Notes under the pieces: generated by a model | What the model saw: only the letters and a program-made list of their open reading frames with translations | Database searches by the model: none | Told to the model about the DNA's origin: nothing | Position numbers and translations under genes: made by a program | In this document: positions 1-64,000 of the stretch, in pieces | Layout of the letters: every line of letters starts with the position of its first letter | Numbering within the stretch: the stretch's first letter is position 1 | NCBI RefSeq assembly: GCF_009834535.1 | Contig: NC_045705.1 | Location: forward strand, 34,348,001-34,412,000 | Reading direction: 5' to 3' | From: Camelus ferus | Lineage: Eukaryota | DNA length: 64,000 bases

Positions 1-1960
1 AAAAAAATAAAGCAGCCACTGCCTTGGGGTAGTAAAACCATGAGGATCTCTAATGAACCTCAAGAGATTCCTGTCTCTGAACCTATTTCCTTTCCTTTAT
101 GCCCTTTGAGAGACACATACCTTCTTCTCCTTAGTTTCTCCACCCCACCATTTATTAGGCTGAGACTCCCTAAAGAAGGATGATGCTCGAAATTCTTTCT
201 CCCAAAAGGAGGAAATAACTGTAGAATTTAATGACAGTGATCAAAGTAACCAATCAGACAAGTTAAATGACCCTTTGACATCTTTTATTTGTTTCCATCT
301 GGGATAGTAGCACTGATTCTGGAAACACTAATCATTTGTCTCTTTTGAATCAACTGTCATCTTCCTTATGGGCACATCTCCAATGGATGTTGGCAAAATT
401 CACAGTGCACCTCCCATCAAGATTCAAATAGATTCTTCAAAGCCTTTTCTCAGAATTAATCAATACCCTATAAGCAAAAACGTCCTTCAAGGCATGAAGC
501 CCATACTAGAAGATTACAAGGTTCAAGGCCTCATTATCCCTTGCACCAGCCCCTGTAACACTCATTTTACCAGTGAAAAAATTTAACAGTCAAGAGTGGA
601 GGTTTGTCCAGGATCTCTGGGCAATAAACAACATTGCTATCGCTCAACACCCTGCTTTCCCTATTCTCTACTCATACGTTACTAACATCCATTCCCACCA
701 GAAGCAAATTGTTTTCTCTAATTAATGTATTCTGAGCATCCTTTAGTGTCTCGATTGATGAAGCTAGCCAATAGCTTTTTGCCCTCACTTGGGAAGAAAA
801 ACAATTCACCCGTTCAGCAACGTTCTCAGGGTTTTACTGAGAGTCCTTCTCTCTCCCGTATCCTGAAGGCTGATCTAGACGCCACGAAGTTCCCTGGAGG
901 TTCTACTTTGTTACAGTGTGTGGATGATTTGTTTCTGTGCTCTCCTTCTCAAGCCTCCTTGCAGGAAGACAGCATCCACTTGCTAACGCTTTCAGCCACA
1001 AAGGGACGTAAGATCACCAAAGTTGCAATTTGCCCAAAATTTAGGTCATCTGCTATCTCAGAAGAAGGGCTACTCTTAGATCCAGATAGACTTCATGGTG
1101 TCCTAAGTTTCCCAGAAGCAAAGACTAAGTGATAATAGCCAGGGCTATTTGGTTATTGCTGAAATTGGATGCCAAGCTTCTGTCTCGTGGCCAAACCTAA
1201 GTTTAAACAAACATAGGCAAAACTTTCTGTACATTTTAGTAAACAGTGACAACCTCAAGCCAGTTTTATGGGAAGAACAGGACAACATGATTTTCAAGAC
1301 CTTAAAGGAAAGTTTGATGAACCCAACTGCCCTTGGGCCCCCCAATTATCAAATTCCTTTTTTCCTATTTTGAATACAGAAAGGAAGGGAATGAACCTTG
1401 GGGTACTCACTTAAACACACAGGAACCACCATTGACCCACAGGGTGTCATAGCCAGCACCTGGACCCTGTGCACAGGGATATGACCATTGCCTTAGTGCC
1501 ATTGTGGCCACTGCCCTCTTGGTTAACGCTGCTGAGAAAATCACCATGAGATTCCCTTACAACTGCTTGACACTGACAGATTGCCTCTTGACTCCTTGTG
1601 ATGCTCTACAAGCTCCTCTGGGTACTGCTGACTCCTCGCGGCTCACTGGTGCTCTTATGTTAAAAAGGCATTTCTCTTGGTCCTTCTAAACCTCAGATCC
1701 ACCCTTTTTAGAACTCATAGACTCTCACCCTTTGAGACAGTCACAGATGGCTCCACCAAAACATGGTTATTATTAACACAAGCAATTAGGCCTTTGCTAT
1801 AGTGGAGTATCTCTCCTTTTATCAGTTGTAGGCTAAAAGAAGCAGGGTCCAAGTGAATTGGGCATCCTGTGACTAGCTATTCCTTCCCTGCCTGGTTAGG
1901 TAACTTTCTTCCCTTAATTGGCCATGGGTCTAGGAGCAATCTTCCACTCTTTACTGTAGC
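1..1960 (+). mobile_element. Degraded, internally deleted class I (ERV1-like) endogenous retrovirus: pro/RT/RNaseH/integrase and possible env remnants
   Basis: Frameshifted pol motifs: RINQYPIS, IIPCTSPCNT, QGFTESP, LLQCVDDLFL (YVDD to CVDD), ATALLV..AEKIT tether, CLTLTDCLLTP (RNaseH start), LSPFETVT (integrase). The element runs off the window start. Confidence 0.85.
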
Positions 1961-4859
1961 TATTTTTAAAAGATCAAAGTTCAAAATTCTCAGTTTCAGA
2001 AATACGGTGAATCAAACTTTTTATTTTCTCCCACCATCCACAAACACGTGAATTAATGGCTTCCCTTTGGTTGGGTGTCTGGTCTCAAATTAATTTTTAT
2101 TTGGATATGGCATTCTGTGAAATAAAAGTCCTACATCTTTATATTACATCATCATTCTGATCAGAATAAGTTAAGAAAAATTTTAGGGGGAAAAGCCCTG
2201 TGTCTAATGTTTCTCTCTTGGAGGAAGATAGTAGGTTTCTGTGGAAAGAGAATGGATTTATGAATTGAGGGGTATGATTGACCATAACAACACATCTATG
2301 TGCAACTGAGTTCCAAAATATATGCATATATCATATATTCATATGCAGGGTTTTATGTCACGTTCTGATGGGTTCAAATATGGAACCAATCCTTTACAAG
2401 CTATAAAATTTTTAGCAATTTATCTAACTTCTCCAAATTTCAGTTTCCTCCTCTTCAAGGGGAAGTTTGGAGGATCTAGTGAGTTAACACACATGAACCG
2501 CCCAGTACAGTTTGCACATAGCTTAGCACATAGTAGGAGCATAATAAGATTGAGTTTCCAACTCTTTAACGTACTTCAAGCCAAAGAAGTTCTATGAAGG
2601 ACTGGAAAGAGTAAGTGTAAACACTGTGTGTACCCATCACATGTACAAATATGTATGCAACCTTGTTTTCTCCTACTGAGTGTGTATCTCAGCCTACGTG
2701 TTCCACTGCTGTCCTGAGTTTGCTCACCATGCACAATCAGAAGAGATCTTGATTAGCCTTGTGGGATCAGAGGAGCTGGCCATTGGGATAGAGCTTAATA
2801 AGCATGGTCTTCAGAGCATTTATATGAATATGTGTTCTCCATACTACCCCAGAGATCAATTAACTACAAATCTGTGAAGTTTAGGTGATACATTCCATTC
2901 CCTTTGAAAAAAAGAAAAAAAAGACCCTCAAGGGGAAGTGTAATAAAACATCTCCAAGGAGAAAGAAGAAAACTCTCAAATTCAGCCCCAACCCCAGCTT
3001 TTAAATATTTCCAAAATCACCCCAAATGCAGATATTAGTTGATACCGGAAGAGCTTCGTAAAGATTATATCTTCTTCCTCCTCTCCCTGGATATCTTTTC
3101 CCTCTACTTTTCTGCCCACAAACACACATCCTATGTGACAAGTGGATATTTTTATCTTTGGTGAACAAACCAGCCTCAAGCTTGCTCTTGAAACTTGTTA
3201 GTGCCTTGGGGACTGGAGGCAGGTACTGAAGCATGATTATACGCCTTAAAAAGCAGAACCCCACACATGCACTAGCAAGATGACAGGCAGAACAAGAGGG
3301 AAGGCTGAGTGCAGTCACTCGTCTTTTACTTTTTGTTCCACATCCCTATTAATATTATTTTATAGAGCACCCTAGATCTAGAAACCTGTGTAGATGACGA
3401 AAAAGTTCCCTGGCTTTCAGTTTTTACCCATATGCCTCTCAGTTCTACCTGTCCTTCACCAAATTCAGCCCCAATCTTGGTTCTACCTTACTGCTCCTTT
3501 GATGGACTCTTGAACCATGGTGAGATCTTGCAACTAGGAAAAGAATCAAGAAGATGTCAAATTTCTGAAGGAATTGCTGTGTCCTTGAACATGGCCCCAA
3601 TTACAAGTAAGTGATATGAAAGCAATTTGGAAGGGCTGTAATTGAGGCAGACTGTACATAGCAGATTTTCCAAATACTGCAGAGACCTCTAATGTCTGAA
3701 ATCCTTCTTTTTTCTGACTGATGGCTTGAATTTTTCCATCTGAATCTTAATTCTTGGATTTAAGTCTTGGCACCTTTTGACTTCATTTGTACATTTCATT
3801 TTAATTCATTTGTGACTTTCACTTGAAATCATTTGCACATTCTGCTGATAGACGTAAAAGAGCAAGACCTTAAAGGCACTGGGCTCTTGCCCAGTGAAAG
3901 CACGAGGTACTGTGAAATCAGGAAAATCACAGAAAACCACAGTTTGGCTGAGGCTTTCCTTGTTACTATTCCATTTTTCTTGCATCCCCAACAGCAACTG
4001 TTAAGCTCAGATGAGGCATATTTGGTTATAAATTTTAACACTTTCTTGAAGCTGTGTCATAAAAGATGACTTGGTTGATAAATCAACTCTACCAGGTCCC
4101 ATCAATTCTGAGTGTCTTCCAGGTGCCAGGTGTTTAATTTTACTGTGTCATTGTATCTTCACCACAGCCTTGAAGGCTAGTGTTATTCACAAAGACGCAG
4201 CTCCAGTATCTATGAATCCAGTCCCCCCAAACTCTTTCTTCAGCTCTGTAAAACAGGGCTGGTGTTGATTACACATATACCATGGGATCATAGGGATTCC
4301 AGATTCAGACCAAACTGAGCCTCCTGGAGTTTTCTGCAAGAATGACGGAGATTCCCTTCCTCTCTTAAGGGAAGAAGCACCTCTTTGTGAGCAGAGTTCA
4401 GCCATGTAAACTGCTTCACACAACCCTTACGATACCTTCCAGGTAACGTTCTGGAATTACATTCAGGGCATCCATATGTGAGAATAAAACCCTGGAGAAG
4501 CATTTCTTCTTGTTTCAACTTGCCCAGCTTCACTGTCTGCTCCTGGGGATGGGACGTTTCATTCTTAGATATGAAAATTTTCCCTTCTAGTGGCAACATT
4601 CAGAACAGACTTCCAGCTGGCACATCAAACCCCCAGATTATTAAATTTTTCAACTTTACCCCTGGATACTTTTTATAAACCTATGTGGTCCATCAGTGAA
4701 CTCTTTATTTCCATAAGATAAGCACATTTAACCTATCACATGATGAGGAAGTGTTTCCCAAAAAAAAAGCTGAGTTCCATAAATAATTCTTTAAGGAATA
4801 TTCACTGCTGATAGCAATCACAGTCCCAATGTATTAAGCAAATACCGCATCTCAAACCC

Positions 4860-5035
4860 ATGAACATTTCACACATTACCTTAAGAGATCCTCAAACAAC
4901 TCTGTTAAGTAGTCACTGTTATCCGCATTTTGAAAATGGAGAAATTGAGACTCAGAGCAGCTAAATGAGTTGCCCAACATCCCACCACTGGCAAGTGGCA
5001 GAGTCAAGATTAAAACCAGTCTTGTCCTAAAACCT
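4860..5035 (-). mobile_element. MIR SINE fragment
   Basis: Core match: ttttgaaaatggagaaattgagactcagagcagctaaatgagttgcccaa. Confidence 0.7.
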
Positions 5036-6429
5036 GTCCAGAATCATAACCACTACCTGATCCCACTCCCCTTTCTGCTTGCCTGAATAGGTGCTCCAAA
5101 TAACCTGAACCACGCCGCGGACCTCGGGTTCCTACCTTATTAAATAGCTGACCAGCACAGAGTGGGACGAAGGCTCCAGCAGAGCTGTTTTTGCTTAGAT
5201 CCACTTTCTCATGGCTCTACGCCCGCAGCAGATTACTCCAAATTTTGCTACAGGTCCTTTTCTTTTCTTCCAGGGGAAAGAATCTTCTCCTGATTCTAGG
5301 AAGTCTACACACCTTTCACAAACAGGTACATAACCTCTGAACATAGGATAAAACTTAAAGCCATATTCGTAAGATTGGGATTGTAAGAGACCTCCTAAAC
5401 CCTGCACAAATGATGGCATGGTTACAGCTAAAACAAGGTTCATGTTGTCTCACTATCCAAATTTGAGGGTTTTAATGCTGAAAAATCTGTAGCAGGCGCT
5501 ATTAAGAGGGAAGGGATGAGCCCCAATTCCAAGGGCCTCTCTCTGTGCAAGTTCGGAGAAGAAAGTTAAGAAAGTCAAAGAGAACTTGACTAGCAGTGAG
5601 TAAATATGGATTGATTTATGAAAAACTGGGGATATTAAATTGAGATAGCACACCTAAATTGAGCAAGAAAAATTCAAAACAAACACAGAAAGTGTTACTT
5701 TGCAAATCGTCAAGTTACTAACTTGGGATGGTTTCTATCATATATGTAAGTTATAGAGAGTATGTGTACCATGATGCAAACACCCACACGTATACACATA
5801 TACCTGCACATGAAAGGGGTACACCAAAATGTTAAGTCTTCATTTCAGGAGGTGGAACATCATAATTTCCAGTTTCAGGGTTTTTTTGTACATCAAGCAG
5901 GAACTGCATGTGATTTTTAGGCTTAATATTTCACAGTTGTCTGCTGATCAAATCATTTTACAGTTCTCACATATTGCTTTAAATTCATAAAATAACATTT
6001 TCTTTCTGAAAAATAAAGTAAAATTTGTTGGATTTACTATATTTTAAGAAGTAGATAGAATAGGCTGAAAACATAGCTTAAAAGACACTTAATTTTGTTG
6101 ACTTCCCAATTTGGGGGTCAAGAACTGAAGAAGGATCAAGATATATTCCAAATGTTTACGAGTCATTCACCATGAGCCACCAAGCCCTCTGACCACACTC
6201 TTCCTAGTGCCTCCTGCAGGGACAGGACCTCAGCTTCAGAGAGCTACTGACGGCAGAGTTCTCCTCTGAGCTACGTGCACTGAAACAGTGTGGACGTGAG
6301 AGGTGATGATGGGAATCCTTACAGATGCAGATTGAGTGGAATCCAGTCCCTGATCGTCAAAGATGCTTCATATACCAAAAATTCTAAGAATTTGATTTAG
6401 GATAGTTTGTAATTTAGGTTTTAAACAAT

Positions 6430-6755
6430 AGCAACAACAAACACTTGTAGAGTGCTTACTGTGGGCCAGGAATGTCCTAAAGGAGGTTGGGAAGATGGTA
6501 GATAATTAGGTAGGTAGGTAGGTAGATAGATAGATAGATAGATATAGACAGACAGACAGACAGACAGACAGATAGCTAATTGATAGAGGTGATAGATATG
6601 ATAGCTAGATCCTAAGAACAAAGTGCTATTATTATCTCTAATTTCACAGGGAGTCATAGAGAGTTCAAGTGACCTTCCAAAGATCACACATCTATTAAGT
6701 GACAAAGCTGGGAATTGAATCCAGGCAGCCCAAATCCAGACTCCACATTCTTAAT
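6430..6755 (-). mobile_element. MIR SINE interrupted by a tetranucleotide STR
   Basis: gtgcttactgtgggccagg ... aagtgaccttccaaagatcacaca...gctgggaattgaatccaggc. Confidence 0.7.
6508..6575. repeat. Compound (TAGG)n(TAGA)n(CAGA)n microsatellite
   Basis: Directly visible tandem repeats. Confidence 0.95.
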
Positions 6756-7049
6756 AAATAAGCTTTGACAGCTCAGACTGAAGACAAATTTGAAACCGCA
6801 ACCACATTGGTATACTCAGGTCTAATATTCGACAATGAAGGCATTTCTATGCAGATCGGGCCTAATCCTATAGATTAAGAATATTCGAAATGCCTGACTG
6901 ATTATTTCACAGCTACCTGACTGAACCCGGTCTCTGCTGGTTTCTCCATTCCAATACGGAAACTTGAAATAAAATTAGACACATAATTATTTCAGGGCAT
7001 AATGTGACTCACCTGGGACACACAAAACTGTCTGAATAATAACTTTCAC

Positions 7050-7270
7050 TGCAGACTTACTATGTGCCAGTCACCTTATACACTTTGCCTTATTTAATTC
7101 TTAAAACTTAAAAAGTGAATAGGTGTTGTCACCCTTTTTAAAGATAAGGAGATTGAACCCTAGAGATGTTAGATATCTCATCCAAAGTGACACAGCTACT
7201 AAAGGGTGGAGACAGGAGTTGACCACAGGGAGTCTGAATCCAAAGTTTAAGCTCAGATCAACCACACCAT
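7050..7270 (-). mobile_element. MIR SINE
   Basis: cttactatgtgccag ... gataaggagattgaaccctagagatgttag ... gtgacacagctactaaag. Confidence 0.65.
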
Positions 7271-7465
7271 CCTGCGTTTAGAAAGCAAATATTTAAGACA
7301 TTTACCTTCTGAGAGGAAGAGAGAATCTTTGCATAAAGGTGTAACCCTCCATAACACACTGCCCTCCCTCCCACGCATTTAGTAATTATTTCTTGACATC
7401 ACCTGTACTGTGGGTTATCATTATTATGCCAGGTCTGCATCTTGTCCTTGTGGTCCACGGGAAAC

Positions 7466-8413
7466 ATGCCCACCACTAAAGCCTGGAACAGCTCGTCAGT
7501 GACCATGTTCATCCTCCTGGGATTTGCAGACCACCCGGAACTCCAGGCCCCTCTCTTTGTGCTCTTCCTGGGTGTCTATCTCGTGACCTTGACCTGGAAC
7601 CTGGCCCTCATCTTTCTGATCAGAGGTGACATCCGTCTACACACACCAATGTACTTCTTCCTCAGCAACCTGTCCTTCATCGACATTTGCTACTCTTCCG
7701 CCGTGGCTCCCAAGATGTTCACCGACTTCTTCCGGGAACAGAAGACCATATCATTCTTCGGCTGTGCTGCTCAGTTTTTTTTCTTTGTCAGCATGGGTCT
7801 AACTGAATGCTTCCTCCTGACTGCTATGGCATACGACCGATACGCAGCCATCTCCAGCCCCCTGCTCTACACTGCGGTCATGTCCCAGGGCCTCTGTACA
7901 CGCATGGTGGTTGGGGCCTATGTTGGTGGCTTCCTGAGCTCCCTGGTCCAGGCCAGCTCCATATTTCAGCTCCACTTCTGTGGACCCAATGTCATCAACC
8001 ATTTCTTCTGTGACCTCCCACCAGTCCTGGCACTTTCTTGCTCTGACACTTTCCTCAGTCAGGTGGTGAGTTTCCTCGTGGTGGTCTCCGTTGGGGGCAC
8101 GTCTTTCCTCATCCTCCTCATCTCCTACAGTTACATAGTGGCTGCCGTCTTGAAGATCCGCTCAGTGGAAGGCCGAAGGAAAGCCTTCAACACGTGTGCC
8201 TCACACCTGATGGTGGTGACTCTCTTGTTTGGGACGGCCCTTTTCATGTACCTAAGACCCAGCTCCAGCTACTCGCTTGGCAGAGACAAGGTGGTCTCTG
8301 TGTTCTATTCACTGGTGATCCCCATGCTGAACCCGCTCGTTTACAGTTTGAGGAACAAAGAGATAAAAGATGCCCTGTGGAAGGTGTTGGGGAAAAAGAA
8401 AGTGTTTTCCTAG
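7466..8413 (+). CDS. OR5A1: Olfactory receptor family 5A, intact, 315 aa (OR5A1 orthologue)
   Basis: ATG at 7466 (the ORF track start at 7442 is TTG). Motifs [44 protein letters not shown]. The N-terminus [16 protein letters not shown] and C-terminus KKVFS match human OR5A1 as recalled, and the position next to OR4D6 fits. Confidence 0.93.
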
Positions 8414-8669
8414 CTCGTGATTGAAAACATATTTCTCCAAACTCCTGGAGGCTTCAATGAACCAAGGCATTTACCTCCACCTCTGGCTTAGGTAAGTGAT
8501 ACGTTCTGCGTGCATTTTGAAAATGGAGGCTCCTCCTGCCGGATTCTCTCACCATTCCTCACGGTCATCTGTCTACTGATCCCACCATGGATAGTCGAAA
8601 GCAGGGAGAGATTACTTCAGAAAAAAACTTCGCAGGATAACATTCTCACAACTGGCATTACAACCACCA

Positions 8670-8885
8670 CCTTTTATTGGGTGCTTAATATGTACCAGGC
8701 ACAAAAGTTATTTAAGTAAATACTGACTGCAGTGCTATGATGCACGTAGCACTATCCCTATGTTCCAGATGAGGAAACAAGGTCCCAGCAAGGAAAACTG
8801 ACTTGCCTGGGGTCATGCAGGAAGCAAGGGGCAGAGCTCCCATTCAGACCCAGGTCTTCCTGACTCCAGAGCCCATGCTCTGCCC
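8670..8885 (-). mobile_element. MIR SINE
   Basis: ttattgggtgcttaatatgtaccaggcac ... cagatgaggaaacaagg ... gacttgcctggggtcatgcag. Confidence 0.7.
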
Positions 8886-10179
8886 AAATCCTGCTTTCCA
8901 TACTCAACAATAAACAGGCCTGAAGTTGTCCAGGTGCAAAGAGCTTATTACTAGCATATGGAAGAATTCAAAAAGATGCACTGTGTGCAGCTGAGGTAAA
9001 TTGCAAACCCAGATGCCTACTCCGTTAAGCGTCCGAGCTGTCCCTGTTGGCCTCCCATGATGGCTACTGGATAATGTGTTAAACAAATACTGAAGGACAT
9101 TACCCTTTGCCTCCATGTCTACCTCACCCCTGGAGGGACCTGGAAAACTTGAGTCCAACGGTATCACAGCAATACTGTTCTCTTCCCAGTCTCTGTCACC
9201 TGAACTGCCTACTTTTTTTTACCTCCCTGATTTCAACCATGCCATTCCTTTACTCCAGTTCACATCTCTGAGTGCCTTTTGATCATCACACTCTGAGTTC
9301 CTCTTGCTCTCTTCTATTTGAACCTATTGCTCCTTGTTTCTTTACCTGAATGGATTATCCCTTGCCGCCCCACATTAAATATTATTTGTCCTTATCTCAG
9401 GGAGGAATATCCCAGGCTGCCATTACTCCTTCATGGAGGGCACTTACAGTGGAGTTGTCCAGGACAACCATTTCTGCTGATAAAGCCCTCTCTCATTCCT
9501 TTGTAGCTATGTTCTCTTCCTTCTGTTAGACATCGGATATGGACTTGACTTTACTTCATTGTTCATATAAATGAATTAACTATTTCTTTCATATCTGGAA
9601 GAGCATAAACGATGCACAGTGGGGAAAAGATCTCTGTCTCAGGTCTCTTGGGTTCTTCAGTCTCCTAAATTTATTCCCATTCAAGTCAAGCAAACTTAAA
9701 ATGACCCATACAAATAATACCCAATGGGATTACCCAATGGGTAACTTTTTCTGAAATTCCTTTGCTGATTACCTTTATGAATATTAGGACCTACCTGGCA
9801 CTGTATTGGAAGTTCTGATAATCAGAATGGATGATGGATGCTATGTTCAGGACACTTCTATTTTTATGTTTCCTCAGCTGTACGACTATAATATGAGGAA
9901 GCCTTTGGGATTATTGCAGATGTGAGATCTAATGGGGGGGACAGACTGACCAAGCACAGCAGGAGACAGAAGGCTAGATTATTCCTTTGAAGTTTTGAAT
10001 TGACCTGCTTGAAGTCTGGCATATTCCCATCCAAATAAATAAGTTTGATGAGGTAAAATTATTTTTTCTCCTAAAGAAAGTGATTCAGTTTATAAAAATT
10101 ATGGAATGAGTTTACCATAAAAGAAATCTATGAATTATTTGATATCAACACATTTTACTTTCTTCTCCTTCTTTAAGTT

Positions 10180-10182
<3 letters not shown>

Positions 10183-10236
<54 letters not shown>
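10183..10236. repeat. (AC)27 microsatellite
   Basis: Directly visible. Confidence 0.98.
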
Positions 10237-10238
<2 letters not shown>

Positions 10239-10379
10239 CTTTGCTCTTCCTCATCTGCCTTATTTGCCAACCCATCTCAGCTTATATACCAAAGATCCTC
10301 CACCTCACCTCGTAAGAGAGCTTCGCATAGAAACAAAATACAGTGGCCTCTGCACAGTTCCATCTAAAGACTCTGAGCT

Positions 10380-10865
10380 TATGAGTTCACTATCACTGCG
10401 GTAACCAATTACCACAAAGTAAGTGGCTTAAAACCATATAAATTTAATATCTCACAGTCTCACAGTTCTGCAGATTAGAAGTTTAGTAGGGGTCTCACTG
10501 GGCTGAAACCAAGTTATCAGCCGGGCTGTGTTGCTTTCTGGAGGCTCTAGGATAGAATCCATTTCCTTGTCTTTTCCAGCTTCTAGAAACCACCCACATT
10601 CCTGGGTTCACAGCCCCCTCTCTCCATCTTCAAAGCCAGCGATGTCACATCTACCCTCAGCTGAGAAACGTTCTCTACTTTTAAAAGACTCTTGTGACTG
10701 GATTGGACCCACCCTGAAAATCCAGGGTCATCTCTTCATTTCAAGGCTCATGACTCACATCTGAAAAGTCCCTCTTGCCTGAGAGGTAATCTATTTGCAG
10801 GTTCATGAAATTAGGACATAGGCATTTGGGGGGTGGGGGGAGTAACTATTCAGCCTACTTAGCTC
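10380..10865 (-). mobile_element. MaLR solo LTR (MLT1-type)
   Basis: taaccaattaccacaaagtaagtggcttaaaacc...tctcacagttctg...ttctggaggctctagg...ccagcttctagaaaccacccacattcc...gattggacccacc. Confidence 0.8.
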
Positions 10866-10929
10866 TTTTCACACTAGTTGTCACTTTATTGATTTGAGTT
10901 TGTGAGGCCAGCTCTCAAGAACATTCATG

Positions 10930-11405
10930 AGTTTCCCATTGCCTCCAAGTTAAACTTTTTAACAGGCACTTCAAAGTCCCTTTTGCTTTTTTTGCTGTAT
11001 CTCTCCAACCCCCCCACTCCTCACTACGTCTGCCCCAGGACTATGGGATCTGGGCAGCATGCTGTCCCTTGACTTTTTTCCCTCAAGCTCTTTGCACAAG
11101 AAGTATCCTCTTCCCTCCATCCATACTCTTACCTGATGGCTTCTCATACTTCAGGTCTCTGCTCAGACAGCACTTCCTCCATAAAGATCTGCCCACCCCT
11201 TCCCCAAGCCCAAACCATCATGATCTACCCAGCTGATGCACTAACATTACTGTTTGTGACTTCTCATTATGTAGCTTGTACCTTACACTCGACTATCACT
11301 TCCTTAAGGACTCAGAGTGACTCTTGTTCACTGCTGTTCTTCCAGAACCTAAGACAGTGTCTGGCACGTAGTAGACACATAATAAATATGTTTAACAAAT
11401 GAACT
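10930..11405 (+). mobile_element. L2 LINE 3' end
   Basis: Terminal cctaagacagtgtctggcacgtagtagacacataataaatatgtttaacaaatgaa. Confidence 0.75.
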
Positions 11406-12299
11406 GTTCACTGTTCGTAGTAATTCTGGCTTTTGTTGAGCACAGTGTTTATATATCGCTTTGGGGTATGGCTAACAAGGCTTTTTATAGATTTGTTTCA
11501 ATAAAAGAGAGACTGAAAAATGTTAGACCTCTTTTCCCATCTGCTATACTCTAAAAATAAATGTAAGGGAGCTTTTAATTAAATGGCTAATCATAACATT
11601 CAAAAATGCATAAGTACTTTCCATTGCAGATATAATAGACAGTTAGAGATAGATAAAAAGAAAGCAAATACCAGAGAATTCATACAAACAAAACACCCTA
11701 TACATCAAACCTCAATGGCTTTCCATCTTTCCTAGCTCTAGGCATAATTTATTTAAAACCCACGCAGAATTGTTAATTGCAGTGAAAAGCAGATTACCAT
11801 ATTTCTGGCTTTAATGGTCTTGCTTCATCTGACATCAAAGCACCCATTTCCCTAACCTGAGAGATCTAACCCAGTTTGTGCCTGAAGACATGTGTGAGCC
11901 CACCCTGAGGTTTCTTCTGCCTCCTTTCCCTCTAATGATTGAGCAAGGAAAAAGAGACCATTGCATCACATGAATCCACTGTTTCCAGAACAAAATTCTC
12001 TGCAAAGATCAGCTTTCTCTCTCTAAGAAGTCTTCTGTCTCTAAAATTTAGCTCTTTCTCCTCAGAAATTAGAGGCTGGCAACTTGGTTAATAAAGTGAT
12101 TTTATAAAATATACACAAACTCAGTTTTGCCAGAAACACTTTCTAGAACACATTTAAATAAACTTCTTAAGCAAAGTTTAAAAGGTTTTTTCCTTTTACC
12201 CTTCCTTGTTTCAAAATATTTCAAAGTGACTTCAAATACACATGCACTGCACAAAATAAAGCAAGTTGCAAGTAAGTGAACAGTTATATGCTTTTTAAA

Positions 12300-12990
12300 A
12301 AGTTAAAATGCTTCATGGCAATTAGAAAATATAGACAAATATATGTGTAGCCTTGGAATAGAAAAGATTTTTCTAAACTTAATGCGGAAAGCAAAACCAC
12401 AAAGAAAAAAAAGGACAAGTTTAACTGCAATAGTGTTAAAAATCTGCCTGGAAAACAAAACATAAGGAAAATTAAAGGACAGAAGTTTAACCAAGGGAAA
12501 TATGCACACCTCATATGGTAGACAATAGTATACATATACATACATATACACACACACACACATCTTACCAACAAAATTTGGAAAAGATAAACCAATAGAA
12601 AAAAAATGGGCACAGTTATAATCAAGCAATTCACACACACAAAAAGATAATAACAGCTAATAATCTGATGAGAAAATACTCAACTGTACTAAGAGTCAAA
12701 GAAATGAAAATGGAACAGTGAGAAATTTTTTCTATTAAAAAGGCAAATGTTCAAAGTAGCAATAATATTGAATGCTACTGAATGCTCAGATACAGGAAAA
12801 TAGGCTGCTTCATGTACAATTGTTGAAAATATAAATTGTACCATCTTTCTGAAGGTCAGTTTGGCAACATGCATCAAAAATCATTAAATGTACATGCTTA
12901 AGCCTTAGCTCTTGTCCTGCTAAGAATGTAGCATATGCATATGTGTCCAAGTATGTTCATCTCAGTGCTATACATGATACTAAAAATGGA
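12300..12990 (+). mobile_element. Old L1 (L1M-type) ORF2 3' fragment
   Basis: A-rich degenerate ORF2 end: accaatagaaaaaaaatgggcac...aagcaattcac..., cagtttggcaacatgcatcaaaa. Confidence 0.7.
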
Positions 12991-13091
12991 AACATCCTTG
13001 TAGCCTTTGACATTCATACCTTGTTTTCTAACCTAAATTCCTTTCTTTCCCTTCATTGGTCATAACATGAATCAAGAATCAGCCTTCTCTA

Positions 13092-13180
13092 GGGGGAGGG
13101 TATAGCTCAGCATGTAGGAGGTCCTGGGTTCAATCCCCAGGACCTCCATTAGAAAAGTAATATTAAAAATTTAAAAGCAA
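13092..13180 (+). mobile_element. Vic-1-type tRNA-derived SINE, internally deleted, 15-bp TSD
   Basis: ggggagggtatagctcag/catgtaggaggtcctgggttcaatcccc. Flanks aatcagccttctcta (13077) and aatcaaccttctcta (13181). Confidence 0.85.
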
Positions 13181-13457
13181 AATCAACCTTCTCTACCTTT
13201 TCACTGTTTATTTTAACTATTTAATAGAAGTCCACAACTATGTTCTGTTCATGAAGCAAGTGAATTAAAATTTTTAAATTTATGTTAAATTAAAATGTAT
13301 ATTAAATATTTAATTTACATAATTCTTACATTAAATTTTAATTTAAAATATCATAAAATTGTATTTTGATTCAATTTTATATTTATATACAAAATATTAA
13401 TGGTGCCTCTAACCAATAAGAAGATTTTTATGAGTCTGTCATCCTCCGTTGCTTTTT

Positions 13458-13740
13458 GTTTCAGTTTAATTGAGATGTAATTGACATACAGCACTGTATG
13501 TTTAAGACGTACAGCATATATTGACTTGACTTATATATACTGTGAAATGATCACCACAATAAGTTTAGTTAACATCCATCATCTCAAATAGATACAAGAA
13601 AAAAAATGTAGAGTTTTGCATGATGACAACTTTTAGGATCTACTCTCTAAGCCTCTTTGAAATGCACCATACATCAGTGTTAACTACGGTCATTATATTG
13701 TATGTTACATTCCCTGTACTTATTTATCTTATAACTGATG
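13458..13740 (-). mobile_element. L1MA/MB-type 3' end
   Basis: tttaattgagatgtaattgacatacagcactgt...tgaaatgatcaccacaataagtttagttaacatccatcatctc. Confidence 0.8.
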
Positions 13741-14798
13741 CTTGTGATAACACAACTGCACCCTCCTCTATTGCTTTTTATATGCATGTGATTCCTCATT
13801 AGAAAAGATACTCTCCACTCATGCCCTAAATAATACTATATGGTTTTTTTTTAATAATTTTTATTAAATAAAATGAAACTAGATGATTATAGGAAAAGTC
13901 TGTGAATTTTTTGCTCCCTCACCTGAGGGAAAGTTCGCCTGTGTGCTGTGTAGAGGGTATGCGCTCATGATCTGAGGACTGTGATTCCAAGTGTCCCTAA
14001 TTTATGAGTGCTAGTGTCCATCAAATCATCTGTAAGTGGTTTGTTTGCAGGATTCAGTATGTTAACATATGCAAAATGCCCAGTGCAACACTTGGCAAAC
14101 AATTGAAGCAATGAGGTTCTCTATGCTAACGGGTTATTCAGAGGTGAAGAGTGCAGGATTTTAAATGATCAGATACTTATCCTTTGTTGTATCTTCCAGA
14201 CCCTCCTATGTGTTTTCCTCATCGACCACAAAAGAAAATCCCAAGTTAGATCAACCCTAGGGAATCTCAGGGTCTGACCACTGGGTTGGAGATTAACTAC
14301 CTCTGCTTTTAGAAAAGTTAAATGAGGATAAATCCCTTACACCCCAGAGAGCGATTAATTTATGAAGCTGTGGATTTTGGATTTTGCAAATCTTTCCTTC
14401 ACAGAGACACTCAATGTAATGATTCGTCTGCAAGGATGGAGAGAACCAGCTCCCCAAATGCACCCCTAACCATAGACTTTGAAAATCCCTTGTCTACTCT
14501 CCAAAGCTGTGGATGTTAACAGGCACTAGAAAAGAGACTCTTAGAGGTTACAGTCTCTCTTCAGTCTCCTTTCATTGTCTCACTTCAGGTATCTACCCAC
14601 AAACACGAACTTCCTGCCCTGGGAGGATGGATGACTAAGCTTGAAGTTCTCTCTCTCATTAGAGAGCAACTTGGGGACCCGACGGAGCTACATGTGCCTG
14701 ATTAGACTGTATCCAAAGCAGAATAAAACAAAATACAAGGTATCTGGGGACCAGACTGTCAGGAAGGGAGGGACGGAGAGGGTGCCCACAGTCAACTG

Positions 14799-14987
14799 NN
14801 NNNNNNNNNNNNNNNNNNNNNNNNNNNNNNNNNNNNNNNNNNNNNNNNNNNNNNNNNNNNNNNNNNNNNNNNNNNNNNNNNNNNNNNNNNNNNNNNNNNN
14901 NNNNNNNNNNNNNNNNNNNNNNNNNNNNNNNNNNNNNNNNNNNNNNNNNNNNNNNNNNNNNNNNNNNNNNNNNNNNNNNNNNNNNNG
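14799..14987. other. Assembly gap (189 N)
   Basis: Run of N. Confidence 1.
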
Positions 14988-16699
14988 AGCCCCCAGGAAC
15001 TGTAAGGCTGAGCCAGATGCAGGAACTTCTTTAGCTTTTCTCTAGTGTTTCTGCCTTTCTATAAACTCAACCCAAATTCTCCCCTGTCTGCTTCCACTCC
15101 TCTGATGACATCTTCTGATGGACATCCTGACCCATGTTTGAAACTTTGCCCCCAGGAAGAAAGATTTAAAATGAAAAAGTTTCCAAGGAGTTTGCTTGCT
15201 CTCAACCTCTCCTCAAAGAAATACGAAGTGACGTATATTTTAGGGACCAAGGAGGTCCCTAACTTCTGAACTTTCCCTTATTTGCATCCCAATGCCTCAG
15301 ACTCTGAAACTCATCTGTTAGTTTGTCTTGTCCTCTTTCAAAATGCCAAACTTTCCCTTTTAAAAGAGGTCACTCGTTAAGTTTTACAGTCATTTGTACA
15401 GTAAGGGTCCAAAAGGGAAACTAGGCACTTCTCTAAGCACCCGAGAAGTTAAAGGGAGAGGCAGCACTGAAGGAGGACAAGCTCCAGCCCAGAAGAGGGC
15501 GCACCCACAGACAGCCGTCATGAGCATCACAGTCTGACTCAGCTCTGGTTACAGGACGTTGCTATCAATTTATGCCATTTCACTCTCACAGCCAAGACAC
15601 CTGTCAAACCCAAACCAGCAATCCAAATGGTCAAGATCAAAGTTGGCCACAAATGTGTGGCAGGAACTAATTAAATAAGGTAATATGTGTAAAACAGTCT
15701 GTGTCCTGCACACCTGTAAAATCTTACCTATTCTATGGGTTTTGGTATTACCACCTAATTGAAGAAGCATCAAGTCCCAAGATACCTTCCATCACTCCCC
15801 AACAATATGCATAAAAGAATTAACGTTTCCTGACTGTCTGCAATTCACAGAGCATTGTGCCAGACACTTCACAGGTGCTGTTTGATGTAATCATTCCTGT
15901 CACCTGCAAGGTGCATTTTTTTTGGATGATCAAGTTTTTAATCCCAGAACCAAAAGTCGCTAACTCTGACAAGTTATGGATATCACTTATGCTCTTATGT
16001 CTTCATTCTCTAACTCTACCAAGGGGAGACTACTAATTTTAAATTGATTAATATTTAATTATCACATCTATTTTGCAAAATAGGTGTGGGAATTAAATTC
16101 TATACATATATTAGTTTGTGTAATTTGTGTTAGGTTTCCGTCTCTGTGTGGTTCTGTGTGCAAACTGAATTCTCTGTTTTATGGTGAGGGCAGGGGCTTT
16201 CTCCTATGTCTCAAGGAAAGAATTCCCTTCTCTAGGTTCAGGGAGTCTCTACACCTTGTGCAATAAGAGTTCAGAGATTCAAATTAGCCCAAAATTCCCT
16301 GACGATACTAAATCACTCTGATTTGTTTTGAAAGCAACATTCAGGGTAGCATATTCTCTACTCCTTTTCTTCTGCTGCCAACTTGTCCAATAGAAAATAA
16401 AATTTATGGTACTAAGGAAAGCTTACCCTTAAACTTTGGATGTTCTTTCTCAAGGCTACTCTCTAAACTGAATTTTTAAGGACAAAGTAAAAGAATTATT
16501 AAAAAGAGCCCCTTGAATTGACTCGCCAACCTCAAGACTAAATCCCCACAACATCACCTTTAAAACCGCCTTCTTCTGAACCTCTGTACCTCTCAGAGTG
16601 GACTTGATTTTTCTGTATTTAGCATATGTCAACAGGGAGTTCCATGACATATAATCCACCCATGCCCAAAAGTCACCATCATTAATATGCCCCTTTAAG

Positions 16700-16925
16700 T
16701 GAGCACTCACTTTGTGCCTAGAACTGTGTTATAAACTTTAGATATATTCTCTGAACCACGCATCTCAACAGCCCCCTGAGGTAGGCAGTATCATCCCCAT
16801 TGAACAAAAGAAGCTGAGCCTCAAAAGTAACTTGTTGAAATAATTGTAGCCCGAAGTCACAGAATCAGTAACTGGTAGTTAGAGCTAGAAACAAGTACCA
16901 TGTTGGTCTCCAAAGCCCACTCAAC
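16700..16925 (-). mobile_element. MIR SINE
   Basis: gagcactcactttgtgcctagaactgtg...ctcaacagccccctgaggtaggcag...gctgagcctcaaaagtaacttg. Confidence 0.7.
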
Positions 16926-17179
16926 TTTAGACCATTACACTCCCTTAGCACCCCTTTCTGCCAAAACACGTCTTGGCTTCCACCCAGTCTTCCTTCCGTC
17001 TCGTCTGCACTTAGGATCAGGCTTGCATTGGGGACTGACATCAGTTCCAGTCATTTCTGACTCCCTCCTCAGTTCTTCTCTTAGGAACTTCCTTTACTAA
17101 TATCCTTATATGTTCAACCCTGTCTGCTTCTTGGAAAACTTGGATAACACAACTGCACTGCTCCTAAAAACTTCAAATA

Positions 17180-17850
17180 AGAAACAATATAAATGTTCAT
17201 AAAGACTGGGCTACATTACCCAATGGAGTATCACATAGTGACAATTGTGAACAAATTACAGCTACAGGCAACAAAAGGGATTGACCTGAAGTGAAAGATG
17301 CTGGACACAAAATAATACCTATAGTATGATCGAATGCATATAAAGTTCAAAAACAGACAAAAGTAACTATGTTGTTTATAGATGCATAAGTTGTTAAAAT
17401 ACTTTTAAAAGGCAAATGATTATCATAAAAGTCAGGATTGTGATTAGCTCCAGTGGGGGTGGGGAGGTGGTAAGGGTGTAGCACTCTAAGATTTTTTTCA
17501 GTGTTTCATTTCTTGGTCTGGGTGACGGTTACACAGGGTAAGGTCTATAATTATGTCTTGCTCGGCTGAAAGTGAGCTATAGTTTGCAATAAAAAGTTTT
17601 TTTAAGCCACCTGATCATGTAACTAGTCTAAATATGCCAATTAAAAGACAAGTGTTCTCATCACACACACATACACAAAATCATAACTATGTATGGTGAC
17701 AGGTGTCAACTAGACTTATTGTGGTGATTGTTTCACAATACATACAAGTAACAGATAATTATTTTGTACACCTGAAACTAATATAATGATACATGTCAAT
17801 TATAGCCCAATAAAATAGTATCCAAAATAAAAATAAATAAATAAAAATAA
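17180..17850 (+). mobile_element. Two old L1 3'-end fragments (L1ME-like, then L1MA/MB-like)
   Basis: atataaagttcaaaaacagacaaaagtaactatg; tgtacacctgaaactaatataatgatacatgtcaattat plus A-tail. Confidence 0.7.
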
Positions 17851-18480
17851 AAGACAGAGACTGCAGAGTGGATTTTTTTTAAGACCCAACTATATGTTTT
17901 CCATAAGAAGCCCACTTTAAACATAAAGACAGAGATAGACTAAAAGTAATGCAATGGAGAAAGATAAACCAAAGGAAAGTTGGAGCATATATGTTAGTTT
18001 GAGATAAAGCAGACTTTAGAATAAGGACAATTATCAGATATAAGGAGAGATCTTTATAATGATAATGTTAAAGGGATCAGTTATCCGATAATATGTAACA
18101 ACATACAATGTGTATGCACCCTACAACAGAGTGTCAAAATACATCAGGCAAAAATGGACAGAAATACAAGGAGAAACAGACAAATTCACTACATAGTTGG
18201 AGACTTCAACACCCATCTATCACTAACTGACAGATCCAATAGGCAGAAAATCAATAAGGGTACAGTTGAATTAAATAGCACCATGTATCAACTGGACCTA
18301 ATTGATATTTATTAAGTATTTCCTCCAACAATAACATAATACACATTCTTCTCAAGCCCACATGGAACATTCACCAGGACAAACCACATTCTGGCCCATA
18401 AGGCATTTTATTCATAAATCATATAAAGTATGCTCTGAGACCACAGTGGAATTAAACTAGAAAGCAATAACAAAAGTTAG
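17850..18480 (+). mobile_element. L1 ORF2 endonuclease-domain fragment
   Basis: gttggagacttcaacaccc (GDFNTP), tacacattcttctcaagcccacatggaacattcacc, gaccacagtggaattaaactagaa. Confidence 0.85.
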
Positions 18481-18516
18481 ATCAGAAAGTTCGAATGTAG
18501 ATATATGTTGCTTAGT

Positions 18517-18743
18517 AACTTTTTAATAACTCCCATTGCATCTGCAATGGCCAGCTTCTCCAGTGAAAATTACTTTTTCATACAAATATCTGACCCTATT
18601 CCCTATGCTCATTATTATGTTATTAGGCTTCCAATCCAGTGTCCAAGGGAGCAGTGCAGATTGTGCCTGTGTTCAAGTAGAGAAGAGCAGAACAGTGAAG
18701 ATGGGGGACCTGGCGGGCTCACCTTTCTAACACAAAGGTAGGT
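18517..18743 (+). promoter_or_regulatory. Candidate promoter and first non-coding exon of OR4D6 (module 1)
   Basis: AACTTTTTAATAA-C-TCCCATTGCA at 18517-18540, TATTCCCTATGCTCATT...TATTAGGCTT block, CCTTTCTAACACAAAG|GTAGGT donor. Homologous to modules 2-5. Confidence 0.65.
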
Positions 18744-19317
18744 GAGGGCATCCTGAAGACACAGTTGCAGGCAAATTCAGCTTAACACCCACACAATTTT
18801 ATGATTTTATTATTGTTCTGTCTCAGCCCCTGAAAGGTAAGCTATCCACGTGCAATTCTTGAAGTATACGTCTTGTAGGACTGATATCCTTAAGCTGGTT
18901 ACAATCTCCTGCTCTCTCCTGTAAATTATTAGGCTTCTCAAGGCACATTCAAATGAGATTATTGTTTTATATTAAAACTCATTCTATAAACATTTAATGA
19001 GCACCAACAATGTATAGGAAAGTAACTGGCACAGCCTCTTTCTTTAAAAAAAAAAAAGAGAGAGAGAGAGAAATTAAAAGCAAGCTGGGAGCAGGGAGAG
19101 AAATACAATTTTATAGCGACTTTAGCATTATGATGATGTTGGATAATGCTTTGAAGCTTCCAATAGGCTCCCGTGTGAATTGTCATTTAATTGATTTATG
19201 CAGCAACAAAAGTGAATAGGGGGCAGGAGGGGGAAGTCTAGATGACCCCGGAGATGGAGGAAAGGAGAACAAGCCCTTGTTGGGTGACGACTGCCCACCA
19301 GGCACTGGCCGTCCACT

Positions 19318-19500
19318 TGTTCATTCCTCTATTCACAAAGAATTACTGGATAGCTGATACAAGCCCGGTAGGAGCTGGGGAGACAATGGTGACAAAACAG
19401 AGTCCCAGTCTTTGAGGAGTTCACATTTGGAGGAAGAAGCAGAAACAGACAGACACGTAAGAACAGGCAATAAAACAGTGCTGGGCCATCTCAAATAAAC
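19318..19500 (-). mobile_element. L2 fragment
   Basis: ttcattcctctattcacaaagaattactgg...ggagacaatggtgacaaaacagagtcccag. Confidence 0.6.
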
Positions 19501-20080
19501 CCCACTGCACAGTAAGCCTTGTGCCCCCCGTTTCATGGAAGGAGATTTCCAGGAGCATAAAGGTTAACCTGCTTGGGGACACACAGCCAAAATTTAAAAT
19601 ACTCGAGCCTGAGTTCAAAGGCTGTGCTCTTTTGAACAAGCTGCCTCTAGATTCCATAATACAACCGTGAAGTTACAAGAGAGAAAGGCCACCATTTGAT
19701 CTTGACCTGACATCGGGCCTGAGAGTCCAAAACCTTCCATGATGATTGACCAGGAGAGCAAGGGGGAACCATATTAATCCAAAAGAGAAGCCAACAGTAA
19801 GTATCTTTGATCTCATTTTCCAGAGCTCTAACTTGGCTGGTCCCAGAGTCTCTCCTGGAAGCCTCCAGCCAACGCCTGGGGAACCATAATATACCAAAAG
19901 AATAATTAGAACTGTCTTCCCTCCTATACCTCCTCCCTTAATAACTTATCTTTCTTAGGACAATTTTACAGAAAGGGAAAAGAAAAATACAAAAATTGTA
20001 ACATCATATCTCAAATTAACGGGAAAATCATCTACTTCAAGCTGTCAAGTATGTGTATGAGTTTTTTCTGATTTTCAAGA

Positions 20081-20270
20081 TTTTTTTATTCTTTATTTTA
20101 TTGAAATGTAGTCAGTTTACAATGTTGTGTCAATTTCTGGTGTACAGCACAATGCTTCAGTCATACATGAACATACATATATTTGTTTTCATATTCTTTT
20201 TCATCATAGGTTACTATAAGATAGTGAATATAGTTTCCAGTGCTATACAATATGAACTTGCTGTTTACTA
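20081..20270 (-). mobile_element. Short lineage-specific L1 3' end (type A)
   Basis: ttgaaatgtagtcagtttacaatgttgtgtcaatttctggtgtacagcacaatgcttcag, shared with copies at 39.4, 42.7, 53.3 and 63.1 kb. Confidence 0.85.
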
Positions 20271-20349
20271 TTTTATATGTATTAGCAAGATAAGAAGCCA
20301 TTTAAAGTCATTTTTTTAAATTGGAAACAATAGATTATCTCTTTAAAGT

Positions 20350-21350
20350 AACATTACCAAAATCCAGTTACCCACAGGTAACAGTATACATCTTTCCAGA
20401 TTTCTTCTAGACATGTAGGTTTTTTTCCAATGATAACATTATATGATATATCCAGTGCTTCAACCTTTTACTAATAGGGAATCTTACCATGTCTAAGAAT
20501 AAAGGTCTATGTTATCAATTTGAATGGCTGCAAATATTGAATCATTCTATTGTACCATAACTTACTGAACCAATTTTATAAATCAGACATTAATTTAAAT
20601 TCTAATTTCTTCTATACTGTGATGAACATTCTTTGTATTTATGACATTAAGCAATTGGTTTAGTGATTCTTTAGCATAAATTCCCAAAGTGGAATTTCTG
20701 AGCCAAGGATTTGCACTGTTTAAGTTTTGACACATATTTCCAGAATGACTCTAGAAAGTGTGTCCCTGTGTACATTCCTCTCAACTACATATAGAGGTGT
20801 CTCTTTCCCCATATCTATGCCAGTAATGGATTTTTTCATCACTGGCCCATCTTCTAGATGAGAAGTGACATCCTATTATTATTTTAATTTGCATTCGTTT
20901 GATTGATAGTATGAGTGGCCACCTTTTCACATGTGGGCTGATCAGCTAAATTTCTCTGTAAATCATGACCCATTTTTGTTTTCAAGTATCCATTTCTTAC
21001 TGAATGATAAGAGCTCTCTAGATACCAAAAAATTAAGCTTATTTTATATTTTTTACAAATATTTCCTCAAGTTTTTCATTTATTTTTAGTTTTAAACTTA
21101 TTTTAAACACTTCTGAAATCTGGAAGTTTCATATTTCTATTTAGCCAAATCTAATAATCTTCCATGCAATGCCTACAAAGTTCTTCTCTACCCCAAAATT
21201 ATTTTTTAAAAATTTACTTAAATTTTATTCTAATATTTTAAATTATTTTTGCGGTTTATATTATATAAGTTGTCGAAATCTCCAGCCTTCCATGTTGAGA
21301 AGTTTAAAAAAACTATTATTTGTTTCAGCTCATGGTATTACCTATAAAAA
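20350..21350 (-). mobile_element. Old L1ME-type fragment
   Basis: taaattcccaaagtggaatttctgagccaagg..., ttttaatttgcattcgtttgatt. Confidence 0.65.
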
Positions 21351-21390
21351 GTAATCAAATATTCAAACGCAATTAGAATTAGGTTTGTTT

Positions 21391-21660
21391 CTTTTTTTTA
21401 ACATTTTTTATTGATTTATAATCATTTTACAATGTTGTGTCAAATTCCAGAGTAGAGCACAATTTTTCAGTTATATATGAACATATATATATTCATTGTC
21501 ACATTTCTTTCTCTGTGAGCTACCGTAAGATCTTGTGTATATTTCCCTGTGCTATACAGTATAATCTTGTTTATCTATTCTACAATTTTGAAATCCCAGT
21601 CTATCTCTTCCCACCCCTGCCCCCTTGGCAACCACAAGTTTGTATTCTATGTCTATGGGT
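21391..21660 (-). mobile_element. Short lineage-specific L1 3' end (type B) with 13-bp TSD
   Basis: acattttttattgatttataatcattttacaatgttgtgtcaaattccag. Flanks ggtttgtttcttt at 21382 and 21658. Confidence 0.85.
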
Positions 21661-23125
21661 TTGTTTCTTTACAATACCTTGTTTATCATTTAAATTTAGA
21701 AAATTAACACATCGTTTGACCCATGTCTGGACTCACAGATGTACATGAAAATGCATTTGCAAAATGTTGAGAGCAGCATTATTTTAAAGTAGTAATTAGG
21801 GCCCAACTAGGCAAACTGAAGAGGGCAATGTATGACTTGTGGCCCCATCCCCTCCTGCACGTTCTACAAGCCTGACTCCCAAAGCCACCCACAGACCTCT
21901 AGTTTCCAAATTCCCCTTTCCAACCCCCGTCTCCCAAGGCTGCTGTGCGCTCCTGGCTAGTGCCCCATTCCACTCCAGCCTTCACGACCAGTGTTTACTC
22001 TTGACCTGCCTGATTGACATATACCTGTGAAAACCAGTCTCTACCTTAGTTACCAATGTATTTACCCATCACATTCCACAAAAGATCAGGAAGGTCATAC
22101 AGCAAAAACTACAAAACACATACAATAAGCAATAATATGTAGGTAAGAAACTGTTACGAGACAACACCTGAAAAAATACGGAGTAAGAAGTTGAGCCACA
22201 TCTATACTTTGGAGTGTATGAAGGACAAAACAAAGCGATATGGCCCAGTACGTAGTCCTCATTACCTAAGAAGAAGAATCTTACTGGTTTCCCAGGGGAG
22301 CTGTCCCTTAACACATGGGTCTTGGATAAACATTTCTCTTGTGGTCTCAAATAAGGGGAACTGAATAAATCTTGCCCTCAATACAGTCCTGAGGTAAGGT
22401 CTTCTTTGTAGACACCCTTGATAAAAGGCAGTAACTTAAGTCCGAATATAGGGTACCATTTGCATAGCTTTCTGTCATTTGCTAGGTGGCAGTTTAAAAA
22501 AAAAAAGGCTGTATGGGAATCAGTTCTAGGTAATGTGCCACTGAATGCCAGGCTATTAAGTGAGATTCCCATTGGATCACATTTTTTTTTAAACCCTTAA
22601 AGGAAATTCACTTTTCCACAGGAATTAAATTGTTCTAATGGTGAGAACATTAGGAATCTAGGAAAATCAAGAAAACCTTTTTATTTAGGAGGCTTTCTGT
22701 ATGTCCTAACTCCTCAGATTAAACCATAAAATGCACCCAACTGTAACAGAGCTGAAAAAAGAAACATCAAGAAATAGGTTGTTTGCAAGATGCTTTACTA
22801 TGCTTTTGCTTCACAGAAAATGATCTGTCCTTTTTTTTATCCAGTTTACCTCTTCTTTCTCATCCTATTTTCTTCAAATATTAATTCCATTGCTCCAAAT
22901 ACAAAACTGTCTACCTTCTATTGTTGAACTGGATTTTGACCACCTTAACTATTTGAATTTTTTAAAATTATCTGGTTGATGAGAATTCTTGGACATAGAG
23001 ATATTCTTATTAAAGGGAGTTTGCACTCTGGTGACCAGATATCTAATTTGAAAAAAAAAAACTATTTTTCTGTAATATAGTAGTAGGAGAAAGTTGTTGG
23101 AATTTAATTCAATAAACCTGGTCAA

Positions 23126-23430
23126 AATTCTCTATCTTTCTGTGAGTTTGACTGTTTTAGATGCTACATATAAATGAGATCATGCAGTATTTGTCCTTCT
23201 GTGTCTGGCTTGTTTCACTTAACAAATGTCCTCCACTTACAGAAGAAGAGTAGAATGGTGATTGCCAGAGGTTGGGAGTATGGGGCAAGGGGCAGATATT
23301 GGTCAAGGAGTACAAAGTCCAGTTGTGCAGGATGAGTAAGTCCTGGAGATCCGCAGTAGAACAGCAGTGTGACTATAGTGAAAAATATTGCATAGCTCTT
23401 ACATGTTCTCATGACCAAAATATTAAAAAA
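23126..23430. mobile_element. 5'-inverted L1MB-type fragment (minus piece 23126-23235, plus piece 23236-23430)
   Basis: The reverse complement of 23126-23235 is the L1 segment just upstream of the plus-strand piece. Confidence 0.65.
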
Positions 23431-23837
23431 TCACCAAAATACTTGAAATTTTCTTTAATTCTCCATCTTTCACCAATTCATAGACTAATTCTGGAAAAAT
23501 AAATACTCTTCTCTGTTCCCCTTTAAAGGGGGGAGAGTTGGGGTAAACCACATCCGAGATCCTGAAGCTTTAATCATCAGTTTGTCTGTGATACTTTCAT
23601 ATGCTCTGGACAATGACTGCAGCTGCACACGCTACCAGGAGCCCATGGGCCCAAATGAGGCCCAAGTGTCTCCACGTACAGGGAGTTCTTATGAGGGCCT
23701 GATTCGTCTCTTCCTTTAAGGGAAAAGAGGATTGAGGAGGCAGGCGACTTATCTACTCATTGTAATTCTGATAAACCAAAGTAAGCCCCAGACTCTCTGA
23801 TCTGACAGAGTGCTACAGTGGAAAAACCTCTGGAGAC

Positions 23838-24297
23838 TCAGAGAAAAAATTATTCACTGGGCTCTTGTTAAAAATGGCAAGACAGATTTTATTCATGACT
23901 TGAGGGTCAAAACTATTGCAGTAGAGGAGAGAGACTGAGCTCAATTCCAAATACAACAAGGACGAGTGAGGATTTATAGCCAGTGAACAGAGTGAGGGGG
24001 TCAGTGGATGGAAAATTACCAAGAGGAGATATCAAGGTTGGGGGGATTCTTGCTTTAGAAGGATTTTTGCTAAAGTTAAGCCAAAGACTTAGACACAAGT
24101 GGTTGGATATCAAAGGCAGGAATAAGGAGTTTGATCAGAAATCAAAAGTAAGGGCTTCTGGCTAACCTGATTTAGCAAGACTCTTGCTAAAACTGACCTC
24201 TGCAATGAAAGACAAGGAAGGCCAAGGTCGAGACCTGGTTGAGAAGAGAGCTCAGAAGAGCCTAACTGAAATTTGATCAGGGAAAGAGTCCTTGTCA
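23838..24297 (-). mobile_element. ERV1-type solo LTR
   Basis: On the minus strand it starts TGACAAGGACTCTTTCC, has AATAAA near its 3' end, and has internal gggtcagtggatggaaaattaccaagagg. A related copy lies at 46607-46915. Confidence 0.7.
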
Positions 24298-24304
24298 AGT
24301 CAGA

Positions 24305-24430
24305 AATTTTGCCCAGGTTTGAATCCTTGATTTTCCACTTATTAACTTGGCAAATACACAAATGTGAGCGAGTCGCTAACTGCTTTAAGCTTCGGTCTCC
24401 CCTGTATAAAATGGGGATAGTCATAACTAC
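24305..24430 (+). mobile_element. MIR fragment
   Basis: ccaggtttgaatcc...ctcccctgtataaaatggggatag. Confidence 0.65.
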
Positions 24431-24862
24431 TCTATAGACCCCCAGAGAGACTATAGAGTATCTATATGGGAATCCAAATCAGGATGATGTTACAGGTGAA
24501 GCCTTTGGTAAAGGATAAAGCTTTGCGTACATGTGAAGTTATTCTTACAGGACAGAAGGTAAGTCATAGCCAAAGGACCATCTTCATCTCTCTCTGTCAG
24601 ATGAAGGACATAGGAGTATGATGGTTCTTCCGGTCAACCCGGGCTATTTACAATAAAAAAGAAGAGTCATCAGGGCAAAAATTTTTCAGATCTTCACAAA
24701 AAGGAAGACTCAAGCACAGGTTTTCTAGTAGTCATGAAGATCTAAACGCTTAAAAGAGCCTTGTATCAGTATATGATCCATGATGTTGCCCCTTATGACA
24801 CCATACTCCTAACCCTAACATATCTTCTTCCAAGATAGACCTGGATGAAGGTGGTCCCCATC

Positions 24863-25807
24863 ATGGGCCAGAGCAACCACACCGGCGTGAAGGAATTTGT
24901 CTTCCTGGAACTCACTCACTTCCGGGAACTGGAGTTTTTCTTGTTTGTGGTCTTCCTTGCTGTGTATGTAACAACCGTGCTGGGCAATGCCCTCATTGTG
25001 GTGACCATCACCTGTGAGTCCCGCCTCCACACTCCCATGTACTTTCTCCTGCGGAACAAGTCAGTCCTAGATATTGTTTTCACATCTGTCACTGTTCCCA
25101 AGTTCCTGGTGGATCTTCTATCAGAGAGGAAAACCATCTCCTACAATGGCTGCATGGCACAGATATTTTTCTTCCACTTTGTTGGTGGAGCAGATATTTT
25201 TTTTCTCTCTGTGATGGCCTATGACAGATACCTTGCAATCTCCAAACCCCTGCATTATGTGACCATTATGAGGAGAGAGATGTGGGTGGCCTTGGTGGTG
25301 GCTTCCTGGGTAGGTGGTGGTTTGCACTCCATTGTCCAGATAATTCTGATGCTTCCACTTTCCTTCTGTGGCCCCAACATCCTGGACGCCCTCTACTGTG
25401 ATGTGCCCCAGGTGGTTAAGCTGGCCTGCACTGACACCTTTGCTCTGCAGCTTCTCATGATCTCTAACAATGGGCTGGTGACCCTGCTGTGGTTCCTCCT
25501 GCTCCTGGGGTCCTATACCGTCATTCTGGTGATGCTGAGAGCTCACTCTGGGGAGGGTTGGAACAAAGCCCTCTCCACCTGCACCTCCCACATCCTCGTG
25601 GTGACTCTTCACTTTGTGCCCTGTGTTTACATCTACTGCCGGCCCTTCACTATGCTGCCCATGGACACAGCTGTGTCCATCAACAACACGGTCATCACCC
25701 CCATGCTAAACCCCATGATCTACACCCTGAGGAACCAGGAGATGAAGTCAGCCATGAGGAGACTGCAGAGGAGGCTTGGGCCTGTTGAGAGCGAGAAACT
25801 GGGATGA
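24863..25807 (+). CDS. OR4D6: Olfactory receptor family 4D, open frame, 314 aa (OR4D6 orthologue); in-frame upstream ATG at 24845
   Basis: Diagnostic [24 protein letters not shown] and [14 protein letters not shown]-type motifs, plus MAYDRY and KALSTCTSH. Confidence 0.92.
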
Positions 25808-27084
25808 GCAGTCAGATTGAGACTGGACATTTATTTTGAGTTGGTTTTCTCAAACCACTGCCCTAAGGGTAAGAGGCAGCTAACTCTTTCTCCACAGTCA
25901 TTTCTGTATATCCCCAGAGCCACGAAACTCTATTAGAGAGGCTGTGAGAACAAAAGGAAGAGGTGAGATTGAACATCAGCCATCAGGCTTGCGGTCCGGG
26001 GAGAAGTAGGGGTCTGAGGTTGAAATCAATAACCTAAATGCTATTTTGGTGGATCTGTGGCCCTCATGCTACTTTCACCACCTGTGATGTGGGAATAGCC
26101 TTGTCTCCTGACAAGGTTGTCATGAGAATGAAACATTGAGAGGATTACAGTTGCATAGGTTAGCACCACTCCTGGCATTAATGAGGCATATAATCAATGC
26201 CCCCTATTATCCACACCTCTGTTCCTATATGTGCATATATACAGATATGGATATATTTATTCCACACATTCTCTCCCTAGTGACTGTTATTTTCAGTTGA
26301 TTATTAAAATCACTTCTTGATTTAATGCTGTAAGTACAGAATCTCTGATACATTTCACTAATTACTGAAAAGAGAAGGACTAGTTTAAGTTGTGTCAAGT
26401 CTGATATATCTATAAACAAATCTATACAAGAACCAAGTATTTCCTATTCTCAAGTCTTTTCTACTTTTTTGCCCACTGAGATTAATATCAAAAGGACTTG
26501 TCCAGTGGGGGGATGTATCTGCACAAAGTGCCCATTTCTTTTATGTCAACCTGAAGTTCCTTCTTTCCTCTATCCCCTCGTCCTATTTCACCCCTGGCTT
26601 TTAGAGCTGGAGCAAAACTGTAGTTTTGATCTATGTATGTATAGACAACTCAAGACACATCATTGTAGTACAAAAAAAATTACCTAAGAAGTAACTTTTC
26701 ACACACTCAAGACCCATTTTCTGTACCAGGAGAGAAAAGAAACATACTGTATGAAGGGTCATTTAGGACTAGAGACTGAATCTGTGTTATAATCCACCTC
26801 TCTCCCAAGAGAAGGAATCCAAGAAAAAGAAAAAAGAAAAAGAATAAATCTCCTTTCTCTCTCTATGCTCACCTCAAATTCCACGCTTCTGCCTTCAATA
26901 GTTTTTTCAAAAATTGGCCAAGAGGAATAAAGAAGTTGAGGAAATTGCAACATACAGAACAATTTTTTTAAAATGTTATGAGGGGTTAATATTTAGCTGA
27001 AAAGGTCCTTTTGGTGACACACATCTGTGATCTTCTCTGAGTCTTACAAGACAAAGAAACTGGGCCAAGACTCTAAATCATAGA

Positions 27085-27305
27085 CCAGTGCTTCGAAAGC
27101 TTTTTAAAATTATTGCCCCCCCAAAAGAGTTATTAGATATTTTTCCTAATTGCTCTCCCTCACGAAAATTTATTACCAAAATATATTGTATATACTTTTG
27201 TGTACTGAGGTTCTCTAAAGAAGCACACATCATTGTAATATCTAAGTTTTTTGGCCCCTCAAGAACCAAATTTTGCTCCCTTGGACATAAAGCCTACATT
27301 GAGAA
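27085..27305. mobile_element. hAT-Charlie-like DNA transposon relic
   Basis: Terminal cagtgcttcgaaagctttt and ttgagaatgaatg resemble Charlie-type ends; family not determined. Confidence 0.45.
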
Positions 27306-27429
27306 TGAATGATCACATGATATGAAATGTCTGTATAAATGTTTCTTCAAAACTGAGAGAATCATAGAATATGCAGATATATGTCTTCTAGAACCGTACA
27401 AGGAAGGCATAGAAATGTGAGTATGTTTA

Positions 27430-27433
<4 letters not shown>

Positions 27434-27468
<35 letters not shown>
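27434..27468. repeat. (TG)17 microsatellite just 5' of module 2
   Basis: Directly visible. Confidence 0.97.
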
Positions 27469-27472
<4 letters not shown>

Positions 27473-27494
27473 GCATGCAATAATGACTTAGAAG

Positions 27495-27852
27495 CTGTTT
27501 AATAACCCCCACTGGAACTCCAACACTAGCAGAAGAATGTCCATCCTCTTTTCACACTCACATTCAGTAAAATCCCCTTTGCTAATTCCCATATTAGGCT
27601 TGCACCTTGGGGATTAGTGAGCATAGCAGGGACACTTTGGGACAAGCAGAAGAGCTATGATGATGTAACTCCCCACGTCTGCCTTTTCCAACATGAAGGT
27701 TGAAGAGAAGACACTGAAGTCCAGTATAACTAATCTTCACAAGAACTTCACCTCTAACGTGCTAGTTCTTCAGCATCACATACACTGAGGCCCAGCTACC
27801 CAGTCTCAGAAGGTGTAAATTCCTGGTTGGATACTGAAGGATTTAGGTAAGA
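27495..27852 (+). promoter_or_regulatory. Candidate promoter and first exon of the OR4D-like gene at 31.5 kb (module 2)
   Basis: TAATAA-C-CCCCACTGGA at 27500-27516, AATCCCCTTTGCTAATTCCCATATTAGGCTTG, GCCTTTTCCAACATGAAGG, donor TTTAG|GTAAGA at 27847. Confidence 0.65.
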
Positions 27853-28469
27853 ACAGTAAACCATCAGAACATGAGACATTGTGGATCATACATGAATAGT
27901 ATGAGCATGAAAAATATACCTGGTGTGTAAGATGCTGCAAAGAGAGCTGAAACAACAGAAAACAAAGTGGATGTTAAATATTGGGAAAGGAGGAATGTCT
28001 TCCTAAGGAAAAGGGGCTACAGAGATGGGGTCAGGGTGGTACAAGAGAAAGCAGCTTGCATTTGATGGAACAACTGAGTTGTGTATAAGAAGCAGATTTT
28101 GTTCCAGCTTAGGGTTTGCCTGAGGGAATCACAGAACCTCTTTCCACAAGATGGGTGCTTCCTCAAAAAACATGATTTTAACCCCAGATTCCCTTAAAAA
28201 CTATGCAGGTTTCAAAAGCAGCCCCACACCTGTACATGACTTACTGGGCCTCTTGCCTTTGATCCAGAGCCAATCTCAGCCCCAAATCCAACCATCCAGC
28301 ACGGAATCCTCGGGTCCACTTGGTTAATTCACACCAGCTCATTGGAACAAAAATGAGCAAGTTGGCTAAAAGAGAAGCTGTCCTTCTACTGAATAGCACT
28401 TTACATTCTGCAAATGTTCTCATAAATAACCCTTCAGGACAGACACTTTTTTCTTCAGAGGAATGAAAG

Positions 28470-28800
28470 GGAAGCGAGTTAATTGAATGCCTACTATGTG
28501 CTGGACACTTTACCAGTGCGATTATAGTTGCTCCTAATGCTACCTAATGAAGCGAGTGCTGTGCCTCCCAGTTTACAGAGGAGGAAACTAAAGGAAAATA
28601 AAGGACTTGCTTCAAGTAACAAAGAAGGAAGAGGCAGAATTCCAGCCCTGGGGTGCCTCCAGACCTCTTAACATCGTCCTACAGGGCATCTCACTAGACG
28701 CTACATCACACTAGGCTGTTCCCACATTTTACAGCTAAGCACCTGAGGCACAGAGAGGCTGCACAACTTCCTCAGGGTCGCAAAGCTATTTTAAAGCCTG
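28470..28800 (-). mobile_element. Two adjacent MIR fragments
   Basis: gtttacagaggaggaaactaaagg; ttttacagctaagcacctgaggcacagagaggctg. Confidence 0.65.
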
Positions 28801-28949
28801 GATCAGAAAGCAAACCTCTATCTGGCATCCCTGAGGCCAAGTCAGAGACATTTACAAAAGGGTCTCTTAGCTTATGTTTGTCAACATCCTTCTCACTTAT
28901 TCAAACTCCAACGCCAATGCCTGTGTAATGTACACTCGCCAGCGAAGTT

Positions 28950-29700
28950 TATTCATTAATTTTTTTAAAAAACATTTATTGAGCACCTAATATGTGCCCC
29001 AGGTGAAGCAAATCTTTGATTACATTAGGATGAATGAAATAGTGAGTGGACAGGATGAACTTGAGGTATTGCAGGGAAATTACAGTGAACCAAGGAGAGA
29101 CAGACATATGAGAAATTAGATGAAATAAACTGTAATAGGTGCCAGAAGTCTATGCAGGGGATTGTGAGTCATAAAAGGATATCAGGAAAGTTTCCACAGA
29201 GGAGGAGACTCTGAACCTGAGTGTTAGGAGATCAATGTTCATCAAAGAGGAGACCCTGCGGGTGGGGAGGACATGGTAGGTGGAGAAAGCAGCAGGAACA
29301 CAAATCCAAAGGCATGGGCCAGCAAGGATTTGCATAACATCTGAAGACCTGAAACAGGATCAAAGGAAACAGGGCACCAGATAATATTCAAGATGGAGAA
29401 AAGTCTTGAATGCTGTAAGAGGAGTTCTATCTTTATTCTGTAGGCAGTGGGGAACCATTGAAAAGTTTCAAACAAAGGAACAGATGGTTCCATTTGTGAC
29501 TTATTAATATACTTTTGGAAACAACAGAGAGGATGAATTAGAGAACACCACACCAAAGAAAAGACCAGTTAGGAAATTCTTGCAACAATCTAAGAAGAAA
29601 TGAAATCGGTCTAACTGAGGATGAAGCAAAGGGGATACATTGAGAGACAGGTAGAAAGTAGATTCCTCAGAAGAGATTTGACACAATGTCCAGGTTGCTG
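28950..29700 (-). mobile_element. L2 LINE fragment
   Basis: aaacatttattgagcacctaatatgtgcc...ttattctgtaggcagtggggaaccattgaaaagtttcaaacaaagg. Confidence 0.75.
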
Positions 29701-30754
29701 GCAATGTAGGTGCTTCAGGTAAGTCTTTTGGATAAAATGTGCTAACCTAGCAATACATGCTGTGGAGGTGACCATGTCCATAAAGACGGAATAAACTGGG
29801 GAAACAAAACAAGTAACCATATCCTCCAGAGCAAATGAGAGGCGACATTTGTCTTCTGCTTATTTATCCACATAATTTCTCAAGACTCTGAAAGCTTGTT
29901 TCTACACAAGCCAAGCACAATGCTTCCCAGCTGGGCACTGATCGAAGGACCATCTATCTACATGGTGGTTTCAGATAACTCAGATGTTAAGCTGAGGATT
30001 CCTTTTTTTTCTCTAACTCTTGAGTTAACCTTATTTTTTTCAACTGCTGCCACCATCATAAGTCTACTTAGAAATATGTATGGGGCTAAAAGTCAAAGAT
30101 TGATTTCACCACTAGCTTCCTGTGTGACCTTTCACATGTCACTTAAGCATCTTCCGGAATTTGATTTTTCCTAGATTAATATTCAAGCATTAAAAGGCTG
30201 GCTAATCCTGACTCACATGGGCAAAATAGAATGAACTGAAAATTCTCTCAGTTGGATCTGCCCCTTCCTCCCCAACAAGGACTGTACAGTAAGAGGACCA
30301 GCAGGCCTCCAGGAACAGGGAGCTGCCATTGCTTCCGTCCTGTGTTAGCTCGCACTCCATCAGGAAATGCAAATAGCAAGCTCATCAGAAGCTGCTTAAG
30401 TTTATAGGAAGGGCGCAGGAGGAAATCTGCATTTACCTGCCTCCATCACTGTGATATCTTTGCATTTCATGCCCTTCCTCTATATAGGCATGCCCGGAAC
30501 ATTTGCTGTCTGCTTTGTGAACAGAACTATCTCCATCACCGTCCTTATCATCTTCTTTGTGTTAAACTCCAACCCCTGAAATGAAATTTAAAAATTAAAG
30601 AGACATCACTTCTGAAAGGTAGTAGAAGGGGCGTTGTCTGAAATTCCATGGTGATGGGGAGTGGAAATCAAAGGGGTGATGAAACTCAGCACTGACGGTG
30701 CTAGAAAAATTCTGTAAAGAGTACCTTATGCAAATTATTGTAGGATTTATGTAT

Positions 30755-30985
30755 CCTGAAACTGGCAGACAGTGTGGTATTGTGGAAAGATCCTAGTACT
30801 AAGAGACAGAAGAAATTTGTGTTCCTTTCTCTCTGCCACTGATTTTCTGTGTGACCTTGGAAGATTGACTTACCTGGATGGAGTTCAGTTTCAGTATTAT
30901 TGAACTAGGCATGACTGCACCTCCTTCCCCTCTAGCCTCCGAGGGAAGTTAGGAAAATTTATTGAAATGAGGTGCACAGTCGCTT
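30755..30985 (+). mobile_element. MIR SINE
   Basis: cagtgtggtattgtggaaag...tctctgccactgattttctgtgtgaccttgg. Confidence 0.6.
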
Positions 30986-31531
30986 TTAAAGCTATAAATT
31001 GACACAACATTGTAAACTGACTCTACTTCAATAAAAATATAATACGTAAAAAATATAATATGTTATTGAAGTTGATCCGTATCATGTTGTTACAGAAAGG
31101 CATTTGAGGGTTGATTTACTCTAACGGCTTTTAAGTCTAATGGCTTTTAAGCCATAGGAACAAAGTGGAATGTGAATAAAATCACAGTTGCTCTGATTCA
31201 CAAAGGCACAGGGAACCCACAACTGCTTCCACAAAACCTTCCTTAAGTTCTCTTCCTCGGCAACTTCTAGAGGTGGACTCTATCAGAAGCCAAAGGTCCC
31301 CATCAAGCTCAGTAAGGAAATGACCCTACAACTTGTACTAACCAGGGAGTGAAACAAGAGGAACTGAGGGATTTCTCCAGTTAACACAGCAAGTTCATGA
31401 AGAATAAGATACATGAGTTTTTGAATGATGTGTGTTCAATTTCTGTATGAGACAAACCTTTGCTTGATTTCATTGCCTCAGTAATATTATTATTTCGTTC
31501 AAAGCTGCACATGGAGAAAGGAATTCTTCCA

Positions 31532-32467
31532 ATGGCCTTGAGAAATCATACCAGGGTGTCTGAATTTATTTTTCGTGGACTGACCCAGTCTCAAGAACTG
31601 AGCTTGCTCTTATTTTTCTTTTTAGCTATAGTTTATGTAACAACTGTGTTAGCAAATATTGCCATCATGGTCACCGTGACCTGTGACTCTCGCCTTCACA
31701 CCCCCATGTATTTTTTGCTCCGTAATTTGTCTATTGCCGATATCTGCTTTTCCTCCATCACAGCTCCCAAGGTTCTGGTGGACCTTCTGCGACAGAGTAA
31801 GACCATCTCCTTCAATGGCTGCTTCGCCCAGATGTTTTTCTTCCATCTTATTGGAGGGGTGGATGTATTTTCTCTGTCACTGATGGCCTTAGATCGGTAT
31901 GTGGCCATCTCTAAGCCCCTGCACTATGTGACCATCATGAATAGAGGCTGCTGCGTTGGGTTNNNNNNNNNNNNNNNNNNNNNNNNNNNNNNNNNNNNNN
32001 NNNNNNNNNNNNNNNNNNNNNNNNNNNNNNNNNNNNNNNNNNNNNNNNNNNNNNNNNNNNNNNNNNNNNNNNNNNNNNNNNNNNNNNNNNNNNNNNNNNN
32101 TGACATTTTTATGCTTGAGCTGCTGATGATTTCCAACAATGGACTGCTCACCACACTGTGGTTTCTCCTCCTCCTGGTGTCCTATACAGTCATATTATTA
32201 TTACTGAGGTCTCAAGCAGGGGAGGGCAGGAGGAAAGCCATCTCCACCTGCACGGCCCACATCACGGTGGTGACCCTGCACTTTGTGCCCTGCATCTACG
32301 TCTATGCCCGGCCCTTCACTGCCCTCCCCACTGATAAGACCATATCTGTCACCTTCACCATCATCATCCCTGTCCTGAACCCCATGATCTACACCCTGAG
32401 GAACAATGAGATGAAGTCAGCCATGAAAAGACTGAAGAGAAGACTCACGCGTTCTGAGAAGGAATAA
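31532..32467 (+). CDS. OR4D-family olfactory receptor, probably intact (311 aa if the 138-N gap is real length); OR4D10-like core with distinct ends; alternative in-frame ATG at 31511
   Basis: [50 protein letters not shown]. The frame is kept across the gap at 31963-32100. Orthology is uncertain, so no symbol is given. Confidence 0.8.
31963..32100. other. Assembly gap (138 N) inside OR CDS
   Basis: Run of N. Confidence 1.
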
Positions 32468-33522
32468 TCTCATTATAGAGTGTGGATCAAGATGCAAGTA
32501 TATGATGAACTATTTTCTTAAAATATTAGCTGAGATATATTGGGGCTCAACCATACATAGACAATTAGCTGTACCAGGATGGCACAGACAAAAAGGACCA
32601 GGATCTTGGAACACTGGTGTTAAAAAGGAACACCAGCAGGAAGTTACACAAAAAGAGCAGAGTCCTTACAGAGCAACTGACAGCAAGCAGAACACAAATG
32701 TGAACTATAATAGAACCTGGGTGTCCAGGCAACAGAGTAAAGACTAGTACTGCATTGTCCAGGCATGCAGCAGGCAGCAGGGACACCTATCTCAACACAG
32801 CAGGGATCCAGTGGCTAGGTCCCAGTTCAACAATAGACTATGATTATTAACTAATCATATGCTATGTATGAAACACTGTCTGCAAACATTCTTCACTATC
32901 ACTTCTGTCCTGTCAGCAACTTTGGACTGTCTGCTTAATTAACTCACCTATAAAATACACCAGCACCTTCTGCCACAACCATTCAGGAAATGTAAAGTCT
33001 TGGTTTTTAAGAGTTTCCATTGCCTTTCACGCCCTGTGACTTTGTCAGAACTGAATGTGACCTGGAACTTACACAGGCTGATTTTGTAAACCCTTGGTAT
33101 GTACGTGACTACAGAAATGTTAAGAATCTGGAACCACCAACTTTGGCATAAGCTTGTTTGACTGCTTGAAAAAAGAAAAATCTATATCCAACCCAAAGAA
33201 TACTTTTATTTTTCTTATGTGTACTTCTTTATCATTTCCTTATCACCGCGTATTTTAAAACCCCATAAAACTTCAAATTAGTAGATTGAATTCTCTTTTA
33301 TATTCCCAGTGTCTAGAATAGTGCCTGACCGATAAATATGTTTCAAATATGTAGAAAGGAATGGAATGAATGTATGTAAGAAGATGACACCAAATTCGAC
33401 TGGATCTTAGATTTTTAGTATTTAAAATTGACTTTACTTCTTGAACAGATACTTCTTCACGGAAGCCAAAGGAAATGGAAATGATCAAATCAGAGTGTAC
33501 TACAATCTGAAACTCTAGGCTT

Positions 33523-33870
33523 TATACAGGACCACATTCCCTTATTTTAATTTATTGGGACCAGATAGGTTTCGCAATTTCAAATTTCTTCAATTTTAGA
33601 AAGATAACACAGTGCATGTATTTTCTACTACATCATTTTTCTCACTGGAAGCACCTGATACCCAAACATTTTAATCAATTTCTGCAATAAAGTATGTGAA
33701 TATTCCCACTAAGTGCAATCAATAAAAACTACACATGGCCTCATATTAATTCAAATCAAATGTTGCGACACAAAATTGGTTCAGGTCAGATCAGATTTAC
33801 TACCAAATGACTTTCTAAAAATCAGCATTCTGAGTTTGGAGATTTCAGAATGACTGGCAACAAATACAGA
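33523..33870. mobile_element. Possible Tigger-type DNA transposon relic
   Basis: tacaggaccacattccctt...gggaccagataggtttcgcaatttc...gttcaggtcagatcagatttactaccaaatga; family uncertain. Confidence 0.4.
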
Positions 33871-33887
33871 AATTGAGTAAGAGAGGA

Positions 33888-34325
33888 TTATAGTAGGCAA
33901 GATATTTACATCCTAATCCCCAGAATCTGAGTGTGTAGTGTGTTACATGGCAAAGGAAATTAAGGTTGCAAATGGAAGTTTGCTAAGGATCTCATCTTCA
34001 AATAGGGAGGTTATCCTGGATCATCTGAGGAAGCCCAATGTAATCACCAAGGTCTCTAAAAGTAGAAGAGAAAGACAGGAGCGAAGGCTGGAGTAATAAA
34101 TACAATATGAGAAGAATTTGGTTTTAAAGATGGAAGGGCCCACAACCAAGGAATGTGGCCAGCTTCTAGAAGCTAGATATACCAAGGTAATGGACTCTCC
34201 CCTAGAGACTCCAAAAAGACCTATGTCAGATTTCTGATCTACAGAATTGTCAGATAATAAATTTATGTTGTTTTAAGCCACTAAGTGTGTGGTGATTTTG
34301 TTACAGCAGCCACAGGACACTCGTG
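33888..34325 (+). mobile_element. MaLR solo LTR (MLT1-type)
   Basis: acatcctaatccccagaatctg...gcccaatgtaatcacc...gccagcttctagaagctag...taaatttatgttgttttaagccactaag. Confidence 0.85.
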
Positions 34326-35013
34326 CAAGGGTGGTGCCTCAGTTGGAGATGAAGAGGCTGTGGGAGCCAAAAAGGAAAAGGAAGAGAAAGACAGATGCAA
34401 GGAAAAGAGGCTGGGGTAGGGAGGGGGACCAACCAAGGGACGGTGGCCACATGGTTCTCCCAAGAGCCAAGGACTAAGCACCACACTCATGCACAAACCT
34501 CAAGTCCAAGTGCATGGGCTGGAGAAGCCAGCCCTAAGCCATCACCACTTTATGGACTCTGTGTAGGATGGAATGGGGCATTCGAATCTGAAGTAGAGGT
34601 CTAATTGAACACTCGCCGAAATTCTACGAGTAGTTAACAGTGAGATCATGTCATACCAAGTGAATTTTTCCTATACTCCATGAAATGAGACACAGGGATG
34701 GAATTTCAAGTATTTTGTACAGAAACTATATTCACCATATTTTAATTGAAAATATCATCCAGTTTATAACAGCTACGTAGTTAAAAAAAAGAATTGCTAC
34801 TACATAACATGTACTCATTGATGATAAGACGCATCTTAATTTCAGGAACATCTAAATTTGAAGGAAAGAAAAATATCATCTTAGAATTTAAGAAACTCGA
34901 TATTTAAAAATATAAGATAATCAGTCCCTGTCTCACACACTTACACACTTACACACACACTTTTCCAAAGAGAAATGTAAAAGGCAAACAAGTTTTATTT
35001 TGTCAACCTTATG

Positions 35014-35162
35014 TTTTTTGTTTGCTTTTTTAAAAATTTTTATTCTTTGGGGGATGGTAATTGGATATTTATTTACTTATTTTAACAGAGGCACTAGGGA
35101 TTGAACCTAGGACCTTGTACATATTAGGCATGCACTCTACCACTGAGCTACACCCTGCCCCC
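35014..35162 (-). mobile_element. Vic-1-type SINE with TSD
   Basis: gggattgaacctaggacc...ctctaccactgagctacaccc. Flanks aaccttatgtttt (35005) and aaccctatgtttt (35163). Confidence 0.9.
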
Positions 35163-35539
35163 AACCCTATGTTTTAGGAGCACATAAAACTACCATCAAT
35201 TCACTGGTACTAAACAGACTTTTTATAACTAAATTTTGACCATCTGTAACACATTTTTATTTATATGCAGTTCATTCATTTCTTGGTATTAAAGGAAACT
35301 TTGAAACTCCAATTTTTCTTCACTTTAGGGGACCAAAGATACTGCTACTACATTTCCTCATTTTGGAAGTAATGAAAGTATTTCTCTTATCTCATGGGAA
35401 GCTGATAAGATACTTGCTTCTAGGAATCATCCTTTTGTTCCCCAAAGACCCAGGCACATTCAAGAGTTATACTTCTTTGGTTGAATACATAAACAAATAC
35501 ACCCTACAGACTTGGAGCTTATTAAGGAAAAGAAGAAAA

Positions 35540-37600
35540 GACTCAGAACATTGAAATGTAGTTTTAAATTTTGAATAATGGAAGAGAGCATATAATTTCT
35601 ATAGAAAATATAGATTATAAAAATTAACTGAAGGAAAGAGAAAAATCTTAATAAATCAATAATTAAATATGAATTTAAAAATTGCCAAAGGTAGAGCCTC
35701 TGAAATGGTGCCAGGTCCACATAATTTTGTGGGTGATTTCCAATAAATATTCAACATTATTCTTAATTCTCAACTTTCTCATAAAATTTAGAAATCTTCT
35801 TAACTCATTCTATAAGGACAACATAATCCTATTGATGAAATAGATAACTAGGTAATAGCACCTAATATATCTAGTAATATTACGTATCTAATATATGTAT
35901 ACACAACAACTAGATCATTAAAGATACATATAAAATTCTTATAAAACAGTAGCAAATTCCATAGCAATGTATTAAAATAACAACAAATCAAGACCCAGTA
36001 GAGTTTATACCAGAAATTCAAAAAGAAATGTTAATGCAATTCACTGCAATACAGATTAGAAGAAGAAACAATGTGATTATCTCAGTGATGCAGAAAATAC
36101 TCAGTACAATTCAACCCACATTGCTGGGGAACAAAACACCTGAGAAACCAGGAACTGAGGGGGGAAAAATGTACCATCTTGATAAAGAATATCAATAAGA
36201 ATGATATAAGAAACATTACACTTAATGATTAAAAATTAAAATAATTTTTATTACATCCATAAATGGACAACAGTGTCCACTATCACCACTAACATTAATC
36301 ATTAAGCTTGAATTCACTTACAACTCAAAAACACAAGGAAAAAATATGAAATTTTATAAACTAGGGAAAGCTGGAGGAAAAAAGTCATTATTCTCAGATA
36401 TTGAGATGATATACCCAAAATAATATAAAAGAGTTCACTGAAAGATCACTGAAAATACTAAAAGAATTCAACTAGGTATTCACATATAAAATCAAATTAC
36501 ACACATCACTGTTTTCCTGTACATCACCAATATTTGTGAGGAAAATATAGTAGAGCTATTTTAGGCAAAATGAAAGACCACATATCATGAAATATAAAGT
36601 CTTGATTTAATCATGCACACAAACGTTAGAAATGCTTCCTGCAAATATCCACTTAAGAGGATATCAGAACTCACACAAAGGGAAGGGAAAGGCTCAGGAC
36701 CAAAAATAGATACAAAGCAGAAAACCAGAGATTTGAATACTCCTCCACCAGTGGAAGGGTAAGCTGGATAAAAAATCTTCCCACCAGCAAAGATAACAAT
36801 GACACTTGTCTGTCCCAACCTGAGATTTGAGTGGAATAAAGATTATCTGTTCTGAGAATTCAAGATACAAGTCTAGGATTCAAGTTTTTATTGCCTCCAT
36901 GAAATGGGGAACTCCAAAGGGAAAAATTAACTAAGAGTAATGCAGGGTTAATAATTCCTTATGATGTCTGAAAGAAACAAATAAATATACGCCTTCTCTG
37001 AAGGAATGCATACTGAACCCGAGCCTTCCAAGACCTTCACATAAACAGCTGAGCATGAATTCTTAATTCAACATAAAAAAAAAAGCTGCATGCAGAAACA
37101 AGCCATTATTAGCGAAAATCAAAAGGAACAACCAAAACACAATCACTCAAGGACTTTGAATACTGAAGTAATCAGATACAGAATGTAATGTAAATAAGGA
37201 GCTAAAAAAAATAAAGGCTTTTTTTAATGAACAAGAAAAAAAGATTAACAAAGCAGATTTGTAAAAAGAATGAAACAGAACTTCTAGAAATGAAAACTAT
37301 AATGAACTGAAGAAACTCCCTGAAACAAATCACATATAGACAAAGAGAACACATAGGAAGATGGTTAAGAGATTTAGAGAAGAAAATGAACAAATCTAAT
37401 AAATAACAGATTTGACATGAGTTCCAGAATGAAAAAATAATACAGATGAGGAAGGGGCACAATTTTACTGGATATAATTGGGAGATTTCCACAACTGGTG
37501 AAAAATACAAATTCTCAGATTCATAACAAATCACCATGGAATGCATAAGAAGTTATCCACATTTAGTCACACTGTAGCAAAACTGCAAATAACCAAAGTC
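35540..37600 (+). mobile_element. Highly degraded old L1 fragments
   Basis: A-rich L1-like blocks such as gtagagtttataccagaaattcaaa and aaacagaacttctagaaatgaaaac. Confidence 0.55.
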
Positions 37601-37609
37601 AAAAAGTAC

Positions 37610-39745
37610 ATCATTTCTGTACACTAGCACAAACTATCGGAAAGATAAATTAAGAAAACAATTCCATTTACAACTACATTGAAAGGATAAAATACTTAGG
37701 AATACATTTAACCAAGAAGGTGAAAGATCTGTTCACTGAAAACCATAAGATACAGATGAAAGAAATTGATGAAGATACAAGTAAGTGGGAAGATATTCCA
37801 TGCTCATGGGTTGAAAGAATTAATATTACAGAACGTCCATTGTACTCAAAGATATCTACAGATTCAATGCAATTCCCATCAAAATTCCAAAAGCAATTTT
37901 TACAGACATAGAAAAAGACAATTCTAAAATTTGTGTGGTACCACAAAAGACCAAAGCAATCCTGAGAAAGAAGAACAAAGATAGAGACATCACACTTGTG
38001 ATTTGAGATTATACTACAAAGCTATAGTAATCAAACAGCATAATACTGGCATAAAACAGACATATAGACCAATGGAACAGAATGAGACTCCAGAAATAAA
38101 TCCATGCGTGCACAATCAATTAATATATGGGAAAAATCCAAGAATATGCAATGAGAAAAGGATAGTCTCTTCAATAAATGGTGTTGAGAAAACCAGATAA
38201 CTACATGCATAATAATGAAATTAGACCCCTATTTTACACCACTCACCAAAATTAACTTGAATAGATTAAGTATTAAGACCTTAAATCATAAAACTTCTAG
38301 AAGGAAAATAAGAGGAAAACTCCTTGACATTGGTCTTGGCAACGATTTTTTGGATATTACACCAAAAGCACAAGCAAAATCTAGTAAGTGGAGATACACA
38401 AGCTAAAAAGCTTCTGCATGGCAAAAGACATAACTGACAAATGAAAGGACAGCCTACAGAATGGGAGATAATATTTGCAAACCATATACCAGATAAGACA
38501 TTAATATCTAAGATATATAAAGAACTCATACAACTCAACTGTAGGAAAGCAAACAAATCAATTTAAAAATTGGCAGACAAACTGAATAGATATTTTTCCA
38601 AACAAGACACACAAATGGCCAACAGGTACATGAAAAGGTGCTCTACATCACTAAGCGTCAGAGAAATGCAAATCAAAACCACAATGAGCTATCACTTAAC
38701 ACCTATCAGAATGGCTGCCATCAAAAGAACAAGAGATAAGTACTGGCAAGGATGTGGAAAAAAGGAATGTACAATGTTGATGGAAATATAGATTGGTACA
38801 GCCACTATGAAAAACAATATAGATGTTTCTCAAAAAAATTGAAAATGGAACGACCATATGATCCAGCAAGTCCATCCTGGGTATATATCCAAAGGAAATG
38901 AAATCAGAATGTAGAAGAGGTATCAGAACTCCCATGGTCATCATAACGTTAGTCATAATATCTGAGATAGGGAAACAATCTAAGTGTCCATTGATGAATA
39001 AATGGATAAAGATGTGACCATATATATATACATACACATAAAATCAAATTTTATCAACCAAAAAAAGGAAGGAAATCCTGCCATTTGCAAAAACAAGGAT
39101 GGACCTTGTGAAATAAGTCCTAATGAAATAAGTCAGGCAGAGAAAGACAAATACTGTACAGTCTCATTTAAATGTGAAATCTAAAAATCTGAATTTATAG
39201 AAACAGAGATGCTTGCCAGGAGCTGGGGATGGGAAAAATGGGTAGATGTTGGTCAAAGAGCATAAACTTCCAGGTATAATATAAATACATTTTGAGGATC
39301 ACAGTATGGTGATTATAGTTCACAGTACTGTGTTGTGTTCTTGAAAGTTGCTAAGATAAACAACAAATTCATACTGTATAGCACAGGGAACTATATTCAA
39401 TAATTCGTAGTAACTTATGGTGAAAAAGAATATGAAAACAAATATATGTATGTTCATGTATGACTGAAGCATTGTACTGTACATCAGAAATTGACACAAC
39501 ATTGTAAACTGAATATACTTCAACAATATATATATATATATAATATATATATATATACACAAAAAAAGAAAGTTGATGAAAGAGTAGATCTTAAATGATC
39601 TCACCACAAAAAAAAGAATTGGTATATACGTAAGATGATGGAGTTGTTAGCTAACATTACTAGGATAACCATTTTTGCAGTATATAAATGTATCAAGTCA
39701 ACACATTGTATACCTTATACATACACAATGTATGCCAATTACATC
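37610..39745 (+). mobile_element. L1MA9/10-like ORF2 3' half plus 3'UTR, interrupted at 39357-39567
   Basis: [49 protein letters not shown] peptides with many disablements, followed by the 3'UTR. Confidence 0.92.
39357..39567 (+). mobile_element. Short type-A L1 3' end with (TA)n tail, nested in the older L1 3'UTR
   Basis: Imperfect TSD gaaagttgctaaga (39343) / gaaagttgatgaaaga (39568). Confidence 0.85.
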
Positions 39746-40393
39746 AAAATAGAGGTGGAAAAAATACCCATCTCAAACACACAATCTGTACCATGCAGTT
39801 TTTATCTTTGTAGACTAGTTGAATGTACAAAAACAAAATCGAAAAGCAGTTAAATTCATCATCATTCAGGGAAACAGTGAAATCAGATTCTATATAAGAT
39901 GAAACCATCTAATAAACTGAGTTCAACTTAAATAACTACTGCAATTGTGTGGACAGCTTTACATTAGTACTTATCTGATAGCTGTATCGAAATTGAGAAA
40001 TTCCTTTGAGTAGAGTGTTGGAAAACAGGAAAACTGTGCATTCCCCAGACACCACCTAAGTCATGTTTCTCTACGTGAGGAGACTCATGAGACATAATCA
40101 TCCAGTGTATAATCAGAAACTGGACTAATAGCAAATGATTTGAGGTCCAGCTCTCTTCTTCTAGCTTTTTGGCAATATAATTAAAACTCCTTTGTCTATG
40201 ATATCCTCTGAGCCTTGCAAGCCATCAGAATTGGACCTTTTTAGTCTCTTGGGAACAGCAATTGGCATATTTTAACAAAGTTCTGATTGAGCCGTGGATA
40301 AAGTCACAGGTTTCATCTACTGCCTCTAAATAATTTGGACACCAACCAAAATGTGTCCATGTGTGTGTGTGTACACATGTGGATGTCTCAGTG

Positions 40394-40743
40394 ATTTTTA
40401 ATAACTCCCACTGAAAATTCGTCACCAGCAGCAGAATCAGGCACCTGACTTTCACTTCCTTGTCCAGTAATATTCCCTTTCCAACTTTTATATGAGTCCT
40501 GAGACTGAGAGATTTGTGCGAAGACAGGAACACAGTGAAAGAACCATCAGGATGTGATTCATTGAACCTGCCCTTTCTCTCCTGAAAGGGGAGAAAAGAC
40601 ACTACAATATTTAGTCCTCCAAAGGGCTTTATCTTCAGAAACAAAATTTTCAAGAATTAATGTCACCAGTGCTTTGTTCTGTACCCTACCTAATGGCATA
40701 CAATTGGTACTTGGAGTTTCAGGATCAAAAGAATTAGGTAAAG
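40394..40743 (+). promoter_or_regulatory. Candidate promoter and first exon of OR4D10 (module 3)
   Basis: TTTTTAATAA-C-TCCCACTGAA at 40395-40415, TAATATTCCCTTT, GATTCATTGAACCTGCCCTTTCTCTCCTGAAAGG, donor ATTAG|GTAAAG at 40738. Confidence 0.65.
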
Positions 40744-42281
40744 ACATTAAACTTCTAGCTAAGATTAAGCTTATGCATACTGAAATTGAGATGTTACTTT
40801 TGATTTTGTATAATTACTTTGACTTTAATATTTCTCAGTTATATTAAATGTTTCAGAGCCAAGACGATCGTCTCAGTGACAGACAAAAAAGGTAGGTGTT
40901 AGCCATTGGGAAGAGGGATGTTGTGTTAAGAGGAATGCAGAAATGTAGTCCATTCGATGTGAGAGACGGCATCATGCATTCATTGTGACACTGAGTTGCT
41001 TACTGGTGAGGCAACGTCAAACTAAGGTCAAAGTAAGTTGGATTTTCAGAGCTCCTTTCTGCCAAATTCTTATCTTCAAACTTTATCAAAGATTATTGTT
41101 ATGTAAAATTAAATCATACATACATATATACATGTGTGTTTTTATGTTTACACACACATATATATATGACCAAAGGTTAAAAATAAAGACATTGTTTCTT
41201 CCATTCTATTTCCATCTCTTCCTTCCCTTCAGCCAAACCTAGAGTCATAATATATTCCATATGACTACAGAATTTAAATGATATTTCATTCAATTGAAAA
41301 AAACTCCCCTCCAAAATAATATATTCCATATGAAAACCAAGTATAACATTAACACTTACTAAAGGATGGTGGCAAAATTAAATAAATCAACTTTTAGTGC
41401 CTCTCCACATGTAGTGAGGCTCTCAAAAAACAGTGTTTTTTGTTACTGCTGAAAATCATGGCATCTCCGATCAGATCTCTCATCCCAGCTAAATTTACTT
41501 CTCTTCTCATAGCGCATTTCACATTTTACCATGCACTATGTTCGTCAGTTTGCACAAATCACTCATTTTGTGAGGCTGTAAGCACTTTGACAACATGGTC
41601 CACTTTGTCTATACGCATTTGAGGATTGCTAATTATAAGGAGGAACAAATAAAAGTATAAAATTTCCTAAGAATTATCAATCAATAATAGCTTATGTAAA
41701 GAATGAGCATTGTTCTGATGACCCCTGTCTCTCCCTGCTGTGTGACCCCTCCACTCTTATCTTTGATCTACAAAAGAGACAGAGGAGAGTGTGCCTGATA
41801 CAGTATGGAGCACCCCTAGAAGTGAGTCACTGTATATATTGCCTCCTTTGCATCCTTCACAAAAGTGATACAAGATGAATAAATTCTAGAGATTTGCTGT
41901 TCAATACTGTGACCACAGTTAACAATACTGTATTGTACACTTAAAGAAGGTAGCTCTCATGTTTGTGTTTTAACCACAATAAGAAAAATTATGCTTTTCT
42001 TTGAGATTTGGATTTACACATTGTTTCAACCTGCTTTCCAACAGCAAATTTAAAGTTTTTTAAATAACTAAGCAAATAATTTCATTAGTGTAGTCACAAT
42101 AAGTCACCTGCATGAAATAATAGGACACAATTTTAAGAAATTTGACATAAAACAGCCAAGAGCAAGGAAACTGACTCAAAGCACAGAACATTGTAATAAG
42201 AAACAGGCAACATCTTTTTTGGCAAGACAATAACCTCTTGAAGTCAATAGAATACTTGCTAATATGAGTACTAAACTTGTA

Positions 42282-42449
42282 GGGAAGGTGAGGGTATAGC
42301 TCAGTGGTAGAGTGAAGGCCTTGCATGCCTAAGGTCCTGGGTTCAATCCCCAGTACCTCCATTTTATAAAAAATGAATAACCTAATTACCTCCCCCACAA
42401 AAAAATGAAAAAATAATAAATAAATGAATAAATAATAAATTTACATAAA
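42282..42449 (+). mobile_element. Vic-1-type SINE with 10-bp TSD
   Basis: gagggtatagctcagtggtagagtg...gggttcaatccccagtacctcc...aacctaattacctcccc. TSD TAAACTTGTA at 42272 and 42450. Confidence 0.92.
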
Positions 42450-42689
42450 TAAACTTGTACACAATAAGTCCACAATTGTTGGAGTCATGTCTTACTTATC
42501 TTTGAATACAGAGATATGATTTGAATACAAAAAAATGCTCCAACAAGCTCCTGACATCAATAAATTCGTATGAAATTAAAAATAATAAAATTTTAAAACT
42601 GAAATAAATTAATTAAATAAAATAAGCTATGTAAGTATCACCACTTAACACAAATGCTTATTTTTTCCAAAAAATAGTTTTTTCCCTTT

Positions 42690-43215
42690 ATTTTATTTAA
42701 TTTTATATTTTTTTTATTGAAGTATAGTCAGTTTACACTGTTACATCAATTTCTGGCGTACAGCACAATGCTTCAGTCATACAGGAACATATATATATTT
42801 ATTTTCATATTATTTTTCACCATAAGTTACTACAAGATATTAAATATAGTTCCCTGTGCTATACAGTATAAACTTGTTTATGTATTTTATATACATTATT
42901 TAGTATCTGCAAATCTAGAATTCCCAGTTTATTCCTTCCCACCTTCCTCCCCACCCCTGGTAACCGTAACTTTATTTCTATGTCTGTGAGTCTGTTTCTG
43001 TTTTGCAAACAAGNNNNNNNNNNNNNNNNNNNNNNNNNNNNNNNNNNNNNNNNNNNNNNNNNNNNNNNNNNNNNNNNNNNNNNNNNNNNNNNNNNNNNNN
43101 NNNNNNNNNNNNNNNNNNNNNNNNNNNNNNNNNNNNNNNNNNNNNNNNNNNNNNNNNNNNNNNNNNNNNNNNNNNNNNNNNNNNNNNNNNNNNTTCTTTA
43201 TTCAGTCATCTGTCA
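42690..43215 (-). mobile_element. Type-A L1 3' end containing a 180-N gap (43014-43193)
   Basis: ttgaagtatagtcagtttacactgttacatcaatttctggcgtacagcac. Confidence 0.85.
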
Positions 43216-43440
43216 ATAGACACAAAAGTTAGTTTTATAGGAAAAGAATTATTGAATGATTTTGCCTGTGATTTTTTGATTTGATCACTAAACAGATTGT
43301 AATCTTAAAAATCTGGACAACTCAACAAATTGCAACCACTACCACCACATGGGAAACATTCTGATTTGCATTCATAGCACTTAAGAAGAAAATGCACGTT
43401 CGTATGAAATAGCTTGAAAGGAGAAAAAGAAGAAGATTCA

Positions 43441-44376
43441 ATGGAGCTGGGAAACTGCTCCAGGGTAAAAGAATTTGTTTTCCTTGGCCTAACCCAGAAT
43501 CAAGAACTGAGTTTGGTCTTATTTCTTTTCCTACTTTTGGTGTATGTGACCACTCTGCTGGGAAACCTCCTCATCATGGTCACCGTGACCTGTGACTCTC
43601 GCCTTCACACCCCCATGTATTTTTTGCTCCGTAATTTGTCTATTGCCGATATCTGCTTTTCCTCCATCACAGCTCCTAAGGTTCTGGTGGACCTTCTGCG
43701 ACAGAGAAAGACCATCTCCTTCAATGGCTGCTTCGCCCAGATGTTTTTCTTCCATCTTATTGGAGGGGTGGATGTATTTTCTCTGTCAGTGATGGCCTTA
43801 GATCGGTATGTGGCCATCTCTAAGCCCCTGCACTATGTGACCATCATGAATAGAGGCTGCTGCATTGGGTTNNNNNNNNNNNNNNNNNNNNNNNNNNNNN
43901 NNNNNNNNNNNNNNNNNNNNNNNNNNNNNNNNNNNNNNNNNNNNNNNNNNNNNNNNNNNNNNNNNNNNNNNNNNNNNNNNNNNNNNNNNNNNNNNNNNNN
44001 NNNNNNNNNTGACATTTTTATGCTTGAGCTGCTGATGATTTCCAACAATGGACTGCTCACCACACTGTGGTTTCTCCTCCTCCTGGTGTCCTATACGGTC
44101 ATATTATTATTACTGAGGTCTCAAGCAGGGGAGGGCAGGAGGAAAGCCATCTCCACCTGCACAGCCCACATCACAGTGGTGACCCTGCACTTTGTNNNNN
44201 NNNNNNNNNNNNNNNNNNNNNNNNNNNNNNNNNNNNNNNNNNNNNNNNNNNNNNNNNNNNNNNNNNNNNNNNNNNNNNNNNNNNNNNNNNNNNNNNNNNN
44301 NNNNNNNNNNNNNNNNNNNNNNNNNNNNNNNNNNNNNNNNNNNNNNNNNNNNNNNNNNNCTTCTGACAGGGTATAG
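43441..44376 (+). CDS. OR4D10: OR4D10 orthologue, probably intact (311 aa if gaps are real length); gaps at 43872-44009 and 44196-44359
   Basis: ATG at 43441 (the track start at 43414 is TTG). [43 protein letters not shown] and C-terminal SDR match OR4D10 as recalled. The frame is kept across both gaps. Confidence 0.8.
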
Positions 44377-45699
44377 ACCACCAGCTCACTCTGTCTCACC
44401 ACCTTGGAAAATGTTGCTACATCAAATAAACTATATTTACTAAAGGATTTCTGATAAATTTTTATATTTCTACTAAGATATACATGACTTACAAATTCAA
44501 CAATGATGTAAAATAATGGATTTCATGTTATCAAAAAGTGGAGAAATCAAATAGTTTGCCAGAGAAGAGTTGCTTTTGCAATACAGCCTTGGAAGAAAAA
44601 CAAATTTTTTTAATGGAAACCAAATACGCTCAGACAATTTTATCACATTGGATAGTTCCAGAGTTTGTTTTTTTTTTTTCAGCTCTGTGGACTTATAATT
44701 GACACACAAAAATGGCATGTATTTAAGGTGTACAACTTGATGTTTTGATATACATGTATACTGTGAGGTGGTCTTTGGGGGGAAATGAGTTAAGGTGGGA
44801 TCTCTCTTGTCATTTATTACAACTGCATGAGCATCTACACTTGTCTAAATAAAATTTTCAATTTAAAAGCAGCAAATATATACATATATATATCCAGACA
44901 TCCCCACTACATTCCTACACTGTTGACAGGGAGATAACTGAAACATATCACAAAATAAAGCGGTTTGGGCATTTGGATTCTATAAGGTCTTTCACAAAGT
45001 AATCACATCTTAATGAAGTAAACACGTTCAGATTATATTCCTCCTCTGGCTCTATGATTTGAATAAGTTAAGTAACTATTATCTGAAGAGTCTTCCACCT
45101 GAAGCCCATGCTCCAGCGGTTGAGAGCAGGTGCCTTGAAGTCAGCACGGCTTGAATGAGAATGTGGACCTCCCCAACACTGAGTTCTGTGAAGGTCCTTA
45201 CTCTGACCTTCCCCTGAAGCCCTGGCCCACTGGCCACCCTCCACTGCTCTCCCTCAGCACCCCGGCCTTGGCTCCAGCACAGTACGCAGGACCCTGTCTC
45301 CAATTCCTTGCTCTCTTTCTCCCTGTAGGATTGTGCTTTATTTATTGTTTTAACCCCAGCACCTGGTACAGCCAGTGGAACATAGAAAACACTCATAAAA
45401 CATGTTCGATTTAAAAAGTCAGTGAATAACTATTGCCTCTCACTCATTTTTTGCTACTCAAATCACTGGAGAATACGGTTAAGAAAACAATGCATTAGTT
45501 TTCCTTCTCTGATAACATGACTCCGTAAAAGGGACATAAACCTATCAAGCTGCTTCAGAATATGCATATTCATTCAAAAGGATTAGAATGAAGAGGAAAA
45601 CATTATTCAACGTATCAATTTGGCTTTTATTTGCTTAATTATCATTATTTAGAATTGCTAGGCAATGGGTTTCTTTTCCTCTATTTCTAGAGGTGGATT

Positions 45700-46390
45700 A
45701 TAGATCTTAAAATTTTTGAAATTAGAAAAATGTCCATGTCATGGCACAAATCTCAGTTCACACATCAGACATGCAAAGGCCCTGAGGTGAGGGTGTGCCC
45801 AGACCACCCAAGAAACAGCAAGGAGGTCTTTGTAATTAGACAAGAGGAAGCAAAGAGAAGAGAGGGAGTACTGGAGGTCAGAGAGATAACTGGGCCACAG
45901 GACCAGGTCGTTAGGATCTTTCAGACCATCATAAGGATTCCGACTTTCACATTAAGTAAGATGGGCTTTGAAGGGCTTTGAAAAGTAGAAGAATTATGCA
46001 TGTTTTAAGACTTGCAGGGGGAGGATGTAGCTCAGTGGTAGAGTGCATGCTTAGCATACACAAGGTCCTGGGTTCAATCCCCAGTACCTCCTTTTTAAAA
46101 ATTATCATCATCATCATCATCATCATCATTATTATTATTTAAAATAAATAAACCTAATTATCCCCCACAAAAAAATTTTGAAGAAAAATAAATGTTAAAA
46201 AAAAAAAAAGAACTGCAGGAGCTACAGTCGTGAATAGACTAAAGAGGGGTAAGGAAAAAAACAAGGAGACCAGTCAAGGCGTGCTCACAGTAGAAGTAAG
46301 GAAGGCATGACTTAGGGTAGTAAGGGCGGAGGTGGTGAGAATCTTGAAAACCTTTGAAGGTTGAGCAAGTGGGATTTGCTGAGGGAGCCA
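45700..46390 (-). mobile_element. L2 fragment split by a Vic-1 SINE
   Basis: gcaaaggccctgaggtgagggtgtgcc...ggaggtcagagagataactggg...ggagaccagtcaagg...gggatttgctga. Confidence 0.7.
46017..46209 (+). mobile_element. Vic-1-type SINE with internal (ATC)n(ATT)n STR
   Basis: ggggaggatgtagctcagtggtagagtgcatgcttagcatac...; imperfect TSD aagacttgcag / aagaactgcag. Confidence 0.92.
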
Positions 46391-46606
46391 GCGTGGATTC
46401 CTCGCTGCAAGTGTTTCCTGTGAGAACCCCATCATCCGCTTTGATCATCAGCCCACCGAGATCTCCTTCAAGCTCACCTGCGTACCTCTTCCGATCCAAA
46501 GGTTCCTTCCAATACTCATGGGTCACACTTCAAAATCTCCCCGCAGGGATGAAGCTGCCTATGGAAGTTGTTCACAATACCTAAGAATAGACATTTATTT
46601 CCCAAG

Positions 46607-46915
46607 AGGAAAATTACCAAAGGGAAACATCGGGGTAAGGGGGCATCCTGGATAAGCTGGCCCAACAGGACTCTTGCTGAAGGCAGACCAGGGCGATTAG
46701 ACATGGCCTGGGGGATGGCACCTGAGGCACCTGCTGAGATGTGGAAGGTGGTCAGCATGGAGGCTGGAGAATTCTGGCTAAAGTGACTTTGCAGGGGTTT
46801 TGCTAAAATTGGACAATGCCGAGACAAACATGGAGGTCCAAAAGTCAAGGCCTCGTTAAAAAATTCAGGGGAGGCTCAACATTGGTTGATTGGTCAAGGA
46901 GAGAAGCTTTATCAC
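46607..46915 (-). mobile_element. Truncated ERV1-type LTR related to 23838-24297
   Basis: ggaaaattaccaaagggaaacatcggggtaagggg; ttctggctaaagtgactttgcaggggttttgctaaaa; starts TGATAAAGCTTCTCTCCTTGACC on the minus strand. Confidence 0.65.
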
Positions 46916-46973
46916 TGCTAGAAAATTGTAGACCCTAGACAGTGTGTGTTCCTAAGTGCATGTGCCAGAGTAG

Positions 46974-47298
46974 CCTGTTAATTACTCCCACTGAAACAAC
47001 TTCTCCATCAGCAGAATTTTTCCAGAGCCACTTCCAACTATATTCCCCCTGATAATTCCCACACTAGTGTTGGGATTAAGGAACTGGTAAATATGATGGG
47101 GCCCTGGGAATCAGTATGAAGAACCAAGATAATATGATTCCCTGAGTCTGCCCTTTTCCACATAAGGGTGGAAGAAAGCCATTGAAATCACTGCCTGCAA
47201 AGGGATATTTGACAGAATATTCCAAAGCTGAATGATTCCTGGGAACATTATATATGATGCTGGAGTCCTGGAAATAAGTTTGGAGATCTTAGGTAAGA
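46974..47298 (+). promoter_or_regulatory. Candidate promoter and first exon of OR4D11 (module 4)
   Basis: TAATTA-C-TCCCACTGAA at 46979-46995, TATATTCCCCCTGATAATTCCC, O/E-like GCCCTGGGAA at 47101, GATTCCCTGAGTCTGCCCTTTTCCAC, donor CTTAG|GTAAGA at 47293. Confidence 0.7.
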
Positions 47299-48529
47299 GA
47301 TACGACTCTCAGTATGTACGTCTGTGGTGTCTGGATGCTTATGCGTAAGAGTGAGAAAATAAAAGTGAGGAAAACTGAAATCTAGATGTAATTGTTAATA
47401 TTTATAGATATATTTTGACTGCAAATAATGTAATGAGTACCCAAGATGCTGCATTCCAGGATGAGCCTTCAGTGACAGACAGCATAGACAGGAAATATTA
47501 GCAAGGAAGACATTGCGAAACAAAAGTCATAAAAATAAGTCCAGTTAGGAATTGAGAAAAGGCAGCTTTTGTTTTCTGGCACCCCTGAAATTATACCAAA
47601 AAGAGATTTTTCTGATTGCTCTAGACGGACCTCCTCAGACTGAAATCTTCAGATCTGATGCTAAATTCAAAACTAGAGAAAAAAATATAATTTTTCAAAC
47701 CCTCCAAAAAAATTGAAAGACTAATACAATGAACGTCTACATACTCTACCTTAGATTTACCAAAAAGAAAAAAAAAAAGGTACAGCAATGATTTTTTTCC
47801 TGTCTTTCCACGCCTATATGTTTGCATCTTTCCATTCCAGCCAAACTTCCCATTCCCAAGCTGCTTTCATATACTCATGGGGGTCCCCTGAAGCCAGAGC
47901 TCCCTTTCCATCCCTTCCCATCTGCCCCAGATGTGAACGTCACCTCCTCACGCAGGATTCTCTGATCCTCTTAATGAGAACTCATCCTCTCCTCACACAC
48001 AACTCTTCACCTGTCCTTGGGTGGTCCCCACCACTCCCATATTGCTATTACGTTTGAATCCATTTTCTGTTGGTTTGGGGTTATATTCCTTTCTCTCAAA
48101 TAACCTAGAACTCGGCCAAGTTTCCATCAATACTTGCTAAGTAATTAGGTGGATTCAAAATAGCAGAAAAACAGAGCAGAATCTGGACGATGTTGTCTGA
48201 ATGACCAAAGGCAGTTTGTGAACATGGGACCTATTCCTTTCCGATGAAGGGGTCTGACTTGGGGCCCAGGGTAACTTCCAACCTCCGGTGTAGGTCATGG
48301 TCTGTTATGTACAAGGGCGGCCCTATGGAAGGCCTTTGTAACTAGGATGGATTCCCTCAATCTTTCTACTAACTAAGTGGAGCTGGTGTTTTCGAGTGAT
48401 CATTTCCTCTCTCTTTAAACTAGTCAGGATTGATAACAGCTTCCATTTAGTTCCATACATTCCATTTACTAATAAGCCTCCAATGTTGACGTTACTCAGC
48501 AGAGTTGTAGTCACAGCAGAAAACCTGTG

Positions 48530-48730
48530 TGCCGAGACAGCTGCATGTGTTAACTCACTGGGTCCTCATAGCATCCCTGGGAGGTGGGTGTGATGATCCC
48601 CACCCCATGGATGAAGAAGTGGAGGCTCGGGGAGGTCTCTCACTCACCCAAATCGCACAGTGGCAGGACTTGCGCCCGGGTGGTTCTCACTGCAGAGACC
48701 ACACATTAGACATCCTGGTCTGCTCAGATG
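48530..48730 (-). mobile_element. MIR SINE
   Basis: gggtcctcatagcatccctgggaggtggg...ggatgaagaagtggaggctcggggagg. Confidence 0.65.
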
Positions 48731-48835
48731 ATGTCACACAAGAAACCAAAACAAGCGGGCACCTTGTTTCTCAGGGCCACACGGTCCCCATCTTCTGGGC
48801 TGCTCTGGGTTACCACTGAAAGATAAATATCTTCT

Positions 48836-48927
48836 GGTTTTTGTTTTAAACAGAGGTACTGGGGATTGAACCTAGGACCTTGTGCATCTAAGCATGTGCT
48901 CTATACCACTGAGCTGTGCCCTCCCCC
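48836..48927 (-). mobile_element. Vic-1-type SINE, short form
   Basis: gaggtactggggattgaacctaggaccttgtgcatctaagcatgtgctctataccactgagctgtgccctccc. Confidence 0.9.
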
Positions 48928-49572
48928 CACCAAGAGAAATATTTTCCATTTTCCTCAAAACAGGAGGTTTTGATGAAGTTGTAGAGTACACGTTCTGGGA
49001 AATATTCAGCTCCTCCAAAAGACTGTCAGGATATTTAAAGAAGTTGTGTGTCTGTGAGAGTTACTAACCCAGCGTTTTTCTTGAAGGTGACACAATCATT
49101 GTGGATGAAGCGATGTTCTGAGTACTGATGCTTTACATAGATTACTTCATTGCATCCTCACAAGGAAGCCTGGGGCCAAAGGGGTGAAGTCACTTGCCCG
49201 TGTTTGCACAACTGGTAAGTGTCCAGCTGGGATCTGAACAGGCTGTGTGAGCCAGAGTCCCCCAGGTCCCTGCCACATGCTGTGGTACCTCTCAGTGGCT
49301 TTTTAAGTTTCCCATACTAAGCAGGCTTTGGACAAAACTGCAAACGGAGGAATAGGACTTGAAGGGGAAGTGAGCTGAGGGAAAAGAAGTATCTTCATTT
49401 GAACTGAAAAAATAAACCCCAAAATGAGGAGGGAAGTGACTTTAACCTTTCTTTTGTTTCTGATTATAGTAAGAAAAGGGAGATAAACTGCAAAGAAAGA
49501 AATTAAGATCCATTTTAAGGATTCGCACACACACACACACAAAAAAGATAGGACTTCAAAAGCCATAATATT

Positions 49573-50535
49573 ATATGGTAAGAGTACGTTTAACATTTTA
49601 AGAAACTGCCAAACTTTTTAAGGGCTATTGGACCATTTTATGTTCCCACCAGAGTTCCAGTTCCTCCACATTTTTGCCTGCTCTTCATAGAGCTGTCTTT
49701 TTCATTTTAGCCATTCTAATCAGTGTGTGCTCCTATCTTGCTGTGGTTGCCATTTACATTTCCCCAGTGATAAATGACGGTGAGCATCTTTTCACATGCT
49801 TATTTGCTATCCCTACATCTTCTCCTTGAGGTGTCTGTTCAAACCATTTGTCCTTTTTTTTATATATATAATTTATTTATTTGGGGGGGGTAGTGATTTA
49901 TTTTTAATGGAGGTACTGGGGATCGAACCCAGGACCTCGTGCATGTTAAGTACGTGCTCTACCACTGAGCTATACCCTCCTCCCTGATCCTTTATCTTTT
50001 TATTGAGTTTTTTTTTTCTTATTATTGAATTCTTTAAGAGTGACAGCCATTCTACTCCTGGATACTTGCCCAAATGAAATGAAAACATGTGTCCACATGA
50101 AGACCTGTGCACAAATGTTTACAGATGCTTTGTGTGTAAGAACCCAAAACTAGAAACAACCAAAACATTCAACAAGTGAGTGGATAAGCAAACTGGTATA
50201 TCCGTACAATAAAGAGGAACAAATCTTGTCCTACACCACAACATGGATAATTTTTATAAGTGAAAGAAGTCAAACAAAAAGAGAGTACATATTGTAGGAT
50301 TCCCATTCACAGACAACTCCAGAAATACAGACTAATGTATAGTGACAGAAAGCAAGCAGCTCCGTGGTTGCCTGAAGAAGGAGGGCAGAGGGGACAGATT
50401 ATGAAGGGTCAGGAGGACACTCTGGGGTGATAAATACATCACCTGTCTTAACTACAGTGATGATGCCATGGGAATATGCTTATGTCAAAACCTATCAAAG
50501 CATCCACTTCAAGTGCCGGAGTCTATGTGTCAATG
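49573..50535. mobile_element. 5'-inverted L1MB-type insertion (minus 49573-50040, plus 50041-50535)
   Basis: The minus piece ends at L1 ...ttaccatat and the plus piece resumes at (t)gacagccattctactcctgg. Confidence 0.75.
49856..49984 (-). mobile_element. Vic-1-type SINE nested in L1
   Basis: ggaggtactggggatcgaacccaggacctcgtgcatgttaagtacgtgctctaccactgagctataccctcc. Confidence 0.92.
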
Positions 50536-51132
50536 ACAGCTCAAAAAAATTTTTAAGAAATAAATCAGAGAGACGAACAGAAGCTCTGATTACACTTTCA
50601 TTTCTATTGCTGTTATTTCAACAGCCAGTGGTTTTGGTACATAAAGTAGTTTAAAGTGAAGACAGAAACAAAGAAATCCCATTAAGGAAGACTAGAGCAA
50701 TAGAGAGGAATTTTATGGCGGTAAGATTTTCTTATTTTCCATAGGATTAAATTTGTGGTTTTAAAAAAGAAAGGAGTGCTTTTGTAGAATTCAGTCCAAA
50801 GAAAACCATTCTGCAGCGAGTGGTTCTTAAACCATTTAAATGCGGCACCCAGTCTGTCTGAACTTAGAACTTAAAGATTTAGAACATTATTTTATGCATT
50901 TTCTAAAATATTTATAATTTACAGAAGAAAGAATTGTTAAATGCACGCTGTGTAATAAGATACCACTTTGCACATGATAGCAATACTTCCAGCTCTTCAG
51001 TGGTGATAATACTTCATTAGTTTTTAGACCTAACATCTGGCTCTATAAACCTGAATCTATAAGGGAGAGTAAACGCTTTGTGAAACAACATTTTTAATTT
51101 TTTCCAACTACAGAGGAAGAGAATATGATTCA

Positions 51133-52068
51133 ATGGAGCTGGGAAATGGCACCAGAGTAAAAGAATTTATATTCCTGGGACTTACTCAGTCCCCAGACCT
51201 AAGCTTGCTCTTATTTCTTGTTTTGTGTTTTGTGTACATGACGACTCTTCTGGGAAACCTCCTCATCATGGTCACCGTGACCTGTGAGTCTCGCCTTCAC
51301 ACCCCCATGTACTTCCTGCTCTGCAATCTAGCCATCCTGGACATCTGCTTCTCCTCCATCACTGCTCCCAAGGTCCTAGTAGACCTCCTGACCAAGATAA
51401 AGACCATATCATACACAAGCTGCATGATGCAGATGTTTTTCTTCCACCTCCTCGGTGGGGCAGATATTTTTTCCCTCTCTGTCATGGCCTTTGACCGCTA
51501 CATGGCCATCTCCAAGCCCCTGCACTACGTGACCATCATGAGCAGAGGGCGATGCGCTGCCCTCATTGTGGCCTCCTGGGTGGGGGGCTTTGTCCACTCC
51601 ATCGTGCAGATTTCCCTGTTGCTCCCACTCCCCTTCTGTGGTCCCAATATTCTTGACACGTTCTACTGTGATGTCCCCCAGGTCCTCAAACTCGCCTGCA
51701 CTGACACCTTTGCCCTTGAGCTGCTGATGATTTCCAACAATGGCTTGGTCACAACCCTGTGGTTTATCTTCTTGCTTGTGTCCTACACAGTCATCCTCAT
51801 GATGCTGAGGTCCCAGACAGGGGAGGGCAGGAAGAAAGCCATTTCCACCTGCACCTCCCACATCACGGTGGTGACCCTGCACTTTGTGCCCTGCATCTAC
51901 GTCTATGCCCGGCCCTTCACCGCCCTCCCCACGGATAAGGCCATCTCTGTCACCTTCACTGTCATCTCCCCTCTGCTCAATCCTATGATCTACACCCTGA
52001 GGAACCAGGAGATGAAATCAGCCATGAGGAGACTGAGGGGAAGACTCGTGCATTCCATAGTGGGATAG
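51133..52068 (+). CDS. OR4D11: OR4D11 orthologue, intact, 311 aa
   Basis: [54 protein letters not shown] match OR4D11 as recalled; gene order fits. Confidence 0.9.
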
Positions 52069-53044
52069 AGTAAGACTCTCCAACCTCTTCATCAGCAAAG
52101 ACTCCTTTCATTGTTCTTTCCACAGAGTCATATTTATTTACCCAAATATATTGTCAATAGACCAGCTACACGTACTAGGTAACAATTTATTTTTCATTTT
52201 AATATGTTACTGATAACCCAAACTATTGATAAGCATGAGTATCTAATGTGATAGAACTGAGCTGATTGATGTATTTCCACTCAAAGACCAAAGTAATGAT
52301 GTGTCAAACATGAAAACTATATGGCAGGTGTAGAGACTGACTGAATCCAACCCCTTTTTCAAGAGGTCAGTAAATAGAAGACTAAAGATAAAGTGATTTG
52401 CTCAAGATCTTGCATCGAGTTAGTTACAAAGACAAGTCTTCAGATAATTAATTGCTCTTCTACCATATAAATGTAATTTATTACATTACTGGGCCCGTCC
52501 ATGCCAAACTGCAATCTTCTTCTAGAAAGATCTCATGATCAGTGCCTCTGAAGTACACACATATGAGTACATCACAGATTAAGAAAGTTTTTCTGCTTTG
52601 GTAAACTTCATATGGTCTTATGACCTATTAAGAACCTCAAAGGGACATAATTGAGGTCCCCCCACCCCCGCCAGATTCCTATCAGGAATGAAGAAGCTTG
52701 GGAAGATTTCCCATAATGGCCTCAAGGGATTTATCTTATGCGGAACTAGACATGCCAGATTCACATCCTCATGTTAAGTTTAGACAAAGGCAGACAACCT
52801 CAGGGATCCTACACAAAGAACCATCAGTCACATTATCCAAGAACTGGTTTTCAGCTGCAGTCTTAGTGCAAATCTCAGATTGGCTTCCACTGAGGATTTA
52901 CATTCTTCCCACTGGAGACAGAGAAGGTGTTAGAGAAGATAAACTCTAACCAGTCTGTCTGTTTTTCCATTTGTTAGTGAAGAGGCAGTACAGGTGAGTG
53001 GTTTTTGTCTGGAACAACATGATTAAAAAAGTAAAGTAAAAAGT

Positions 53045-53270
53045 GAAACATTGTAGTTGAAAGCTCTAACTTCAGAGTCATACAGACCTGGGTCCAAACC
53101 CTACCTCTGTCCTCCACCAACTGTGGTATCTTGAGTTATTTTAACTCTTAACAGATCACAGTTCACCTACACAAATGTACTTATACTGTCCGTCTCATGG
53201 AGTTATTGTGAGGGATAGAAAAAGATGGTATATATGAAACACACAATGTCTGGCAGAGAATAAATGCTCA
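53045..53270 (+). mobile_element. MIR SINE
   Basis: cagagtcatacagacctgggtccaaaccctacctctg...ctcatggagttattgtgagg. Confidence 0.7.
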
Positions 53271-53286
53271 AAGGCAAATGGAGAAA

Positions 53287-53830
53287 TTTTTTTAATCGAA
53301 GTATAGTCAGTTTACAATGTTATGTTGGTTTCTGGTNNNNNNNNNNNNNNNNNNNNNNNNNNNNNNNNNNNNNNNNNNNNNNNNNNNNNNNNNNNNNNNN
53401 NNNNNNNNNNNNNNNNNNNNNNNNNNNNNNNNNNNNNNNNNNNNNNNNNNNNNNNNNNNNNNNNNNNNNNNNNNNTCATTATAGTCTGTTACAAGGTATT
53501 GAATTTAGCTCCCTGGGCTCTACAAGTTATCTATTTTATATATAGTAGTTAGTATCTGTAAACCCCAGACTCCCAATTTATCCTTCCACTGACCCCATCT
53601 TCCCCTTTGGTAACCATAACTTTGTTCTCTGTGTCTATGAGTCTGTTTCTGTTTTGTAAAGTAGTTCATTTGTGTCATTTTTTATAGTCCATGTGTAAGT
53701 GATATATGGTATTTTTCTTTCTCTTTCTAGCTTATTTCACTTAGTATGACAATCTCCAGGTCATCCATGTTGCTGCAAATGGCATTATTTTATTCTTTTT
53801 TATGGCTGAGTAGTATTCCATTTATATATA
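53287..53830 (-). mobile_element. Type-A L1 3' end containing a 139-N gap (53337-53475)
   Basis: aagtatagtcagtttacaatg...ttcacttagtatgacaatctccaggtcatccatgttgctgcaaatggc. Confidence 0.85.
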
Positions 53831-54904
53831 TACTCAGGTAGCTCTGGTCTCTGGACTTCCTAAGCTTTTCTTTATGAACTTGCCTATGAAAAAATGCATA
53901 CCACAAATCACCTTATGAACCATTTCATGCAAATATGTCCTTTCTTTTACTTTCTGTCTCTTTTGACTCACTCAGATCATAGTTTTATCACTATGTCAGA
54001 ACTTGATGGCACCGAAGACCTATGGAGTCTGAATACTGCATCTCAGAAGCATAATCCCACGAAGGCAGGAACTCAGGAACCCCAGCCACAACACTGTCCC
54101 TGATACTTCCTCAAACTATATCTAAATACGCAATATAATCTGATTCAATAATTCAGAAGAAAGGGAAAGCAATTGCATCTCATTACACAAAGATATATTT
54201 TTTAATCTGGATGACATAAAATCACAAGCTGGGCTGCATTTTTCTCATTTAAATCAGTTTTTACTATTTTTTAAGCTCTGCTGCAAAGAGTCATAGAAAA
54301 TTCAACAGACTCTGGGCACATAGATAGCTTTAAAACTACCCTTTCCTACTTTACTCCCCTGAATCAAACATTTTCATGATAAGCATCTCTGGGTACTCAT
54401 GGACCACATAACACAAAAAAAAAATTCTGAAGTAATTAAATTGATGAGTATCAAGAACTGCCACCATGCTTCCTCCTTAGGTTCTAAGTGAGCCACGGAT
54501 CCCTGAGATGCAGAGGAAAATAATTACATAGGGACAATGTACATGTCATATTAAACAGAAATTGTATGTATAAATCTACACCATCCAGTCTCTGAGAGCT
54601 ACCTTGACAGTAGCCACAGAGGTTTGATTTTTCTATTGTTACCCTCTTACTTTAGTTTCACTCCCCCAGCTGATTGCAAGCAAAGCACTTCTGATAAGGA
54701 GGGAAACTGCACAGTCCATAGGGTGGTTTAACACGACACTTTCTACCTCAGCCAAGGGGGCTAAGGCACTGTCTCATGCGGTTCCTCTAGAGAAAGAGAA
54801 AAAGCTATGTCCTGGATGTGCACTTAGTGTCTCTGCGCGTATCTGTGAGATGGGGCAGAGAAGAGATGAGGGAGGGGGAGAGAGACGGAGGAGGAGCGCT
54901 TGGC

Positions 54905-55138
54905 AACTTTTTAATGACTCCCACAAGAGCACCATTGAATTGGCCACTCAGCTTCCACATTCATTCCCAGCAATATTCCCTTTGCTAATTCCTTTATTAG
55001 GCTTGTGGCTGAGGGACCAATAGAGGTGGCCAAGGTACCGTAAGGCAACGTGGAAGAGTCAGAATGATGTGATTCCCTGAGGCTGCCTTTTCCCACCTGA
55101 AGGAAAAACGTAACAAAATCACTACCCTTAAGGTAGGC
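54905..55138 (+). promoter_or_regulatory. Candidate promoter and first exon of OR4D9 (module 5) with exact H/P-element 13-mer
   Basis: AACTTTTTAATGA at 54905-54917 then C-TCCCACAAGA, CAATATTCCCTTTGCTAATTCCTTTATTAGGCTTG, GATTCCCTGAGGCTGCCTTTTCCCAC, donor TTAAG|GTAGGC at 55133. A consensus O/E site CCCCAGGGGA lies at 55414. Confidence 0.72.
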
Positions 55139-56394
55139 AGTCCACTACACAGAATTTCCCCAGAACCTACTCCTTCTGAGATGCAGTTGGAGCATCATAA
55201 AAGGATCGATTTTTCACCTGGAGACTGAGTCCGTTGGTGCTGGTATGTGTGAACTTCCGAAACTGAAAAGCTCTTTGTGTTGATGTTTTAGAAACCCTGC
55301 AAGTGTATAGAACGTTCCTGTTGAAACCAAAGCTCTTAACGAAGCAAAGCAGTAGTTTTTCACTATTAGGAAGAGGGGACTTGAGTCTTGCAAAACAGAA
55401 GAAGGTCAGTTGGCCCCAGGGGAGGTGATGCATTTTACTTGGTAGGATGTTGAGGTTTGAACTGTTCTGAAGGTACTTGAGAAAATGCGAATATCCCCAG
55501 CTCTCAGGAGGTTGACTGCTTTGGAGAAACAGCACTTAAAGAGAACAGTTCCTGAATTCAGTATATGCAGTCTGGCCAGCTTTGCTTCTTGGCTAGAGTG
55601 GAATTTGAGGGGCTTTGAGCAAGGTGTTTTAATGGCTAGCTTATCTGTGCCCTCATGTGCTACTGAATATGAATAATGCTCCTAAAACTTTTAGGAATTC
55701 AGTCAAGAGTAGAGGCTGTTCAGTATTGGGAAAGAGGAAACAGACGTGGGAGACCTGGCAGAGATTCAACTCAGTGGAGAGAACAGAGCAGCATTCTTAG
55801 TAGGAACCTGGGGTGTGCAGGTAACCCTCAGTTTGTGGGCTCTGTCCAAGGTGTTTGATAAGCTTGTTTCCAAAGGGTGGTTCCCTTTTGGGTGATTTCT
55901 AAGAAAGCCTCGTGATCCTACTTCTGACTTTGCAAAAACACATAAAACTGTATTCCTTTAACCAGTCTCCCCTCTTCCCTCTTTAGTGTGCTTGGGTTTC
56001 AATGCAACGTGCATAATTCTGCACTTTCAAAGTATCGTTCCCAGTCTTTGTAAAAAAGACAGCATCCATAGGAACCCACAATACCCATTATTATTTTGAA
56101 GTAATGCCACGCAGAAGTCGTTTCTGCATCTAACATTAGAGTACTATGTAGTTGGTGCAGGTTCTTGGTTACGGTACCGCTGAGGACTGCAAAGTCTGCT
56201 TTTCAAACTTTGCTTTATTTTCCCAAGTTACTTCTGACATGCTTTCGTGTAAGTAAGTCACTCTCAACCAAACTTTTCTCTCACCGTGTGCCGGCTTCTA
56301 ACGCCACTCTCTTACACTCACATTCTACATTCACTTGATTTGCAAAGGATTTTTTTTTACTTTGCAGGAGTTTTGGGGAAGGGCTGATCAACAC

Positions 56395-56600
56395 TGGGAA
56401 GAAATATAGTTGCAGTAATTAAAAGCATCAGACTTTGGAATAAGGCAGATCTCAGTTTGAGACGTGGCTCTACCAGCAGAGAAACTTTGAGCAAGTTACT
56501 TAATCTTTCCATGCCTTGGTTTCTTCCTCTGTGCAATCAGGATAATATTATCTATTTCACATGGATGCGACAGGTTTTGGAAGCGATAAAATGAACATAA
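56395..56600 (+). mobile_element. MIR SINE
   Basis: agcatcagactttggaataaggcagatctcagtttgag...gagcaagttacttaatctttccatgccttggtttc. Confidence 0.75.
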
Positions 56601-57593
56601 ATATTCACTAAAAGCAAGTAAAAAATAAGCCAAGCAGACCTCCGTTATTCTGCCCATATTTTTAGAATGCTGCGACCTTGAAAGTTGCTTAGACCCTCTC
56701 CTACCCACCCACCCACCGAAGCCTTACAGCCAGACTACTGGATTTCAGATTAAGGATTATAGTTTATTTTTTTTCTGTAATGGTTTTTTTTTTAATATCA
56801 ATACCTGTATTTACAACTGCATACAGAAATCAATTTATTTATATCTGTAGGCAGATGTGTGATACAATATTCTGACTTTTTTTAACATATGCCTTAGTTC
56901 AAATCCCTAAGCAAAAATGAAAAATACCGCTAGAGGATAAATGGCATTTTACACTTATTCCAAATTGTTGGGAAGAGGGTTTTGAACCACAGGATTTGTA
57001 GCAAGTTGAGCTCCTCTCAGTTAAGTCCCCACAAAGGGACCTGTGAGGCAGACACACCCACCTGGAGCTAGTGAGGGTGGGAAGCCACTGTCCAAACCAG
57101 AATCTTGAGCTGCTTTCAGTTTGCAAAACAGACTTGCAATCTTGCCTACGCCTTAGAAGAACCTGGCTTATGAGAAAGGTCTTACTATCATCATATTGTA
57201 GATAAATTACAATAGTACAACCATGTCCTGTGAACCTCACACACGTTGCTCAGGAGTTTGGTACTATGACTGAGTAACTTGCCCAGGGCCAAACCAGCTA
57301 GGAAGTGGTTAAACCCAAACTGCACAAAGAATTTGGATGTTCCACATATGTGTCTCCAAAATGCAAGTGTAGGTTATGATACTGTCCCAGAAGGCCTCCT
57401 GGACAAGGTTTACAAATCTTATTTGCCCAAATGGAACTGTTTTTCATGTATATCCCCATGATTTTGTACCCCCTCGCTTTTCTTTCTGCCGATCCCACAA
57501 ACTGCAACACTCTTATTATCTTAACTGTAAATTCCTTAAGGAAAGGACCTATATTTGAGTCACCTCCCTTTCAAAAAAATCATCTCTATGTCA

Positions 57594-58115
57594 TTATGAT
57601 GGTTAAATTTGTGTGTCAGCTGGACTGGCTGCAGGGTACCCAGATGAGACATTGTTTCTGGGCATTTTCAGATGAGATTAGCATTTGAATTGATGGACTC
57701 AGTAAAGCAGATTAATTGTCCCCCCTACCATAGATTGACTCCCTCCAGTCCATTGAGGGCCTAAATAGAACAAAAGAGGGAGAGGCAGGAGAAACGTATA
57801 CCCTTTATTCTTGCCTTACTGCTTGAGTTGGGACATCTTGTCTCATCACATAATTTACACCGTGGGCTCCCCTGGTTCTCAGATCACTGAACTGGACAGA
57901 ATTACAGCATCAGCTCTCCTGGGGCTCTAGCCTGCAGGCAGGTGGCGGGACTTAGCCTCCACAGTGGTGTGAGCCAGCTCTGTACAGGAATTCTCTCTCT
58001 CTCTCCCTGTCTCTTTCTCTCTCTCTCTCTCTCATGTGTTTGCATATAGATAATGTAGGCTGTATACAGATATAGATATAAATCCTATTAGTCTTATTTC
58101 TGGAGAACCCACATA
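57594..58115 (+). mobile_element. ERVL solo LTR (MLT2-type) with internal (CT)n
   Basis: tgatggttaaatttgtgtgtcagctggactggc...gatgagattagcatttgaatt...tcctattagtcttatttctggagaaccc. Confidence 0.85.
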
Positions 58116-58771
58116 CAGTCATGGAAAGACATCTGGAGGAAGGAGAGAAAATAGAAATAGTAAAGAAAGACAGGAGAGAGGAAAAGGGAGGGAGGGAGAG
58201 AAGGTGACACAGGGAACCCTTAATCTTGTCGCGTGGTTTCTTGAGCAGAAGATTTGAAAACCATGCCCTTATCCTTCCAATATCCAAAAGAAAGATTCTA
58301 GAGTAAGACGCTGTCATCAGTTAAAATATCTCTGCATTCCAGATTAACCAAAGACTACTTTGGGGATGATTTCTCCACTTTGTAGTTATGGCAAGTAGTT
58401 AGTTCAGGGAATTTTAATTCTGGGATGCTGGGCACCTGAAACCTCTGGGATCGTTCTTCTGATCTGAAGACTCATTCTTATCACTCCAAATTGTTGAATG
58501 AAACACCAATAATTAATAACAATGGAATGAGAAAGGGGGCTCTTATCTCATTTTTTGGTGTGAGTAGAAAGGAGAGTGCTGCTTGGGGAACTGTGATCTT
58601 TAAAAGATTTTTTTTTAAGATTAGAGGAGCAAAACTGGAGAAAAAAATAGAAGAATTAAAACCAGAATTGGAGAAAGAACTATATGTGGACAGCAGGGCA
58701 ACTGCTTAAGACAAGAATTTGGGAGGACCTAAAGTAAGAAAGAGAGAGAGAGAGATAAGAAGATAGCTCTC

Positions 58772-59203
58772 AACAACATGACGCCATTTGCAGTAACATG
58801 GATGCTCCTGGAGAATGTCATTCTAAGTGAAGTAAGCCAGAAAGACAAAGGAAAATACCATATGAGATCACTCATATGTGGAATCTAAAATAAATAAATA
58901 AATAAATACAAAACAGAAACAGACTCATAAACATAGAATACAAATTTGTGGTTGCCAAGGGGGCGGGGGGGTGGGAAGGGACAGACTGGGATTTCAAAGT
59001 GTAGAATAGATAAACAAGATTATACTGTATAGCACAGGGAAATATATACAAGATCTTATGGCTCACAGCCAAAAAAAATATGTGACAATGAATATATGTA
59101 TGTTCATGTATAACTGAAAAATTGTGCTCTACACTGGAATTTGACACAACATTGTAAAATGACTATAACTCAGTAAAAAAAATGTTAAAAAAAAAAAAGA
59201 AGA
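58772..59203 (+). mobile_element. Type-B L1 3' end with poly(A) and 14-bp TSD
   Basis: Flanks agaagatagctctc (58758) and agaagacagctctc (59204). Confidence 0.9.
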
Positions 59204-59359
59204 AGAAGACAGCTCTCTGGTTGTAGCTGGTAAAGGCTATAACTTGACTTATTATAAAATAACCATTAGGAAAGTGAGTGGTCAATTAACTTTTACCTTA
59301 AGTGAAATTCACTCTTTAGACATGAGATTAAAATGTTATATAGCAATCTCCATACTTGT

Positions 59360-60370
59360 TTTTAACATTTTACCAAAGTACAACAGAAAAACTCACATGA
59401 GCCTACAGTTCCATGAATTGTCACACAAGCTGAATGTATCTTTGCAACAAGCACCCAGATCAAAAAAAAAAACAAAAAACAAAAAAAACAGAACATTATC
59501 AGCACCTCAAAAGTCTCCCTCATGTTCCCTTTAGTTTTGTGTATTTTTGTTCTTCATGTGAAAGAATAAGGGTGTGTGCACCCTTTTGTGTCTGGATTAT
59601 TTGGCTTAATATTATGTTTGTGAGATTCATATATATTGTTCCCAGTGTTGGGAACATCCAGGGTAGATTATTCCCATTGTCGCATAGTAGTGTGTGAGTT
59701 TAACACAATTCACTTATCTTTTTTACTGTTAATGGGCATTGGTGTCATTCCTCAGTTTTAAGTAATTCCAAACAGTGCTGCTGTGAATATTCTAGGATAT
59801 GTCTTTTGGTGAACATAACATAGTGCACATACTTCCCAGGGGTGGCAAAGATTGTTCTTAACAGGGAGATAAGTAGATAAATAGGTAGATTGATTGATTG
59901 ATTGATAAACAGATAGATCAATCTCCATCTTAAGATAATGAATAATAAAGATATAGATATTAGCATTAGTAGATATAATCAAACAGTAAACTGGTTATTT
60001 TATACAACCCCCAGCATGTGTGAGGGTTTCAGTTGTTCCACATCTTCACCATCACTTGGTATTTTTCATCTTTTTCAACTTAGCCATTTTGGTGTGTAAG
60101 CAGTAGTTTCTTGCCATAATTTTAATTTTCATTTCCCCAGTAATGAAGTTGAACTGGCATTTGGATATTCCAAGTGAAGTTTTGGTTTGTGCCTTTTGCC
60201 ATTTTCTGGTTTGGGTATCTACCTTGTTTTACTGATTTGTAGAAGTTCTGTATATATTCTGGATGTGACTCTTTTCTTAGACATATTGTAAATGTCTTCT
60301 CCCATTTGTGAGTTCTATTTTAATTCTCTTAACGATGCTTTTTGTGAACACAAATTCTTCGTGTTGTAAA
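59360..60370 (-). mobile_element. Old L1MC/ME-type 3' fragment
   Basis: gcacccagatcaaaa...cagaacattatcagcacctcaaaagtctccc; ccagcatgtgtgagggtttcagttgttccacatcttcacc. Confidence 0.7.
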
Positions 60371-60687
60371 ATTTATGCTTATTATTTACTAAGTATCATA
60401 TGTTACAGTAAAAGTAGAATTGAGTAGGTTCACAGACCTGCCACCTGTGTTTCAGTGGTCACAGTGATAGAACCTATCTGTTTGAACGACTCCAGTCAAA
60501 ACCCAGGTCATCTTCTACCTAATGGCAGAATACAGAATTGCAGGCAGAGCCCGTACATGTAAAAGGAATTTCCTAGGCGAACACCAAATACATGGGACAG
60601 AAAGGACAACAGTAGATTTCATAACACGTTATTTAACGGCACTGTTATTTCTTACAGAGATATACCTGAAAAAGAATCTGTGCCCCA

Positions 60688-61623
60688 ATGGATCAGGGAA
60701 ATTATACCAGAGTGAAAGAAATTATTTTCCTAGGAATTACCCAGTCTCGAGAGCTAAGCTGGGTCTTATTTGTCTTCTTGTTTTCGGTGTACATGACGAC
60801 TCTGATGGGAAACCTCCTCATCATGGTCACGGTGACCTGTGAATCTCGCCTTCACACCCCCATGTACTTCCTGCTCCGCAATCTCTCTGTGCTTGACATC
60901 TGCTTCTCCTCCATCACAGCTCCTAAGGTCCTAGCTGATCTTCTATCAGAGAGAAAGACCATCTCCTTCAATGGCTGTGTCACTCAAATGTTCTTCTTCC
61001 ACCTTCTGGGTGGAGCGGATGTTTTTTCTCTCTCTGTGATGGCCTTTGATCGCTACATAGCCATCTCAAGACCCCTCCACTATATGACTGTCATGAGTAA
61101 GGAGAGATGCACCAGCCTGGTGGTGGCCTCCTGGGTGGGGGGCTTTGTCCACTCCATCGTGCAGATTTCCCTGTTGCTCCCACTCCCCTTCTGTGGTCCC
61201 AATGTTCTTGACACATTCTACTGTGATGTCCCCCAGGTCCTCAAACTCGCCTGCACTGACACCTTCACTCTGGAGCTCCTGATGATTTCCAATAACGGAC
61301 TTGTCAGTTGGTTTATATTCTTCTTTCTCCTCATATCTTACACAGTCATCCTCATGATGCTGAGGTCCCAGGCAGGGGAGGGCAGGAAGAAAGCCATCTC
61401 CACCTGCACCTCCCACATCACAGTGGTGACCCTGCACTTTGTGCCCTGCATCTACGTCTATGCCCGGCCCTTCACTGCCCTCCCCACGGATAAGGCCATC
61501 TCTGTCACCTTCACTGTCATCTCCCCTCTGCTCAACCCTATGATCTACACCCTGAGAAATCAGGAAATGAAGTCCGCCATGAGGAAATTAAAGAAACGAC
61601 TCGGGCATTCGGAAAAGATTTAA
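60688..61623 (+). CDS. OR4D9: OR4D9 orthologue, intact, 311 aa
   Basis: [57 protein letters not shown] match OR4D9 as recalled. Confidence 0.92.
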
Positions 61624-61743
61624 ATTCTTTGAGGATGAGATAATACCAACATTTTAAAATAAATACTAAATTTTACTTTCTCAAAATGGGAGGAGATCAT
61701 CTTAATGCCAAAAACAATTAACATCTACGGATACCATGGAGGC

Positions 61744-61835
61744 TTTTTTTTTTTTTCAGTGAAGGTGCTGGGGATTGAACCCAGGACCTTGTGCATGCTA
61801 AGCATGTGCTCCACCACTGAGCTCTACCCATCCCT
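61744..61835 (-). mobile_element. Vic-1-type SINE, short form
   Basis: ggtgctgggattgaacccaggaccttgtgcatgctaagcatgtgctccaccactgagctctacccatccc. Confidence 0.9.
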
Positions 61836-61929
61836 CCGTGGAGTCTTAAAGAGGTTGGTCCCAGAGCATGTGCTGGGGAACTAAGGGAGACATTGATTCA
61901 AGGTGAGGTCCGTCTATGTCTCCTACTAC

Positions 61930-62330
61930 CCACTTTCAATTATTCATTCCGTGAGTATTTACAGAGCACGTATTATGTGCCTGACAGTGCCAGGATTCAA
62001 ACTGCTGCAAAAAGATTAAACATACTGTCTTAGAGGCATACAGCAAGATGCTTTCACGAAGATATGAACAAAGTGTTGGGGAAATATTGTAAGCACTTTA
62101 CTTGGGAGTTTCAAAAGACATTTGGCAATAAGTAGATCTTTCCAAGGGTAAAAAGGCAGAGAGGGACAGTTCAAGCAAATAAACCAGTGTGTGCAGAGGG
62201 AAAGAACGGTGTAAGAGTGTGTCACATTTGTGTGACAGTGAACCCGTTATAGCCACAAAGTAGCACACTCGTGGAGTGAAGACCAGTGCTTGACATTTAA
62301 AAGGAAAACTGAGATGGAAGAATTCCATAC
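61930..62330 (-). mobile_element. L2 fragment
   Basis: ttattcattccgtgagtatttacagagcacgtattatgtgcctgacagtgcc. Confidence 0.6.
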
Positions 62331-62859
62331 ATGGTCCCCTGAGCAACACAAATCTGCACTTTCTACTGGGGAGAGAGGATCCCCAGATCACTCCAAGACC
62401 GTGGTTTCCTCCTGGGCAGAAGGAGGTACAAGGGACTATTCATACAGAAATACACTGATGTAGCAGCTGTAAGGATGCTCACCAGATGCTAAGCACTCCT
62501 GTGGGAAGGAGGTGACTCCCCATCAAGTAGCACGTTATCCCAATCGTAGACCAGCCAGACCCAAATTTCTCATTGTTTCTGCACATGGGACCTCCCAACT
62601 CCTTGGCACTTTCCACTCAACCCATTAGAAGCTAAAGAAAGGCTAATAAAAAGCATGGCGTTTTAATCCGTGAATCTGACATTTTGCTCATCTCTCTAAC
62701 GAAAAGGAATGAGAACAGTGCTAAGAGAAGGCTTTTCTAATGATCCAGCTAATGTTTTGCTGGGCTGTATTCACATCACTGTACTATGTCTCCAGTTATG
62801 ATAAAGTTCAAGCCATAGAAGCCAGCACTCACGTCTAATCAAAGTGGATTAAATACTAT

Positions 62860-63760
62860 GTTTAAAAAACATCCAAATTTGAAGTAGTTAAGCACAATAA
62901 AAATGTATTTCCTGCTCATGTTACAGGCCAATGCTGGTCTTTAGAAAGAGCTGTTCCGTGCAGTCATTTAAAGAGGCAGGTTTCTTCCATGTTGGGCTCT
63001 GCCTTTCTCTAGATCCTGAGACTCCTCTACCTTTATCCAGCAAATGGAGGAAGGAGGAGAGGGTTAAGAATCACATGGGATGGAATACTATTCAGCCATA
63101 AAAAAGAATGAAATAATGCCATTGCAGCAACATGGACTGACCTGGAGATCGTCATTCTAAAGTGAAGTAAGCCAGAAAGAGAAAGAAAACTACCATATGA
63201 TATCACTCATATGTGGGATCTTAAAAAAAATGAATATATTTACAAAACAGAAACACACTTGCAGACATAGAAAGCAAACTTATGGTTACCAGAGGGGAAA
63301 GGGAGTAGGGTGGGATAAATTGGGAGTTTGAGATTTGCAGATACTAACCATTGTATATGAAATAAACACATTTCTACTGTATGGCACAGGGAACTATATT
63401 CAATATCTTGTAGTAACACATAATGAAAAAGAATATGAAAAGGAATATATGTACATATCTGTATGACTGAAATGTTATGCTGTACACCAGAAATTGACAC
63501 AACACTGTAAACTGACTATACTTAAATAAAAAGAAAAAAATGATGCAGAGAGGAGAGGGGTGGTTATGAGCCAGTCCTGGGAACAGTGTGCATCACTTCT
63601 GACCATATTCCCTGGGCTCTGGGCTAGCCCTCAGTCCTGTAGCCCTGATTAACGGCAAGGGAGTCTGGAGAATGTAATCTTGCTCTGTTCCCAGCAAGAA
63701 GAGGAGAACATGCAGACCGGTGAACTTGAGGGATCTCTTCCACATACATGACTCATTGCT
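62860..63760 (-). mobile_element. MLT1-type LTR split by an L1 3'-end insertion
   Basis: aagcacaataaaaatgtatttcctgctcatgttacaggcc...; resumes at 63541 with gagccagtcctgggaacagtgtgcatcacttctgaccatatt. Confidence 0.65.
63080..63540 (+). mobile_element. Type-A L1 3' end
   Basis: atggaatactattcagccataaaaaagaatgaaataatgcc...gaaattgacacaacactgtaaactgactatactt plus A-tail. Confidence 0.9.
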
Positions 63761-64000
63761 AAGAAATCACGATTGGATCAGATTGCAAGGACTAAGACAT
63801 TGCCTCTGAAAAGATTTCTCTTCGTACACAGAAATGTTTGCTCGGTAGTACTACTGGACTCTTGGAAGGCACAGAGAACCAAATCAAAATGAGATATGAG
63901 GAAAAGAAACTTAATTTAAAGGAAGAGGGAAGTGATCTGGGGATGAGGATGACCTAGCCTAGCAGGTCAGATTCCAAATGACAGAACACTGGAGTAGCGT

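Follow-up and report, generated by a model that had tools for sequence, protein, structure and literature searches.

Conserved blocks upstream of five camel OR4D genes as putative proximal promoters with a short non-coding first exon

The window, which is the whole 64-kb stretch of Camelus ferus DNA analysed here, carries five OR4D olfactory receptor (OR) genes, and upstream of each lies one of five mutually similar + strand blocks with TAAT starts at 18524, 27500, 40399, 46979 and 54912. A preliminary description had placed such blocks 6.3, 4.0, 3.0, 4.2 and 5.8 kb before the ATGs, and all five are there, with measured TAAT-to-ATG distances of 6.32, 4.03, 3.02-3.04, 4.15 and 5.78 kb for blocks 1-5, respectively. 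Using MAFFT, pairwise identity of the blocks was 52-66% over ~210 bp, falling to 30-50% over ~110 bp past the core and rising again at a GT donor. Homology was also evident with leave-one-out nhmmer profiles, which recovered every left-out block (E 7e-12 to 6e-37) with no further match in the 64-kb window. Likewise, the pattern TTAATNACYCCCA occurs five times in the window, once per block, against 0.06 expected. The block cores are as follows.

18510-18742, + strand: block 1 core, putative proximal promoter of OR4D gene 1 (CDS 24845-25807); leave-one-out E 7e-12, and alignment
27486-27703, + strand: block 2 core, putative promoter of gene 2 (ATG 31532); leave-one-out E 6e-37
40386-40591, + strand: block 3 core, putative promoter of gene 3 (OR4D10-like, ATG 43441); leave-one-out E 1.6e-23
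46965-47171, + strand: block 4 core, putative promoter of gene 4 (OR4D11-like, ATG 51133); leave-one-out E 2e-25
54898-55105, + strand: block 5 core, putative promoter of gene 5 (OR4D9, ATG 60688); leave-one-out E 5e-36

Analysis of the OR4D units with blastn returned only coding exons and interspersed repeats, and 5' of the blocks the similarity between units is confined to interspersed repeats. The surrounding introns had been described as dissimilar, and while the flanks do share almost nothing, this does not extend to the sequence directly 3' of the donor, where weak colinear similarity was detected between units 2 and 3 (E 1.5e-6) and between units 4 and 3 (E 1e-3). Positions 48079-48114 were left out of the horse comparison described below and of the block-4 query for residual flank similarity. 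None of the N runs overlaps a block, donor or acceptor. Three that fall in coding exons are exactly colinear with gene 4 (143/143, 154/154 and 181/181 bases), and the OR4D reading frames are therefore consistent. A run of 180 Ns at 43014-43193 lies within the intron of gene 3, so the 3.0-kb block-to-ATG distance of this gene depends on the stated length of that run.

All five blocks carry, as had been claimed, TAATNA, one C and a degenerate CCC-type site, and two further modules were also found where they had been described, namely ATTCCC..TAATT..TATTAGG at +61 to +72 (given as 60-80 bp on) and CTGCCYTTTCCCAC.TGAAGG at about +173.

18524-18540, + strand: homeodomain site and Ebf-type half-site of block 1, TAATAA-C-TCCCATTGCA
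27500-27516, + strand: homeodomain and Ebf-type half-site of block 2, TAATAA-C-CCCCACTGGA
40399-40415, + strand: homeodomain and Ebf-type half-site of block 3, TAATAA-C-TCCCACTGAA
46979-46995, + strand: homeodomain and Ebf-type half-site of block 4, TAATTA-C-TCCCACTGAA
54905-54928, + strand: block 5 site, AACTTTTTAATGA running into TAATGA-C-TCCCACAAGA
54973-55017, + strand: second module of block 5, ATTCCCTTTG (O/E-like half-site), CTAATT (homeodomain core), TATTAGG (TATA-like) and CTGAGGGA
18597-18652, 27570-27614, 40470-40513 and 47040-47084: counterparts of the second module in blocks 1-4
55064-55103, + strand: third module of block 5, GATTCCCTGAGG (O/E-like, 2 mismatches) and CTGCCTTTTCCCACCTGAAGG

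Each block contains TAAT plus two or three TCCC-type sites, and these are the most conserved positions among 21 blocks from 8 species, over which the second-module consensus stands at 90% or above. O/E-like sites are enriched three times in the cores (11.2 per kb versus 3.8 per kb in the window), TAAT cores reach 17.7 per kb compared with 10.9 per kb, and GC content is 0.43-0.47 compared with 0.39 window-wide, in line with the OR promoters in Young et al. 2011 and a 2025 review. Within the block, constraint is strongest on the TAAT plus CCC-type pair.

We searched non-primate mammals using a profile built solely from the camel window, and found a block 5' of each OR4D gene in cattle, horse (three genes), rabbit, sloth, Peromyscus and mouse. 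Among the 243-bp windows of a 3.2-kb alignment of five species, block 5 is the best conserved, with 50% of block columns identical in all species versus 37% overall. The longest invariant run is the 14-bp TTTAATGACTCCCA, the next being 10 bp; positions 54910-54923 are unchanged across the five species, including the TAATGA variant of block 5. The conservation above flanks that had been proposed as a check is thus present at orthologous loci, with a modest margin over whole blocks, where identity to horse is 78-82% compared with 71-78% in flanks. Block 4 with its exon is 81% identical to the horse orthologue versus 72-78% in flanks, the counterpart of its homeodomain site in horse being TGATTAC, and for block 3 the alignment with horse and with the proximal block of mouse Olfr1424 spans ~400 bp. 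A dog locus (L004) proved to be a paralogue, with a weak block only and no alignment to the gene 5 region.

All five blocks have a GT donor 315-348 bp past TAAT, a strong one in four of them, with exon ends at 18836, 27846, 40737, 47292 and 55242. The preliminary description had put the donor directly past the AAGG block; such a donor is absent in block 3, and the one common to all five lies further 3'. Every OR4D ATG has, 11-37 bp before it, an AG acceptor with a pyrimidine tract.

18743-18836, + strand: putative 3' part of non-coding exon 1, gene 1; poorly conserved, donor AAG/GTAAGC (alternative donor AAG/GTAGGT after 18737)
27704-27846, + strand: putative end of exon 1, gene 2; donor TAG/GTAAGA
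40592-40737, + strand: putative end of exon 1, gene 3; donor TAG/GTAAAG, 10-mer TAGGTAAAGA the same in horse and mouse
47172-47292, + strand: putative end of exon 1, gene 4; donor TAG/GTAAGA, kept in horse
55106-55242, + strand: putative end of exon 1, gene 5; donor CTG/GTATGT, GT in 4/5 species (alternative donor AAG/GTAGGC after 55132, GT in 4/5 species)
24820-24834, + strand: pyrimidine tract and AG acceptor, gene 1; 11 bp 5' of the first ATG
31490-31504, + strand: AG acceptor, gene 2
43363-43377, + strand: AG acceptor, gene 3
51099-51113, + strand: AG acceptor, gene 4
60643-60657, + strand: AG acceptor, gene 5; TTATTTCTTMCAG/AGAT kept in horse, cattle and rabbit

Both donors that were compared across species are kept, that of block 3 in horse and mouse and that of block 4 in horse. 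Long gene models from goat and panda were OR coding fusions or extensions and uninformative on upstream exons.

In mouse, the OR4D (MOR239) family has a single mapped start site, that of Olfr1426, 3,062 bp before the ATG, and the blocks of Olfr1424 and Olfr1425 lie 2.7-3.2 kb before their ATGs, a range matching it; start-site coordinates for mouse OR4D genes were not found in the supplements of Ibarra-Soria 2014 or Barnes 2020. The camel blocks share homology with the sequences taken as promoters of mouse Olfr1424 and Olfr1425. Placement of the mouse promoter windows on the blocks depends on an mm10-to-GRCm39 shift that we take to be 22,636 bp, and with this value the Olfr1424 and Olfr1425 windows fall in different registers relative to the blocks. 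The two windows have the same published matrix score (Monahan et al.), which fits a TTTAATAATCCCCATTGAAAC site common to both distal blocks.

Given their position and strand, the splice signals, the conservation among paralogues and placental orders, and the homology to the Olfr1424/1425 promoter regions, the five blocks are very probably, as had been proposed, the proximal promoters of the OR4D genes, each with a short non-coding first exon, and tandem duplicates held by selection. A single ancestral unit of promoter, exon, intron and coding sequence would have been tandemly duplicated before the placental radiation, with introns and spacers since diverging past easy alignment, while selection on its binding sites may have kept the ~210 bp promoter alignable. 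Homology, constraint, motif content and the splice signals with their conservation are observed directly, and from these we infer how start site, factor binding and splice would be arranged. A LIM-homeodomain factor (Lhx2, possibly Emx2) would occupy the TTAATNA site and Ebf/O-E proteins the abutting TCCCA half-site and two further TCCC-type sites. TATTAGG, ~95 bp past TAAT, may serve as a TATA-like box, with transcription predicted to start between about +125 and +220; this TATA-like start model and a model in which the whole block is upstream differ by ~90 bp. The resulting leader of 100-220 nt would end at the GT at +315 to +348 and be joined to the AG 11-37 bp before the ATG.

The blocks could instead be gene-proximal enhancers or alternative promoters, with the main start sites elsewhere, for example nearer the coding exon. 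Muroid rodents have two tandem block copies per gene and, in the locus examined, an additional orphan block pair with no OR open reading frame, and a block can therefore exist without being the promoter of an adjacent gene. However, the conserved strong donor at a fixed distance past each block, the acceptors just 5' of each ATG and the mapped Olfr1426 start site, 3.06 kb from its ATG and far from the coding exon, all argue against this reading, which we regard as improbable. It is more improbable still, to the point of being negligible, that the similarity is a functionless residue of neutral duplication or a shared interspersed repeat. The OR4D genes are indeed tandem duplicates and units 2, 3 and 4 retain weak residual intron similarity, but all other inter-unit sequence has decayed, placement and orientation of the blocks are always the same with no further copy in the window, and the core element is unchanged across four placental orders. 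We therefore rejected a repeat or neutral origin, which is contradicted by both the leave-one-out profile search and the five-species alignment.

A different question is whether TAATNA-C-TCCC is a true Greek-island-type composite giving these promoters enhancer-like behaviour, either as Lhx2/Ebf co-binding with Ldb1 recruitment in many neurons or as choice independent of a nearby enhancer. The enhancer-type composite of the preliminary description holds for spacing, as in every block TCCC of the Ebf-type 10-mer starts 7 bp past the T of TAAT, the same spacing as in the Sfaktiria probe (TAATTGA-TCTCCAAGGA), where a 2-bp insertion weakens competition for an Lhx2-Ebf fusion protein. The TAAT/TCCC order is also shared, with a T-rich 5' side (CTTTTTAAT in Sfaktiria, ACTTTTTAAT in camel), five species share 14 bp of the element without change, and the genes of the mouse cluster are expressed although their nearest Greek island, Rho, is 715-789 kb away. 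Furthermore, block 5 carries an exact copy (54905-54917, + strand) of AACTTTTTAATGA, the extended homeodomain 13-mer of the H/P 'gene choice enhancer', from which blocks 1-3 differ by 1, 4 and 2 bases. However, the 13-mer is not kept whole in horse, cattle, rabbit or sloth, where only TTTAATGA is conserved, making the exact match camel-specific, and it is single copy and followed by CTCCC in block 5 compared with multimerised and followed by GTCT in the H/P element.

In camel, unlike in the Greek-island composite, the Ebf part is a 5' half-site, its 3' half matching weakly (2-3/4 bases). The sites match the published degenerate pattern WWAHDRRBHHHHNDRDD at 16/17 positions (15/17 in block 1) and all fail at the spacer C, although this pattern is almost uninformative because it has 238 matches in the window versus 180 expected. 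Greek-island enhancers are intergenic elements that both Lhx2 and Ebf bind and that are accessible in most mature neurons, whereas the OR4D element lies in a putative promoter, and the mouse literature neither classes OR4D promoters among them nor lists the mouse cluster as an island. Supplementary file 1 of the mouse study cited next is presumably its list of Lhx2/Ebf co-bound promoters. Mouse OR4D promoters do not appear in that file, and the Olfr1423-1428 promoters are either Lhx2-motif-only or no-motif, with no called Ebf motif, and are labelled nonGI (Monahan et al.), so the proposed look-up of Lhx2/Ebf data at the mouse orthologues went against the composite. The same applies to the proposed scoring with the published composite matrix, in which best scores for six mouse OR4D-cluster promoter windows, used here as a proxy for the camel blocks, are 4.40, 3.48, 3.48, 0.29, 4.94 and -0.23 (Monahan et al.), all below the permissive cut-off of 5 and the stringent cut-off of 10. 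On balance, a true Greek-island-type composite is unlikely. If OR4D were nonetheless a natural exception to composite-spaced Lhx2/Ebf sites being a feature of enhancers and not promoters, which we likewise doubt, a juxtaposed homeodomain/Ebf half-site would have persisted unaltered from a time before the placental mammals radiated, the promoters could recruit Lhx2-Ebf-Ldb1 unaided, a possible reason for the robust expression of the mouse cluster >700 kb from any Greek island, and the paralogue variants TAATAA, TAATTA and TAATGA would set choice probability.

As putative proximal promoters, the blocks resemble those of class II OR genes (M71, MOR23, P3 and 300+ mapped in mouse) in having homeodomain and O/E sites within ~200 bp of the start site (the predicted one in camel), often with a TATA-like box at -60 to -10, in AT-rich surroundings where GC rises locally without a CpG island, and in a non-coding 5' exon spliced to an acceptor just 5' of the ATG. 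They differ in that homeodomain and O/E half-site abut with a fixed 1-bp spacing in all paralogues and species examined, a juxtaposition depleted in promoters according to published surveys. Tandem paralogues of another subfamily, the clustered mOR262/OR37 genes, are also reported to have subfamily-specific conserved promoters and to retain a short O/E and homeodomain block at their start sites while the remaining spacer has diverged.

The OR4D blocks are a well-preserved, ordinary case of olfactory receptor gene structure, and leave the current model of OR gene regulation unchanged. They give a clean multi-species picture of the promoter in one OR subfamily, in which ~14 fixed bases and a probable non-coding exon end, with scant else, have survived old tandem duplications. 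They also provide a limited number of promoter sites, open to testing, in which the spacing of the enhancer composite is combined with only half of the Ebf site; as natural probes, these could show how much of the composite Lhx2/Ebf co-binding requires.

Six olfactory receptor (OR) open reading frames lie in the window, all on the + strand and with Pfam 7tm_4 in every one tested, and five of the six are OR4D-type genes. Gene 5 is the orthologue of OR4D9, with up to 92% identity to the named OR4D9 proteins of other mammals. A preliminary description had placed a block of mutually similar sequence upstream of each OR4D gene, and all five blocks lie where it had put them, as follows.

18510-18742, + strand: block 1 (TAAT at 18524), upstream of gene 1 (ATG 24845)
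27486-27703, + strand: block 2 (TAAT at 27500), upstream of gene 2 (ATG 31532)
40386-40591, + strand: block 3 (TAAT at 40399), upstream of gene 3 (ATG 43441)
46965-47171, + strand: block 4 (TAAT at 46979), upstream of gene 4 (ATG 51133)
54898-55105, + strand: block 5 (TAAT at 54912), upstream of gene 5 (ATG 60688)

The blocks are indeed mutually similar and align over ~210 bp with a pairwise identity of 52-66%, which falls to 30-50% over the ~110 bp after the cores, with the alignment closing at a common GT donor. Each profile made from four of the blocks recovered the one left out (E 7e-12 to 6e-37) and gave no further match anywhere in the 64 kb, while the pattern TTAATNACYCCCA matched five times in the window, once in each block and always on the + strand, with 0.06 matches expected. 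Judged by these searches, the similarity exceeds chance. Between the five units, blastn self-comparison of the window found just the coding exons (72-98% identity) and interspersed repeats. Extending the comparison to 1-kb flanks at higher sensitivity added only weak colinear matches directly 3' of the donor, for units 2 and 3 and for units 4 and 3. Taken together, the profile, pattern, blastn and flank searches therefore identify the blocks as islands of kept similarity in otherwise decayed units.

No N run overlaps a block, donor or acceptor. One (43014-43193) is inside the gene 3 intron, and three fall in coding exons, where the self-comparison showed them to keep exact colinearity with gene 4.

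31963-32100: N run in the coding exon of gene 2, colinear base for base with gene 4
43872-44009: N run in the coding exon of gene 3, colinear base for base with gene 4
44196-44359: N run in the coding exon of gene 3, colinear base for base with gene 4

Two of these occupy homologous positions with equal length (138), and the coding-exon runs look like exact-length masking rather than gaps of guessed size. In the coding exon, genes 2 and 3 share 91-98% identity (31551-32286 versus 43460-44195), whereas their blocks are just 63% identical and their introns hardly alignable, a contrast which points to gene conversion limited to the coding exon.

In all five blocks a GT donor lies 315-348 bp 3' of the TAAT and in four it reads (A/T)AG|GTAA. 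The block 3 donor, TAGGTAAAGA, is the same in horse and mouse, that of block 4 is retained in horse, and block 5 has two candidates, after 55132 and after 55242, each with a GT in four of the five species compared. Likewise, an AG with a pyrimidine tract is found 11-37 bp before every one of the five ATGs, and the acceptor before OR4D9 is kept in horse, cattle and rabbit. The cores contain 11.2 O/E-like sites per kb compared with 3.8 per kb in the window, are enriched in TAAT cores and have a GC content slightly above that of the window. They match the profile of published OR promoters, in which O/E and homeodomain sites lie no more than 200 bp from the start site, TATA-like boxes are found between -60 and -10, and GC rises locally within AT-rich surroundings. 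In mouse, indirect evidence is given by Olfr1426, whose start site (mm9 chr19:12,166,342), the sole one mapped in the MOR239 (OR4D) family, is 3,062 bp 5' of the ATG; the Olfr1424 and Olfr1425 blocks lie in the same range, 2.7-3.2 kb upstream. Identification of the blocks as probable OR4D promoters with putative first exons is well supported by this sequence and comparative evidence, but the accompanying claim that each is built on an enhancer-type composite site was borne out only in part.

Using a profile made from the window only, we located the block in other mammals as well, 2.5-7.8 kb 5' of the following OR4D genes.

Cattle, horse, rabbit, sloth: block upstream of the OR4D9 orthologue
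Horse: block upstream of OR4D10-type and OR4D11-type genes
Peromyscus: block upstream of OR4D10
Mouse: block upstream of Olfr1424 and Olfr1425

The spacer upstream of OR4D9 can be aligned along its whole length (66-79%) among Camelus ferus, horse, cattle, rabbit and sloth, so the block has to be judged against that background. Columns identical in all five species make up 50% of block 5 versus 37% overall, and block 5 is the top 243-bp window of 3.2 kb; conservation at the orthologous loci is thus above that of the flanks, modestly for block 5 as a whole and sharply at one place. The longest invariant run of this alignment is TTTAATGACTCCCA (54910-54923, 14 bp), the runner-up being 10 bp, and across 21 blocks from eight species the positions at least 90% conserved read TTAAT.A..CCCA, then TA.TAGG..TG.G.CT..AGGGA ~95-125 bp further on. 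Block 5 also holds an exact match to the extended homeodomain 13-mer of the H/P element (54905-54917), of which the other four species (horse, cattle, rabbit and sloth) keep just TTTAATGA. An exact match is therefore confined to the window lineage, and the constrained unit at block 5 is TTTAATGACTCCCA, not the 13-mer.

Each OR4D10-type gene of mouse and Peromyscus has two tandem copies of the block upstream, ~250 bp apart, with the exon and donor part continuing from the proximal copy only. A further, orphan pair is found 5.5-9 kb 3' of mouse Olfr1424 and of Peromyscus OR4D10.

L007 (mouse locus) 6895-7047 and 7147-7322: tandem pair
L008 (mouse locus) 6803-6958 and 7055-7230: tandem pair
L006 (Peromyscus OR4D10 locus) 6930-7076 and 7172-7347: tandem pair
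L007 16438-16571 and 16705-16859: orphan pair
L006 19639-19809 and 19898-20072: orphan pair

The remainder of the L007 and L006 loci contains no OR open reading frame, and the next mouse gene, Olfr1423, starts ~16 kb beyond the orphan pair (coordinates of Young et al.); the pair may have served as promoter to an OR4D11-type gene since lost. In the horse OR4D11 block (L009 5880-6082), TGATTAC replaces the TAATTAC of the window, removing the forward TAAT but leaving the reverse-strand TAAT, and neither the donor nor any other part of the site is altered. At the sloth OR4D9 locus (L005, about 9990-10008) the acceptor region is deleted and TTG stands where the other aligned species have ATG, and this gene may be damaged or start elsewhere.

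The published composite of mouse Greek-island OR enhancers places an Lhx2 site 1 bp from an Ebf site; the probe from one island, Sfaktiria, reads TAATTGA-TCTCCAAGGA, and a 2-bp insertion in it impaired competition for binding of an Lhx2-Ebf fusion protein. The five OR4D sites share the Sfaktiria register, with 7 bp from the T of TAAT to the start of TCCC, and a good Ebf 5' half (TCCC; CCCC in block 2), but differ in a poor 3' half (TGCA, TGGA, TGAA, TGAA and AAGA versus GGGA). A pattern published later, WWAHDRRBHHHHNDRDD, is not specific enough to be informative, with 238 matches in the window versus 180 expected, and each of the five sites departs from it at the spacer base. As a stand-in for scoring the window sites with the original matrix, we used the best composite score per mouse OR promoter window from Monahan et al., picking out Olfr1423-1428 by the distance from the island Rho listed for each. 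Their scores (4.40, 3.48, 3.48, 0.29, 4.94 and -0.23) are all below the permissive cut-off of 5; Monahan et al. label these genes nonGI, class three of the promoters as 'Lhx2 motif only' and three as 'no Lhx2, no Ebf motif', and do not include them in Supplementary file 1. The Olfr1424 and Olfr1425 scores are equal to six decimals, which requires an mm10-to-GRCm39 shift between 22,600 and 22,713 bp. We assume a shift of 22,636 bp, and that Supplementary file 1 lists the promoters which Lhx2 and Ebf bind together. With this shift both windows hold one and the same site, TTTAATAATCCCCATTGAAAC, from the distal mouse block and, given the equal scores, the mouse homologue of the OR4D site very probably scores about 3.5. 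In sum, the five sites resemble the composite in spacing, yet judged by published criteria they are not enhancer-type composites.

One other candidate occurs near the non-OR4D receptor gene at 7442-8413.

2846-2862, - strand: TAATTGATCTCTGGGGT, which fits the published composite pattern strictly

This site nearly copies the Sfaktiria composite TAATTGATCTCCAAGGA, has ATCTCCAAGGAG and another O/E-like site within 110 bp (2924-2937 and 2949-2960), and the cluster is 4.6 kb upstream of the gene. It could be the promoter of that gene or a Greek-island-like element.

It is already recognised that a promoter can be copied together with its OR gene in a duplication, as are homeodomain and O/E sites in OR promoters, and the OR4D blocks are therefore a further well-documented case of a known type. 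Published surveys describe the abutting homeodomain/O/E arrangement as depleted in promoters, and its deep conservation here is the sole unusual feature of the OR4D blocks.

Follow-up and report, generated by a model that had tools for sequence, protein, structure and literature searches.

The window analysed here, the whole 64-kb stretch of DNA, contains six odorant-receptor open reading frames, all on the + strand. The frame at 60688-61623 (+) is the 311-amino-acid coding exon of OR4D9, being identical to alpaca OR4D9 at 310 of 311 residues and 90-92% identical to OR4D9 of cattle, horse, and rhinoceros, and the frame at 24845 is OR4D6; a preliminary description of this DNA had named both genes correctly. 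Runs of N at 31963-32100, 43872-44009, and 44196-44359 break up two OR4D10-like coding exons. BLAST of the region upstream of OR4D9 against the window, followed by alignment, showed that every tandem OR4D gene has one of five homologous modules, all of which open with TTAAT[G/A/T]A-C-[T/C]CCCA and share two more blocks, ATATTCCCTTTGCTAATTCC..TATTAGGCTTG and GATGTGATTCCCTGAG.CTGCCYTTTC.

A standard odorant-receptor gene consists of a promoter, a short non-coding exon, an intron, and a single coding exon. The modules are read here as the predicted proximal promoter and non-coding exon 1 of the OR4D gene to which each belongs. Module 1, the predicted OR4D6 promoter, carries TAATAA-C-TCCCATTGCA within AACTTTTTAATAA (18524..18540, +), with a GT donor at 18738 ahead of the coding exon at 24845. 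Module 2 (TAATAA-C-CCCCACTGGA; 27500..27516, +) would serve the OR4D10-like gene at 31460, module 3 (TAATAA-C-TCCCACTGAA; 40399..40415, +) the odorant-receptor gene at 43414, and module 4 (TAATTA-C-TCCCACTGAA; 46979..46995, +) the one at 51133. Module 5 belongs to OR4D9. Each module lies upstream of its gene, on the same strand and in one copy per gene, and the accompanying GT donors and AG acceptors are signals read from the sequence. The donor is found 220-350 bp past TAAT in each module (about 220 bp for OR4D9), the coding exon 3-6 kb downstream of each module, and a polypyrimidine-AG acceptor ~10-30 nt 5' of the start codon in the three OR4D genes with an ATG start. The predicted intron 1 of OR4D9 spans 55133..60657 (+), with the donor AAG/GTAGGC at 55133 and an acceptor, ...ttatttcttacag, ending at 60657. 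Read contigs over 54850-56400 are scattered, low in depth, unspliced, and DNA-like, and one of them spans the OR4D9 donor unspliced; because the contigs covering this stretch have this character, both exon 1 and the start site are given here as predicted features only.

Several features flank the modules. An L1 ORF2-like fragment, recognized by eye at 18200-18490, adjoins module 1, and because of this L1-like sequence the homology of module 1 to the other modules starts only ~25 bp 5' of the homeodomain site. Tracts of (TG)n lie 30-60 bp 5' of the homeodomain site in module 2 (27432-27468) and module 3 (about 40360-40385), and remnants of such tracts are seen in module 4 and in OR4D9 orthologues, while module 5 has instead a GA-rich tract at 54861-54897.

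The sequence AACTTTTTAATGA, known as the "extended homeodomain site" of the mouse H and P enhancers and the P3 promoter, is present exactly at 54905-54917 (+), where shuffles of the window predict 0.01 occurrences. A copy with 12 of 13 matches, AACTTTTTAATAA, lies at 18517-18529 (+) in module 1 of OR4D6, and weaker variants are found in module 2 (GCTGTTTAATAA, near 27500), module 3 (GATTTTTAATAA, near 40399), and module 4 (CCTGTTAATTA, near 46979), so that all the sites listed in the preliminary description are present. Matches to the 13-mer with one mismatch or none are expected 0.51 times per window, and two or more such matches occurred in 13 of 100 shuffles. All sampled words of 54700-55300 are contained in six sequencing runs labelled as the same organism, which argues against an assembly error.

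The 13-mer ends in the homeodomain core TAATGA (54912..54917, +), which fits the TAATKR definition of an Lhx2-type site (PMC5638857). An O/E-like (Ebf-type) site, TCCCACAAGA (54919..54928, +), starts 7 nt past the T of TAAT, and the two sites together form the pair TTTTAATGACTCCCACAAGA (54909..54928, +), that is, TTTTAATGA-C-TCCCACAAGA. Compared to the O/E consensus TCCCNNGGGA, the site of the window's species has two mismatches and its ancestral form, TCCCACAGGA, has one. Module 4 has TAATTA at the homeodomain position, and modules 1 to 3 have TAATAA, which falls outside TAATKR. The pattern TTAATDAYYCCCA matches the five module sites only, all on the + strand, against 0.04 matches expected in the 64-kb window; as it was written post hoc, with the sites already seen, the main argument is that of homology and position. 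An AP-1-like reading of TGACTCC was dropped, as the paralogues and hedgehog disrupt TGACTCC yet retain TAAT and TCCC.

For comparison across species, OR4D9 loci with 10 kb of flank were taken from cattle, horse, rabbit, white rhinoceros, pangolin, hedgehog, two-toed sloth, alpaca, and dog. The dog locus P0078 was rejected as OR4D9, being a paralogue whose locus lacks the module, and the true dog OR4D9 is P0122. A module was found 5-8 kb 5' of the OR4D9 coding exon in all nine species. The OR4D9 donor is kept in most orthologues. In the horse OR4D9-like copy (L002, ~4940-4955), the exon-1 donor AGGTAGGC of the other species is replaced by AGCTAGGC; splicing of this copy may involve an alternative donor or an alternative first exon, and the gene structure of OR4D9 is therefore not universal.

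In an alignment of 1.6 kb, the score of each position was the proportion of the eight non-camelid species with the same base as the window. The pair at 54909-54928 ranks first among 1582 20-mers, with an identity of 0.925 against a regional mean of 0.64, and it remains first with hedgehog removed. By the same measure, the OR4D9 coding exon has a mean identity of 0.892, which is lower than that of the pair. No block scores higher than the pair among the five paralogues either (0.805, with an overall value of 0.383). TTTAAT is invariant across all aligned orthologues, and the distance from TAAT to YCCC shows no insertion or deletion in 17 of 17 copies (the five paralogues, the nine orthologues, two further sloth paralogues, and one anteater copy). 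Within the 13-mer, the conserved part is only 54909-54917 (TTTTAATGA), with an identity of 0.958, while the AACT flank at 54905-54908 scores 0.44, below the regional mean. The earlier reading of the site as a homeodomain site in regulatory DNA of an odorant receptor thus stands, with strong constraint on the core TTTTAATGA and the adjoining O/E-like site and not on the AACT flank.

These measurements bear directly on the possibility that the 13-mer is a chance match with no function. Such a sequence is AT-rich, and extrapolation from 0.01 per 64 kb gives a few hundred chance copies per 2-Gb genome. However, five paralogues and ten species have the site at the homologous position, and it lies in the most conserved block of the region, which makes the chance reading scarcely credible. 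For the core it is refuted by conservation; judged from the alignment, chance holds only for the four flank bases.

Other conserved segments accompany the pair. The second conserved block, ATATTCCCTTTGCTAATTCC followed by TTTATTAGG (54971..55002, +; 0.856 in orthologues and 0.72 in paralogues), includes a TATA-like box, another TAAT-type site, and an O/E-like half-site, each with a putative function. The third, GATGTGATTCCCTGAGGCTGCCTTTTCCCACCTGAAGG (55066..55105, +; 0.888 and 0.838 in orthologues and 0.71 in paralogues), contains a further O/E-like site, TCCCTGAGGC, and would lie either within the predicted exon 1 or just 5' of the start site. The second most conserved 20-mer (0.90) is TGAATTGGCCACTCAGCTTC at 54936-54955, which includes an inverted CCAAT (ATTGG) as well as an NFI half-site (TTGGC) and is common to module 1 and absent from modules 2 to 4. 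Conservation extends beyond the predicted exon-1 donor at 55150-55198 (for example, CAGAATTTCCCCAGAACCTA, 0.84), where there may be a longer first exon in some transcripts or more regulatory sites in the early intron. Other paralogous promoters keep the homeodomain and O/E pair as well, namely at 17499 and 20817 of the sloth locus L007 and at 12664 of the anteater locus L011 (ACATTTTAATAACTCCCATTG, AACTTTTTAATAACTCCCACTG, CTGTTTAATAATTCCCACTGG).

The exact 13-mer has a different history from the pair. It was found in none of the nine other species examined, contrary to the expectation in the preliminary description that it be conserved in orthologues. Alpaca has GACTTTTTAATGA (12 of 13 matches); horse, rabbit, pangolin, and dog have GACATTTTAATGA (11 of 13); cattle (GACCCTTTAATGA), rhinoceros (GACATTTTAATAA), and hedgehog (GACATTTTAATGG) have 10 of 13; and the sloth site at this position has one T fewer. 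The seven other non-camelids range from 10 to 11 matches. Only the window's species has all 13. On these aligned states, the exact 13-mer is the product of two substitutions in an ancestral GACA flank. One, from A to T, is shared with alpaca; the other, from G to A, is seen in the window's species only, and the last flank substitution therefore took place after the split from alpaca. As far as these sequences tell, its identity with the mouse H/P 13-mer is incidental, a lineage-specific coincidence.

The variants at the paralogues had been presented as graded departures from the exact 13-mer. Instead of a decay series around an ideal, they are old and stable paralogue states. The module 2 variant, CTGTTTAATAA(C/T)(C/T)CCCACTGGAACTCC, is preserved nearly unchanged in anteater, where the Tamandua module 2 orthologue (L011:12647-12874) retains CTGTTTAATAATTCCCACTGGAACTCC, and a sloth paralogue carries AACTTTTTAATAA. 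In Tamandua, 10 kb of upstream sequence yielded no orthologue of the OR4D6 promoter.

The preliminary description had proposed that the exact 13-mer is a high-probability choice element, that more neurons choose OR4D9, and after it OR4D6, than the other paralogues, and that module 5 might in addition act as a local enhancer, as P does. P is homologous to the P3 promoter region, which shares the 13-mer, and promoter-type elements may therefore act as enhancers. The literature on which the proposal was based is correctly stated: the 13-mer is common to H, P, and the P3 promoter (PMC7804114; PMC5638857), and 4x, 5x, and 9x multimers of the 21-bp H segment, of which the 13-mer is the core, raise the probability of choice (PMC7804114; PMC12547500; bioRxiv 10.64898/2026.09.23.753647), by 8- to 100-fold. 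However, the published effect needs four to nine tandem copies and there is one here, and because that effect is one of multimers upstream of a transgene promoter, the literature does not support an effect of a native single copy on choice. Furthermore, the flank that completes the 13-mer is unconstrained and species-specific, and each module is tied to its own gene. Taken with the expression data below, this proposal is very unlikely to be correct.

An enhancer role finds no support in the window. When the window was scanned, homeodomain and O/E sites formed no outstanding enhancer-like cluster, and no module without its own gene was found in the window, every copy lying at the 5' exon of its gene. 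The extra O/E site that had been noted at 55414, CCCCAGGGGA (55414..55423, +), is real as a sequence and lies inside the predicted OR4D9 intron 1, but YCCCNNGGGR has two matches in the window against 2.39 expected, and the conservation of the site (0.562) is below the regional mean; it is probably non-functional. A perfect O/E consensus, TCCCAGGGGA, is found at 22290-22299 in the predicted OR4D6 intron, and such sites occur at chance level window-wide. A further sequence with composite-type spacing, TAATTTTCCTCTTGGGA, lies at 46600 (-), on the strand opposite to module 4 and ~380 bp upstream of it, and is probably a product of chance.

Expression data from human tissue bear on the predicted order of choice. 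In human olfactory mucosa, qPCR gave values of 190.6 for OR4D9, 10.3 for OR4D10, 7.9 for OR4D6, and 2.6 for OR4D11 (PMC4011832). OR4D9 is thus at the top, 18- to 70-fold above the other three, in agreement with the first part of the prediction, but OR4D6 is not second, and human OR4D9 expression is not attributable to the motif either way, as the human promoter sequence lies outside the comparison. The human lead of OR4D9 fits its having the sole pair of TAATGA and a near-consensus O/E site among the modules.

Olfr1423-1428 at chr19:12.04-12.12 Mb are presumably the mouse OR4D genes. In published mouse source data, their promoters have composite scores of -0.23 to 4.94, all below the permissive cut-off of 5, and they are listed as "nonGI", with class "Lhx2" or "NoLhx2_NoEbf", and unbound in bulk neurons. 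The FPKM values of the six genes are 15.9, 8.3, 4.7, 17.5, 30.2, and 61.1, and neither motif class nor composite score tracks them (Spearman about -0.2, calculated by hand, n=6), which would again speak against the 13-mer as a choice element.

The spacing of the pair raises the possibility that the OR4D promoters are true Greek Island-type Lhx2/Ebf composites, to which the two factors would bind cooperatively, heterochromatin notwithstanding, and which would serve as self-sufficient promoter-enhancers. The arrangement TAAT-N3-TC(C/T)C-N2-RRGA is that of the Sfaktiria probe, the ancestral OR4D9 O/E half (one mismatch) is closer to consensus than that of Sfaktiria (two mismatches), and the spacing is free of insertions and deletions in the 17 copies. 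Spacing matters in Sfaktiria, since a 2-bp insert at its homeodomain-O/E junction impairs competition for an Lhx2-Ebf fusion protein (PMC5608512). A local element would also be useful to these genes, the nearest mouse Greek Island being 715-790 kb from Olfr1423-1428. However, composites are reported to be enriched in islands and depleted from odorant-receptor promoters (PMC5608512; PMC12547500), and the promoters of the mouse cluster have the low scores and classes given above. Some mouse odorant-receptor promoters nevertheless score above 10 for the composite, with values of 11-13 in the published source data, and a promoter composite is therefore uncommon and not unheard of. The modules themselves are not intergenic elements serving several genes. 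On this evidence, the composite reading is unlikely. Its evolutionary form, in which the OR4D family would have kept a composite Lhx2/Ebf site in each promoter since before the eutherian radiation, is likewise improbable. If true, it would break the rule that composites are absent from odorant-receptor promoters; a cluster far from any island would recruit the choice machinery by itself; and the stable paralogue variants (TAATGA or TAATAA, and the quality of the O/E half) would set different choice frequencies.

Collectively, these results point to a simpler explanation. The 13-mer region is very probably the OR4D9 proximal promoter, in which TTTTAATGA and the O/E-like site, held at the fixed spacing TAAT-N3-TCCC, would be the working unit. 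O/E and homeodomain sites are enriched within 200 bp upstream of odorant-receptor start sites (PMC3247239; PMC5608512), and the constraint on the pair among both orthologues and paralogues is consistent with such a role. Three observations count against the promoter reading, namely the TAATAA of modules 1 to 3 as opposed to TAATKR, the two O/E mismatches in the window's species, and the loss of the donor in horse.

In the promoter reading, the cluster arose by duplications that left each tandem OR4D gene with its own diverged copy of the module. If mouse odorant-receptor promoters are a guide, the adjacent sites would be bound, after release of the locus from heterochromatin, by an Ebf/Olf-1 dimer and a homeodomain factor, either Lhx2 or one such as Emx2, perhaps assisted by the further O/E-like and TAAT-type sites 60-160 bp downstream. 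Transcription would start probably between about 55010 and 55100, and the outcome would be OR4D9 transcription in those neurons that chose OR4D9.

These findings have several implications. First, an attractive over-reading is corrected, in that the promoter element appears to be old and ordinary and its exact match to a famous 13-mer recent and accidental. Second, the phylogenetic footprint narrows the candidate functional unit of the OR4D promoter to a 20-bp homeodomain and O/E pair with fixed spacing. Third, the five variants at the paralogues, all of which seem to have been stable over tens of millions of years, offer a natural series for relating site quality to choice frequency, and the locus provides a concrete candidate for studying the importance of composite-type spacing within a promoter. 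The present understanding of odorant-receptor regulation does not change.

Compared to the H and P elements, the OR4D9 site shows both likeness and difference. The extended site AACTTTTTAATGA of H and P is matched at 13 of 13 positions, the 21-mer of H (ACATAACTTTTTAATGAGTCT) is matched at 15 of 21 positions, and a T-rich 5' flank followed by TAATGA is present in both. In contrast, the OR4D9 site is a single promoter copy and not a part of an enhancer or a multimer, and its exact form is lineage-specific. Multimers of the H 21-mer work without O/E sites (bioRxiv 10.64898/2026.09.23.753647).

Compared to the Greek Island composite described by Monahan et al. in 2017, as in Sfaktiria (AACTTTTTAATTGATCTCCAAGGAA), the OR4D9 pair has its homeodomain and O/E sites in the same order and at the same spacing, as is seen with the composite EMSA probe AACTTTTTAATTGA-TCTCCAAGGA (TAATTGA-TCTCCAAGGA), and the O/E half is degenerate in many islands, as it is in OR4D9. 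The T-rich lead AACTTTTTAAT is common to Sfaktiria and the OR4D9 site and therefore recurs outside H and P. However, the OR4D pairs are located at gene promoters and the Greek Island composites in intergenic islands, and the putative mouse counterparts of the OR4D promoters are below the composite threshold and unbound in bulk neurons.

The closest likeness is with mouse class II odorant-receptor promoters, of which Michaloski 2006, Young 2011, Clowney 2011, and Plessy 2012 are said to be genome-wide surveys that include homeodomain and O/E sites. [quoted passage not shown] Mouse class II genes, like the OR4D genes, have an intron of a few kilobases before a single coding exon and one promoter per gene. 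The OR4D promoters differ in that their start site is a predicted one, that a fixed spacing of 3 nt sets the two sites directly side by side, and that the pair can be traced through orthologues from sloth to camel and through five paralogues.
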